Source of the DNA: Mobula hypostoma
Lineage: Eukaryota
DNA length: 64,000 nt
Assembly (NCBI RefSeq): GCF_963921235.1
Contig: NC_086097.1
Location: 133,116,001-133,180,000, forward strand
Direction: 5' to 3'
The notes under the pieces were generated by a model. The model saw only the letters and a list, made by a program, of their open reading frames with translations. It ran no database searches and had not been told where the DNA came from. Position numbers and translations under genes: made by a program. Of the stretch, positions 1 through 64,000 are shown one piece after another; within the stretch, counting starts at the first letter, position 1; each line of letters opens with the position of its first letter.

Positions 1-2946
1 TTCTTGCAGGCATTCACAGTAAGTACAAAGAAAAAAAAGAATCAGTTTTAAAAACTGCACCAAACGCAGAAGCAACCAATGTGCAAAATACAAACAAAAT
101 ACAAAAAGAGAAAAAGATAATAAATATCAAGATAGTCCTTGAAAGTGAATCCATAAGTTCTCACTGTTAAGCAACTCTTGAACAGATCTATTGTACGTTG
201 AAGATTAGCTTTTGAATTGTCAATGTACTTCATTTTGGCCCTTGCAATGTCTCTACCTGCACTGTACTTTGTAAATGTAACGCCTTTTATAATACACTCT
301 GTTATTGCTTTTCCCTTGTGCTGATTGAACTGGTATTCTGAAATGTACTGTCTAGATAGCACTCATTTAGACAGTACTCAAATAGGATTTCATAGTACCT
401 TGTGTCAATAAATAGCTAACAATTCCCATGATAGGATGCCTTGAAGTTGGGAAGATTTACAGTCGCGTTTTTGGAAGTCTGATAGTGACATGGGTTGCAT
501 TCCTTGACCGACCTCTTAACCCTGAATGAATTAATTGACAATCAGTACCCTGGAATAAACAGGCCAGTTACTGGTCCTCCTGTTAGTGTACTGACAGCCA
601 TCTGACAAATTTCACGCTGTCCTTCTGAATATTGCACCACTCCCCCAGCATTACTCAGCCATATCTGTGCTACAGCCTGCGGTTTGCAACAAATAACACT
701 AACGTCACATCCAGCCCACTTCTCACTGCGGTGCAGTGTTGGCATTAGTGAGTCAGGTAGATCTATGAATAAGTCGAGTCTGGTTATAAAAGGAACATTT
801 GTTTTGTATTTGGCTGCAGAATGTGCCATCTCCAAGGCTGGTATTCATTGTCCACTTCTGATTTTCCCTTGAACTGCTGAGTGGCTCATTTTTTTTCCAA
901 GTCTAAGTTTATTGTCACTGAAAAGCTTGCAGCAGCATCACAGACACATGGCATTAGATAGATGCACAACATTCACAAGAAAACATGTATAAGAAAGAAC
1001 AAACCAGTCCACTGAAATACAAAGTGGTTATAGTGTTACTATAACGAGGTAGTGAGTGGAATTATGCAGGTTGGTTTAAGAATCAGATGGTCAAAGGTAG
1101 TTGTTTTTGAACCTGTTGGCATGGAATTTCAGGTTTCTATATTTCTTGTCCAATGGTAGCTACAAGAAGATGGCATGGTCTAGATATTGGGGATCCTTGA
1201 TGGATGTTGCTGCCCTGGGGCAGTGCCTCATGTAGATACTACCGATGTAGGAGATGGTGAGGGAGCCACAATTAATGCTGCCCAGTTTAATGGAGTGTAA
1301 TAGCAGATAGCCTTCTCATTGGTGACAGTTGTTTCATGGCTACTACATACTAAAGTTCTAATTTGTCTTTGGGCCATTACTAACATAAAAATTAGTACTA
1401 AACCCATAACCATTAGCATCATAACCCCCAAGAAGTGTTTTATTGTTAGATTCTTTAACTTGTAGGGAAAAAGTCTGCAGGTTACACAGTATAACAATGG
1501 ACTGTATGGCTCACTGATCATCACATAGCCAATAATATTAAGCCCATTTTGTGCCTTGCTTCACCATTAATTCCCCACCAGTTCTTCTACCACTCAACAA
1601 CAGCTGAGACAATTTACAGCAGTGTATTAACCCATCAACCATTTCTTTGGTGTGTTTGCGGAAATCCACACAGTCATAGGAAGAATATATGTACTCCAAG
1701 CTGTAACCTTCAAAGTCAAGATTGAACCTGGGTCTCTGGAAGTGAGAGGCAGCAACATTAACCACTCTGCCACTGTTCTGCTCCAGCAGATTTCATGTGT
1801 CTTTTTTTTAATATAGCAACCACGAGACTTTCACAACCTCTGGGCATCTCAAGGTGCTTCATAACTGATTGCAGGCTTAAAGTGCAGCTGCTTTCTGCAC
1901 AGCAAGCTGCTGGAGAATTGGCCAGCTGCTGAGGTTTGCCAAGGCTGAGGGATGCGTGAATGTTGACAGATATCCCTCCACCATCAACCATCCCCACTTG
2001 ACTACTGTTCCTCAAACTACTCCTGGGGTCATGGAGGAATCCAGCATAGACACAGGCCCTTCAGTCTTCGTCAGTCACTCAGTTACATTAATCCAACGTT
2101 TGTGCTATTTCTTCATATTCTTTCCACTTCCTGATAAACACCAACTCTATTTTAATTTTACCTCTGCACGAGGGGCAGCTTAACAATTGCCAGTTAAACT
2201 ATGTGTGTGTCTTTGGGTCATGGGAGGAAACTGAAACGTCTGCGAGGAATCAATACAGTCACAGGGAGAATGTGCAAACTCTGCAAAGCTGGTACTGTAT
2301 GTCAGGGTTGATCTCTGGTGTTTGGAACTGTGACACAGCAATACTTTGCTGCCCTAACATTTTGAGATCTTTAACTTCAACCTCGGGAGCAGAAATCTTT
2401 GGGAATGCACCCATTCCCACTGCTCTGTGCTTGGTTTTCAATCTCTGGTGTCTTGAACCCCCGCCAACCTCTTGCTTCAAAGTTGCGAAGGGCAGACAGG
2501 AAGCTGAGCCTATAGCAGATGATCTGTTCCTGAGCACTTTCTGAGTAAACAGTCTTTCAACTAGAGTTAGAGCCATGGAGAAGGTGGGGCTTTCCACAAG
2601 AGTGGGTGCTGGGGTGCCAATTTCTGAAGAACTTGGTGCCATGAGTGTTTACTCAGAGGGGCGTGTGTGTGAGCTGACTGATGTCAGAGGGATGGGACTG
2701 GGCAAGTGAGAGCAGCAGTTGACACTCTGTTTTGCAGTTACAGCAATTGTGGTAACAATACAGTGTTTACTACATACCAAAGTTAAAAGCACTAAAACAT
2801 AAGAGTGGAATACAGGGCCTTCGGCCCACGATGTTGTGCCAGTGTTTGAACCTACTCTAAGATCAATGTAATTCTTCCCTCTTACATAGTCTCCCATTTT
2901 TCTTTTAGCCATGTACCTATCAAAGTCTCTCTAATGTCCCTAATTG

Positions 2947-3261
2947 TGTGGATAGTCAGAGGCTTTACCCCAGGGCTGAAATGGCTGGCATGAGAGGGCA
3001 TAGTTTAAAGGTGCTTGGAAGTAGGTACAGAGGAGATGTCAGGGGTAAGTTTCTTTTTACGCAGAGAGTGGTGAGTGCGTGGAATGGGGTGGCGGTGGTA
3101 GAGGCGGAAATGATAGGGTCTTTTAAGGGACTCCTGGATGGCTACGTGGAGCTTAGAAAAATAGAGGGCTATGGGTAAAGCTTAGGTAGTTCTAAGGTAG
3201 GGACATGCTTGGCACAGCTTTGTGGGCTGAAGGGCTTGTAGTGTGCTGTATGTTTCTATGT
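2947..3261 (+). mobile_element. CR1 3' end inserted within an oppositely oriented CR1 3' fragment (about 2797-3460)
   Basis: RGHSLKVLGSRYRGDVRGKF..FKGLLDGYV; closely similar to 60977-61295. Confidence 0.85.
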
Positions 3262-4634
3262 ACCCACCTACTAATGTATCATCTACTACTGCCACCACAG
3301 ACCCACCTGTTTAAGAATGACTGCCTAGACATCTTTCCTGCTTTCCTTCAATCCCCTAAAATTTCACAGCACCACCCCCCCCCCACCACCACCACCACCC
3401 CTGTGTATTGGCTATTTCTGCCTTGGGAAGATGCACTCTGTCAATTACTGCCCTCTGCATGCTGTAGGCAAGCCAATTCTGAATCCATACAACCAAGTTT
3501 CCCAGGATCCTATGCTCCTACCTTTCTGCATGAGCCTACCAAGTGGAACCTTGTCGCATGTCTTGCTCCACCCACTAACCCACCACTTTATAATTTGTAC
3601 ACTCTCCTGTACCTAATGTCCCCATGTACATATAATCAATCTATGTATATATGCTATCGTGTGTATTTATATTTATTGTTGTGTTCTTTATCTTAGTGCT
3701 TTTTTATGTGCTGTATCAGATCTGGAGTAGCAATTACTTTGTTCCCCTTTACACTTGTGTCCTGGAAATGACATTAAACAATATTGAATCCTGAATTTTA
3801 CATATAGGCTATTTTCAATACTTGCCATGGTATGTTATGTTTTGGGACCATCTGCCTCTGATTCATGGAGTTGCATCTCTTTATTACAAGGTCCACAGTC
3901 CTGTCCTATCAGCTTCCATTTTCTTCAGCCTTTTGTCAATTCCACTTATCACCTTCCTGCGTCTTGTGCCATTCCCATTTCTCCCCCCCCCCACTCTTAT
4001 GAGGATCCACTTGCCAGCTCATGCTCTCCCTTCTATCCACTTTTCATATTAGTTATCTCCCCTCTTTTCAGACCTGACGAAGGGTCTCAACCTGAAAGAA
4101 CACCGACTGTCCTATTTTATCCATGGATACTGCCTGCTTCCTTCAGCCCATAGGTCTTGTGCCAGCTCTTTCACCTACACAGTGTCCAGTTCTAATTTAG
4201 AAATTTTCCACAATTTGCTTCTCCAGTGTTTTTTTCCTTAGGGATAATATTCCAAATAATTGCTTTGAAAGTGCTGAGGTGTTCGATTCCTCTATTTTCC
4301 TGCAATCAGATTGGAGGGCTGCTCTGTTTTGGGACCGTCAATACTTGTAGTTGCACCTGTAGATGTCATAGTTGACTCCTTTGTTTACAATTACCCCCTT
4401 CCTCTCCTCCCCTGCTTGTCCTCCCCACCCTTATTACATCAGGTCTGAGTAATGCTGCAGGTGAGATCATTTGACTTTTCACCTTGCTGGGTATTGCTGT
4501 GGGATTCATCAGCGGTGTGGATAGATGAATCAACTTGGTGTCCCAGGAGTGGCTGGAAATGTACAGACCATAAAAGAACGTTGGTAAAGGAACTAGAATC
4601 AACGCCTGGTTTTTTTATTGTTAATTTTTTTTAA

Positions 4635-4845
4635 ATTTTATTGTAAATAAGTCTTAATTCTTGACCAAGGTTTGAGAGTCAACGAACGATTTATTGTAAA
4701 TATTATTTTGAATATGGACTGAGAGTCAATGCATAATTTATTGTAAATAACTTTATTGAATAAGGACTCGGGGTCAACATTTTTTTGTATGTAAATAACT
4801 TTATTTTGTAATATTTCTGAATAAAGTATATTTTTGGGAAAAAAA
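4635..4845 (+). repeat. Degenerate ~50 bp tandem repeat ending in AATAAA and a short poly(A); possible L1/Tx1-type 3' end
   Basis: tttattgtaaata...gagagtcaa units occur 3-4 times; gaataaagtatatttttgggaaaaaaa at the end. Confidence 0.5.
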
Positions 4846-7800
4846 TGAAATCATTAAGATGAGGTCTAAACACACCTGGCATAGGAGTGGTGGAAAAAAG
4901 ATTATTGGTGTAATGTAGGCATTTATTTTTGATATGGCAAGTTTTTCACTGTTAATTTGGGAACTTGAGGTTTTGTGTAATCAAGGGTGTGCCTCACCCA
5001 AGAGAATCAGATGTCTTGTAGGATATAAAATTTATTACTGTGTGGCAGTACTATAGTGCCAGGACACTAAGTTACTATATGAAGTTACAATAGTGCATAA
5101 AAATGAGGTGGACCCATTCAGAAATCTGACTGTGTAAGGGATGGGTCTTCAGGCTCCTGTACGTCCTGCCCAATGGTGAGATGGTAGGGGGTTGCTTAGT
5201 AATAGTTGCTAATTTCTTGAGCCACTGCCTTTTTGAAGATGATGGTGGGGAAGGTTGTGCCTACGATGGAGGTGGGTGTGACTATAATCCTCTGCAGTGT
5301 CTTGAGATCCTGTGAATTGGTGCCTCTGCACTAGGCAGTCAGTATTCTCCACCATGTACCTAGAAATTTTTTAAAGAGTGGTGACATACCAAATCTCTTC
5401 TAACAAAGTAGAGCTGCTGCTAAGCCCTCTTCATGATATGTACCCCTCAATGTACATAGTGCATGTGTGTCAGAATTTCCCTTCCTGAATTTCACAGTGA
5501 GTTCCAATGGTCTTGCTGACGAGGGGTGCTAGTTGTTGTGACAATGCTAAACTTGCTGATCTATCCTCCTCATATGTGCCTCCTCGTCGCTATCTGAGAT
5601 TTTACCAAATAGATTGGTATCATTGGCAAATTTATAGATGGCATTTGTAGTGCTGTATGTTGACACTCCCTTCAACTTTAATAGTAACACAACATGGTGG
5701 GGCTACACAGTTGAAATGAGAAGGGAGAGTTTAACTGGAGTTGGTAGGCCTGCACTGTAGGAAGAAGGTGGTGAGTTTATGCAGGTAGAGGTGGATTACG
5801 ATATGAAATGGTTGCATTAATCAGTGAGAGGAGAGGGAACTGTGGTATGCTGAGCTACAAAATGATTTGGGGGAGATATTAGCAGAATGTAATTGCTGAT
5901 CTGTAAAATCTGCAGGTTGATGTGTTTAATGTCCCTCCATACTTAATAGGATTAGGGGTGTTAAGATATTTTTAACTTGTGGTGAGTCCAAGTAATGTTT
6001 CTGATATTTTTTTTGACTGACCAGAAGTAGAATGATTGCTGATTGAACCCTCTCTCAGAAAGCCCGTGCCTCACCAAATACCAAATACTTGGTGAAGGAG
6101 AGACTTGGCAACACTCACTAAAGGAGGGCACATTTCATGTTGCTATGACTAGCCTGCTGCAGTCTGTTTACTGTTGTCAAGTTTGGTCAGAAACCCTTGG
6201 ACATGGACAGTCACAGGAAGGGTTACTGCTTGAGTACAGCATACAGTTCTGGTCCATTTCAGAAGGGATGGAAAGCATTCAATGCAATATAGAGGATGCT
6301 TAAGGTTGTTGCTATCTTTGATACCACCAGCCCTAACCTTGCCTGAAGAGACAGTAAAGTAGGGTATTCATTGTTACAGTTCTAGCAGGCTCTTTGGTCA
6401 AGTGGAAATGAAGATGCTGCAAGATTTTACAGCAGTGACTGTGCAAAGCTAATTTAGCCATCAAGGACTTTAGAGACTTGGTGAAAGTCATTATGGAATT
6501 GGATGCCCTTTAAAATTTAAAGTGGAATGACCCATTTATCAAATGCAATGTAAAGCAAATGCTTTCTCTGCATTCTTTGCAGAATTTGGCTGTGACAAGG
6601 TTTGTGCAATTATACAATGGAGTCGTAAGAAACTGCGGATACTGTCAGCATGCAAAAAGCAGAAGCAACTCCAAGGATCAGGCAACATCCATGGAGGGAA
6701 ATGGGCAATCAGAGTTTTGTATTGAGACCTTTCATTGGACTTGAAAGATACTAGCCACCTCTGCTCTTTCAGTCCAAAGGAAGGGCCTCAGCTTGAAACG
6801 TTGATTATCTGGTACCCTCGTGCTACCTGACCTGATGAGTCCCTCCAGTGCCTTTGTGTGCAATTTTGCCATGTCTTTCTGTATTTGGGTCAAGTTCAAA
6901 TTTATTTGCAGAGGCTTGCAAAAGGTATAGGTGTCAAAAACTTTAACTTTTTTTTGTAGCAGCACAGTATATTAAAGATTTGACATTCATATGATAGTTT
7001 TTTTACCCCTTTCGACTATATGTTAAATGACTTGATTTCTACAGCTATGAAGTTGAAGGCTAAGAAGCTGAAGCATGCATTGAAGTGGGACTGAGATTTG
7101 GTTCAGGTGCTGTCCCTTTACCACACAAGCTAAAATGGCGATTAATGAAGGGAGAGGTGCCTGTCACCATCATTTCATCAAAAACATTGTCCAAGGCACT
7201 GAATATAGCTAATTGTCTCCTCTCTGCTTCCTACACCCAAAATTTGCTTTCTCAGTCCCATACCGATCTTTCCTGCAATGCATGTCAACCATAGATGTGT
7301 TGAGTTGGTAAACATAAGCAAGTGGTCTTTGTAATTACTTCCTGAACCCATTCTACTTTAGTTAGGGCTGAAGTGTTCACAGGTCATGTCTATGTAGATC
7401 TTCACACAAGTAAATTTTTTATGCAGGTCAATGGGACTAGCGGAATGATGTTTTGGCACAGACTGGAAGGGCCGAATAGCCTGTTTTCTGTGCTGTAGTG
7501 TTCTATGGTTCTATGGTCATGTGCACAAGTACAGTGAGGTACGGGTACAATGGAAAACATGCTTGCATCTGCATCATAGATGTGTAGTTGATGACAACAC
7601 AGACTATAATTTGTAGATTATACAAGACAGTAAATGGAGACAGAGACATGCCTTTTATTTAATGCACAATCAGGAAGATAACCAAGGTGGTGCGAGAGTT
7701 GGTCTGCAACGTTGCATTGCTGAGGTAGTATTGAGGTTGAGTACAGCCTAATTGGCAAGATCCTAATGGTTATTGGAAAGTAGCAGTTCCTGAAGCTGGT

Positions 7801-8979
7801 GTGAGACTTCGGGCTTCTGGACCTCCTTCCTGAGCAACAGCGAGAAGAAGACGGGGCCCATGTGGTGGGGATCTTTGCTCACAATCCCGAGGAAGCTCCT
7901 TTTGTAAATGCTGTCACTGGTGGGGAGGGCTGTAGCTTGAATGGACTGGGTTGCGTCTACTACATTCCCGGACCTCTTGCATTCCTGTGCATTGGAATTG
8001 CTGTACCATGCCATGATGCAGACAGGATACTCTCAAGATGGACATTAACAACATTGAGCACACCTGTGCAGCTGAAAATCGTGAGTTTCAACACCAGATG
8101 TGCAATCCAACTTTGTTCTGAAATGGTAAATTGGTTTATTATTGTCAAGTGTATGACAGTACTGTTAAAAGTTTTGCTTTGCATGTTATCCATACAGATT
8201 TCATCACATTGCCCCCTCTAGGTAGAACAAGAGAAAATAACAATGCAGAATTCTCTAGGAATTCAGGAAGGAAATGAAGTCAGCTTATCAGCCAAGTTAC
8301 TCAAGATTTCCAGCATCTCCAGAATATCCTGTGTTGTGGAAAGCCGAACAAAGTTACTGAGTATCTCATTTGCAAAAACATAAATATTTTGCTGCCTAAT
8401 AGAATTTCCAAGCCAAGTATTTAACAGTTTAACTTTTATTTCTCTGTGATTTTTTTCCAGGAAAGATTAGATCAGTTTATTGTCATATGCATCCATGGCT
8501 GAAACAACATTTGCAATTCTAAACAACCTTGTGTTGTGGAAGTGAAACTTGAATTGGTAATTGTAGTTGATGGTCAGGCTCAATTCATGACTGCCAGCCA
8601 AAAAGGGGAAATAATTTCCTCATACAGTGTGTTTCAGAGGTCAGGACTGTGCTATTGAATGGGCGCTAGAAGCAAACTTTGGAGGAACCTTACAATGGTT
8701 AAGTAGTAGACGGAGCCTTCAAGGATAGGACTGTGCGGTAGGATTAATTGGATAGCTTTCTCCAATGCACACAAACAATAAGTTTTCAATGCTTATGATT
8801 AATTTTTGCACTGTACCATTTGTGATCTGTTGCAAAGATTTTGAAATCGTTGTTAGGAATAACAGAGGAAATGAATTGACTCATACATCTGAGAATCACC
8901 GGCCTCCTTTTGTTTTTTTTAAAACTCCTGTCTTTATTGCTAAATTTGGAATATTTGCAACAATTAGTCCATGATCCTG

Positions 8980-9512
8980 TGTACAGTATATGGCACTTCA
9001 CTTTGGTGGCCTCCAACCCAAGTTGGAGCATGAACGTTTGAATTCTCCAACCTCTGGCAATGTGCTTCCCTCATGTCCCCTTTCTTCCTCCTTATCTCCC
9101 CTGTTCCTCCTAACTCACCCCATTTTCCCCCATCACCCTGTTTCATCTGCTCCTCTATTCACTGCATCTTCCCTTTACCCACAGACTTCTCCCAGTAGTG
9201 CCTTGCCCAGCAAGCCCATGCTCCACCTTTCTCTAGAGGTTCTATCATCTGCAGCCCTTTGTGGCTTCCACCTATCATCTCCCACCCTCTGCCTATTTCC
9301 ACACTCCCTCCTCTACCTGCTTTTTATCCCTCCTGGCTTGCATCTCATGGAGCCAGTTCTTGCTCCATCCCTTTCTTAACACCGTTTTATAGTTGTTATC
9401 TCCTTTCTATCTTTCAGGCCAGACGAAGTGTCCTGACACAAAAGATTGACTCTCCGTTTCCATTCTTTCCATAAATGCTGCCTGAGCCACTGAGCTGTCC
9501 CAGCATCTAGTG
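8980..9512 (+). mobile_element. Penelope-like element 3' remnant: end of the GIY-YIG ORF, pyrimidine-rich UTR, terminal repeat
   Basis: LHFGGLQP..SMNV/EFSN resembles the PLE C-terminal LG.LQP.GMNI.FSNF motif; followed by a CT-rich tract and the repeat shared with 9527-9760. Confidence 0.6.
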
Positions 9513-9526
9513 ATACATGGGAAAAC

Positions 9527-9760
9527 AAACGAGAAAATCTGCAGATGCTGGAATTCGAAGTAATACTCACAAAATGCTCGAGCAACTCAGCAGGTCAGGC
9601 AGCATCTGTGGAAAAGAGTAAACAGTCAACGTTTCGAGTGGAGACCCTTCATCAAGACCCTTCATCCTGATGAAGGGTCTTGGCCTGAAACGTCGACTGT
9701 TTACCCTTTTCCATAGATGCTGCCTAGCTTGCTGAGATCCCCCAGAATTTTGTGTGTATT
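9527..9760. repeat. Fold-back pair of Penelope-like terminal repeats, each carrying a hammerhead-like core
   Basis: Arm about 9566-9653 is the reverse complement of about 9668-9757. Confidence 0.85.
9665..9699 (+). ncRNA. Minimal type I hammerhead ribozyme-like motif
   Basis: CTGATGA 9667-9673, short stem II agggtcttggcct, GAAA 9687-9690, C-GTC cleavage triplet 9691-9694, gactg stem I strand; the 5' stem I strand is reduced in this copy. Confidence 0.6.
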
Positions 9761-10754
9761 ATTGTGACATATGGTATAGGGTTGTGAGCATACAATTCCA
9801 ACTTGGTTGCCTCATTTTCTTCTTTGTCTTTGTATCGCTCCATCTGTGTTCCTTTGCTTACACAAAGATCAGAATATAAGCAACAGAAACAGGAGTCCTG
9901 CTGAAGCGTTTCAGCCCGAAACGTCGAGTGTACTTTTTTCCATAGATGCTGCCTGGCCTGCTGAGTTCCTCCAGCACTTTGTGCGCATTGCTCGGATTTC
10001 CAGCGTCTGCAGATTTTCTCTTGTTCAGGAATAGACTGTTCACTAAGATCATGACTAAGATGTTGCGGCCTCGTGCACTAAAAGTCTGCATTCTCTTATT
10101 TACCTGCTCACCAAAAACATGGCAATTCAGTCAATAACTTTCTGATTAGGTAGCAGTTGCATGTGCTGACTGTGGTAATCCCTATCTAATTTGCTGTCTG
10201 GCACTCTGGCCAATATTTGTGTTCAATTCATGTTTTTTTGAGGTATGCAATCCACTCATTAAAGATTTTCAGTTCTGGAAATTTGCACAGACTAGGTTCC
10301 TTCTTACAGTTAGTATATAGTTCACTGAAGGTGATGTCACAGGTAGACAGGGTGGTGAAGGAGGCTTTTGGCAGGCTGTTCTTCAGTCATGACATTGAAT
10401 TTGGGGCATTTATGTTGCAGTTCTATAAGATGTTTTGATTCATTTATCTATCACAGGTACCCTGAGACATAGTGAAATGCATTGTTTGCATTAACAACCA
10501 GTGCAACCTGATGTGCTGAGGCAGCCTACAAATGTCGCCACGTATTTTGGCGCCAGTATATCATATCCGTAATGCTCGACAAAGCAACACAGAGCACAAC
10601 TGGTGACAAAACAGCAAAACTAGCCCCGTTCCTCTTTCCACAAATGAGAAAATCTGCAGATGCTGGAAATCCAGGCAACCCACACAAAATGCTGGAGGAA
10701 CTCAGCAGGCCAGACAGCATCTATGGAAAAGAGTACAGTTGATATTTCGAGTTG

Positions 10755-13596
10755 ACTGCCTCAAAAGCAGAGGTGGAGGTGTATGCCTCATGATCAACTC
10801 CCTTGGTGCACAAACGTATCATTGTTGTCCCAATTCTGCTCACCAGACCTAGAATACTTGCAATTAAGTGCCGTCCATTTTACCTGCCACAGAGATTTCA
10901 GCAATTATTTTGGCAACAGTGTACATTCCACATCAGGCCAATGTCAAACAGGCTCAAGATGATCTGAGCCATGGGATCAATATGCATGAAACAACACACC
11001 CTGACACCTTGATCACTTTTGGGGATTTTAATTAGGCCAACTTGAGAAAGTCACTAAATAATTACCATCAGCAAATCACTTGTAGTACCTGAAGAAACAC
11101 ACTGGATCACTGTTACACCATCATCAAGAATACCCACCATGCTATTTTATGCCCTCATTTCAGAATGTCTGATCACCTAACTGTAATTCTATAGGCAGAG
11201 ACTGAAGACTGCAGCACCAGTAGTGAGGACCAAGAAAGTATGAACAAGGAAAGCACAAGAGCACTTACAGGCTTTGAATTGGTAGACTGGACTTAGGGTT
11301 GGCAACTGTCCCATATTAGCCGGGACCGCCCTTGTCCTGTATTTCCCCCGCTAAGGTAGAGCGTTCCTATGAAACCTTGCATGCTGAAATGGCGTAAAGC
11401 GAAGAAGCAATTACCGTTAATTTATATGGGAAAAATTTGAGCGTTCCCAGACCCAAAAAATAACCTACCAAATCATACAAATAACACACAAAACCTAAAA
11501 TAACACTAACATATAGTAAAAGCAGGTATGATATAAATACACAGACTATATAAAGTAGAAATAATGTATGTATAGTGTTGTCGGGAAGATTAAGCCAGAA
11601 CTGATTTGTAGAAAAAAAGCAGTACGTACACGCATGCGCAGGATATACATGCGCACACAAGTGCCCGCGCAAAGCTTCATGGTAGTGTTTCTCGGGGTAA
11701 ACACAAGTGTCCCGTGTTTGACTGCTACTTTTGTCCCTTATTTGGGAGTGAGAAAGTTGGCAACCCTAACTGGACTGTATTCAGGAATTCATCTTTGAAC
11801 CTGGATGAGTATGCTACAGTTGTTACTGACTTCATTACAGTCTTATGTAGATGAGTGTGTGCCGATGAAACCTTGCTGTACATTCCCAAACCAAAAGCTG
11901 TGGATGAACCTGGGGGTCTGTCGTTTGCTGAGGGCTAGATCTGTAGCATTTAAGACTGGTGACCCAGACTCATACGAGAGGGCAATTTCAAGAATGAAGA
12001 GACATTTCTGAGTGAGGTTGGAGGTGGCATCGATGCGCATCAACTCTGACAGGGTTTGCAGGACTTCTTACAAAGCAAACCCAGTAGCATGAATGGCAAC
12101 AATGCTTCACTATCAGCTGAGCTCAAAGCCTTTATGCCTGCTTTGAGAGGGCATAATGAGAGGAGAATATAACTACAACTGTGAAGATCCCTGCTGCACC
12201 CCGGTGACCCTATGATCTTGGTCTCAGATGCTAATGGCAGGCTGTTTTTAAGGAGGGTGATCCTTTGCAAGGTGGCAGGCCCCGATGGAGTACCTGGTAA
12301 GGCTCTCAAAACTTGTGCCAACCAACTGGCAGGGGGCATTTTCAACCTGTCACTGCTATGGTTGGAATTTCCCACCTGCTTCAAAACTCCACAATTATAC
12401 CAGTGTCTAAGAGTAGTGTGAGCTGCCTTAATGACTATTGCCCAGTTGTAATCACATCTACGGTGATGAGATGCTTTGAGAGGTTGGTCATGATGGTCAT
12501 ATGTCAGGATGCTGTTCATTAACTATAGCTCAGTGTTTAACACCATCGTTCCCACAGTCCTGATCAATAAGCTACAAAACCTGGACCTCTGGACCTCCCT
12601 CTGTAATTGAATCCTCAACTTCCTTATTGGAGGACCACAATCTGTGCCGATTGGTGATGGTATCTCCTCACTGACAATCAACACTGGTACAGCTTGAGTG
12701 TCTGGTTAGCCCACGGCCTACTCCCTCTTCAGCCATGACTGTGTGGCTAGGAATAACTTAAATACCATCTATAACGTTGATAATGATACAGCAATTGTTG
12801 GTAGAATGTCGGTTGGAGATGAGAGGGTGTACAGGACCGAGATATACCAGCTAGTTGAGTGGTGTCGCAGCAACAACCTTGTACTCAATGCCTATAAGAC
12901 GAAAGAGATGATTGGAGACTTCAGGAAGGGTAAGACGAGGGAACACGAACCAATCCTCATAGAGGGATCAGAAGTGGAGAGAGTGAGCAATTTCGAGTTC
13001 CTGGGTGTCAAGATTTGAAGCTCTAACCTGGTCCCAACATATTGATGAAGCTGTGAAGAAGGCAATACAGCGGCTATATTTCATTAGGAGTGTGAAGAGA
13101 TTTGGTTTGTCACCTAAAACACTCAGAAACTTCTATAGATGTACTGTGGAGAGCATTCTGACAGGCTGCATCACTGTCTGGTATAGGGCAGGGGCTCTAC
13201 TGCACAGGACTGGAAGAAGCTACAGAGAGTTGTAAAATTAGTCAACTCCATCTTGGGTACTAGCCTCTGTGGTATCCATAGTCAGGAGCGGTGCTTCAGA
13301 AAAATGATGTCCATTATCACGACCCCCATCTCCTAGGATATGCCCTTTTCTCATTGTTACTGTCAGGGAGGAGGTAGAGAAGCCTGAAGAAACAGACTCA
13401 GTGATTCAGGAACAGCTTCTTCCCCTCTGTCCTACAATTCCTAGATGGACATTGAACACACGAACACTACCTCACTTTAAAATATATTTCTGTTTTTGCA
13501 TGTATATACTTTAACTGATTTGCTTAATTTTTCTATATTATGTACTACTGCTAAGTTAACATTTCACAACATGCTGGTGATTAAATTTGATTCTGA
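10755..13596 (+). mobile_element. Degenerate Rex1/Babar-type non-LTR retrotransposon (endonuclease + RT), interrupted by a hAT MITE
   Basis: GGGVCLMINS, PFYLP, VYIP (endonuclease); [73 protein letters not shown]; tgattctga-like tail. Many stops and frameshifts. Confidence 0.88.
11294..11768. mobile_element. Non-autonomous hAT MITE (475 bp)
   Basis: TIRs tagggttggcaact / agttggcaacccta (13/14 match); perfect 8-bp TSD actggact at 11286-11293 and 11769-11776; the Rex sequence resumes on both sides. Confidence 0.92.
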
Positions 13597-16500
13597 AGCC
13601 ATACAGCACTGTAACAGGCTCTATAAACTCTACTTATGGCAGTAAGGGTGGTCATTTAGATGTGAAATGGTCTGAGTTGTTCTTTAAGTAAAAGCTGGTG
13701 TAGAAAAGTGATATTTATTCAGTGAATGAGTACTGTTAGACTTGATCTTTATCTTCCACTGCAGAATCCAGATCATGTGCTTGAAAATGAGTGAGTGAGT
13801 GCTGTCCATCACTGTTTCATTTTGTATACTCCACCCAACCAGTTCCACTGAATACCATGATAACAAACGGGGTGTCGTCTAGAATCAACCACTGATGGTT
13901 TATTCAAATCAATTTTGTTTTCTTGGAAAAACTGGCGTATTTCCTCAACATTGGTAGTATCTACAAGAGGTGTTAGCTCAAGAAAGCGAGGGTTGGCGCA
14001 ACATTGTGGGCCGAAGAACAGTACAGCACAGTACAGGCCCTATGTTCTATGTTCTATCAGAGACCCCAATCATCCAGGCCATGCTATCTTCTTGCAGATA
14101 TCATTGGGCAGGAGATGCAGAAGCCTGAAGTCCCAAGAACAACTACTTCCCTTCAACCATTTGGTTCTTGAACCAACCAGCACAACCTTAATCACTAGCC
14201 CAGTTTCATGACACTTTGTCACTTAGTACTACAGTAGGTTTTGATTTTTTTTCCTGTTCTACTTGTGCTCTTTCTTGTAAAAAATTATGAATGGTTTTCT
14301 TGTCAATGCTGCTTATCTGATCAATTGTGCCTGTGATGCTGCTACAAGTATGTTTTTCTTATACCTGTGCACTTGTGCATTTGGCAGGACATTTAACTTA
14401 TTTTCGTATCACCCATTCAGATGAATAGGCCCACAACAGTCCAACATGAGGGGCCAGACAGAGGTGTTTCAGACATCTGTCCATCCAGTCGTTCACATAG
14501 ATTCATTGGCAGGGTTGGATGCAATCTCACCCAGCTTTCAGTGCATTCCATACTACCCACTGCAGTGTAGACATGACCCTGGCCAGCCATGACTACAGTT
14601 GTAAGTCATAGGACCACATGACATCGAAATAGGCCCATTGATCTATCATACCCACGCCAACCATCAAGTGCACATCTACAATTGTATTTCGCCAATTTTT
14701 CTCTCTGGCATCAGCCTCCTTGACCCTTACCAACCCTATTTGAAATGGCCAATCAACCAACAGCACGTGGGGAGAAAGTGAAGCACCTCGGGGAGACTTG
14801 CGTGGTCACGGTTAGAAGATGCAAGCTCTACACGGATAGCATCCACAGCCAGGATTGAACCTGAGTCACTGGAGCAGTGAGGCAGCACTTTGTCCAGCTC
14901 CCTCTTGCTCCATGTGTGTTTCCTTCCAGGTATGTACCTGTCCCGCCATGGACAGGCCCTCCATTATCTACTTCTGAACAACCACCTGTTAATAGCACCT
15001 ATACTGGCATCTCATAACCTCCAAAAACCTGCAAGCCTTTTCCTTTGTATATCTTCAGTCTCCTCTCTGTCATTTTTTTTTCAAGTGGCTCTTAACATAT
15101 TCTCTTGGTCAAATCTATTTTGTTTTCAGTTCACCATCACTCGAGCAGTCTGGTTTTGGCACTAGTTTCCCGTTTCTGTGAATACAGCAAGCCTTTATTC
15201 AGCTGAATTATTCTAGGGATTGAGAAAAGATTGTCATCCATTCACTGTGAGGAGAGAGGAGTTTCTCCCTGCTATCCTGGCCCTTACTTATGTCTCTACC
15301 TCCATCACTAACATGTATATCAAAATAAAATCTGGTCCTAATCACATTGTTGCTTTTGTGTTTTTCTACACACAATATGACTATCATTTTTAATATTGCA
15401 ACAATGGACGTTTCAAGAGTATTTAAAAGACAGTATGTGCTCTGGAGCCTTGGGATAATAGCAAATCAGTAGAGGGATGTAAATCCTACTTTATTTCAAG
15501 TACTCTTCATTTGCTGAGTGTTACAAGCAAGGACACTTAGTTCATTCAGCTTTCAAAGGGCAGTCTGTGCAGTAATGTATTTCAACCAAATGTTGTGCAA
15601 GCATGTACAGATGGTCCCGTGGGAAGTGCGATCGCTGTGAACAACATATAGTGAACAGCTTTAATTGGTGTCAATCGACCTGCCTGTGCACGTGTGTCCA
15701 TGGATTTCAAGATAATCCACATTTGATTGCTGGATTACTTATTTCCTTGAATCAAAATGTGAACTTTTTTGTTAAAATTGCTGCTTTTGTTAGTACAGAG
15801 CTTATAATTAAAGTTTACATAAATTTAGTGGAGGGAAAGGATGGATGACTTAATAAGAGTATCTAAGATTATAAGGAGCATAACATAAAGAATTAGAATT
15901 TGTTTCCCGTGGTAGGGTATTAAAAAGCAAGAGGGCATAGGCTTAAGTTTAAAAGAAGGAACTCTAAAAGTGACATGGAGGCCGGCTATTTGGTTTATAT
16001 CTGGAGTCACATACAATTATGACACAGAACATCAGAATCAAAATCGGGTTTAATATCACTGGTGTATGTCGTGAAATTAAGCCTCATCCTGGTGTTAGGT
16101 GTCACAATAATCAACATTTGATTTTTGGGTTACTTATTTCCTCTAATCATAATGGGAACTTTGTTTCATAACAGAATAAAATTGCTGCTTTTGTTTTTGT
16201 ACAATGAGTTCATTTAAAATGTCCAGTCAGTACATTTAAGCACTCGAATAGGCACCTGATTCTGCTCAAAGCAGGCAAATGGGATTGGTGTAGATGATAA
16301 GGTTGACATGGATGTGGTGGACTCTGTGTAGTTTGACTCTGACTTTGTCACTTTAATTGCATGGGTAATTTGCCCCTTAAGTTGGTGCTTTCCTGAATTT
16401 TATTAATATTGGAGTTTGCTTTAAATATATATTTACTACAGCACAGAAAAAAGTCAGTAATTAACCTAATGACACCTAATCCCTTAAGATGCACATGGTC

Positions 16501-18230
16501 CATATCCTCCATTCTCTGCAGATCATTGTTCCTATCTACACAATTATCATATCAGCTTCCACAGCCACCCCTGACAGTGCATTCCAGACACCCACCTTTG
16601 TGTTTTTTCAAAATTTTAAACTTGCTGTGCACATCTCCTTTGAACATGGCATCTAATTTGGACAGCATCCTGGTAAACCTCTACTGCACCCTTTCCAAAG
16701 CTTTCAAATAGTACACGTGTGGGTGACTCAAATTGAATGCATTTACTGTAAATTTTATTGTTTTAAATGCTTCTGCTGTCAGGATTTTAATAAAAGTGGT
16801 TAATGTTGCACTCTTAGTCTATGGGCTAAAGATTTAAAAACTGTTGGAAGATTCTTTAGCACAAAGACAAAACAACTGTATAAGCTCGAGTGTTGGAATC
16901 ACTCAGCAGGTCAGGCAGCTTCTGTGGAGCCAGAAACTGTTTGGATCGGTGACCTTTTATTTTTGGAACTACTGAGTGCTGAAGTTCCTGTCAGTTACAA
17001 AGTCAAAGTTCAGTTCCTTGTCACGACTGCACAAGTGCAATGAAAAAGTTACGGCATTGCCCCGCGGGCAAGTAGCAGCATAACAGCGTTCACAAGTAAA
17101 AACGTAAACTGTTCATAACTTTTGAGCCTTGCACTGTGCATGTCTGCAAAGGGGATTTCACTGTGACGTGTTATTTTAAGAAACAGAGCAAGAAGGGAGA
17201 TGAAGTGAGGAGCGAGTCGGTCTGAATATAGTGTGGGGGGGGCGGTGCTATAGTTTTCCCACTTCATATGTGTCATTATGTAAACTTTCCAGTACCCAAA
17301 CAGTTTGGGAAAGAAGAGAGCACAGTCATTCTCCTGTCTTTGACCCATAGCTGCCTGCCCTTGGATGAAAGGAAGTGGTGCAGTGTTCTGCTGTGAGTCA
17401 GACATGGGGCATGAATATTGGACGTATCAGAGACTCTCTGAGCATTGGGCAGTCATTTGTTCTTGCAGGCCAGCTGAGATCTGGTGGAACCAAACAGTCA
17501 CTGAAACTAGACTGTCTTAAAGAGTGGGGGGGGGCGGGGGGGAAATACTAGCATTTTAAAAAATTGAAAGTACTGACACAAGCGTATGCATAGTGCGTTC
17601 ATGCTTGTCATCGTTCAACTGTATACATGTACACAATATTCAAATCTCTACTTTCAATAAAACATGAGTGAGGGAGGAGTTGCAGTGCATGTAGGGAGCT
17701 GCAGAAAGAAAATCCAATCTCTGAATCTGTACTAGAGAAAAAATTCTGAAGCTGGTATCTTCGTGTTGTAATGAGCAAACAACATGAATACTAACGCAGG
17801 CTGTGACAGAGGAACAGATGGGGAAACTTTAAGCAAAGCTGAAACTGATTATTGAAAGCAGCACATGCTGGAAACACAGCAGAATAGGCAGCATCTGTGG
17901 TGAGAGAAACGGTTAACATTTCAGGTCAAAGATGTTTCATTCCTTGGTTAATGTGGTAATAGACCATGCTCCAAATTACTCCAGTGTATATGAAACAAGC
18001 TAACAATTTACCCTGAAAATATAATATCTTTTCCCAGAACAAGTAATTTGAACTCAAGATTTCTTAGTACACAGATCTATGCAGCAGTTTGTACTTTCTG
18101 GGCCAGTCAAAACTTTCAACACTGGCAGTAAACCGTGTAATTTTAGCCATTTTGTGATATGTGATACACTTAGAATCTGACTGTTGAAAGCTACTAAACA
18201 GACCTGGCCTAAAACATTGACTGTTTAGTC

Positions 18231-19467
18231 CAGGGGTCCCCAACCTTTCTCGCACTGCGGACTGGTTTCATATCGACAATATTCTTGCGGACGGGCCGAC
18301 CGGGGGTGGGGGGGGGGGGGTGGGGTTGCCAACCGACAGGAGTAGCAGTCAAATACGTTGTGTTTACCCCGAGAAAGACTACAATGACCATGAAGCCTTG
18401 CGCGGGCACTAGTGCGCATGCGTAACTTGCGTATGCGTGTTCGGCCCGATTTCTTAAAAACCGTTTTTGCCGATTCTGTTGCCGGCGGGGGCGGGGGTGG
18501 GTGGGGTGTTAATCACAACCGGAATATTGGTGATAAGTGGCTAATACACTCAATTTCGTTTCTAAAAGGGTTTATCTAACGAATTTACTATTAAACACGC
18601 AGTGCATATTTTCCTCGCATGAATATAGCGATAAGACAATTATCAGGGGAGGACAGGGGAGCTTGAAATAAGTGTTGAATGAACTTCCAGTAGAAGTGGT
18701 AGAAGCAAGTTCGATATTATCATTTAAAGAAAATTTGGATAGGTATATGGATGGGAAAGGAATGAAGGGTTATGGGGCTGAGTGCAGGTCGGTGGGATGA
18801 GGTGAGAGTAGCGTTCGGCACGGACTAGAAGGGCTGACATGGCCTGTTTCCATGCCGTAATTGTTATATGGTTCTATAAGTCACTTATAATAGCATCATA
18901 ACATTTTAAGTAACGTTTGGATATTAAACATACAGCACATATTTTCCTCGTATGAACATATAAAAACATTGAAACACACCAATATCGCTGAATCAGTGGG
19001 AGCCCTGGGGTTGTTTTCCTACAACAAGACGGTCCTATCGAGGGGTGATAGGAGACAGCAATACTCGAAGGGGGTTCCTTATGTCCAGTCTATTCCACAA
19101 TTCAGTTTTTGTTACATTCATCACAGAGATATGTTGGAAATGGAAGCAACGTTTTTAGTGCTTTCGTAGCTATCTCAGGATATTCAGCCTTGACTTTGAT
19201 CCGGAATGCCGGCAGAGCTGTGATGTCAAACATACTTTTCAGCCTGCCCTCATTTGTAAGCTCGAGGAGTTGATCTCTTTCCCGCGCTGACACGGATGAC
19301 GCGCGGGTAATGAGCTCGTGTGTGTTCGAGCCCAACAGTGGGCGTGACAGGGAATGAGGAAAGGCGCAGCTGGCTCGTATCACCAAATCATATCGTTTCC
19401 TCACGGCCCGGTAGCACATGCCTTGCGGCCCAGTACCGGTCCGCAGCCTGGTGGTTGGGGACCGCTG
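18231..19467 (-). mobile_element. hAT-Charlie type deletion derivative (1237 bp) with transposase C-terminal remnant
   Basis: TIRs caggggtccccaacc / ggttggggaccgctg; TSD gtttagtc / gcttagtc (7/8); ORF 19102-19419 contains IKVKAEYPEIATKALKTLLPFPTYLC (hAT dimerisation domain-like). Confidence 0.9.
18645..18880 (+). mobile_element. CR1 3' fragment nested in the Charlie element
   Basis: NELPVEVVEASSILSFKENLDRYMDGKG-type CR1 C-terminus with ttatatggttctat tail; flanked by an imperfect duplication ataagacaattat / ataagtcacttat. Confidence 0.75.
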
Positions 19468-20597
19468 GCTTAGTCCTCTGCATAGATGCTACCTGACCTG
19501 CAAAGTTCTGCCAGCACTTTGTCTGTGTATTGCTCAAGCTTTCCAGCATCTGCAGAATCTCTTGTTTTGGATCATTTCTGGTGCTGGATTCTGGTCTGCA
19601 CTGAACAAGTCTGAGGAAATGGATTGACTGGATTTGTTTTACTTGGATGAGAGGAGGTTGGGAACCTGATTGAGGTATACAAAATTGGAGTGGCCAAGAA
19701 AGGGATAGATTGCAAGAGGACATTGCAGAGGTGTTTAAGACCAGAGGAAAGGGGTTTGAAGTGGATATGAGGTAGATTTTTTTTCAGCCAGATGATGTGG
19801 TTGGGATCTGGAATGCACTGCCTGAAAGGAGGGTGGTAGCAGATATACTCCTAACTTTTAAGAAGCACCTGGGTGAGCAATTCTGTGGCCAAGACATGGG
19901 AGCTATGAAGTAAGTGCTGGTGAATGGAATTAGAAAGTGACTTGATGGTTGGCTTCAGTATGGTGGGCCTCTTCCTGTGGTTTATGACCACAGTTCTAAA
20001 GTTATCAAGTGATCACTTCGTGTCAGACCAGACAGATAGCTGCACTCTTTTTAAACGAGCATGCTCACACTAGAGGGCTTGAGAGCAAATGTCATAAGAT
20101 GGATGTGAGCCAGAAGCTGTCAGTGTGGTGTTCATGGGAGAGGGTTGAATCCTTGGTGAGGCACAGTTCATGCAAGTCCTTGAGCTCTGTATGAGCTTTG
20201 GTTTGGTAACTGAGCAGTGTCAAGTTAAATCTGAACCAGTTTACTCACAATTGGAACATGGAATCGTGCTCTATGGATACCGAACCTCATTCATACCATT
20301 ATTAAGCAACCACGAATGCAATTTCCATACCTTTCCTCATATCCACCTCAGCACCCTCTCCCTGCTATTTGTCACTGTGCTAATGGTCATTTACAGCATC
20401 CAATTAATCTACAAATAAGCACACCTCTGGAATGTGGGAGGAAACTGAAGTATATTTGGGAATCTCTCAGCTACAAGGAGAACATGCTAACTGCACATAG
20501 GTGAGAGAGTACTGAAGGATGAGTTTGAACCTGGGTGTGTGGAGAGATAGGCAACAGCAATAACTCCTATTCCTCATAGAAGTTAGGAGAATAGTAC

Positions 20598-21130
20598 AAA
20601 GTAAATTTTATTATCAAAGTACATATACTGTATGTTACCACATACAACTCAGATTCATTTTCTCCTGGACCTACTCAACAAATCTATAGAATAATAACCT
20701 TAAAAGAATCAGTGAAAGATCTCCCCCCCCCCACCCCCCACACACACACGCCCAAACTAGGGCATTCAACCAGAGTGCAGAAGACAGCAAACTGTGCAAA
20801 TGCAAAAAGATAAAACAATAATATAAATAAGCAATAAATATCAAGAGCATGATGTGAAGAGTCCTTGAAAATGAGTCCATTGGTTGTGGGAACATTTCAA
20901 TGATGGGGCAATTGAAATTGAGTGAAATTGCCCCCTTTTTGTTTGAGAGCCTGATGGTTGAGGGGTAGTAACTGTTCTTAAACCTGGTAGTGGGAGTCCT
21001 GGGGCTCCTGTACTATCTTCCTGATGGGAGCAGCAAGAAGAGAGCATGTCCTGGGTAGTGGGGGCCCCTGATGGTGGATGCCGCTTTCTTGCAACAGCAT
21101 TTCATATAGATATGCTTAATGGTTGGGATG
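20598..21130 (-). mobile_element. Rex1/Babar-like 3' end
   Basis: CCKKAASTIRGPHYPGHALFLLLPSGR; 3'UTR shared with 56255-56700 and 1-170. Confidence 0.75.
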
Positions 21131-24100
21131 GGAGTAAGCCATTCAGCCCTTATCCTCTCCAAAAGCAATTGTAGCGAATGTCCAAGTACCAAGCTCCCAC
21201 TCTCTCCCAATATCCCTCTTGCTTCTGTTGAATCTTGTTTGTGTCTGCACATTTATAAGCACCAAGTATGTTGTCATGAGAGAAATTTTGAGCAATATTG
21301 CTTTTACATTTCCTTTCATTCTCCAGAACCCTTGAATTTAAAGCCTTTCTTAAAATGAAATCCTAATAGTTGAGGGCAGATTATTTTAAATGAATTGGGA
21401 GTGTAGTAATCTGTATCAGGAATACTGACTAATACAACACCATAGTCCATTTTGCATCCTCTGCTGTTTTAAGTTGTTACTCTACCTTTCCATTTATAGA
21501 GAACCACAGAGCTGGAGAATCCCTCCTTTCCAGGGTCGCTTGTAGTTGGAGACGTTCAATTATTCCTTGCAACTCAATAATTCACTGGATCCTGGGGTTT
21601 TGTAAGTTGAAGCTCAAAGGCTGAGGTTCACCTTCCGGGGCACCCAGTTTGTCCAAGAGATGTCAGTCGGTGGTTTGTGGGCCTGTCAATCAGCAAGGCT
21701 CTCTGCCATTCCAGCCCCCCTTCCCAAATAAGGAATGGTATAGATGGTTGCGATTGACACCACAGACTCTGACCCAACATGTGTGCACATCTCTGCAATC
21801 CTCCCTCTTGAAAGTGGGGAATGAAAACAATATAGCAGCACAACTAGTAGAGCCGCTGCCTCATCATTCCAGAAAGCTGGTGTCGATTCTGACCTCTGTG
21901 GCTGTCTCTGTGGAGTTTGCATATCCCGAAGACGTGCGGTTGGTATGTTAGCTGTTACTCATAGTGTCAATGGGTAGTAGAACATTGAGGGACTTTATGG
22001 AAAGGTGGAAAGACAAGGCTACAGTTAAAATTGTGTAATGGGATTTACTATGAGCTGACGTAGACTCTAGGACCATATATGTAAGTGTATATTCTTAGTT
22101 CGGTGAACGATTGGTCCGTTTGCTAATGGTCATTTCAATGAGATTGCTTGCCAAACCTGGTTCTGCAGTTAAATTCAATGAGCAGATTACTTTAAATGGG
22201 GCATTGCTGCATGCTCAGTGGTCTTGTGTGTGAGAGAGATCACAGTGAGGTGCTGCTCTTGGGTGCATTGTTTAGTCATATTGTCTGTCAAAGAGTTTAG
22301 ACATAAGAGAATGCAAGTGTTGGAATCTCAAGTTTAGAAAAAAAGATAATTATTTGGAGGTACAGCGTGGAATAGGCCTGTTAGGGTTAACAAGCTGCAC
22401 TGTCCCAGCAATGCATGTGTTTAACTCTAGCTTAATCACAGGACAATTTATAATGACTATTTAACCTACTAACTGGTATGTCTTTGGAGGAAACTGGAGC
22501 ATCTGGAGGAAACCTGTGCATTTGTGAGCAGGACATACCAACTCCTTACAGACAGCATCAGAACTGAACTTCAAACGCCACCCCAAATTCTAATAGTGCT
22601 GCACTGGCCGCTGCACTACCATGGCACCCCAAAAGTAAGATGCCGGCAGACCTGAGCAGGTCAGGTCACAACCGTGGCAGGAAATGAACAGTCCGTGTTT
22701 CCGGTCGAGACCTTTCATTTGGACTGAGCGGTCCAGTTGAAGGGTCTTGTCCTAAAACAATGACTGGCCATTTCCCTCTACAGATGCCACCTGACCCACT
22801 GAGTTTCTCCAACATCTTGCCTTTCAGTTTGAAGAATGTTCTTTGTGGTTAGTTTGACATCAAATAAGTGCCAAAGGCTATTTGTTATCTCCTGAGTTGA
22901 TTGTCATGCCAGCAAATAAGATAATTATCTAGCACCTGTAGTTTTGGCAATGCTTTGCAACCCAGCAGACATTCATGTTATTGTACTAATGTTGCAATCC
23001 TGACTTGCATGTCTCACTGCCTCAGTAAAGCAAGCTGCCAACATGTTCAAAGATCCCACCAACCTCAGATATTTTCTCTTCTTCCCCCTCCCATCGGGCA
23101 GATGATACAAAAGCCTGAAAATACATAGTGCCAGGCTAAAGAACAGCTTCTAGCCCACTGTTATAAGACTTGAATAGACCTCTTATAAGGTGGACTCCTG
23201 ATCTCACAATTTGCCTTGTCATGGCCTCGCACTTTATAACTATAGTACGTATTCTGTTGTTGCTTCCTTTTTCTACGACCTTAATGTATTGATGTGACGA
23301 ACTGATCTCCGTGTATGGAATGCAAAGCAAATGCTCTTCACCTTACCTCAGCATGTGATTGATAATAAACCAGTTTACCAATTAAGGAGTGATATGCTAT
23401 GGCTCAACGTTCACTGTTTATGATCCCTGCTGCAGGTTCTTTATCTAAACCCGAACATGGTTAGTTTGAAATCTACTCCAGAGACTAGAGCACATTTACC
23501 AGAGCGGCTCTCCCCACACCCTTACTGAAGGCAGGGGTCTGATGCCCCACCCATCGGATAACATGTTATTCCAAAAGCACTCTGTATGGAGTTTGCATGA
23601 TGTTCCTTTCGTATCCCAAAAAGTGCTAGTAGGTTAACTGGTTGCTATCAATGACCCCTTAATGTCGCTAAGGGGCAAAGGAATCAAAGGCTAATGGCCA
23701 TGTGGGAGAGAGCAAGTAGCAGAATATGTAGGAAGAGGACGTGTATCTGTTGACCAGTGGCCGAAAGTCTCCTTAGTGTGGTACATAGGTGAACCTGCTA
23801 CATTGTAACAGTGAGCATATTTCAAATACATATTCCTTGTTTCTCACCTGCACTGGGGAAATCAAGACTTCATAAAGGTCACCACAGGAATTTATACTTG
23901 TGGATCACTGATCTGTGTTGCTTTAGTCCTTCAGTGAAAATAGCTTTCATAAATAAAATATAGCCAGATGACAAAGCAAATCAAAACTCACCAGTACGCC
24001 AGTTAATCTATTTGCTGTACTTGGGGTGTTCGTGTTTGCCGAGCCAGTGAAGCAGTACACCATCACAGATATCCGGCCAGTCCTGAGAATGACAGGTTTA

Positions 24101-27100
24101 ATGTACGAGGACTGTTTGATGTTTCTGGGTCTGTACAGTACTTATTGGAGTTCAGAAGGATGGGGGGGAGGGGCTTCCCACTGAAGCTTTTCAAATACTG
24201 AAAGGCCTGAAGAGAATGGGTGTAGAGAGGATGCTTCCATTAGTAGGAGAATCTCAGAATAAAGAATATCCTTAAAACTGAGGAGGAGTTTTTTCCGTCA
24301 GATGGTGTTAATCTTTGTAATTTATTGCCAGTGGCGGCCTGGTCATTTGGTGTAATGAAGGCAGAGACTGGTAAATGGATTAAGAATAATGGGGATAAGG
24401 TGAGAGAATGGGGTTTGAAAAACATCAGCCATATTTGAATGGGGCAGACTTGATGGCCCAAATGGCCAGATTCTGCTCCTATATCTTAAGGTCTTAATCA
24501 GAGTCCAGAATGTAATGACTTCTTTCGGAGCTAATACAGAATAGACCTTTGTTCCTAGGAACTCATCCTGAGTGCAAAATGAGGAGGCAGCTCTGTTCCC
24601 TCTAAGCTGCACGGGAGCATGACGGCGCGGTAGCTGAAATGTTCCCATGCACATAGTCTTTGTTGCCACACAGCTAGAGTTGGATACAGTTAGAAAAAGT
24701 TGACAAAACACGAAAGATTTTCTGTTGCACAGAACCATTTTTTCTTTAAATACTGTTCTGAACTGGGATGGATTTTTTTTTTGCTACTTTGCACTGTGAC
24801 ATTTCATTCTAAATTATGCAATGTGACATACAGAAAATGGGTTATAAATTTTAGGAATGACAGAGTCAGAGCGTGACATTGTCTGATGCCACAGTACTCC
24901 CTTGTGTTTTAATCACTATTTTTTGATTATATTTTTTAGTGTCAGAAATAGCACTGAACTGGGATGAATGTGAATGAATTATCTGAGGGTTTGCGCCAGT
25001 TCTGCTGATGATTATTATTATTATTGTAGGCTGCTGGTCTCAGACTGACCTCCTGTCATCCATCAAAATAAGAGTCCAATTATTCTTCCCCAAGTTAGCA
25101 TGTTAGGTTGAAAAGGAGACACAAGACTGCAGATGCTGGAATCTGCAGAAACAAGCAATCCAGTGGTGGAACTCAGTGGGTCGAAGAGCATCTGTGAGAG
25201 GAAAGAAATTGAAGATGTTTTTAGTTGAAACCCTGCTTCAAGACTGAGAAAGATACTGTAGACAAAAAGGACACTGATTTTAGAGTTTAGGGTAAGAGAT
25301 ACCAGAAGAAGCAAGGATTATTTTTTTTTAATTCACCCTTATTTTTAAGAGGTACAACATGGTTACAGGTCCTTCTGGCCCCAAGAGCCCACACCACCCA
25401 TTTACACCCATGTGACCAATTGACCCTTGTGGGCAGAAACTGGAGTACAGGGAGGGAGCCTACGTGCTCCTGGGGAGAATGTACAAACTCCTTGCAGACA
25501 GCAGCAAATCTGACCCAACATGTATTGCCATTACTGCAATTCTGTCACTTGAAAATCGCGATGAAGGCCACTTAGCAACAGAACTAGTAGAGCTACTGCC
25601 TCAGATTCTATCGTCTGCAGCACTTTCATGTCTCCACCTATCATCTCCCAGCTTATGTCGTTTTCTTCATCTCCCTGTCCCTAACCTTATTCCTTCATTT
25701 GCACATCAACCCCAGCTCACCTGGATCCACGTGTCCAGATGAAGGCTGGATCCAAAATGTCAACTGGTCATTTTCCTTTAAGATGCTGCTTGATCCACTG
25801 ATTTCCTCCAGCAGATTGTTAGTTGCTCCAGATTCCAGTATCTGCAGTCTCTTGTCTCTGCCTATCACAATGCCAGATCCTGCCTCACTCCTTCCCGATC
25901 TCTATACTGGCTAACATCTGTCTACATTGTCAGTCCTGATGCACAGCCATTTTGCCTCCAGTAGCTGGTTGTTTGCCCCATCTGTAGTTCTTCCAGGTAC
26001 ATATTTTGGATACGGCAGCTGGTCTGCCTGAGACTGCAAGACATTGCAGAGTTGTGAACACAGCCCAGTCCGTCAAGCAAACCAGTCTCCCCTCTCTTGA
26101 CTCTGTCCACACTTCCTGCTGCTTTGGGGAGATAGCTAACATAATCAAGGACCCACCCTACCCTGATCATTTTCTCTTCTCTTTTCCCCTCTCCCATCAG
26201 GCAAAAAGTACCGAACCAAGGACAGATTCTATCCTGTTATCAGACTCTTGTGCACTAAAGCTGTATTCTTGGTCTCCCACTTTACCTCTCCGTGGCCCTT
26301 ACACTTTTTGTTTGCCTGCATTTCTCTGCAACACTATCTGCTGCATTCTATTTCTATTTAATACTATATTAGGAACTCAGTAGGTCGGGCAGCATCTATG
26401 GAAATGTGGAAACTATTGTCGTTTTGGGTCAGGACCCTTCTTCAAGACTGGAGGTCTTAGCCTGAAACATTGGCTCTTTGTTCATTTCCATTGATGCTGC
26501 CTGACCTGCTGAGTTCCTCCAGCATTTTGTATTTGGTGCTTTGAATGTCCAGCATATGCAGAATTACTTGTGTTTAGATATGACATTGTTTTCTTTCTAT
26601 CATTTTCATTGCACCTTAGCACAATTGACAATAATAAACTAAATCTAATTTGTAGCACAGGAAATTTGTACTGACTACAGCTCTTTATTAAAAATGAGTT
26701 TATTAAGGAAGGTAGCAAGCAGTAGAAGAACTTTGATAGGCTTGGAGATACAATTATTGATTCTAATGGATCTTTTAAGCCCCCACCCTGTACAATCCTG
26801 TGTTTTCTGAATGTACTGGAAATGACTAGAGTGCACATTGATAATTTTAATGTTGTTTCAGGGCTCTGGAAAAAACGAGATACGTCAAGCTTTGGAAGCA
26901 TTAGGACTGACCTTGGTGGCTAAGGGATTGAAACTTCCAGCATCATAGCATGTTTATATTTTGCTGCAAGTTTAATTTCTGACGTCTTTTCAAGCTTGAA
27001 TTTGAATCCTGTTTTAGGTGAGTGTGGTTCCTGCAACTCCCCCATTCCTTTTTTTTTGTGTGATTGATTTTAGGAATTGGTATGCCATCTCTGTGGATGC

Positions 27101-27105
27101 ACAAA

Positions 27106-30105
27106 TACATAGAACATAGAACAGTACAGCACAGTACAGGTCCTTTGGCCCACAATGTTGTGCAGACCCTTAAACCCCGCCTACCATATAACCCCCACCT
27201 TAAATTCCTCCATATACCTGTCTAGTAGTCTCTTAAGTTTCACTAGTGTATCTGCCTCCACCACTGACTCAGGCAGTGCATTCCACGCACCAACCACTCT
27301 CTGAGTAGAAAACCTTGCTCTAATATCGCCCTTGAACTTCCCACCCCTTACCTTAAAGCCATGTCCTCTTGTATTGAGCGGTGGTGCCCTGGGGAAGAGG
27401 CGTTGGCTGTTCACTCTATCTGTTCCTCTTAATATCTTGTATACCTCTGTCATGTCTCCTCTCATCCTTCTTCTCTGTAGAGAGTGATGCCCTAGCTCCC
27501 TTAATCTCTGATCAAAATGCACACTCTCTAAACCAGGCAGCATCCTGGTGAATCTGCTCTGTACCCTTTCCAATGCTTCCACATCCTTCCTATAGTGAGG
27601 CAACCAGAACTGGACACAGTATTCCAAGTGTGGCCTAACCAGAGTTTTATAGCGCTGCATCATTACCCCGCGACTCTTAAACTCTATCCCTCAACTTATG
27701 AAAGCTAACACTCCATAAGCTTTCTTAACTACCCTTTCTACCTGTGAGGCAACTTTCAGGGATCTGTGGACTTGTACCCCCAGATCCCTCTGCTCCTCCA
27801 CACTTCCAAGTATCCTGCCATTTACTTTGTATTCTGCGTTGGAGTTTCTCCTTCCAAAGGGTACCACCTCACACTTCTCCAGGTTGAACTCCATCTGCCG
27901 CCTCTCAGCCCACTTCTGCATCCTATCAATGTCTTTCTGCAATCTTCGACAATCCTCTACCCTATCCACAACACCACCACCAACCTTTGTGTCGTCTGAA
28001 AACTTGCCAAACCACCCTTCTAACCCCACATCCAGGTCGTTCATAAAAATCACGAAAAGGAGAGGTCCCAGAACAGATCCTTGTGGGACACCACTAGTCA
28101 CAACCCTCCAATCCGAATGTACTCCCTCCACCATGACCCTCTGCTTTCTGCAGGCAAGCCAATTCTGAATCCACCTGGCCAAACTTCCCTGGATCCCATG
28201 CCTTCTGACTTTCTGAATAAGCCTACCGTGTGGAACCTTGTCAAATGCCTTACTAAAATCCATCTAGATCACATCCACTGCACTACCCTCATCTATATGC
28301 CTGGTCACTTCCTCAAAGAACTCTATCAGGCTTGTTAGACATGATCTGCCCTTCACAAAGCCATGCTGACTGTCCCTGATCAGACCATGATTCTCTAAAT
28401 GCCCATAGATTCTATCTCTAAGAATCTTTTCCAACATCTTTCCCACCACAGACGTAAGGCTCACTGGTCTATGATTACCCGGACTATCCCTACTATCTTA
28501 TTTGAACAAAGGGACAACATTCGCCTCCCTCCAATCCTCCGATACCATTCCCGTGGACAGCGAAGACATAAAGATCCTAGCCAGAGGCTCAGCAATCTCT
28601 TCCCTCACCTCATGGAGCAGCCTGGGGAATATTCCGCCAGGCTCCGGGAACATAGCCATCCTGGGGTATTTTAACAACTCCAAAACCTCTTCTCCCTTAA
28701 TATCAACATGCTCCTGAACATCAACCTCACTCATATTATCCTCACCGTCATCAAGTTCCCTCTCATTGGTGAATACCAAAAAGAAGTATTCATTGAGGAC
28801 TTCGCTCACTTCCACAGCCTCCAGGCATATCTTCCCACCTTTATCTCTAATTGGTCCTACATTCACTCCTGTCATCCTTTTTTTTCTTCACGTAATTGAA
28901 GAATGCCTTGTGGTTTTCCTTTACCCTACTCGTCAAGCCCTTCTCATGCCCCCTTCTTGCTCTCCTCAGCCCCTTAATCTCCTTTCTTGCTACTCTGTAT
29001 TCCTCAATAGACCCATCTGATCCTTACTTCCTAAACCTCATGTATGCTGCCTTCTTCCACCTGACTAGATTCTCCACCTCACTTGTCACCCATAGTTCCT
29101 TCACCCTACCATTCTTTATCTTCCTCACCGGGACAAATTTATCCCTAACATCCTGCAAGAGATCTCTAAACATCAACCACATGTCCATAGTACATTTCCC
29201 TGCAAAAACTTCATCCCAATTCACACCTGCAAGTTCTAGCCTTATAGCCTCATAACTTGCCCTTCCCCAATTAAAGATTTTCCTATCCTCTCTAATTCTA
29301 TCGTTTTCCATGATAGTGTTAAAGGCCAGGGAGTGGTGGTCACTGTCCCCCAGGTGCTCACCCACTGAGAGATCTGTGACCTGATCCGGTTCGTTACCTA
29401 ATACTAGATCTAGTATAGCATTCCCCCTAGTTGGCCTGTCAACGTACTGTGACAGGAATCTGTCCTGGACACACTTAACAAACTCTGCCCTGTCTAAACC
29501 ATTGGAACTAATCAGTATTAGGGAAGTTAAAGTCACCCATGATAACAACCCTGTTATTTTTGCACCTTTCCAAAATCTGCCTCCCAATCTGCTCCTCTGT
29601 ATCTCTGCTGCTACCAGGGGGCCTATAGAATACTCCCAATAGAGTAACTACTCCCCTCCTGTTCCTGACTTCCACCCATACTGACTCAAAAGAGGATCCT
29701 GCTACATTACCCACCCTTTCTGTAGCTGTAATAGTATCCCTGACCAGAAATGCCACCCCCACTCCTGTCTCCCCCCCCCCTTTTAAAGCACTGAAAGCTA
29801 AGAATATTGAGAATCTATTCCTGCCCTGGTGCCAGCCAAGTCTCTGTAATGGCCACTACATCATAATTCCATGTATGTATCCAAGCTCTCAGTTCATCAC
29901 CTTTGTTCCTGATGCTTCGTGCATTGAAGTACACACACTTTAGCCCTTCTACCTTACTACCTTTACACCCTTTATTCTGCTTCTCTTTCCTCAAAGCCTC
30001 TTTTTACGTTAGATCTGGCTTTACTCCATGCACTATACTTGCAGTTCTTGCATGCCCTTTATCCTCCTCCACCTCACTATCTGCTCTAACACTCTGGTTC
30101 CCCTC
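27106..30105 (-). mobile_element. CR1-clade LINE, near-complete but frameshifted ORF2 (APE endonuclease + reverse transcriptase), 5' truncated
   Basis: Consecutive minus-strand ORFs: GVAFLVRD..LLGVFYRPPG..VIMGDFNFP (endonuclease), [71 protein letters not shown]; (TTCTATG)n-type tail at about 27106. Confidence 0.95.
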
Positions 30106-31029
30106 CTACACGGCTGTCCTGCTGAAAATTTGTAGATTAATTTTGGTAGGGATGTCTGAGGCGATGACTCGTATGGGATTTAAATGCCAGTAGGGAGAAG
30201 AGTGGCCAAAAGGCTGCCTCTGGCTGCAGATTGCCGTCAGACTATGACTGATGGGTTTGCGGTATCAATGGGTCAGGAATGGAGGTGAAGTATTAGGATT
30301 CAGATAGAGACCACGTATGATCTTGATTGGACGGTGGAATGGGCTCAAAGGGCAGAATGGCCTCTTGCAGTACAGACATTCCTCAGGCTATAACAGAATT
30401 CGTTCTTGAGAACTGTTCCTAGCCTCCTGAGGTTCAAGCCTACAGTCACTGAAAGTGGTCACGACGGTAAAGAGGGTCTATAGCATCCTGGCCTTCATTA
30501 GTCAGGGCATTGAAACGTTTACCAGGGTGCTCCCTGTATTAGAGAGTATGAGTAGTAGGGGAAGGTTGAGCGGTTGTTTACTCTATAAGGAAAACTTGAT
30601 AGAGAATTCAGATTGGGAAGTGTAGGTAAGGGAGACATTCAGAATCTTTTTCCCAGAGTAGAAATGAGTACAATAGAACATGAGTTTAAGATGGGGGGAG
30701 CGGTTTAAAGGAGATGTGCGTGTAAGTTTATGGCAGGTGCCTGGAATAGGCTCAAGTAGAAAATAACCAAATAAGTCTGAAGCCAAAACAAAACTTGCTT
30801 GTAACTATCTTGATGTAATACAGGCTATAAAAGAGTTTCAGACAATGATAGAAGCACGGCTAGAAACAGATACAATATTGGTGTATAAGAGGCTTTTAGA
30901 TAGACACACAACTATCCTGTAAATGGATGGATATGGGTCATGTACCGGGAGAAGAAAATTAGTCTAATTTGGCATCATGTGTGGCACAGACATTGTTAGC
31001 CAAAGGTCCCTGTTCCATGTTCATTTTTC

Positions 31030-31640
31030 ACTTGAAGGACAGCCTCCATTGGTCAAGGAGTGGTCCATTTGATGTTGCATCCTAACTGTATTCACGATAG
31101 GCTAACCAGTTCGCAAGTCAGGGCAGTATGAAATGGAGAGCATGGTGTAGAAGTGCCCATGTAGCAGGCCCCCCCTCTCTACACATCTGATGAACCCCAA
31201 AGAACAGCAGAGACTGATGCAGTTTGGTACCAGTGCTGTCACAGGAGTTTCCGGTCAGTGTTGAACTCAATGTAGGACTGCTTTAGGGACTCCAGCTCCA
31301 GATTTTTCCTTGGGGTTTACTCCTAAAGCCTTCACTGTGAGTTGGTGTAGTCTCAAGGCAGCAGGGGATTGAGGTCAGAGATTTTCTTCTCTTCGATGAG
31401 CTGCGAATCCCATCTGCCCCAAGTGACTGGTTTTATGGCGGCGGTAACTCACCTTCGCCCCTTCTTTCAGTAGAAACGATTCTGTGGGGCTTTGTAGCCA
31501 AGCCACATGTGAAGGCCAGGAGCTGGACTTCGTTGTTAGAGACTATTTGAGGCGCACACCATTTGGGAGCATTTAATAGGTGGTGGGATTTTATCCACAT
31601 TACGCCGCAACCCTGGTTACAACAACCTTAGGGAGCCTTC
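31030..31640 (-). mobile_element. Probable RTE-type retrotransposon 5' region remnant
   Basis: Motif resemblance only (ccagatttttccttggggtttactcc..gattttcttctc..gatgagctgc); no ORF. Confidence 0.35.
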
Positions 31641-31714
31641 TGACTTGTAAACTTAGAACAATGAGAGTGTGTGGGTGAGGATCATAGAAACAGCTGTGGT
31701 GACTGAATGAGCAG

Positions 31715-31990
31715 GTGCCACAGACAGCGTAGCGCTTGGTACAACACTGTTACCGCTCGGGTCATTTGGAGTTCAAACCCGGCCTCATCTGTAAGGGGTC
31801 TGTGTACGCCCACCCATGAAATATGTGGGTTTTCTCCAGGTCCCCTGGTTTCCTACCACAGTCCAAAGACCTACCAAGTAGGTTAATTGGTCATTGTAAA
31901 TTAAGTTGGTGTTAAATCAGGTTGTCAGTGGTCAAGGACGGTTCGGATCGAAGGGCCTACTCTGCACTGTATCACTATATACTTAAATAA
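31715..31990 (+). mobile_element. V-SINE-like copy
   Basis: A/B-box-like tagcgcttggt / gagttcaaaccc and gtgggttttctccagg..ggtttcctaccaca. Further copies at about 1590-1770, 2170-2350, 14745-14890, 20385-20560, 22360-22630, 25340-25510 (minus) and 21835-21960 (plus). Confidence 0.65.
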
Positions 31991-32060
31991 AAATAGTCGC
32001 TAGTTAATCTCACTGACTTCGTTTGCTCAGTATTTCTGGTCCTGCTCACCTTGTCATTGG

Positions 32061-32460
32061 TCAGGGCATTGAGATGTTTACCAGGATACTCCCTGGATTA
32101 GAGGGTATGATTAGTAAAGGGAGGTTGGGAGGTTGGGCGGTTGTTTCCTCTTTAATGCTGCAGACTAAGGAAAACCTGATAGAAATGTAAAAGTTTGGGA
32201 GGCATAGGTAAGGGAGATGGTCGGGCATTGAGATGTTTACCACGATACTCCCTGGATTAGAGGGTATGATTGGTAAGTGGGGGGGGGGGGGTGAGCAGTT
32301 GTTTACGCTGATGCTGGAAGCTAAGGAAAAGCCGAATGGAAATTTTTAAAGATTAAAATGAATAGGTAAGAGAGACGGTCAGAATCTTTTATCCCAGTGT
32401 AGAAATGTCAAGTACAAAGGGGAAATGTTTAAAGGAGATGTGCAGTGTAAATTTATTTTA
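32061..32460 (+). repeat. Tandem duplication (about 160 bp unit) of an internally deleted CR1 fragment
   Basis: gggcattgagatgtttacca.gatactccctggattagagggtatgatt at about 32064 and 32223. Confidence 0.8.
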
Positions 32461-33463
32461 CAGAGGTAAAACTGTATCACTGTGTAAGTAGGGATCAGGC
32501 TGTAGCCAGTCTCACTAACTTGGTAGTCTCCTCAGCCCTTCCAGTCCTGCTCGGCTGGTCCCAACCCATGATTGTTGAGGTTCAGGAGTGGGCAGATTGG
32601 TGGGGAGAAAAGGCACATGGAAATGCTCTGTTCCCACCTGGCAAATGCATCTGTCGTCTCCCAAATGTACATTCTTGAGTAGAGGGTGTCCATTAGTCAG
32701 GTGTTTAGGGGGACCTGTTTTCCAGGGAATAAAAGCACAAATAACAAGTGTAATAGATGTTTGAAGTTCCATACATGAGGTTTAATCTCACTGCGTATAT
32801 AGTGCAAGACATAATCTAACTGCAGGGAGCTGATTTTTTTTAAAAGTGCACATGTTCCAAAAGAGAAACTGTTCTCAAAAGCTATGAGAGGTTAGCAGGT
32901 TGAGGAGGAATGTCCTAGAAATCCACAAACTAGAAGCTTTACCCGGTGAAATAGGTTTCCAAGTTTAAGTAAATGTGGAACACCCAGCTTTCCGACAGAT
33001 GGCAGAGAACAGATGATCACACTACACTATGCTGGCAGACACAAGAAAGCTGGTATGGTTTTGTATGTCAGAGGGAAATTAATCCCATCATTGTCAAAAA
33101 TGGCTTTGTAGCCTGCATTATGTTGAGATTTTTACAAGCAAGTTTTGTTTTGGCTTCGGGCTTGTAGAATTATTTTCTCTTTGTCAGACTTGTTTTGAAA
33201 GATTTTCCCATCTGAGGGGATGGGTGGGTGGGTTATGCTAACTCTTGCAGTTCAACTGGCTGATGTATTTTCAAAAACATCATTATAGATAAACTTTAAT
33301 ATGTATAGATTGCTGTGAAGAAAGCAGGATCTCTTCTGACGCTAGTTGGTTGTAGCTCTATAAAGCTCTGTACCCCAGAGAACACTGCTTGGCTCCTGCT
33401 GTCTGCTAGGTTAACGGGTCTCCTGAACTGCTAGCGGTGTGAAATTATGCTGGGCTCCCCTCT

Positions 33464-34095
33464 GTTCAGTGGTTGGTTGGTAAGTTGATGGAGAAGATCC
33501 TGAGAGGCAGGATTTGTGAGCATTTAGAGAGGCATAACATGATTAGGAATAGTCAGCATGGTTTTGTCAAGGGCATGTTGTGCCTCTCAAGCCTGATTAA
33601 ATTTTTTGGGAATGTGACTAAACACATTGATGAAGGAAGAGCAGTAGATGTAGTGTTTATGGATTTCAGCAAGGCATTTGATAAGGTACCCCATGCAAGG
33701 CTTATTGAGAAAGTAAGGAGGCATGGGATCCAAGGGGACTTTGCTTTGTGGATCCAGAACTGGTTTGCCCACTGAAGGCAAAGAGTGGTTGTAGACGGGT
33801 CATATTCTGCATGGAGGTTGGTGACTAGTGGTGTGACTCAGGGATCTGTTCTGGGACCCCTTCTCTTCGTGATTTTTATAAATGACCTGGATGAGGAAGT
33901 GGAGGGATGGGTTAGTAAATCTGCTGATGACACAAAGGTTGGGGTGTTATGGATAGTGTGGAGGGCTGTCAGAGGTTACAATGGAACATTGATAGGATGC
34001 AAAACTGGACTGAGAAGTGCCAGATGGAGTTCAACCCAGATAAGTGTGAGGTGGTTCATTTTGGTAGGTCAAATATGATGGCAGAATATAGTATT
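33464..34095 (+). mobile_element. CR1 RT fragment
   Basis: ORFs with [37 protein letters not shown]. Confidence 0.9.
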
Positions 34096-34174
34096 ATATG
34101 GACCTTGAGGTTCCTCATGGTAAACTGCTCTGTGATGTTAGATCACATAGAATCCTGGGAGAGCGGGCTAATTG

Positions 34175-35020
34175 CATACATAATTCACTTGCTAGTAGAG
34201 ATCGTGGTCAGCTGAGTAAGTAGGCCAAGAAATGACAAATGGAGTTTAATTTGGATAAGTGTCAGTTGTTGCATTTTGGAAAGTCAAATTCAGGTGGGAC
34301 TTTCAGAGTGAATGGCAGGGTCCTGGGGAACACTGAAGAACAGAGGGACCTTGGAGTACAAGTAGGTGGCTCACTGAAAGTGGACTCACAGGTCTACAAG
34401 GTAGTGAAGAAGGCTTTTAACACACTAGCCTTCATAAGGCAAGGTATTGAATGTAAATGTTGTGAGGCATGGTGTGGTTGGGGCCACACTTGGGAGTTTT
34501 GTTCAGTTTTGGTCACCCTTGCATTAGGAAAGGTGATAACCTAAAAAGAGTGCAGGATAGATTACAAGAGTGTTGCCAGGACTTGAGTGACGGAGTTTTG
34601 GAGATACTGGACAGTTTAGGTATTCATTCCTCAGAGCATGGAGGACTGAAAGGTGATATAGAGGTGTACAGGGTCATGAAGTGCATAGATAAGGAACGTG
34701 GTTGGACTTTTGACCCCCCCAGAGTTGGGGTATCGAGGACTAAAAGGCATAGGTTTTGGGTGGGAGTGGAAAGATTTAAAAAGAACTTGAAGGGCAGCTT
34801 TTCTACACAATGTTTTGGTGTCTGTGTTGTCAACTATCAAGGAGGTGGTTGAGGAAGATACAATAACACACTTAAAAAGACAGTTGGACCGGTGCATGAA
34901 TTGGAAAGGTTTTGGAAAAAATGAACCAAATGCTGGTAAACATGACTAGCTTGGATGGGACATCTTGGTTGCCATAGACTAGTTGGGCTGAAGGACCTGT
35001 TTCCATGCTGTATGACTCAA
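34175..35020 (+). mobile_element. Older CR1 3' fragment
   Basis: MEFNLDKCQLLHFGKSN..EQRDLGVQV..KKAFNTLAFI; CR1-type 3' tail. Confidence 0.8.
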
Positions 35021-38010
35021 TAATCTCAAAATACGAGGTAGGCCATTTAAGACTGAAATGAATAAAAATCACTTCACTCCAAGGTGGTGAATCTTTGGTC
35101 TTCTTTACCCCTACAGGAAATGAAAGTAATTCAAAACAGGTTGATATATTTCTGGACAGTAAGGGAATTAGTGCAGGAATAGAAGATTTGTGATGTTCTA
35201 ATGAATGGTGGAGCAGGCTCCAAGGACCAAGTGGCCTATCATGACTCCTGTTTCTTAAGTGCATCTGTCCCTAACTGCATCAGCCCCGATGACAGTTTAG
35301 ACCCACCTGCATTGCTGGGTGAGACATTACATACATGCCAGACCAGATATGAAGGACAGATTTTCTTCCTGAATGATATCAAGATAATCCATAGTTTTTT
35401 AGTTATTCTTACTTGCTCTAATACAGGAATCTCTTCGTTTCTTGAATTTTAATATAGTGGTGGGGTTTGAACTTGTCTCTGGATCGGTGGACCTGAATTT
35501 CTGCTGTTGGTCTGGTCCATCATGCTCTATCTTTGCTCTGTCAATACCATTAACAATGTGAAGAGACTAATTCTGGTTGCTTGCATATTTTTTCTCAAGC
35601 TTGAACCAATGATCCAAAGATCCTTGATGTGACTTGACTATAAATCTTGGATCAACAGAATTGTCCAAGGTGTCTGTGCCAGAGAGTCAGCTGGCAAAAT
35701 ATTAATGTGAAATGGAGATAGGTTATTTGTTTTATTCTTGCTGAAATTACTTCTGAGTTCCTGAGAAATATATACATTTATTTTACATGTCGATTCATTT
35801 GTCCTGCACACACAAGTGATTTGCATTGGCACTGATATTTAATGGCCATATTCAATGCCAAAGCAGTGTGGTTTAGTTTGAACTGAATGGAACATGATCT
35901 TTGTGGGACAACTGCTGACATCTATATACTGTAGAAAGGCATTATGGTCATTATTGGTGAGCAGGGTGAAAGGGACTTGTTTAAAAAAAAATACTACTAC
36001 TTACAACGATGCTTTGTGAGGCACAGAGAGATCTGTATTTACTGACAAGTACCTTTATTGTTCAAAGTAACAAGTACATAAATTCATACACTAAATATCT
36101 TGTGTGCACACCCACTAAGTATCCCTGACTCTCCTGAACAGTCAAAGAATAGCAAAGGTATTACCCAGGCAAAGGAATTTACGCTGGCCAGGCGTTCCTC
36201 ATTGTCCCAGTTCACTCGCCACGTGTTTCACACAGGGTTGCTTACACTTGTATCTGCAATGGTTACTCTTCAAAGTTACCGCTACCAGCACACACAGTGT
36301 CCACTTTTATATCCATTCCTTATCAATTCAAATATCGCATTCCAGTGTCATTGGCCACAGGACGTGTCTGTCTTTTAACACCTTGTTATTGGCTCTGCTC
36401 CAAGCCAGCATCAATTTATTGCCCTCTTCCCATCAAGTGACAGTCGATAATTTATGGCTCTTTGTTCTCAATCAGCAATGAGCTCGAATCACTTCAGGCA
36501 GGCATCAACCCCAACATTCACAAACCTGCATGTTATAGCCAACCAAAGAACATCTCACAAATAATTCTTATTTGGAAATGATCTCCAGTCCAGCAGATTA
36601 CCTGAAGAATCATTGTGTCTTCTTTAAAATATTGATCAAGCCCAGCATGTCAAGATCACAAAATAGAGAATAGAGTGTCTTCACAAAATGGCAGCCTCCA
36701 TCCCCAAGCATGCGTCAAGAACAAAGACTGCTTCCACTGTCCTTGATTCATTTGAATTCACTGATTTGTAGATTGTCATTCTTTCTGGCCAACAGACTCA
36801 TTAACTCTGACTAAAAGTTTACTGAATCTATTTATTGTGAAATTTGATAGGGTGGAAGACTAGAGCAAGACAAAGCATCTTGTTCTGAGTGGGAAGATTG
36901 GGATGAGAACCAGAATGTAATGATTGGGGCACACACAGCTGAAAGTTCTGTCAGTTAAGATGAAGCCATCGTTATGGCAAAAGAGGATCTCTTGGAAGAA
37001 TTAGTCTGGAAAACCTTGTCATCAGAACAGATGCAATGGAGCTGGATAACTTGAGTGAATGGAATAGACCATTAAAGAAGGAAGTGTAGTTGAGATTACT
37101 GTGGGAATCAATGTGCTTGTGCTGGGTATTTGTCACTCATCTATTCCCAGGATGCAAAAGTCCAGGAAGGGAAGGGAGGACTTGGAGGAGGATGATGTGA
37201 AAGGGCGAGCAGTAGAAACTGACTGAAAAGTTAATGACATTTTTGAGTTCTGTGAAAGTGCAGGAGACAACACCAAACCTGTCATTGATTTATTTGGTGG
37301 GGGGAATTGTAGGAGGGGCCATAGGGGGACTGAAATGAAGAATGTTCTATCTGTTCACACAGAGCTAGGCACAGGGTGGACCCATACAAGTTCAGAATAG
37401 AAAACTGGAAGGCATCAGAGTTTTTTGCAGATGTAGATAGGAAGGAACTGAGCAAGAATGCAGGGCTGGAGGACAAGAATAGAGTCAAGGTGAGGAGAAA
37501 TGGTCCCTGAGATGAGAGGAAATGGGTCTACTTGGACAGTACATACCCCAATCAAAGTGTCTCCTACAGATCCATAATACTTGAGTTGATTTTCTCCACC
37601 CTGCCCCCCTCCTTGCTTTAGACTCTCAAGGCAGGAAAATCAATCTCTTGCACTCTGTCTGTGCCTCTTTCTTCTAAACGCCAACAAATCTGAGCTCATC
37701 TCTTCCTCCATAAGTCAACAGCTATCTTCACATGAATTGATCTAGTGGACCCTACAGGGGTCCCTTAAGTAACTGTGCTTTTTATTTTCATTAAACTCTG
37801 CTATGGAAGAAGACATCTGCTCAAACTCACTTGCAATAAATGCAATATTTTATTTGTAAATTGGTTACTACTTTTATGCACTAACTTTATATAATTTGTG
37901 TACAAGATCTTCGTATGCAAATAGAACATGATGGATGTAACTGACAAGTTTTTAAAGTTTTGCTGTCAAATGATGTGCTGTTTCTTGTTCTCTCTTAGCA
38001 GAAATTCAGG

Positions 38011-38064
38011 ATGGGAAACCAGACTGGGAAACATGAGCAACTTCAACCTACTTCAGGCGAAAAA
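38011..38064 (+). CDS. MBP: Golli-MBP first coding exon (Golli exon 2), MGNQTGKHEQLQPTSGEK; exon starts at 37999 (or 38002) with a short 5'UTR
   Basis: Pyrimidine tract tttcttgttctctcttag acceptor, ATG at 38011 in context cagg-ATG-G, donor AAA|gtaagg at 38065 (phase 0). N-terminus resembles mammalian Golli MGNH(A/S)GK as I recall it; splices in frame to 63357. Confidence 0.88.
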
Positions 38065-41000
38065 GTAAGGAAGCATTGATGTAACCTTATTTTTTTTAAG
38101 TACTATTCTACAACCTGGTTCAGTTGTTTTAACATTAGATATCCTATAAATCCATCCAATAGTTCAGTGGGTTTTGGGTTCACTTTGAATATGTTTAGAT
38201 TTTCAAGGACATAAAAGAACGGCAGAAAAAGGTAGCCAGCAGGCCCTTCCAGTCCTTCCACCGTACAATGTGATCATGGCTGACCTATGCTGCCTTACCA
38301 CTTCCCTAAGCCCTCAATTTCTCTTTCTTTTAAATATTTTATCTCCACTTTTATCTATTGATCTGCTCTCGCCATCCTTGGGACGGAGAACTGCAGACTT
38401 TCTAGATGCAATGCAAGGTGTTACTAGGCCACCATTCACAATATTAGACCTTACAGTTCAGCCCTTCTCTCACTGAACAATGTGATGATTTATGAAAATA
38501 ATTCTCTTCAACAGACTATGAGCAAATATGAAAGTCATTGTGGCCCTTCACTAGTGTTCCTAATCGCTAGTTTAGTAACACAATAACCACTTTGCCTATT
38601 TTCTACTAAATTAGACTTTTTTGTTCTAATTGTGTTTTTTTTTTAAAAACATTGTTTTTAATTGTGACTGCTGCTTGTATGTTGCTATGTGCCTACGATG
38701 CTCCTGCATGCAAGTTTTTAATTGCACCTGTGCGTATGTGTACTTGTGCATATCACAAGCTTGACTTTGAGAGTGCTGGAAAGGTTCACCAGAGCTCGCC
38801 TGGAATGGCGGGCTGTAGTTACATTGAGAGAGTGAATAAAATAGATAATATCAGTGTGACATCAGTTTTTCTTCTGCAAAAGAAAACCTTTCATGAGCAG
38901 GAAGTTAGAGGGTTTGTTTGTTTTTCTTTGGGCAGTTTCCCGCTCCTTGATGCGTGGTGGTGGGTGAGCCTTAAGGTCTTGTCATTTCTCCCCACTGAGT
39001 TTTGTTCTGGCTGCATCCACCTTTAACGTATCCGTCGAAATGTACTCCTATACCTTGTGATATGGTGTTCTCTGGCGTTCCCTTGAGGGCTCTGAAAACT
39101 GCAGGATTTGTGGCAAGAGCAGTTGGCTCCAGCAACAACTAGAACTTGTCTCCACATGTCCTTAGAAACTGCTGGTAGAGCACAGATTGTTGGGTTATTC
39201 AGGCTGTATGGGACATGGTCCACAGCATTCCTCACCTGCACCTCACATTCCAAGAGTGTCTCATTTCAAAGTAATGGTATTCAGTTCTGGTTGCTGAAGG
39301 ATGTGGAGGTTTTACCAGATGCTGCCTATGAGGAGAGGCTGGATAAAGTGGGTTCTTTTCTCTGGAATGATGGAGACTGAAGGGAGACCTGAGAGAAGTA
39401 TATAAGATTGAGAGGCCTATGTAGTCAACTGATGTTTTTTTAAAAAAATTATTTTCCAGGGTTGATGGTTCTAATACTAGAAGGCATATATTTAGGGTGA
39501 GAGGGGAGAGTAATGCAGAATTTATTTTTTTTTTAGTGCAGTGTGTGCCTAAAATGTGCTACCAGAGGGTAGTGGAGGCAAATCCCACAGAGGATTTTTA
39601 GGCACATGAACAGAGAATGGAGAGATAGGATATGTAGGCAGAAGAGATTAATTTAGTTTGTCACAACATTGTGGAGTGAAGGGCCTGTTCCTATGCTGTA
39701 TTGTTCTTAAAAAAAAATAAACACAATAAATAAAAATTTCCTCATAATTTTTGCCTGGCCTACACATTCTTAGTGTTATCAGACCCATGCATTTTTAGTG
39801 TCATTCAGTTAACACATTCTATATAAAAAGCTCCAAAGTCATTCAAATGGCCTCTTCTGCAAGGATAACCAAATATTTGAAGTGTGTATTGTACTGCAGG
39901 GTAGCATCCTTTGCAGAAGCTGCTTCCAAATGCTTGTCACCACAAGATTTCCAAATTGGACGTGACTGTCTGATTCATAATATTGTGGTGTGGAGGTAAC
40001 TGATGAGCTTCATAAACAGGAAGTAGTTGCAGAAGCCAGCAGCCTGCAGCTTGCTCTCTCTGTTTGTAAGCCCTACTGGGCCGTCTGATGTGGGCTTCTG
40101 GTAACCCAAGACTTGGTGCAAAAACAGAGTTACCCTCCCATCTATATTCCACGAACTCCAAGAGTTAAAGGTAAAGCTCTTAAGATCAGGGATTTTCTAA
40201 AGAAAATAGAGAGGGGAGTAACATTTTTTTAAAAAGCGCAAAAAACAACGGAGAGTAGGCCATTTGAGCTTTGCAGCCTGCACTATCATTTTTCAAGCTC
40301 AAGACTGAATTTTTAACGGTGCTATTTCCCTAACATGTCTTCATTTTTTTTTGCTTATTACCTGAAAAGATCTTCAGGGGATATCTGTCTAATGGGAGCA
40401 TCTAGATCTAGGGGGGGCATAGGTTCAAGATGAGGCCTTTGCATCATAAGACAAAGATAAAATGAAATGATATCTCTCAGAAGGTCTGTCGTTAGAAACG
40501 TCTTTGTCAAAGACTGTAGAGCGGCCTTTGAGCACTTTTAAAGCAGAGGCTGATAGAGCAACATGCACAAAATGCAGGAGGAAATCAGCAGGTAAAGCAG
40601 CATCCACGGAAGTGAATAAACAATTGATGTTTTGGGCCAAGACCTTTCTTCAGGACTGGAAGTGAAGGGGGAAGTTGCCAGAATAAGAAGGTGCGGGGAG
40701 GGAAGGAGAGAGAGCGAGCTACAAGATGATAGGTGAAGTCAAGTGGGTAGGAAACGTCAAGGGCTGGAGAAGGAGGAATCTATAGGAGAGGAGAATGGAC
40801 TCTAGGGGGAAAGGGAAGAAGGAGTGGCTCTAGGGCGAGGTAGATAATTTCTTGAGTTTAGAACATAGAATTTTACAACTCAGGAAATGGCCCTTCGGCA
40901 CGTGATGTTTTGCTAAATTAACTAGCAAATTATGCCGAATCCTTTCTATCTGCATGTCCATATCCCTCCATTCTCTGCAAATTCTTAAGCAAAGAGTTAA

Positions 41001-43539
41001 AAGGGTAAAGGCGAGTATGTGAGAATGTGGTGTTGGGTTACAGTCCGTAAAACCATGATACTATAAAATTGTGGAGCAGTTGCAAATGGCTTACTTCTGC
41101 TTATTCTTGTGCAGGGTCTGTGAAAATTGTTTTGTCAAACTTGCTACACAGTTAAGGAGAGTAACACCCACAAAAACTCTGACCCATGTGTCACCAATGT
41201 GACACAACTGTCAAAGGACCAGAATGTACGGTGATTCATTATCATACTATTATGAGGAATGGGAGAAAGAGTCTGGCTATAAAACAAAGACACAGCCAAG
41301 GTGGGAAGCTGCCCATATGAATGGGCAGTGACTGTAACCAGGCTGAGGTGAAAACGTTTCATTGTTAAATGCGACCTTTTTCTTTGTGCTATGTCACAGC
41401 CTCGTAATCTTGGAATATCCAAGATGAGGACCGTTCCAGTCGTCAGCCTTCCATACTGCCTTGCCCATGGCTGTTGAATTCATTGCTAGCCTTGGCATTG
41501 AACTGTGACTGCACTCTGAACTATGCAATATATCTGTTCTAATCAGTTTACTACCTGATCTCAAGACTAAAGGATGAGGATTCTTATGCTGAATGGTGAG
41601 GGGAAGGACTCCAGTCTAGTAACGATGGCTCTAGTCTTGTTCTGATGAGAGTCTCAAACTAAAGCATGGATCATCCCTTTGCTTCCATAGATGCTGCCCA
41701 TCCTGCTGAGCTCCTCAGGCATTTAGAGTGAGAGAAGATCTCACTGAAACTCCGTTACTCTCTGGACCATATGGTTTTCCCCTGACAGAGGAGTCTGGAG
41801 CGAGAGGGGTGGAGGAGTTCACAGAACTACAGGCGATTCTGCAAATGCTGGGAATCTTGAGCAACACACAGATGCAAGGTGCTGGTGGAAGTCAGCATCT
41901 ACCGGGGGGAGGGGGAATAAGACCACATATATAGGAGCAGAATTAGGCAATTTGTCCCATCGAGTCTGCTCCGAATAAAGTCATTGTTTGGGTTCATTCC
42001 TCCATAATTCCAAAGTCTGCAGACACTTGTTTCCCCATGATTACTTTAGGTTGGGAATATAAATGTAGACATCATTGGCCGAGAGGCCTGGTCCTGTGCC
42101 ATACTCTTCTATAATTTTGCCCCTCAGCCTCTGACACGCCACAGAATTCAAAACAAGTTTGTTCAACGTAAGCAAGAAATTGATTAGCTGTAGGTTTTAT
42201 TTGTTTTGAGTTACATTTGAATCTCCAGATTGATGCTATAGTGTGCAATTAGGAAGGATGAATAGTGTCAGAAGGGACCTTGCATGCACCCAGTGACACA
42301 TCAGTGAGAGCAATCTCCTTGTATAACTGCTGGGGTATTTTAAGGAACATTGCTCCTGCAAGAGCTCACTGGTTAAGAATCTAACATTCTACATATGTTT
42401 TGAAGTGTGGCTGTGTTAATTGTTCTACCGTCTGGGCAAAGCATGTTGAGGGCAAGAATCTAAAACAAAGTGGAAAGACATAAATTTGCTACGTTACAAA
42501 AGTAAACAGTACAAAGCAGAAGGAATAATGGTAAAACATTCATGGACTGTTCAGAAATATAGTGGGGAAGAATCTCTCTGAATCATTGAGTTGGGTCTTC
42601 AAGCCCCCCGTACCTCTTCCCTGTTAGTAGTAATGAGAAGAGGGCATGTCTCAAGTGGTGAGGTCTTTAGTTGAGGCACCAGCTCTTGAAGATGGCCTGT
42701 ATAGTGGGGAGGGTTGTGCCATGGTGCACAGAGAGACTACAACCCTTTACAGTCCCTTGTAATCCAGTTCATTGGCGCCTCCATACCTTGCAACCAGTCA
42801 GAATGCTCTCCACCTTAGAGAAACTTGCAAGAATCTTTGGTGGCATATCAAATCTCTTCGAGTGCCAAATGAAGTAGAGGTGCCTTTGTAAGAGCTGACT
42901 CTAATATAACTGGTGTAGCTGAAAACCCAAAATGGGGGGTGTGGGGGGGGGAAGGGGTAGGTGGGGAAGCAGAATGTTGGGATATTTCAGAAGTGCAAAT
43001 GGAAAAACATTTGTCTGTTGAGACAAGTTACAGGCAAATGAGAAGGAAATGTGGCATAGCATCTACTCACACAGCTACCTGCAGCTTATTGCCTTCAAGT
43101 TGCAGAATAATTTGCTTTGCAAAGGAAGGTGAGAGAGGAAAAAACAATGGCTGACACAGTTTTAGTGATTTAAAGATTAGAGACAACCGGTTAGGGGAAG
43201 TGTAAAGAGAAGGTGAAATCTGCATCATTTCCTGCCACTGTACTAAAACCAAGCCAAGATTGTTTAGGAGTGAGGCAGAACTGAAAATGTCAAAAAGGAA
43301 AGTGGTGTATTTGGTTGTTCAAGGACACTAAAGGGGCCAAAATCTACAAATGGAGTTCTGATACAGGTGCTCCCATACTTCCCTATTCTGTGACTAATTC
43401 GTTTAAATCTGTGCACACTTTTACTAAGGGAAATAGATTATTGGGCTACAGGCTCTCAACCCATTCTTTCCAAATCCCAGCCCTCTATCACACAGCTTGT
43501 TTCTCATTATCCACACACTCCTCCCACTAGGTGCCTTCC

Positions 43540-44140
43540 TCCATGTGCCTACTATATACCTCATCATGGCCATTTTACCTTATTCTCTACCCCACTGCAC
43601 TGTGCTTAGAAGAATGGTCTGACCTAGGTGATGTAGCTGTAGTTTCATTATTTTTCCACTTTTTCACGATGAACTGCATGAGCTCCAAGGTATGTTCTGT
43701 GTTTTTGTGATGGCATTGTACTCTTTCCCAGATATGTGCTTCTCTATTATCATTTCCTTGACTCATCTTCATTTTGATTTGGTCTGAAAGTCTACCATAC
43801 TGTTAGATCTTGCGGGGGCCGGGGGGGGGGGGGGGTGGCGGTGAATTTATTTTTATGAATTCATTGAAAACAGATAATCCTCCAATATTCTGCATTAACA
43901 AATTGGGTAATACACCTGAGGAGATTTAGTGAGGTAATTACATAGGTAGATGAATACTTTTTCAGGCTCTCAATTTTTAGTAAATTGTGGACTGGTCTGG
44001 GATTTTTCTTTTGATTTGCCATGATGCACAATGTTTTGTAGATTAGCTCAAAATACAACTTCAATACATTTTAAATTTAGAAAATGAGACAGTAAAATGT
44101 GAAAATAGTTGTGGAGGATGAATACTTTTTCAAGGCACTG
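43540..44140 (-). mobile_element. Tc1-family transposon left end (IR/DR-type TIR and N-terminal HTH remnant)
   Basis: Terminus reads cagtgccttgaaaaagtattcatc on the minus strand; inner repeat gatgaatactttttca at about 43949 and 44118; peptide QFIVKKWKNNETTATSPRSDHSSK. Confidence 0.8.
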
Positions 44141-44587
44141 TTATTATAAAATAAGTGGATGGTTTTATCTTTGTGCTACAATGTAATACTTTTAAACTGC
44201 AGTACTAGGAAATTATCAGGTGTCAGCTGTGCTTCTGAAACTGTTCACAAACTTGGTTATGTTTGACACATTGCAATGATTAGATTAGATCTTGCCTTTT
44301 ACTCCCTTCCTGTACTCCATCGTTAATTCAAATTGCTGGCATGGTTTTACAAGCTGCTGTGCATAACATCTTTGCAACATTGAACAGAAACTGCAAAGCA
44401 TTGATTGTAGTTTTTTAGTTGAAACTGGCATCTCTGAGGTGAAGCCAGTTCAAAAAAGAATCAGTAAATGTCAGCCACATGTTAATGAGCAAAAAGAGAA
44501 CCAAAAAGGATCTATTGCTTTCTGGGTGTATATGACAAATAAACTCTTCTCGGAATAAACCAAAAGTAAACTGCCTTTTTTTTTGTT

Positions 44588-44985
44588 ATTTATTCAAGGT
44601 ATATGGGTTTTGCAGGCACCGCCACCATTTAATTGCTTGTCGCATGGTGCTGTTGACGGTGGTGAGGAAGTGTGTTCTTGAAGCATTATGTGGGTATATC
44701 CATAGTGCTGTTAGGGAGGGGGCTTCATGTTTTTGACCCAGGGATAGGAAAGGAACAGCAAAATATTTCCAAGTCAGAAAAGTGTGTAGCTTGGAGCACA
44801 ACTTCAAGCTGGCAGAGCTCTCGAGCTTTTTTTTTGTCAGTGTCCTTCTAGCTGGTAGTGGTTCTGGGTTTGGAAGGTCTTACTTAAGCTGCTGGAGTGC
44901 ATCCCATAGATGGTTCAAACTCGGCCACTGTGCAGTAGTGATGATGTGTATGCCTGTTGGTGGGCATGTCAAGTGGGCTGCTATA
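44588..44985 (-). mobile_element. Old LINE (CR1/L2-like) 3' fragment; opposite-strand copy at about 45590-45810
   Basis: The plus copy encodes GLQQFKKAA..LLK; the two copies are reverse-complement similar. Confidence 0.55.
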
Positions 44986-45257
44986 GAAGAGAAATAATAT
45001 AAGGTTTAGTCTTGGGTAGAAAATGAAAAAAATGTATTAAAGATTTCCCTTCAGACATTGGTCAATCAGCTTTTGACATCTTTGTGTGTTCTGGAAGGGA
45101 TTTGGTTTCTTCCCTTTTGATACTGCAATCTGATGGTCACGTTCTCCAATGCTGTCCCCGTATTTGTTATGTGCTCATACATCTACAACTTTGTGGTGCC
45201 TTCAATACAGTAAAGAAGTTACTTTCTACTTTAAGCCCAATGATACATCGACCTGTT

Positions 45258-45480
45258 TGTGATGTTGAGAGGAATCAATATTGGGCCGGAATTGCAAGTA
45301 AGCTGCTTTGCTCTTCAAAGTATTGCCATGGGGTCTTATGGATGCACCTCTGGGAGAGACAGAGCTTCAGTTCAATGTCTCTTTCAGAAGGCAGTTCTGG
45401 TGACCAGTGGAGGACTGGGGGAGTGCTGCTGAGATGAAGTTCAAGCATGGGTAATGAACCCACAACTGTCAAGTAATCAC
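45258..45480 (-). mobile_element. Ancient Deu-domain SINE (AmnSINE/SacSINE-like)
   Basis: Reverse complement matches the Deu core as recalled (cccatggcaatactttgaagagca..ggcccaatattgattcctc..aacatcac); weaker copies near 49470-49640, 15225-15450 and 1810-1900. Confidence 0.6.
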
Positions 45481-45934
45481 ACTACTGTGAGGAACAGTTT
45501 GTGGTGAGGGAGATGCTGCTCTTTCTGCTGTGTGGTTGTGTTATGTGGCTGCAGGAACTAGTTTGAATTCTCTCAGGTTTATTTGCATGGATTGTGGCTA
45601 CCGGTGCCCTTTTTTTTTCACTTCTTGTAGGTTCTCCAAGTTGCACACCATCCTGATTTTGGAAAAACTTTGCTGTTCTTTAATATCATCCTGTTTTCCC
45701 CTTCCCTACAATGCTATGGGAGCACTGTCACAAGGAGGACTGCAGCAGTTCAAGAAGGCAGCTCTCCTAAACCTTCTCAAGAGCATTTGGCGTTGGGCTA
45801 TGAATAGATAAACTGAAGGAGGCATGGAAATTGGCACAGCATATAGAAACCAGAATATGAGCAATGTCCATAGCAGGAAGAGAGGACAGCTGTCCAGTGG
45901 AGACTGCAGCTTGCTCATGCCTGTCACTACCACT

Positions 45935-46390
45935 CAAAATTGAACATCAATTTCTCAAACAGCAATTTCTCTTCCCCATTCCCCATTCAGGCTCCCCACT
46001 TGCCACCTCATCTCACCTGCCCATTACTTCCTGCTGGTCTCTTCCTCCTTCTCTTTTCCCCATCGTCCACCTCCTTTTCTTATCTGATCCTTCCTTCAGA
46101 ACCTTTACCTCTTGCATCTATCATATCCACCTTCTCACTTCATCCCCTTACCCCACTCACCCACATCCCCTCTGGTTTCACCCATTGCCTACTTCTACTC
46201 CTTCCCCTCTCCCCACTTCTTCCCCCTTCCCCCTTCGTTTCTAGTATTGAGTAGTTATAGTAGTTCATGTCTTCCCCCTTTGTTTCTAGTATTGAGGAAG
46301 GGTCTTGGCCTAAAACATCGACTGCTTATTCCTCATCGTAGGTGCTGCCTGAGCTGCTGAGTTTCTCCAGCATTTTGTGTGTTACTCAGA
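45935..46390 (+). mobile_element. Penelope-like element 3' remnant
   Basis: LNINFSN, CT-rich tract, then gaagggtcttggcctaaaacatcgactg..gctgagtttctccagcattttgtgt. Confidence 0.6.
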
Positions 46391-46679
46391 CTGAAATGTT
46401 GTCTGAGCCTACATGCTTATGATGCTGCTACAAGCAAGTTTTTCTTGTACTTGTACCTCACTGTATTTATGTCCATGACCATAAACTTGACTTGATCTGA
46501 CACTGGCTACTGAAGTAAAAAGCTTCATCAGACAGTGTTCAATGGCAACACTTGGGCACATTTTATCATTTAAACGCTTAAACAGTTTAAGAAACTAACA
46601 TTTATGTCTTTTGATTCTTATAAATAAGTTGCATTTCTGATGTTTATCCTACTATTAGTTCGGGGGCCCTGACTTTCTT

Positions 46680-47377
46680 AATATTCTTAAACTCTGAATA
46701 GCATCCAGAAGTTCCCCCTTTTGTATATAATTAAGAAGACAGGCAGGGTTATGATTTACATATAGTAAATAAGACATGAACAGTACAATTCCTTTATGAA
46801 GCATTACGAACACCCCATTAGAAAAGAGATGGAGGAATTTCTTTAGCCAGAGGGCATTAAGTTTGTGGATTTACTGTTGGTTGTCTGGGCTGTCTATCTT
46901 TGTGACACTGCCTTCCAGAGCAAAAAGAAAGTGAAAGGATTCTCCAATTGGTTGACACCCAACTGTCAGTCAAAGAGCCTGTTAGACCATCCCCACCAAA
47001 TACAGGACCATAAGACATCTGAACATAATTAGGCCATTCTGTCCATGGCTGATTTATTAACCGTCTCACCCCCATTTTCCTGACTTCACCCTGTAAGCTT
47101 TTACGCCCTGACTAATCAGAACCTATCAACATCTGCTCTAAATGTGCCCAGTGACTTGGCCTCCACAGCCATCTGTGGCAATGAATTCCACAAATTGACT
47201 GCCCTCTGGCTAAAGAAATTCCTCCTCATCTCTGTTCTAATGGGGTGTTCGTAATGGTTAACAAGGAACTACTGTTCATGTGTCCAATTTACCAGGTTTA
47301 AATCATGATTGTGCCAGTGTTCTTAATTATATACAAAAGGGAGAACTTCTGGATGCTATTCAGAGTTTAAGAATATT
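46680..47377. repeat. Inverted repeat, arms about 190 bp (46680-46870 and 47185-47377)
   Basis: Direct reverse-complement alignment; the outer 58 bp match at 57/58. Confidence 0.9.
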
Positions 47378-48104
47378 TAGACCAAGTAATGTGCATTCTA
47401 TTCAATTGCCCAGGCATTTGGGAGAAAGGCTAGGGAAACCATCTCTGGTTTGTCCATGATGTCCAGCCTTCTCACACCCTCTAGAGGTTAGGAGGAAGCC
47501 TGTGCTTTTCCTTTGGCAAGAGGTCAGTTATAAGCTGGCTTGACCCTCTCAATCATTCAGAAACAGCAATGCCAGAAGGCAAAGATGAACCAGAGGGCAG
47601 TCAGTCACTTTGGCCCAACTGATCCATGCTGACCTTGGTGCCTGCCAAGCTAGTCCCTTTTTCCCTGCTTTTTTTCCTCATATTTCTCTAAACCTTTCCT
47701 ATACTTGTCCAGAAGTTTTAAAATATTGTATGTGCTACAACCAACTTCTGACAGCTTGTTCCGAAAACGCACCGCTGTCTGTGTGGAAAAATTTGCTCCC
47801 CAGGTCTCTTTTAAATCTTTTGTCTCTCACCTTATGCCCTCTTGTATTTAGTTCCTTCCCTGAGGAAAAAGACTGCATAGATTCACCTTGTGCTCCTTGC
47901 GGTTATGGAAACTACACCAGTGCTGCTTCACTGTTTGCAACTCTTGTATGCTCTTCACACCTGAGCTACCTTCTGTGATCTCAATCCTTTTGGTCAGCCC
48001 CGACCTTGCCGTACAGTCATAAGCTTGGACTCTTGCAGAGGGAGTGTCTAGACACTGTATCTTCCCACCACATTTTCCTCATTGCCCTGGCAGCCTTTGG
48101 ATGG

Positions 48105-48285
48105 CCTCTTGGGTTCAATCCCAACCTGTATGGAGCTCGCATGTTCTCCTTATGACAGCATGGGCTTACACCAGATGACCCGGCTTTCTCCCACATCCCA
48201 GAGGTTAGTTGGCCACTGTAAATTGCCCTTTGTGTAGGCAAGCAGTCATATCTGGGGGTGGGGGGGTGGAATTAATGGGGGGAAA
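48105..48285 (+). mobile_element. V-SINE (HE1-like) copy
   Basis: B-box-like gggttcaatccc, then V-domain-like tggagctcgcatgttctcct..cggctttctcccacatccca..ttggccactgtaaattgccc. Confidence 0.7.
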
Positions 48286-50783
48286 TGACATTTCGATCTG
48301 CAATAGTCTTAAGGGACACGAGGAAATGTGTAAATATGCAGCGGTTCTGTAATGTTGAATGGGAGAAGGGAAAATGTTACTTAAAGCCTTTCTGCAGTCA
48401 GGAGGACATCTGCAAGCTCTGCATAAAGATCCTGAGAAGAGAAGTGCAGCTCCCATCTCCCCATGTGCACAAAATTGGACAATATGACTTCTCCCTTTTT
48501 ATTTTCTAGTAATACAAATTATTTTGAGAGATTGGAGCTGCTTTTGGTACCATACACAACACTCTAGTGTAACAAATAAGGGTGAACTGTTAGTAGCAAA
48601 ACTAAAGGTGAGCAGAAAATGGCATCAGTTTTGTGGATATTTCAGAATCATGAGTAATAACGACATGGAAACAGGCTCTGAGGGCCAACTCGATCATGCC
48701 AGTGAAGATGTCTGCCCAATTTGGCCCATAAACCCCCTCAACCCCTGTAATCCACATACTTATTGAAATAAGACACACAAAATGCTGGTGGAATGCAGCA
48801 GGCCAGGCAGCATCTATAGGAAGAGGCAGTGTTGACGATTCGGGCCGAGACCTTTCGTCAGGACTAACTGAAAGAAGAGATAGTAAGAGATTTGCAAGGG
48901 AGAGGGGGAGATCTGAAATGATAGGAGAAGGCAGGAGGGGGAAGGATGGAATGTCTTAATGAAATGTCTTTTAAATGTCATTATTTGCACCTACTTCAAC
49001 CACTTCCTCTGGTAGCTCCTTCCATAGACCTGCCACTTTATACGTGAAAAAAGTTGCTCTTCAGATTCCTAATAAATCTCTCCCCTCTCACCTTAAATCT
49101 GTTCTGTCTAGTTCTTGATTTTCCCCAACCCAGCAGTAGCAGATGGTGTGGCCCAGAGCAATCAAAGCAACCTGCTGGAAGAATTAAGTGGGTCTGGCAG
49201 CAACTTTGAAGGCAAAAGGATAGTCAATATTAATTAGTAAAATGCATGCGTTGACACAAGTTGTTGCTGAGATTCTGTGTCCAATGTACAATGAATATTA
49301 GCGAGTCTTCTGCTCTCTACTCAAGAGCTCAGCATCTCAATATGCAGAAGTTATTAGAAGCACAGAAGCTATTTTAAAAAAAAAAAATGCCCAGTCAGTG
49401 GATTGCACCCATGTTATGATTTGCATCTGGAGTATTCTTGTGTTCACTCACTCTGAGCGAGATGTTGGAAGATCCATTCCAAAGATGTGCAAAAATCTAG
49501 GCTGATACTCCAGTGCAGCCGCGTCTTTCAGGTAAGACGACATGTTGATGCATCTGCTCGGGTGTATGTTGCCTTCGGGTCCTATGCTGCCTTCTTAAAG
49601 AAAAGAGCTTTCTGTTTTCTTGACTAATATTTAAACTTCATTTAAGATTAATAAAGCTCCTTAATTTAAGTAATTTTAAATTGGGCATCAGCCAATCTTA
49701 TTGAGCTGTTTCTATTTTCTTGAAAATTTAAAATCTGCAGATTCTGGAAATATGAACTGAATGTGCTGAAAACACTCAGCAGTCAGGCAGCAACTGTGGA
49801 AAGCGAAACAGAGTTAATGTTTCAGACCTGATATCTTTTGCCATTTGTGTTCTGACCTGCAGTGATTGGTTTGCATTTGTAGAATTAGTGTGATGTAGGA
49901 ATGGGCTATTCAGCCTATTGAGCCAGTTCCATGAAGAGTCCTGTTCAGACTATTGTAATCGGTAAGTTGGTTTGTTATCATCAACAGTACTGCAGTACAG
50001 TTTGAAAACTATATGTACACCAGCTATACAGATCTTCCCAAAACCGAGGTACACTGAGTTAGTACAAAGGGAAAAGCAATAGCAGAATTCAGAATATAGT
50101 GTGAAAGTACAGGGCAGGTAGAGAAATAAGGTGCAAGGGTCATGGCAAGGTAGAGAGGAAATGCAAAGAGGCCACACATCCTGGGATTTGGGGCAAAAGG
50201 CAACCTACTGGAGGAACCCAGTGTGTTAGATGGTCTGTAGAGGCAGAAGACGGTCAATATCTTGTGTCAGAATCTTGCTTTAGGATTGGTGCATTATCTC
50301 AACCCAAAAATTCGACTGTCCCTTTGCTTCCATAGAAGTTGCCAAGTCCACTGAGGTTTTTGGACCAGTTGCTTTTTCATTCTTGCCTAATAAGTGAGTT
50401 GGCTAGTATAGTTATAAGATGAGACAACTGATTTCTTGTATAAAAACATAGTCTCAAGTTAAAAATATTTACAGCTAGCAGTCAAGGGTAATGCTGTGGT
50501 TCAGAGTGCATCCAAATTAGTGGTGAAAGGAAGGGTGTGGTGTTAATGTGTGTTTGCAGTTGCTTTCTCAGTAACTCACGATGTTTGATAGTCTCACCGT
50601 ATTAGACTATTAATTTATTGATCAATACATTTAAGTAAAACATCTTTTGAATTCTTTATCCTTAAGGTTTATGGCAGCTGGATCACTGGAGATATTTAAA
50701 ACCTGATTGGATGGTTTTTGAAAGAGTGGGGAATTGAGAGTTACAGGGAACTGGGACAGGAAAGATTAGAGGCCTGTGGCAGA

Positions 50784-50896
50784 GCAGCTATGACTGTAAT
50801 TGATATTTCAGTAATATTTGAATAATCTTTGTGTATATACGCAAGATTACTCAAATATTACTGAAATATCAAATACAGAAATAAAATCATAGCTGC
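50784..50896. repeat. Near-perfect palindrome / hairpin (113 bp)
   Basis: ctgtaattgatatttcagtaatatttgaataatctt pairs with aagattactcaaatattactgaaatatcaaatacag around gtatatac; outer gcagctatga / tcatagctgc. Confidence 0.92.
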
Positions 50897-51320
50897 GCTA
50901 TATTTATTTATTTATTTATTCATTCATTCATTACTGGTTATGCATAAACATGTGAATTGCATACGTCATTGCACTACCATGTGATAAGTGCATGCCTTGC
51001 TTAAAGTAAACACGGAATGTAAGCAGGACTCCCGTGTTTTCCTTTGAATTAGTTTAATGTTTTGAAGGTGCAAGACGTAATTTAATGGTGGGGCAGGTTT
51101 GAGGAGCTGAGTGGCCAAAATTAAAATTGAATGCAGTGACATTTGTGTTATTGATGGAACCTATATATTGACTGTCATTTTCTACTGAAGCCTTCATGAC
51201 TATTCACCATCTCTCAAGGACTCTTTTAAACAGACATTTATGACTTGCGGCTGCTTACCTCGGTAGCTCTGTTTCAAATTTTGCATCATAACTTTCCAGA
51301 AAAATATCTAGAAATAATTT

Positions 51321-52985
51321 GACCATCAGACGTAGGAGTAGAGTTAGGCCTTTTGGCTCATCGTGTCTGCTCCGCCATTCAATCATGGCTGAACCATTTT
51401 TCCCTCCTCAGCCCAACTCCCCAGTCTTCTCCCTGTAACCTTTGATGCTGTGGCCAGTCAAAATCCTATCAATCTCCAACTTAAGTACAACCAAAGACCT
51501 GGCCTCCACAGCTCCCTGTCGTAACTAACTCCACAAATTCACCACTCTCTGGCTAAAGAGATTTCTCTGCATCTGTTTTAAATGAACACCCCTCTATCCA
51601 GAAGCTGTGCTCTCTTGTCCTCGACTCCCCCCACCGTGGAGGATGTCCTTTCCACATTGCTCTATCTAGGTCTTTCAGCATTTGAAATGTTTCAATGAGA
51701 TCCTTCCTCATCCTTCTCAATTCCAGCAAGTACAGGCCCAGAGCCATCAAACGTTTCCTCCTATGATAACTCTTTCATTCTAGGAATCATCCTTGTCAAC
51801 GTCCTCTAAACCCTCTCCAATTCCAGCATATCTTCTCTTAGATGGGGAACCCAAAACTGTTTACAATACGGGAGGGTAGGCCTCACCAGTGCCTTATAAA
51901 GCCTCAGCATCACATCCTTGCTCTTGTATTCTAGACCTCTTGAAATGAATGCTAACATGGCATTTGCCCTCCTCACCACTAACTTGACCTGTAAGTTAAC
52001 CTTTAGAGTGTTCTGCACAAGGACTCCCAAGTCCCTCTGCATCTCAGATTCCTGGATTTTCTCCCCATTTAGAAAACAGTCGGCACATTTATTTCTACGA
52101 CCAAAGTGCATGACCATGCGTCTTTCAACATTGTATTTCATTTGCCTCTTTCTTGCCTATTCTCCTAATGTCTAAGTACTTCTGCACCATCCTGTTTCCT
52201 CAACACTACCTCATCTCCATCAATCTTCATATCGTCTGCAAACTTGGCAACAAAGCCATCTATTCCATTGTCTATATCTTTGATATACAGCATAAAAAGA
52301 AGTGGTCCCAACACTGATCCCTGTGGAACACCACTAGTTACTGGCAGGCAACCTGAAAGGATTCTTTTATTCCCGCTCACTACCTGCTACCAATTTGCCA
52401 ATGCTTTAACCATCCTAGTAATTTTTCTGTAGTACCATGGGCTCTTAACTTGGTAAGCAGCCTTATGTGGCACCTTATCAAAGGCCTTCTGAAAGTCCAA
52501 ATATACAACATCCACTGCAAGCCCTTTATCTATCCTACTTGCAATCACCTCAAAGCATTCCAGCAGGTTTGTCAAGCAAGATTTTCCCTGAAGGAAGCCA
52601 TGCTGGTTTTGTCCTATCTTGTCTTGTGTCACCAAGTACTTCCTAACCTCATCTTTAACAATTGACGCCAACATCTTCCCAAACACTGCGGTCAGGCTAA
52701 CTGGTCTATAATTTCCTTTCTGCTGCCTTCCTCCTTTCTTAAAGAGTGGGGTGACATTTGCAATTTCCTAGTCTTCTAGAACCATGTCAGAGTCCAATGA
52801 TTCTTGAAAAATCATAACTAAGGCCCCCCACAATCTCCCTACCATTACCTCTTTCAGAACACTAGGTTGCAGTTCATCTAGTCTGGATGACCTTTGTACC
52901 TTTAGGTCTTTCAACTTTTTGAGCACCTTCTCCCTTGCAATTGCACTCACTTCTCTTCCCTCACACCCTTCAGTACCTGCTAGTG
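51321..52985 (-). mobile_element. CR1 LINE fragment (different subfamily), RT and 3' end
   Basis: [57 protein letters not shown]. Confidence 0.92.
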
Positions 52986-55639
52986 TCTTCGACAATGAAA
53001 GGAAATTTGCTGGGTTAGATCTATCGTATAGATGTAGGTTGTCAGTCACTTTGTGAGTGGTGTACATCGGCTGCAGGGAGCACCATTCAAAATGTCCTGC
53101 ACTTAGTTGCGCCAGCCACTCCAGCACCCAAATAAATGAAGAGGAACTCGACTGTAATACAATCCTTAGTTTCTTATTGCATTTGTACCTGTACGTTTTT
53201 GTTTATGCTACCCCACATTCTACCCTATCATAGTCCTCCCCTTTGGTTCATTCATCTACTTCTTCTCCTCTTTCCCCCCCCCCCCCCCCCAGGGACTGAG
53301 TACTGCAGAATAGAAACTGGCCCTTTGGGCCATCTAGTCCATTTTGAACTATTATTTGCACCTGAAGCATGGCTCTCCATGCTCCTCCCAAACACATACT
53401 TATCTAACCATCTTTAGAATGTTGTTAGCAAACCCACATCCACACTTCCACTGCTTGTTCCACACGCCCACCCTCTGGGTGAAGAAGTTACCCCACGTGT
53501 TCCCCTTAAATATTCCACCTTTTACCTTTAACCTATGAACTCAAGTTTGTCTCACTCAGCCTCAGAGGGTAAATGCAACAGGCTTTTTTCCAATCTGTAC
53601 CCCTCATGACTTTGTGTACCTGTATGAACCAGCCTCCCATGTGGAACCTAGTCAAAGGCCTTGATAAAGTCCATGTAGTCAATGTCCACTGCCTTTCATT
53701 CATCAGCTTTCCTGGTAACCTTCCCGAAAAACTATAAGATTGGCTGGAACTGACCTTCCATGCCCAAAGCCATAGTTAACTACTCTTAAACAGACCCGGT
53801 CTATCCAATACTTTAAATATCCTATCACATAGAATACTCCCTTTCAGGGCTGCTTACTCATTTTAACTCTCAACTTTTCCCTTGATCTGTCTAATGAAAG
53901 GTAATCAGCTTGAAAAATCTTCTCCATAAACACTGCCTATCCTGTTGAAGATTTCCAACACTCTTTTAAACCATCATGAAAGGATGCAAAAGAGGCCTGG
54001 TGTGAGCTATAATGAGCGGTTGGATAAACTTGTATTTTTTCCTGAGTGCCTTAAGCTCAAGGGAGACCTGATAGAGGTTTATAAAAATTATACGAGACAT
54101 AACCTTTTTCCAAGGATAGAAACATCAAATACTAGAGGACATGCACTTAAGGTGAGGGGAAAGGGGAAGCTTAAGGGAGATGTGCGGGACAAGCTTTATT
54201 TAAACATGCCAGGTACCTGGAATGGGCTGCCAGAGTTGGTGCTGGAAGCAGATGTGGTAGCAGCATTGAATAAGTTTTCAGGTAGGCTTACGAGTATGGA
54301 AGGATATGGATCATAGGCAGGCAGACTAGATTTGACTTGGTTTAGTATTGTGTTCAGCATGAATATTATGGGTTGACCTATCAGTATCGCTGACATCTTA
54401 ATATCACTGACATGTGTCATGGAATTTGATTTGCAACAGCAGTATAGTGCAATACAGAATTATTATGAATTTCAATGAGAAATGTAAACAAATTTAAATA
54501 ATTAATGCAAAGAGCGAAAATACTGAGGTAGTGTTCATGGGTTGTTCATTGTCTGTTGAGAAATCTGATGGCAAATGGGTAGAAACTTTTCCTAAAATGA
54601 GTGTTCAGGTTCCTGTTCCTGTGCTGTTCTATGTCCTATTTTGCTTTTGCGAAACAATGTCAGTGTCAAAGGCATATAATATAGAATCAGGCCCTTCAGT
54701 TAACTATGTACATTCTAACTACTAAGTGCCCATCAATGATGATTTATTTAACAGCCTTTTTTTGCTTGGGCAATTCAAGTGTCTTGTTAATAAATTATCC
54801 ACACTCATTTCCCAACCTCCTTCAAATCAGCTAACAGCAAGGCAAGAACCTGGCAGCCTTCAGCTTATCTTCCTGGGTACTTTGTGTGGCAGTAGAGTGG
54901 AACTTGAAGTCCTAGAGTGAATGATTGCTTCTGCACAGTGTTTTCATTTCAAATTACTTGTTAATGCAGTGGGTGGCAGTCTTTTCCAGCATTTCTAGTT
55001 TTTTGAGTTGGCTAACTGTGTATGTTTTTCTTCAACTCTCTAAAGTGACTGCACTCACAACAAAGTGGCAATGAGGGGCTTGTAAAGAAGGAGATGGAAT
55101 TTGCAGCATACAGGAAATCAGTGAGATATAGTTTTGTTTTGAAAAGAATTTAAAGTAGCACTTTATTTTACAAATAGAAATTTCACACCTTACTAGATTT
55201 ATGAATATAAGCAATAAAGGGTTTACTTCATATAATTTGTCATATATTTCAGCAGATCAGATAATGAAAAATGTTCCTACAAATATTAGAATGTTAGGAA
55301 TAAATTTCATAGCTTGTGTTTGTTCAAAGGCTTTCCACTCTTGATATTGCAGACAGACTTCTTAAAAAGCAAGTTTGAAAGATTATAATTTAAATTTATT
55401 ATTTTAAAAATTGCACTTTCAATGATTAACCATTTCTTGTTGAGATGTAATGTCTTGTAATTTCATTATTAGTACAAAATAAAGTCATTTTTAAATTTGC
55501 ACTAACCAGGTCTCATTCAAAATTCTACTCGTATCAGGACAAAAAATCTGAATTGCAAACTTCAAATTAAGAATATAATTTGGATCAGATATTAAGCTGA
55601 AGAGCCCTTCTGCACCCTGTTCAGCTTTCTTTAGCCATT

Positions 55640-57600
55640 GCTTTCAAGGTCAGGCTTGTCATCTGACTGTACATATATACAACCGAATGAGGCAACGTTA
55701 CTGCAGACCACAATACACCTACAAAACATGTATCACACATAGCACATAGAACAAAATATTACCATAACTAGGTTAATAAAATATATGTGGTGCACAGCAC
55801 AGGTAAACAACTGACTGTATTATAATGAGACATCAGTGGTGGCAAGGCGTTCTTAGTCTGAACCTGAGGGAAGGAGCTGTTACCCAGTCTGGCAGTCTTA
55901 GTCCTGATACGCCTGTTCCTCTTTCCTGACAGTAGTGGGTCAAAGAGATTGTGGGATGAGTGGTAGGGATCCTTCGACTACAACGCTCCCAATATGTATC
56001 ATAAATAGGGGGAGGAATACACTAGTGTACTTCTTGCCAGTTTTTACTATCCTCCGTAAGGTCTTGTGGCCTGACGAGTTGCAGCTTCCGTACCAGACAG
56101 TGATGCAGCAGACAGGACACATTTGATGCTTCTGTAGAACGTTGTTAGAATGGACATGGGGGAGTCTTGCAGGCTTCAGTATCCTCAAAATGTAAATGCT
56201 CCGCCCTCTTGACTAATGAGGTGGCATTATGGGTCCAGGTTAGGTCATCCGTTTAAAGGTCAAAGTAAATTTATTATCAAAATGTATAGGTGTCACCATA
56301 TAGAATTCTGAGATTTATTTTCTTGCAGGCATACTTAGTAAATCCAAAAACCACAATAGAATCAATGAAAGACTGCACCAACAAGGCAGACAAACAACCA
56401 ATATGCGAAAGACAAAAAAATCTGCAAATACAAAGGGGAAAATACTAACAATAATAAAAAAATAAGCAATAAATAGTGAGAACATGAGATGAGTCCTTGA
56501 AGGTAGGTTATTAGATCAGTTCTGCGATGGGGCGAGTAAAGATAATCCCCTTTGATTCAAGAGCCTGATGGCTGAGGGGTGATAACTTTTCCTGAACCTG
56601 GTGATGTGACTCCTGATGTTGCTGTGTAGTCTTCCTGATGGCGGCAGTGAGAAGACAGCATGGGTCCCTAATGATGGATGCTGCTATCCTGTGACAGCGC
56701 TCTATGTACATATGCTCAATGGTGGGGAGGGCTTTACCTGTGATGGACTGGGCCGTATCCACTACTTTTTGTAGGATTTTCCATTCAAAGGCATTGGTTC
56801 ATCAGTCAATATTGGTGCATCAGGCTGTGGTGCAGCCAGGCAATATACCCTCCACCGCTCAACTTGTCAAAATTTTAGATATCGTGCTGAATCTTTGGAA
56901 ACTCCTAAGGAAGTAGGGGTGTTGTTGTGCTTTTTCAGAATGGCACTTTTGTGCTGAACCCAGGACAGATCCTCTGATACGATAACACTGAGGAATTTAA
57001 AATTGCTGACCCGCTCCGCTTCTGGTCCCCTGATGAGGACTGGCTCATGGACCTCCAGTTTCCTCCTACTGAAGTCAATAATCAATAACAGTGTGTACAC
57101 CAAAGATCTTTGTACTCTTCACCCTCCACGGCAGAGCCATTGATGTGCGCCGGAGAGTGGACGACCTGCACCTTCCTGAAGTTCGCAATCACCTCTTTTG
57201 ACCTGTTTATGTTGAAACTCGGGTTGCTGTTCTCACAACATTTGACAAGCCTCTCTGTCTCCTCTCTGTATGCCGGCTTGTCGTCGTTGCCGAGGCCATC
57301 CAGTGCATCAACAGCAAACCTGAGGTTTGAGCTGGACCCATGAGGCAACAGTGTGAAAGGCTGCAGGCTGAGTATACAGCCCTGGGGTCACCGCTGCTCA
57401 GCATGATGGAGCTTGAGATGTTGCTGCAACTCGGACTGATTTGGGTGCTTTCATCAGGAAGCCCATAATCTAGTTACAGAGAGGCGTGTTGGGTCTCAAC
57501 GAGGATAATTTGCCCACCAGCCTCTGAGGGGCGTATTAAATGCTGAGCTGAAGTAGAACAAGATCCTGACGTACAAGGCATTGTTTTCTGTGTGGGACAG
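55640..57600 (-). mobile_element. Cluster of three Rex1/Babar-like fragments
   Basis: CITVWYGSC..LRRIVKT; DTAQSITGKALPTIE; ERVSNFKFLSVIVSEDLSW; AYREETERLVKCCENSN. Confidence 0.8.
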
Positions 57601-58569
57601 AACAGAATGGATCATCAGTGGGTGAGTTTAAGTGGTAGCAAACTGGAAAGGATGATTCCTAAGCAGCGTATGAACCTTTGCAGTGAGCAATGATTTGCCC
57701 TGGCAGTGTAGTGTTCAATCATAGTAACATCATCAGTGCATTTTCTTATGTCGCCTGTCACCAATCCCACATATTCATCAATATTGATGTGATGATCAGC
57801 CCCTCTCGCCAGGTCCTGGAAACTGATTTGACTTGTTTAACCAGTGGTCTGTATGCAGGGATTAGCAAAATGGATATGTGGTCCATAAGGAATACTTCCT
57901 GTTCCTCTCCCCTCTATCATCAGATTTAAATCCAGAAGCTTCCTACCCAAGAGTGCTGTGGGAGCACCATTATCATGGGGAATTTGGATGTCCCTAATCC
58001 CATCTTGTATTGGCAGTATTTCTGGATTATCGAGAAGTATTGCCAACTTCCCAGTCAATGCCCAGTTCCTAGGATTGCCTGGAAATTGGTCATTCACCTC
58101 CAGAATAGCAAAACTTGAAAAATCAGACAGTATTTGTCTCCCAGCTTACCACTGAAAGTAGATCATCTTAACATTACAGGCCATCCCCAAGTTAAGAAAA
58201 CTTCACTTATGGACATCACAAATGAAAACCCATAATATTAAATTAAAGCAGAAAGAGTTTTCTCTTTTAGTAAGTCTTTTTATCTGTATTGTGTGCTTTT
58301 GATGGCATTCGTTACAATACTGTGGAAGTATGGTTACCACATTACGTGATTTTTGTATGTCTTCTGACTCATGGATATAATCGTCTGTAAAAACAAGCTA
58401 TTTGTTACAGAATAGCTGGTGTTGTATCTGATGGTTTTTTTTCTGCATTGCAGTCTTTAAAATATTTTAAAAGCAATAAAACACTTTATAATGTCCTTAA
58501 AACAAGAAAGTTGCTGGAGAAGTATAAACCTTTTGCATATTGATTTGGCACAGTGTCATGGAGGCATAG

Positions 58570-59090
58570 TTATACAGTATGGAAATTAACCCTTCGACCC
58601 AACTGTTTCACGCCAACCAGCATGCTCCTTTTAGGCTAGTCCCCTTTGCCACCATAACCTTCTAAACCTTTCCAATCCATGAACCAGTCCAACTAATATT
58701 TAGAAGTAGTTATTGTACATGCCTATACCATTTCTTCTGGTAGCCCATTCCATATACGTTTGTACATACCACCTAAAATGTTAGGAGATAGAACAATACA
58801 ATGTAGTATAGGTCCTTTGACCCATACATCCAAGTTTCCCTGGATCCCATGCCTCCTGACTGTCTGAATGAACCTACCATAGGGAACTTTGTCAAATAGC
58901 TTAATAAAATCCATTACATATCATCCACTGCTCAACCTTCATCAATGTGTTTTGTCACTTCCCCAAAGAACTCATTCAGGATGATGAGGCATGACCTGCC
59001 CCTCACAAAGCCATGCTGATGATCCCTAATCAGACTATGCTTCCCTGCAAAAGCCTGTAAATCATTTCTCTAATTCTCTAATAATTTGCA
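58570..59090 (-). mobile_element. Fragmented CR1 pieces
   Basis: [22 protein letters not shown] plus a CR1 3' end. Confidence 0.7.
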
Positions 59091-59727
59091 GCGGCGACGC
59101 CGGTGGTGATGTCTGTTATTTGTCAAGTAGGGTGCCGTGCACAATCCTGATTTGATGGAGACGGACGTGAGAGCATGGAGGAACATCTGGTGAAACTTCT
59201 GAAATGCCTGCTTCGTTGCTGCTGCTACTGTGTGATCCAGAATCTCCGGAGGGGAAGGCCCCGAGTCCTCGGCTTTGCTTGTTGCTCTGCGGCCGGGATG
59301 GGCTCAAAGCGCTCGGCAGAGGATGGTGTTCGGAGAGGCTGTGTCAGAGGGCTGGTCGGAAGCTCGAAGTTTTTGGACGGACACAGAGTCCACTGTGGTC
59401 GAGTGCTTCCAATGGTGCTGCATCAGCAAGTTTGCAGCGCTTGGAGGTTCATGGCAGGGAGAGTTTCTCCCTTCTACCGTCTGCGTGAGATGATGAGGCT
59501 ATCGGGACTTTGAGATTTTTTTTACCGTGCCCATGGTCTGCTCTTTATCAAATTACAGTATTGCTTTGCACTGTTGTAACTATATGTTATAATTATGTGG
59601 TTTTGTCAGTTTTAGTCTTGGTTTGTCCTGTGTTTCTTGTGATATCATTCTGGAGGAACATTGTATCATTTTTTAATGCATGCATATCTAAATGACAATA
59701 AACGAGTGCCCTCATAATCTAATCTAA
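59090..59727 (+). mobile_element. Young CpG-rich SINE-like non-autonomous retroelement with (AATCT)n tail
   Basis: High CpG content versus flanks; 3' end gacaataaac..taatctaatctaa resembles Rex-type tails; sits between CR1 remnants. Confidence 0.55.
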
Positions 59728-59729
59728 GT

Positions 59730-60140
59730 ATCCTCTGAGAGGCTCTTTCATGTCCACAAAATCTCATATCTGTTCCCCTAAATATTGTGACCTCTGTCAC
59801 TACTGTTCTGCTTTTGTTTCCTCCCTTCTGAGCCACAGAGCCAGACACCTGGTTGCTTCAGCTTCCCCAGGTAGGTCATCATCCCCTCCCGCACCCACCC
59901 CCCCATAGTATCCAAAGTGGAATACCTCTTACTGAGGGGAACATCCATAGGGTTAGCCTGCACAATCTGCCTCTTCCCTTTCCCTCTCCTGACAGTCATC
60001 CAGTCACCTGCCTCCTGCAGCATGAGTGTGATTACCTTCCTGTTGTTCCAACCTCCTATCCCTAAGCTCCATTCAGCTCCAGTTTCATAATATAGTCTGT
60101 AAAGAGCTGAACGGAGATACACTCCTCACGGGTTTCCCAG
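59730..60140 (-). mobile_element. CR1 ORF1 remnant (region leading into the esterase-like domain)
   Basis: DWMTVRRGKGKRQ..VPLSKRYSTLDTMGG and RTVVTEVTIFRGTDMRFCG resemble the CR1 ORF1 segment around the GDS esterase motif. Confidence 0.7.
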
Positions 60141-60154
60141 TGTTCACACATCTT

Positions 60155-61300
60155 GACAAGGTACCCCGTGCAAGGCTAGTTGAGAAAGTAAGGAGGCATG
60201 GGATCCAAGGGGACATTGCTTTGTGGATCCAGAACTGGCTTGCCCACAGAAGGCAAAGAGTGGTCGTAGACGGGTCATATTCTGTATGGAGGTTGGTGAC
60301 CAGTGGTGTGCCTCAGGGATCTGTTCTGGGACCCCGTCTCTTCAAGATTTTTATAAATGATCTGAATGAGGAAGTGGAGGGACGGGTTAGTAAATTTGCT
60401 GATGACACAGGTTGCGGGTGTTGTGGATAGTGTGGAGGGCTGTCAAGGGTTACGGCGGGACATTAATAGGATGCAAAACTGTGCTGAGAAGTGGCAGATG
60501 GAGTTCACCCCAGATAAGTGTGAAGTGGTTCATTTTGGTAGGTCAGGTATGATGGCAGAATATAGTATTAATGGTAAGACTCTTGGCAGTGTGGAGTATC
60601 AGAGGGATCTTGGGGTCCGAGTCCATAGGACACTCAAAGCTACTGCACAGGTTGACTCTATGGTTAAGAAATCATATGGTGCCTTGGCCTTCATCAATAG
60701 TGGGATCAAATTTAGGAGCTGAGAGGTAATGTTGCAGCTATATAGGACCCTGGTCAGACCCCACTTGGATTACTGTGCTCAGTTCTGGTCGCCTCACTCC
60801 AAGAAGGATGTGGAAACCACAGAAAGGGTGTAGAGGAGATTTACAAGGATGTTGCCTGGATTAGGGAGCATGCCTTATGAGAATAGGTTGAGTGATCTTG
60901 GCCTTTTCTCCTTGGAGTGACAGAGGAAGAGAGGTGACCTGATAGAGGTGTGTAAGATGATGAGAGGCATTGATGATGTGGATAGTCGGAGGCTTTTTCC
61001 CCAGGGCTAACATGGCTAGCACAAGAAGGCACAGTTTTAAGGTGCTTGGAAGTAGGTACAGAGGAGACATCAGGGGCAAGTTTTTTACACAGAGTGGTGA
61101 GTGCGTGGAATAGGCTGCCGGCGACTGTGGTGGAGGCGGATACAATAGGGTCTTTTAAGAGACTCCTGGATAGGTACATGGAGCTTAGAAAAATAGAGGG
61201 CTGTGGGTAACCCGAGGTAATTTCTAAAGTAAGTACATGATCAACAGAGCATTGTGGGCTGAAGGGCCTCTATTGTGCTGTAGGTTTTCTATGTTTCTAT
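60155..61300 (+). mobile_element. CR1 3' portion (RT C-terminus and tail), same subfamily as 33464-34095
   Basis: [42 protein letters not shown]; tail ttctatgtttctat. Confidence 0.92.
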
Positions 61301-62424
61301 CTTGCAAGAGGCACACCTCTGACCTGGGATCTATTCTCACTGCTCTAGCTAGGCACTAGTAGAGAAAGAAAGAAAAACCTCATCCTATCCTCTGACTCAC
61401 CTAGCCAAAGCCTTCTGAGCCAAAACCTCATTTCCCCACTCTAACTCTCTCCCTTGACACTGTGGTTATATCTTCAATTGCCCTTGCCACTGCCTAATAA
61501 CTCAAGCGATCTGAAGCTCGATAGAAAGTCCCAACAGGCCCCACTCGCTTTTAAGTTCTGGCCTCTAAACTCAAGTAAATGTTGCTCCTCAAGTTTCTCT
61601 TAAAACTGTCCCCTCTCACCTTAAACAATGCTCTTTAGGATTTTCTTCAACTCTGAAGTTGTTACTCTTCAACCATCAGGTTCCTGAACCAACATGTATA
61701 ACTTCACTCACCTCGACACTGAACTGATCACGGAACACAGCCTATATCCTTACTTTCAAGGAACCTCCAATTCATGTCCTCAACATCATGTATTTATTTA
61801 TTATTTGTATTTCCAGTTTGTCTTTTGTACATTAATTGCTTGTCAGTCTTTGTGTCTAGCTTGTCATTAATTCTATTGTATTTTTTTTGACTGTGAATGC
61901 CTGCAAGAAAATGAATCTCAGTGTAGTATATAGTGACATGTACATACTTTGATAATAAATTTACTTTGACCTTTGGAAAAAACTGCCTTCAGCTTGTATG
62001 TGCCTCCAGCGGTGGTATCGATAATGATTTGGCAGGTAGCTTGACTTATTTTCCAAGTTAATGCAATAAACTGCAGAGTTGTTGACTCAGCACAGCACAT
62101 TACAGAAACCAGCCTCCCCTCCATGGATTCCACCAGTTACGTTTGTAAAGCTGCCAGCATAATCAAAACCCCACCCAGTCCGGGGAATCTGTCTCCTTCC
62201 TCCCCCTTCCCCAGGGGCAGAAAATGCAAAAGCCTGAAAGCCCATATCACCAGGCTCAAGAACAGCTCCTGTCCCACTGATAAGAGTTTATCAAATGTCC
62301 CCTATTATGATGAGGATGGGATGTTAACCTCACCATTATATGGCCTTGCACCTTACTGTCTGTCAGCACTGCACTCTGTAACAGTAGCACTTCATTCTGC
62401 ATTCTTTTACTATTTTACCTAGTA

Positions 62425-62900
62425 CTTTACAAGGATGTTGCCTGGATTGGAGGGCGTATCTTATGAGAATAGGTTGAGTGTACTTGGCCTTATCTCCTTG
62501 GAGCGATGGAGGATGAGATGTGACCTGATAGAGGTGTATATGATGATGAGAGACAATGATTATGTGGATAGCCAGGGGCTTTTTCCCAGGGCTGAAATGG
62601 CTAACGCGGGGGGGTGGGGGGGGTGGGACACATAGTTTTAAGGTGCTTGAAAATGGGTATGGAGGGGATGTCAAAGGTAAGTTTTTCAGAGTGGTGGGTG
62701 CGTGGAATGCACTGCTGGCAACGGTGGTGGAAGCAGATACAATAGGGTCCTTTAAGAGCCTCTTGGAGAGGTACATGGAGCTTAGAAAAATACAGGGCTA
62801 TATGTTAGGGAAATTCTAGGCAGTCTCTAGAGTCGGTTACGTAGTCGGCACAACATTGTGGGCCGAAGGGCCTGTAATGTGCTGTAAATTTCTGTTCTAT
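62425..62900 (+). mobile_element. CR1 3' fragment
   Basis: MLPGLEGVSYENRL..DLIEVY..VVGAWNALLATVVEADTIGSFKSLLERYM. Confidence 0.85.
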
Positions 62901-63356
62901 ATTTACCACCTCAATGCACTGTTATAATGAATTGTACTGTATGAACAGTGTGCAAAACAAGTTTTTACTGTACTTTAGTGCGTGAAAGTAATAGACCGAT
63001 ATGCTAATTATTTCTAGCAATTTAATAAGGCTGTATAAGATACAGTCAACAATGCTCGTAATCAAAGTTGCAGCAGTGCTCCTGATTAAAGCCGGGAAAT
63101 TCAGCAGCATGCAGTGACTGGATGATTAAATGATGTATATGAAAATCAGCACAGTCACTTACGGTCTCTAGCTATAATCTGAAAATGGGATTAGGCTTGA
63201 AGCTTATTGGATGCAAGAATAGTAGTTTGATTATATGTAGACCTTTTTTTATTTAAGCGCAGGTAACACTTTCTCATTACAGTGGAACCCGCAACATTGT
63301 CTTGAAAGGTTCTTAACTTGGGTTTTGCTTCTTAAAATTATTATCTTATATTTCAG

Positions 63357-63426
63357 TCTGGTGCATCCACAAAAGCTAAAGGTCAGGCCATGAAGACGGA
63401 CCAATCAGAGGACAACGAAGTGTTCG
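63357..63426 (+). CDS. MBP: Golli-MBP Golli exon 3, SGASTKAKGQAMKTDQSEDNEVF-G (70 nt, phase 0 to phase 1)
   Basis: Acceptor ttatcttatatttcag, donor G|gtatgt at 63427. Ends in SEDNEVFG, identical to the end of the mammalian Golli domain, with the same phase-1 boundary inside the Gly codon. Confidence 0.92.
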
Positions 63427-64000
63427 GTATGTTCAAAACTCAATTGGGTAAAACCCTCCAGCAAATTAATTCCTAGCCTATTTATCATTATAGTGCAAAA
63501 ACAAGGCTATTTGCCTCCTTGTGCCTACAGTAAATCATTGATATGAATGAATTTGGAATAAATATGTTTTGTTCTATCCACTTTTAAGTCATAGGGATGC
63601 TGCTGGTTCCTACCCACAAATGGTGTTGGCCAGGCTTGAGTATAGAATAGGATTCAGCTAGAGTTGGATGCAAATCTCCTGGGCACATAACAAAGAACAT
63701 TGTGTACTTTTTTAAAAAATTTAACAAAAGATTATACTTATTTTGAAATATTGTTAACTTAAGGAAAATATTTCATTGGGCAAATCTAATGGTTTAATAT
63801 CTAAAAGAGCATCCCATGAGAACTGGCAGCCTTTCCACAACAGTCGCTTTTCTTGAGGAACTTGTCCATTTTCACATCTTCCAATTTCAGTCAGGGAGCA
63901 ATTTCTGCCTGTGTGTAAAATGGAGAACTAAAATCTTGAACCATTTCCTGTGCCATTTGTTAATTAGTCATTTGATGTCATGGGAAGATGTTCCAAATCA

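Follow-up and report, generated by a model that had tools for sequence, protein, structure and literature searches.

A high-copy repeat family with a minimal hammerhead consensus, probably from a Penelope-like element, near Golli-MBP-like exons

The locus and its repeats

The window (the whole stretch of DNA analysed, 64,000 nt) contains two short exons, which by sequence motif are putatively Golli-MBP-like, and many dispersed copies of a repeat of about 125 nt. An iterated nhmmer profile search finds 29 pieces of this repeat, making up 28 insertions, with 15 on the plus strand and 14 on the minus strand. Nearly all (27 of the 29) have E<=1.3e-5, the other two being weak (E 0.003 and 0.007); in a control search of the reversed window the best match has E 0.16. 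The initial annotation of this DNA reported over a dozen copies, and all 15 of its listed positions coincide with a copy on the strand given. The repeat unit is longer than that annotation indicates, the motif being followed by about 60 conserved nt and then by an optional tail of about 30 nt. The features are listed below, where C3 is the core position C3 of the hammerhead motif.

3887..4150, plus: long copy with pyrimidine-rich upstream segment, hammerhead motif (C3 at 4074) and partial body
6602..6750, minus: inverted pair D, left arm (C3 at 6738)
6758..6870, plus: inverted pair D, right arm (C3 at 6775)
8281..8353, plus: tail-only fragment (weak match, E 0.007)
8975..9065, plus: putative frameshifted relic, by eye, of the last ~25 codons of a Penelope-like element (PLE) GIY-YIG ORF
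9066..9512, plus: longest copy, with pyrimidine-rich upstream segment, hammerhead motif (C3 at 9420) and body
9530..9660, minus: inverted pair A, left arm with tail (C3 at 9655)
9664..9761, plus: inverted pair A, right arm without tail (C3 at 9667); the sole intact core, stem I truncated
9893..10025, plus: solo copy starting at stem I (C3 at 9898), with tail
10625..10755, minus: copy starting inside stem II, with tail
16840..16989, minus: degenerate copy, body only
17794..17936, minus: copy starting inside stem II
18200..19585, plus: single copy split by a DNA-transposon-like insertion
18231-19467: the DNA-transposon-like insertion in the split copy, with 15-nt terminal inverted repeats and an 8-nt duplication (GTTTAGTC/GCTTAGTC)
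22569..22727, minus: inverted pair B, left arm (C3 at 22721), weak tail
22729..22825, plus: inverted pair B, right arm (C3 at 22734), without tail
25098..25260, minus: copy with tail (C3 at 25241)
25603..25878, plus: copy with ~130 nt of upstream segment and tail (C3 at 25736)
26351..26451, minus: inverted pair C, left arm (C3 at 26445), 3'-short
26452..26591, plus: inverted pair C, right arm starting at stem II, with tail
38011-38061, plus: Golli-like ATG exon, 51 coding nt, acceptor AG before and GT after
40523..40820, minus: long copy (C3 at 40653)
41633..41784, plus: copy starting at the core (C3 at 41642)
41811..41919, minus: 3' fragment with tail
45930..46412, plus: long copy (C3 at 46292)
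48720..48960, minus: copy (C3 at 48861) with ~100 nt pyrimidine-rich upstream
49106..49235, minus: copy starting near the cut site
49705..49840, minus: copy starting inside stem II
50142..50292, minus: inverted pair E, left arm (C3 at 50283), weak tail
50296..50380, plus: inverted pair E, right arm starting inside stem II, without tail
53867..53974, plus: weak degenerate copy (E 0.003)
63357-63426, plus: next Golli-like exon, ending EDNEVF-G, bounded by AG and GT

The exon at 63357-63426 drew a blank in a protein search and in Pfam, and 38011-38061 has no Pfam support; a literature search on the Golli exons found nothing. The repeats had been described as colonising MBP introns. This may hold for the copies at 40.6-54 kb, the only ones that lie between the two Golli-like exons, but the ATG exon is preceded by those at 4-26 kb, which could belong to intron 1 or lie beyond the gene. 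From one DNA run, 155,203 contigs align to a single 1.2-kb stretch with repeat copies, so that the family occurs throughout the genome rather than being particular to this gene, and there is thus no sign of a preference for the MBP locus. Nothing suggests a role for the repeats in Golli-MBP regulation. The 'opposite strands' joints in these contigs were discounted as artefacts of the repeated copies in the stretch. A pattern scan for related loci found none in metagenome contigs and none in viral contigs.

The hammerhead consensus

Column majorities give a stem I of CAGTC/GACTG, a core of CTGATGA-A and GAAA followed by C-(A/G)-T-C, and a stem II of 4 bp with a 4-nt loop. The consensus originally drawn by eye needs correcting at two places. 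The plain majority fails the strict minimal hammerhead descriptor, since 13 of 25 copies have an A in place of core G12. With one CpG restored at G12 the consensus fits the descriptor, as does one of 100,000 shuffles. The dinucleotides at this CpG site are TG (7), CA (7), CG (4), TA (4) and other (2), a decay pattern that supports the restoration. The middle of the stem III palindrome reads CA in 10 copies in the window, CG in 6, TA in 3, TG in 2 and other in 5. The window majority here is ACAT, so that the ACGU first proposed for stem III is a putative ancestral form and not the majority. In loose-end contigs the consensus at this position is ACAT in two DNA runs and ACGT in one row of X9; at 9692 and 9923, no G>A row reaches 25% among the contig matches listed.

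Minimal hammerheads are published for PLEs from across the animals, where they occur in the genome mostly as single, truncated copies (Cervera and De la Pena, 2014, PMC4209133). The restored consensus matches the consensus row of Fig. S3 in that paper, and the extras that it names and that we left unscored are also present, namely a base separating position 9 from stem II, a stem II whose first pair is G-C and a U-rich 5' flank. On sequence, the CpG-restored consensus fits the published minimal type I hammerhead kind of PLEs. The shared features are CUGANGA with one extra base, a stem II that starts with G-C, GAAA, a helix III that does not extend past positions 15.2/16.2, NUH, a short helix I and the U-rich flank, together with a distribution mostly as dispersed single motifs from truncated elements, some with opposite-strand neighbours. 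The ray motif differs in its short stem II, and its opposite-strand motifs lie 0-40 nt apart, in contrast to about 100-700 bp in the published set. No cartilaginous fish is found in Table S1 of that paper or in the rows of its Fig. S3 listed.

Decay and predicted folding

No actual copy in the window matches the descriptor. The core is intact in just one of 18 scored copies (C3 at 9667, plus strand), the other 17 having core defects, and even this copy has a stem I that is 5'-truncated, with three of its five pairs left; every copy is thus defective, as the initial annotation had it. The defects concentrate at CpGs, with conservation of 54% in CpG columns against 85% in non-CpG core columns. 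Where the copies at 9655 (minus) and 9898 (plus) are mutated, contigs derived from other loci generally carry C at C3 and, in the stems, letters that pair.

The complementarity of stems I and II is borne out in the restored 125-nt unit, where both are predicted at a probability of 0.85-1.0. Across the copies, 73.9% of cells in the named stems are paired, compared with 18-44% with slid partners, a control that is biased because the tested structure came from the consensus itself. Covariation in the stems of 19 copies scores 0.227 against 0.239 when shuffled (333 of 500 shuffles reach the score), and RNAalifold consensus folding predicts 0 pairs. With no covariation above shuffles and no RNAalifold structure, the hammerhead structure rests on the inferred ancestor. 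The absence of compensatory changes is expected for decayed copies of one family. The Rfam hammerhead models, suggested earlier as a check, did not detect the motif: covariance models run over the window gave 12 matches up to E 10, none of them to a hammerhead family. No structural constraint is visible in the decay of the genomic copies here, and we predict that they are inactive.

Insertion architecture

There are five head-to-head inverted pairs in the window, where the chance mean is 0.13 and none of 20,000 simulations reaches five. In four of the five the tail is on one arm only, the fifth being ambiguous; among solo copies, some have the tail and some do not. All 10 arms begin within about 15 nt of the 5' edge of the motif, and all five inversion junctions are likewise within about 15 nt of this edge and not at the cut site. 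By eye, the five junctions share no consistent microhomology. Overall, the copies have ragged 5' ends, which range from about -14 to +28 or further, and none of these ends in the window is clearly at the cleavage site, with at most two ambiguous copies (49231 and 16969, both minus strand). Upstream homology is not above null in 20 of 26 copies (scores 21-44; null 95th percentile 51), and an upstream sequence of 130-240 nt is common to five of six pre-chosen long copies. The tail ends 109 nt past the start of stem II. Neither head-to-tail tandem arrays (among the nhmmer matches) nor partial tandems forming pLTRs around an ORF are found in the window, where all copies are short. Of the nearest same-strand neighbours (9420, 9667 and 9898) none is complete, and an inverted arm and unrelated DNA lie between them.

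The copies carry the hallmarks of PLE insertion. Heavy 5' truncation, an adjacent inverted and 5'-truncated copy, and a one-sided tail of 30-40 bp are features of EN+ PLEs in the available passages of Craig et al. (2021, PMC8557442), and here we see 5' truncation, head-to-head inverted pairs and a one-sided tail of about 30 nt. The difference is that here both arms are tiny and the junction is at the 5' edge of the hammerhead, of which we found no mention in a literature search or in the passages of PMC8557442 consulted.

A second comparison is with PAc, the Poseidon element of Anolis carolinensis, as described in the relevant parts of Frangieh et al. (2024, PMC11167929). The PAc ORF begins at stem II, and reverse transcription starts 111-118 nt into it, close to the 109 nt from stem II to the end of the tail here. 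In both, the hammerhead lies about 110 nt upstream of the 3' end of the copies, there are two alternative 3' ends separated by the tail, and the template is uncleaved RNA (likely so for the ray family). In PAc, cutting and extension also take place on both strands of the DNA, a process that would produce head-to-head pairs. No protein was recovered for the ray family, and the likeness described here is one of architecture.

Search for coding sequence

The putative relic at 8975..9065 has LHFGGLQP, MNV and EFSNLW in three different frames, and by eye has a loose likeness to the ends of Neptune endonucleases in Fig. S2 of PMC8557442. A second putative relic of an ORF end, again seen by eye, is KLNINFSN near 45935-45960. 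Pfam found 0 families in five reading frames beside copies, PLE motifs had no convincing match in the six frames of the window, and an Atlas search gave no usable match for 8975-9067 or 2262-2648. Over 16 selected stop-free frames of the 47 listed, some of them trimmed, Pfam made a single match, to RVT_1 at 27694-28263, which adjoins no repeat copy. To test for the start of a PLE ORF in the body and tail, the frame over them was used in a protein search; its one match among eight candidates is a gene model of the host, not a protein from a PLE. A stingray protein model has a translation of the repeat at its end, which shows that gene models can take up the repeat.

The derivation from Penelope that was originally proposed is thus supported by the minimal hammerhead motif and the PLE insertion architecture, but not by a link to an RT/GIY-YIG ORF, where Pfam is blank and the relic was seen by eye. 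The family was also called mostly non-coding; a simpler reading is that the copies are the 5'-truncated ends of a coding element.

Origin of the repeats

We consider it highly probable that the repeats all belong to one abundant family with a minimal hammerhead consensus, and that these decayed copies represent the 5'-truncated 3' ends of a PLE. By analogy with PAc of Anolis, the RT/GIY-YIG protein of the element would cut host DNA, and reverse transcription would start internally, either about 80 nt past stem II, which leaves a copy without the tail, or about 110 nt past it, which includes the tail. Reverse transcription would usually end early, often near the 5' edge of the hammerhead; extension of both ends of the break would produce two short cDNAs joined head to head, and hence the inverted pairs. 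Since the core, which lies upstream of the cut site, is retained in most copies, the RNA that served as template was probably uncleaved. The hammerhead would be active only in the RNA of the parent element, as a dimer or with the help of protein. As a tentative suggestion, which we think has some chance of being right but is doubtful, the stop of reverse transcription may be set by the folded uncut hammerhead, or by a polypyrimidine-CAG sequence, resembling a splice acceptor, that ends inside stem I.

It is improbable, in our view, that the copies come mainly from a short (about 110-140 nt) non-autonomous RNA, SINE- or retrozyme-like, that starts near the 5' edge of the hammerhead and is moved in trans by PLE protein. 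The missing upstream homology in most copies (20 of 26) and the start of all 10 pair arms within about 15 nt of the motif edge would suit such a unit, this clustering of 5' ends fitting it as well as it fits PLE truncation. There is also a precedent, in that a 2026 preprint (bioRxiv 10.64898/2026.07.22.740005) describes PLE-derived retrozymes in one chondrichthyan; these non-LTR retrozymes are likewise non-coding, derived from PLE pLTRs and equipped with a type I hammerhead. However, they form head-to-tail tandem arrays and are reported to be depleted from introns, whereas the ray family consists of dispersed singles and inverted pairs, with no such retrozyme-defining array among the matches. 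Truncation of a longer element is also favoured by the upstream 130-240 nt common to five of the six long copies, by the two long copies that run on into putative ORF-end relics, and by the raggedness of the 5' ends.

We regard it as very unlikely that some copies function in host RNA, whether as active ribozymes (with the pairs providing a dimer partner) or as regulatory hairpins in Golli-MBP pre-mRNA. The intact core of the copy at 9667, on the same strand as the Golli-like exons, the predicted folding of pair A into a hairpin of -131.5 kcal/mol (z -16.7) and the entry of the repeat into a stingray protein model point this way. However, stem II of the 9667 copy has a modelled probability of about 0.1 when the copy is folded by itself and of 0 when the partner arm is included, the copy being predicted to lie buried in the hairpin with the left arm of pair A; core defects are found in 17 of the 18 scored copies, with no covariation; and the insertion mechanism by itself accounts for the hairpin, without any need to invoke selection. 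The inverted pairs were also considered as built-in ribozyme dimers and rejected: because just one arm is sense in any RNA, such a pair gives no dimer partner. Finally, it is hardly credible that an unrelated repeat matches the hammerhead by coincidence. The lack of an Rfam match, the lack of covariation and a fit that needs one CpG restored would allow this, but just one shuffle in 100,000 fits the descriptor, and the unscored extras from PMC4209133 are present and co-occur with an independent PLE architecture.

Implications

The reading as truncated 3' ends of a PLE places the family in a class that is already published, and in that sense it is an ordinary finding; a matching chondrichthyan PLE or retrozyme consensus may already be in print. 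What is added is an example with a very high copy number, from a cartilaginous-fish-like genome; the lists of PMC4209133 cited above have no entry for that group. Being so large, the family serves well as a natural record of the points at which PLE reverse transcription begins and ends, and this record bears on what PLE hammerheads do. If the hammerhead does set the stop, the ribozyme would be a structural terminator and not an RNA-cutting device, and insertions of about 130 nt and palindromic pairs would be mass-produced, seeding the genome with dsRNA hairpins and cryptic acceptors.

Copy number and structure of the repeat family

At all 15 positions listed in the initial annotation a copy of the repeat is present, on the strand stated. 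An nhmmer profile, seeded with six of the copies and iterated, gave 29 matches in the window, the best match in the reversed-window control having an E value of 0.16. The matches at 18144 and 19460 are a single copy divided by a later insertion, so that the 29 matches represent 28 insertions, two of which are weak. The interrupting sequence, at 18231-19467, resembles a DNA transposon with 15-nt terminal inverted repeats (14/15 matching) and an 8-nt target duplication, a combination typical of hAT elements; since it splits the copy, it is the younger of the two. Five copies form a local cluster within 1.4 kb, at 9400-10780.

The repeat unit is about 125 nt long. Its 38-nt hammerhead-like part is followed by a linker of pyrimidines and then by about 50 conserved nt, and some copies also have a tail of about 30 nt. 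Six copies have a pyrimidine-rich segment upstream of the motif, and when these six segments were aligned mutually, five of them were above the null 95th percentile.

The hammerhead motif

By column majority, the copies have a stem I of 5 bp, CTGATGA, an extra A, a stem II of 4 bp with a 4-nt loop, GAAA and C-(A/G)-T-C. This plain majority fails a strict hammerhead descriptor, because 13 of 25 copies have A in place of the core G (G12). The G12 column and three further columns bear the paired TG/CA signature of CpG decay, conservation being 54% in the CpG columns as against 85% in the remaining core columns. With this one CpG restored, the majority consensus fits the descriptor. Among mononucleotide shuffles, 1 in 100,000 fits as the CpG-restored consensus does, and both stems of the restored unit are predicted with a probability of 0.85-1.0. 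Its layout is the same as that of the consensus row presented in Fig. S3 of PMC4209133. The ACGU palindrome is less secure than the rest of the motif, the window having CA 10 times and CG 6 times. At other loci, the consensus letters taken from loose contig ends are ACAT in the DNA sequencing runs and ACGT in one row from X9, a probable RNA run. One coelacanth family in Fig. S3 of PMC4209133 likewise has C and A at the palindrome positions.

None of the window copies fits the descriptor and 17 of the 18 scored have core defects, in agreement with the earlier statement that every copy is defective. The copy at 9667 (+) has an intact core and a truncated stem I; the predicted probability of its stem II is about 0.1 alone and 0 together with its inverted partner, with which it is predicted to form a hairpin of -131.5 kcal/mol. 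In an alignment of 19 copies, pairing in the named stems is 73.9%; with the partners slid it is 18-44%, a comparison that is biased towards the stems. Covariation in the stems of these 19 copies was not above that in shuffles, RNAalifold found no structure, and the Rfam check that had been suggested returned no hammerhead match in the window up to an E value of 10. The lack of covariation and the decayed copies are what neutral decay from one ancestor would give.

Inverted pairs, tails and 5' ends

Five pairs of copies lie head to head with their hammerhead ends joined.

Inverted pairs of repeat copies (positions of C3, the core position used to place each copy)
6738/6775, -/+, pair D, head to head
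9655/9667, -/+, pair A, head to head
22721/22734, -/+, pair B, head to head
26445/about 26452, -/+, pair C, head to head
50283/about 50286, -/+, pair E, head to head

Random placement of 28 copies gave a mean of 0.13 head-to-head pairs, and five pairs in 0 of 20,000 trials. In four of the five pairs one arm has a tail score of more than 10 bits and the other a score below 0, the fifth pair being ambiguous. A further head-to-head arrangement has C3 at 25241 (-) and 25736 (+), 495 nt apart, with SINE-like sequence between them. Both of its arms are tailed, and it is therefore possibly two independent insertions.

PMC8557442 lists as features of Penelope-like elements (PLEs) truncation at the 5' end, an inverted copy alongside and a tail of 30-40 bp on one side. 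In PAc, the Poseidon element of Anolis carolinensis, the ORF is described as beginning at stem II, and reverse transcription as starting 111-118 nt into the ORF, at two neighbouring sites on either side of the tail; DNA cleavage and extension take place on both strands, with uncleaved RNA as the template (PMC11167929). The geometry reported for PAc agrees with that of the repeat family.

Each of the ten pair arms starts within about 15 nt of the 5' edge of the motif, the pair junctions are not at the cut site, and the upstream segment is undetectable in 20 of 26 copies examined. This segment is of low complexity and divergent, so the ends of solo copies are uncertain; where a copy is paired, its end is given by the partner. 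The clustering could result from stalling at the fold, from an RNA boundary or from a short non-autonomous RNA, and the five pairs do not discriminate between these. A literature search found nothing specific on clustering of 5' ends or junctions at the hammerhead edge. In long copies (for example at 9400-9419 and 4055-4073) a pyrimidine run extends into the 5' strand of stem I, where it ends in CAG in the manner of a splice acceptor; the Penelope element of Drosophila virilis is described as having an intron that ends at helix I.

Occurrence at other loci and in a stingray

Contigs matching 8850-10080 with at least 80% likeness numbered 155,203 in the DNA run X1 and 143,265 in X5, a DNA run under a second organism code; X1 may come from the same source as the window. 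Summed depth, which is not copy number, peaks at more than 1 million over the copies, as against about 6 over unique flanks. Where the copies at 9655 (-) and 9898 (+) are mutated, the consensus letter dominates the contigs, with 76% of depth at C3, 58-82% at stem II positions and 96% at the stem I position at 9928. Among the 32 pieces listed, two contigs that derive from other loci (X1 record 5 and X5 record 20) span an inverted junction at the corresponding position, and X9 record 29 comes close to doing so.

A protein search with the frame through body and tail gave one match among eight candidates, a CBFA2T1 isoform model of Hemitrygon akajei. The last residues of this model are a translation of the repeat, so the family is present in a stingray, and the window appears cartilaginous-fish-like. 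At 9934-9948 and equivalents the body has a polypyrimidine tract and TAG, followed by ATG. The terminal residues of the isoform model are read from that ATG onwards, suggesting that the site is used as a cryptic splice acceptor.

Possible link to a coding element

Upstream of the copy at 9420 (+), the peptides LHFGGLQP, MNV and EFSNLW are encoded in three frames over 8975-9065, and upstream of 46292 (+) one frame encodes KLNINFSN. These may be ORF ends. They bear a loose resemblance to the Neptune endonuclease ends displayed in Fig. S2 of PMC8557442. Pfam gave no family in five frames tested beside copies, Atlas no match for the possible ORF-end relic near 9420 (+), and PLE motifs no convincing match in the window frames; pattern scans of metagenome and viral contigs found no related loci. 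X9 record 32, a contig of 2,939 nt with a depth of 73, ends with motif, body and tail; its length would suit a full-length element, but a host 3' UTR is another possibility.

LINE-like reverse transcriptase relics, separate from the hammerhead family, are present at 27181-29855 (-) and at about 33443-34100, 51806-52767 and 58800-61300. The sequence at 27694-28263 matches RVT_1 with an E value of 1.1e-20.

Host gene and other features of the window

Golli motifs located two exons bounded by AG/GT, which are taken to be Golli-like:

38011-38061, +, Golli-like ATG exon
63357-63426, +, Golli-like exon

The databases gave no confirmation of this identity for the two exons, and the window has no convincing match to any classical MBP exon motif. 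Golli and MBP are described as sharing one transcription unit (PMC3828561). With regard to the proposal that the family has colonised MBP introns, ten matches, at 40.5-54 kb, lie between the Golli-like exons. The other 19 precede the ATG exon and may be within intron 1 or beyond the gene. There is no sign that the family favours this locus.

The AT-rich sequence at 50783-50899 forms a near-perfect hairpin about 115 nt in length and is probably a MITE; its Rfam miRNA matches are weak and fall far short of the gathering scores. A 129-codon open frame of ordinary composition at 2262-2648 (-) had no match in Pfam or Atlas, and may be an exon or may have arisen by chance.

Relation to known elements

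Among the papers listed in literature searches on Penelope in sharks and chondrichthyans, none was devoted to the repeat family. The minimal hammerhead class of PLEs is described in publications since 2014, and a 2026 preprint describes PLE-derived retrozymes in one chondrichthyan (bioRxiv 10.64898/2026.07.22.740005). The hammerhead repeat is real and was largely correctly read from the outset; it is a known feature, carried here on dead copies.
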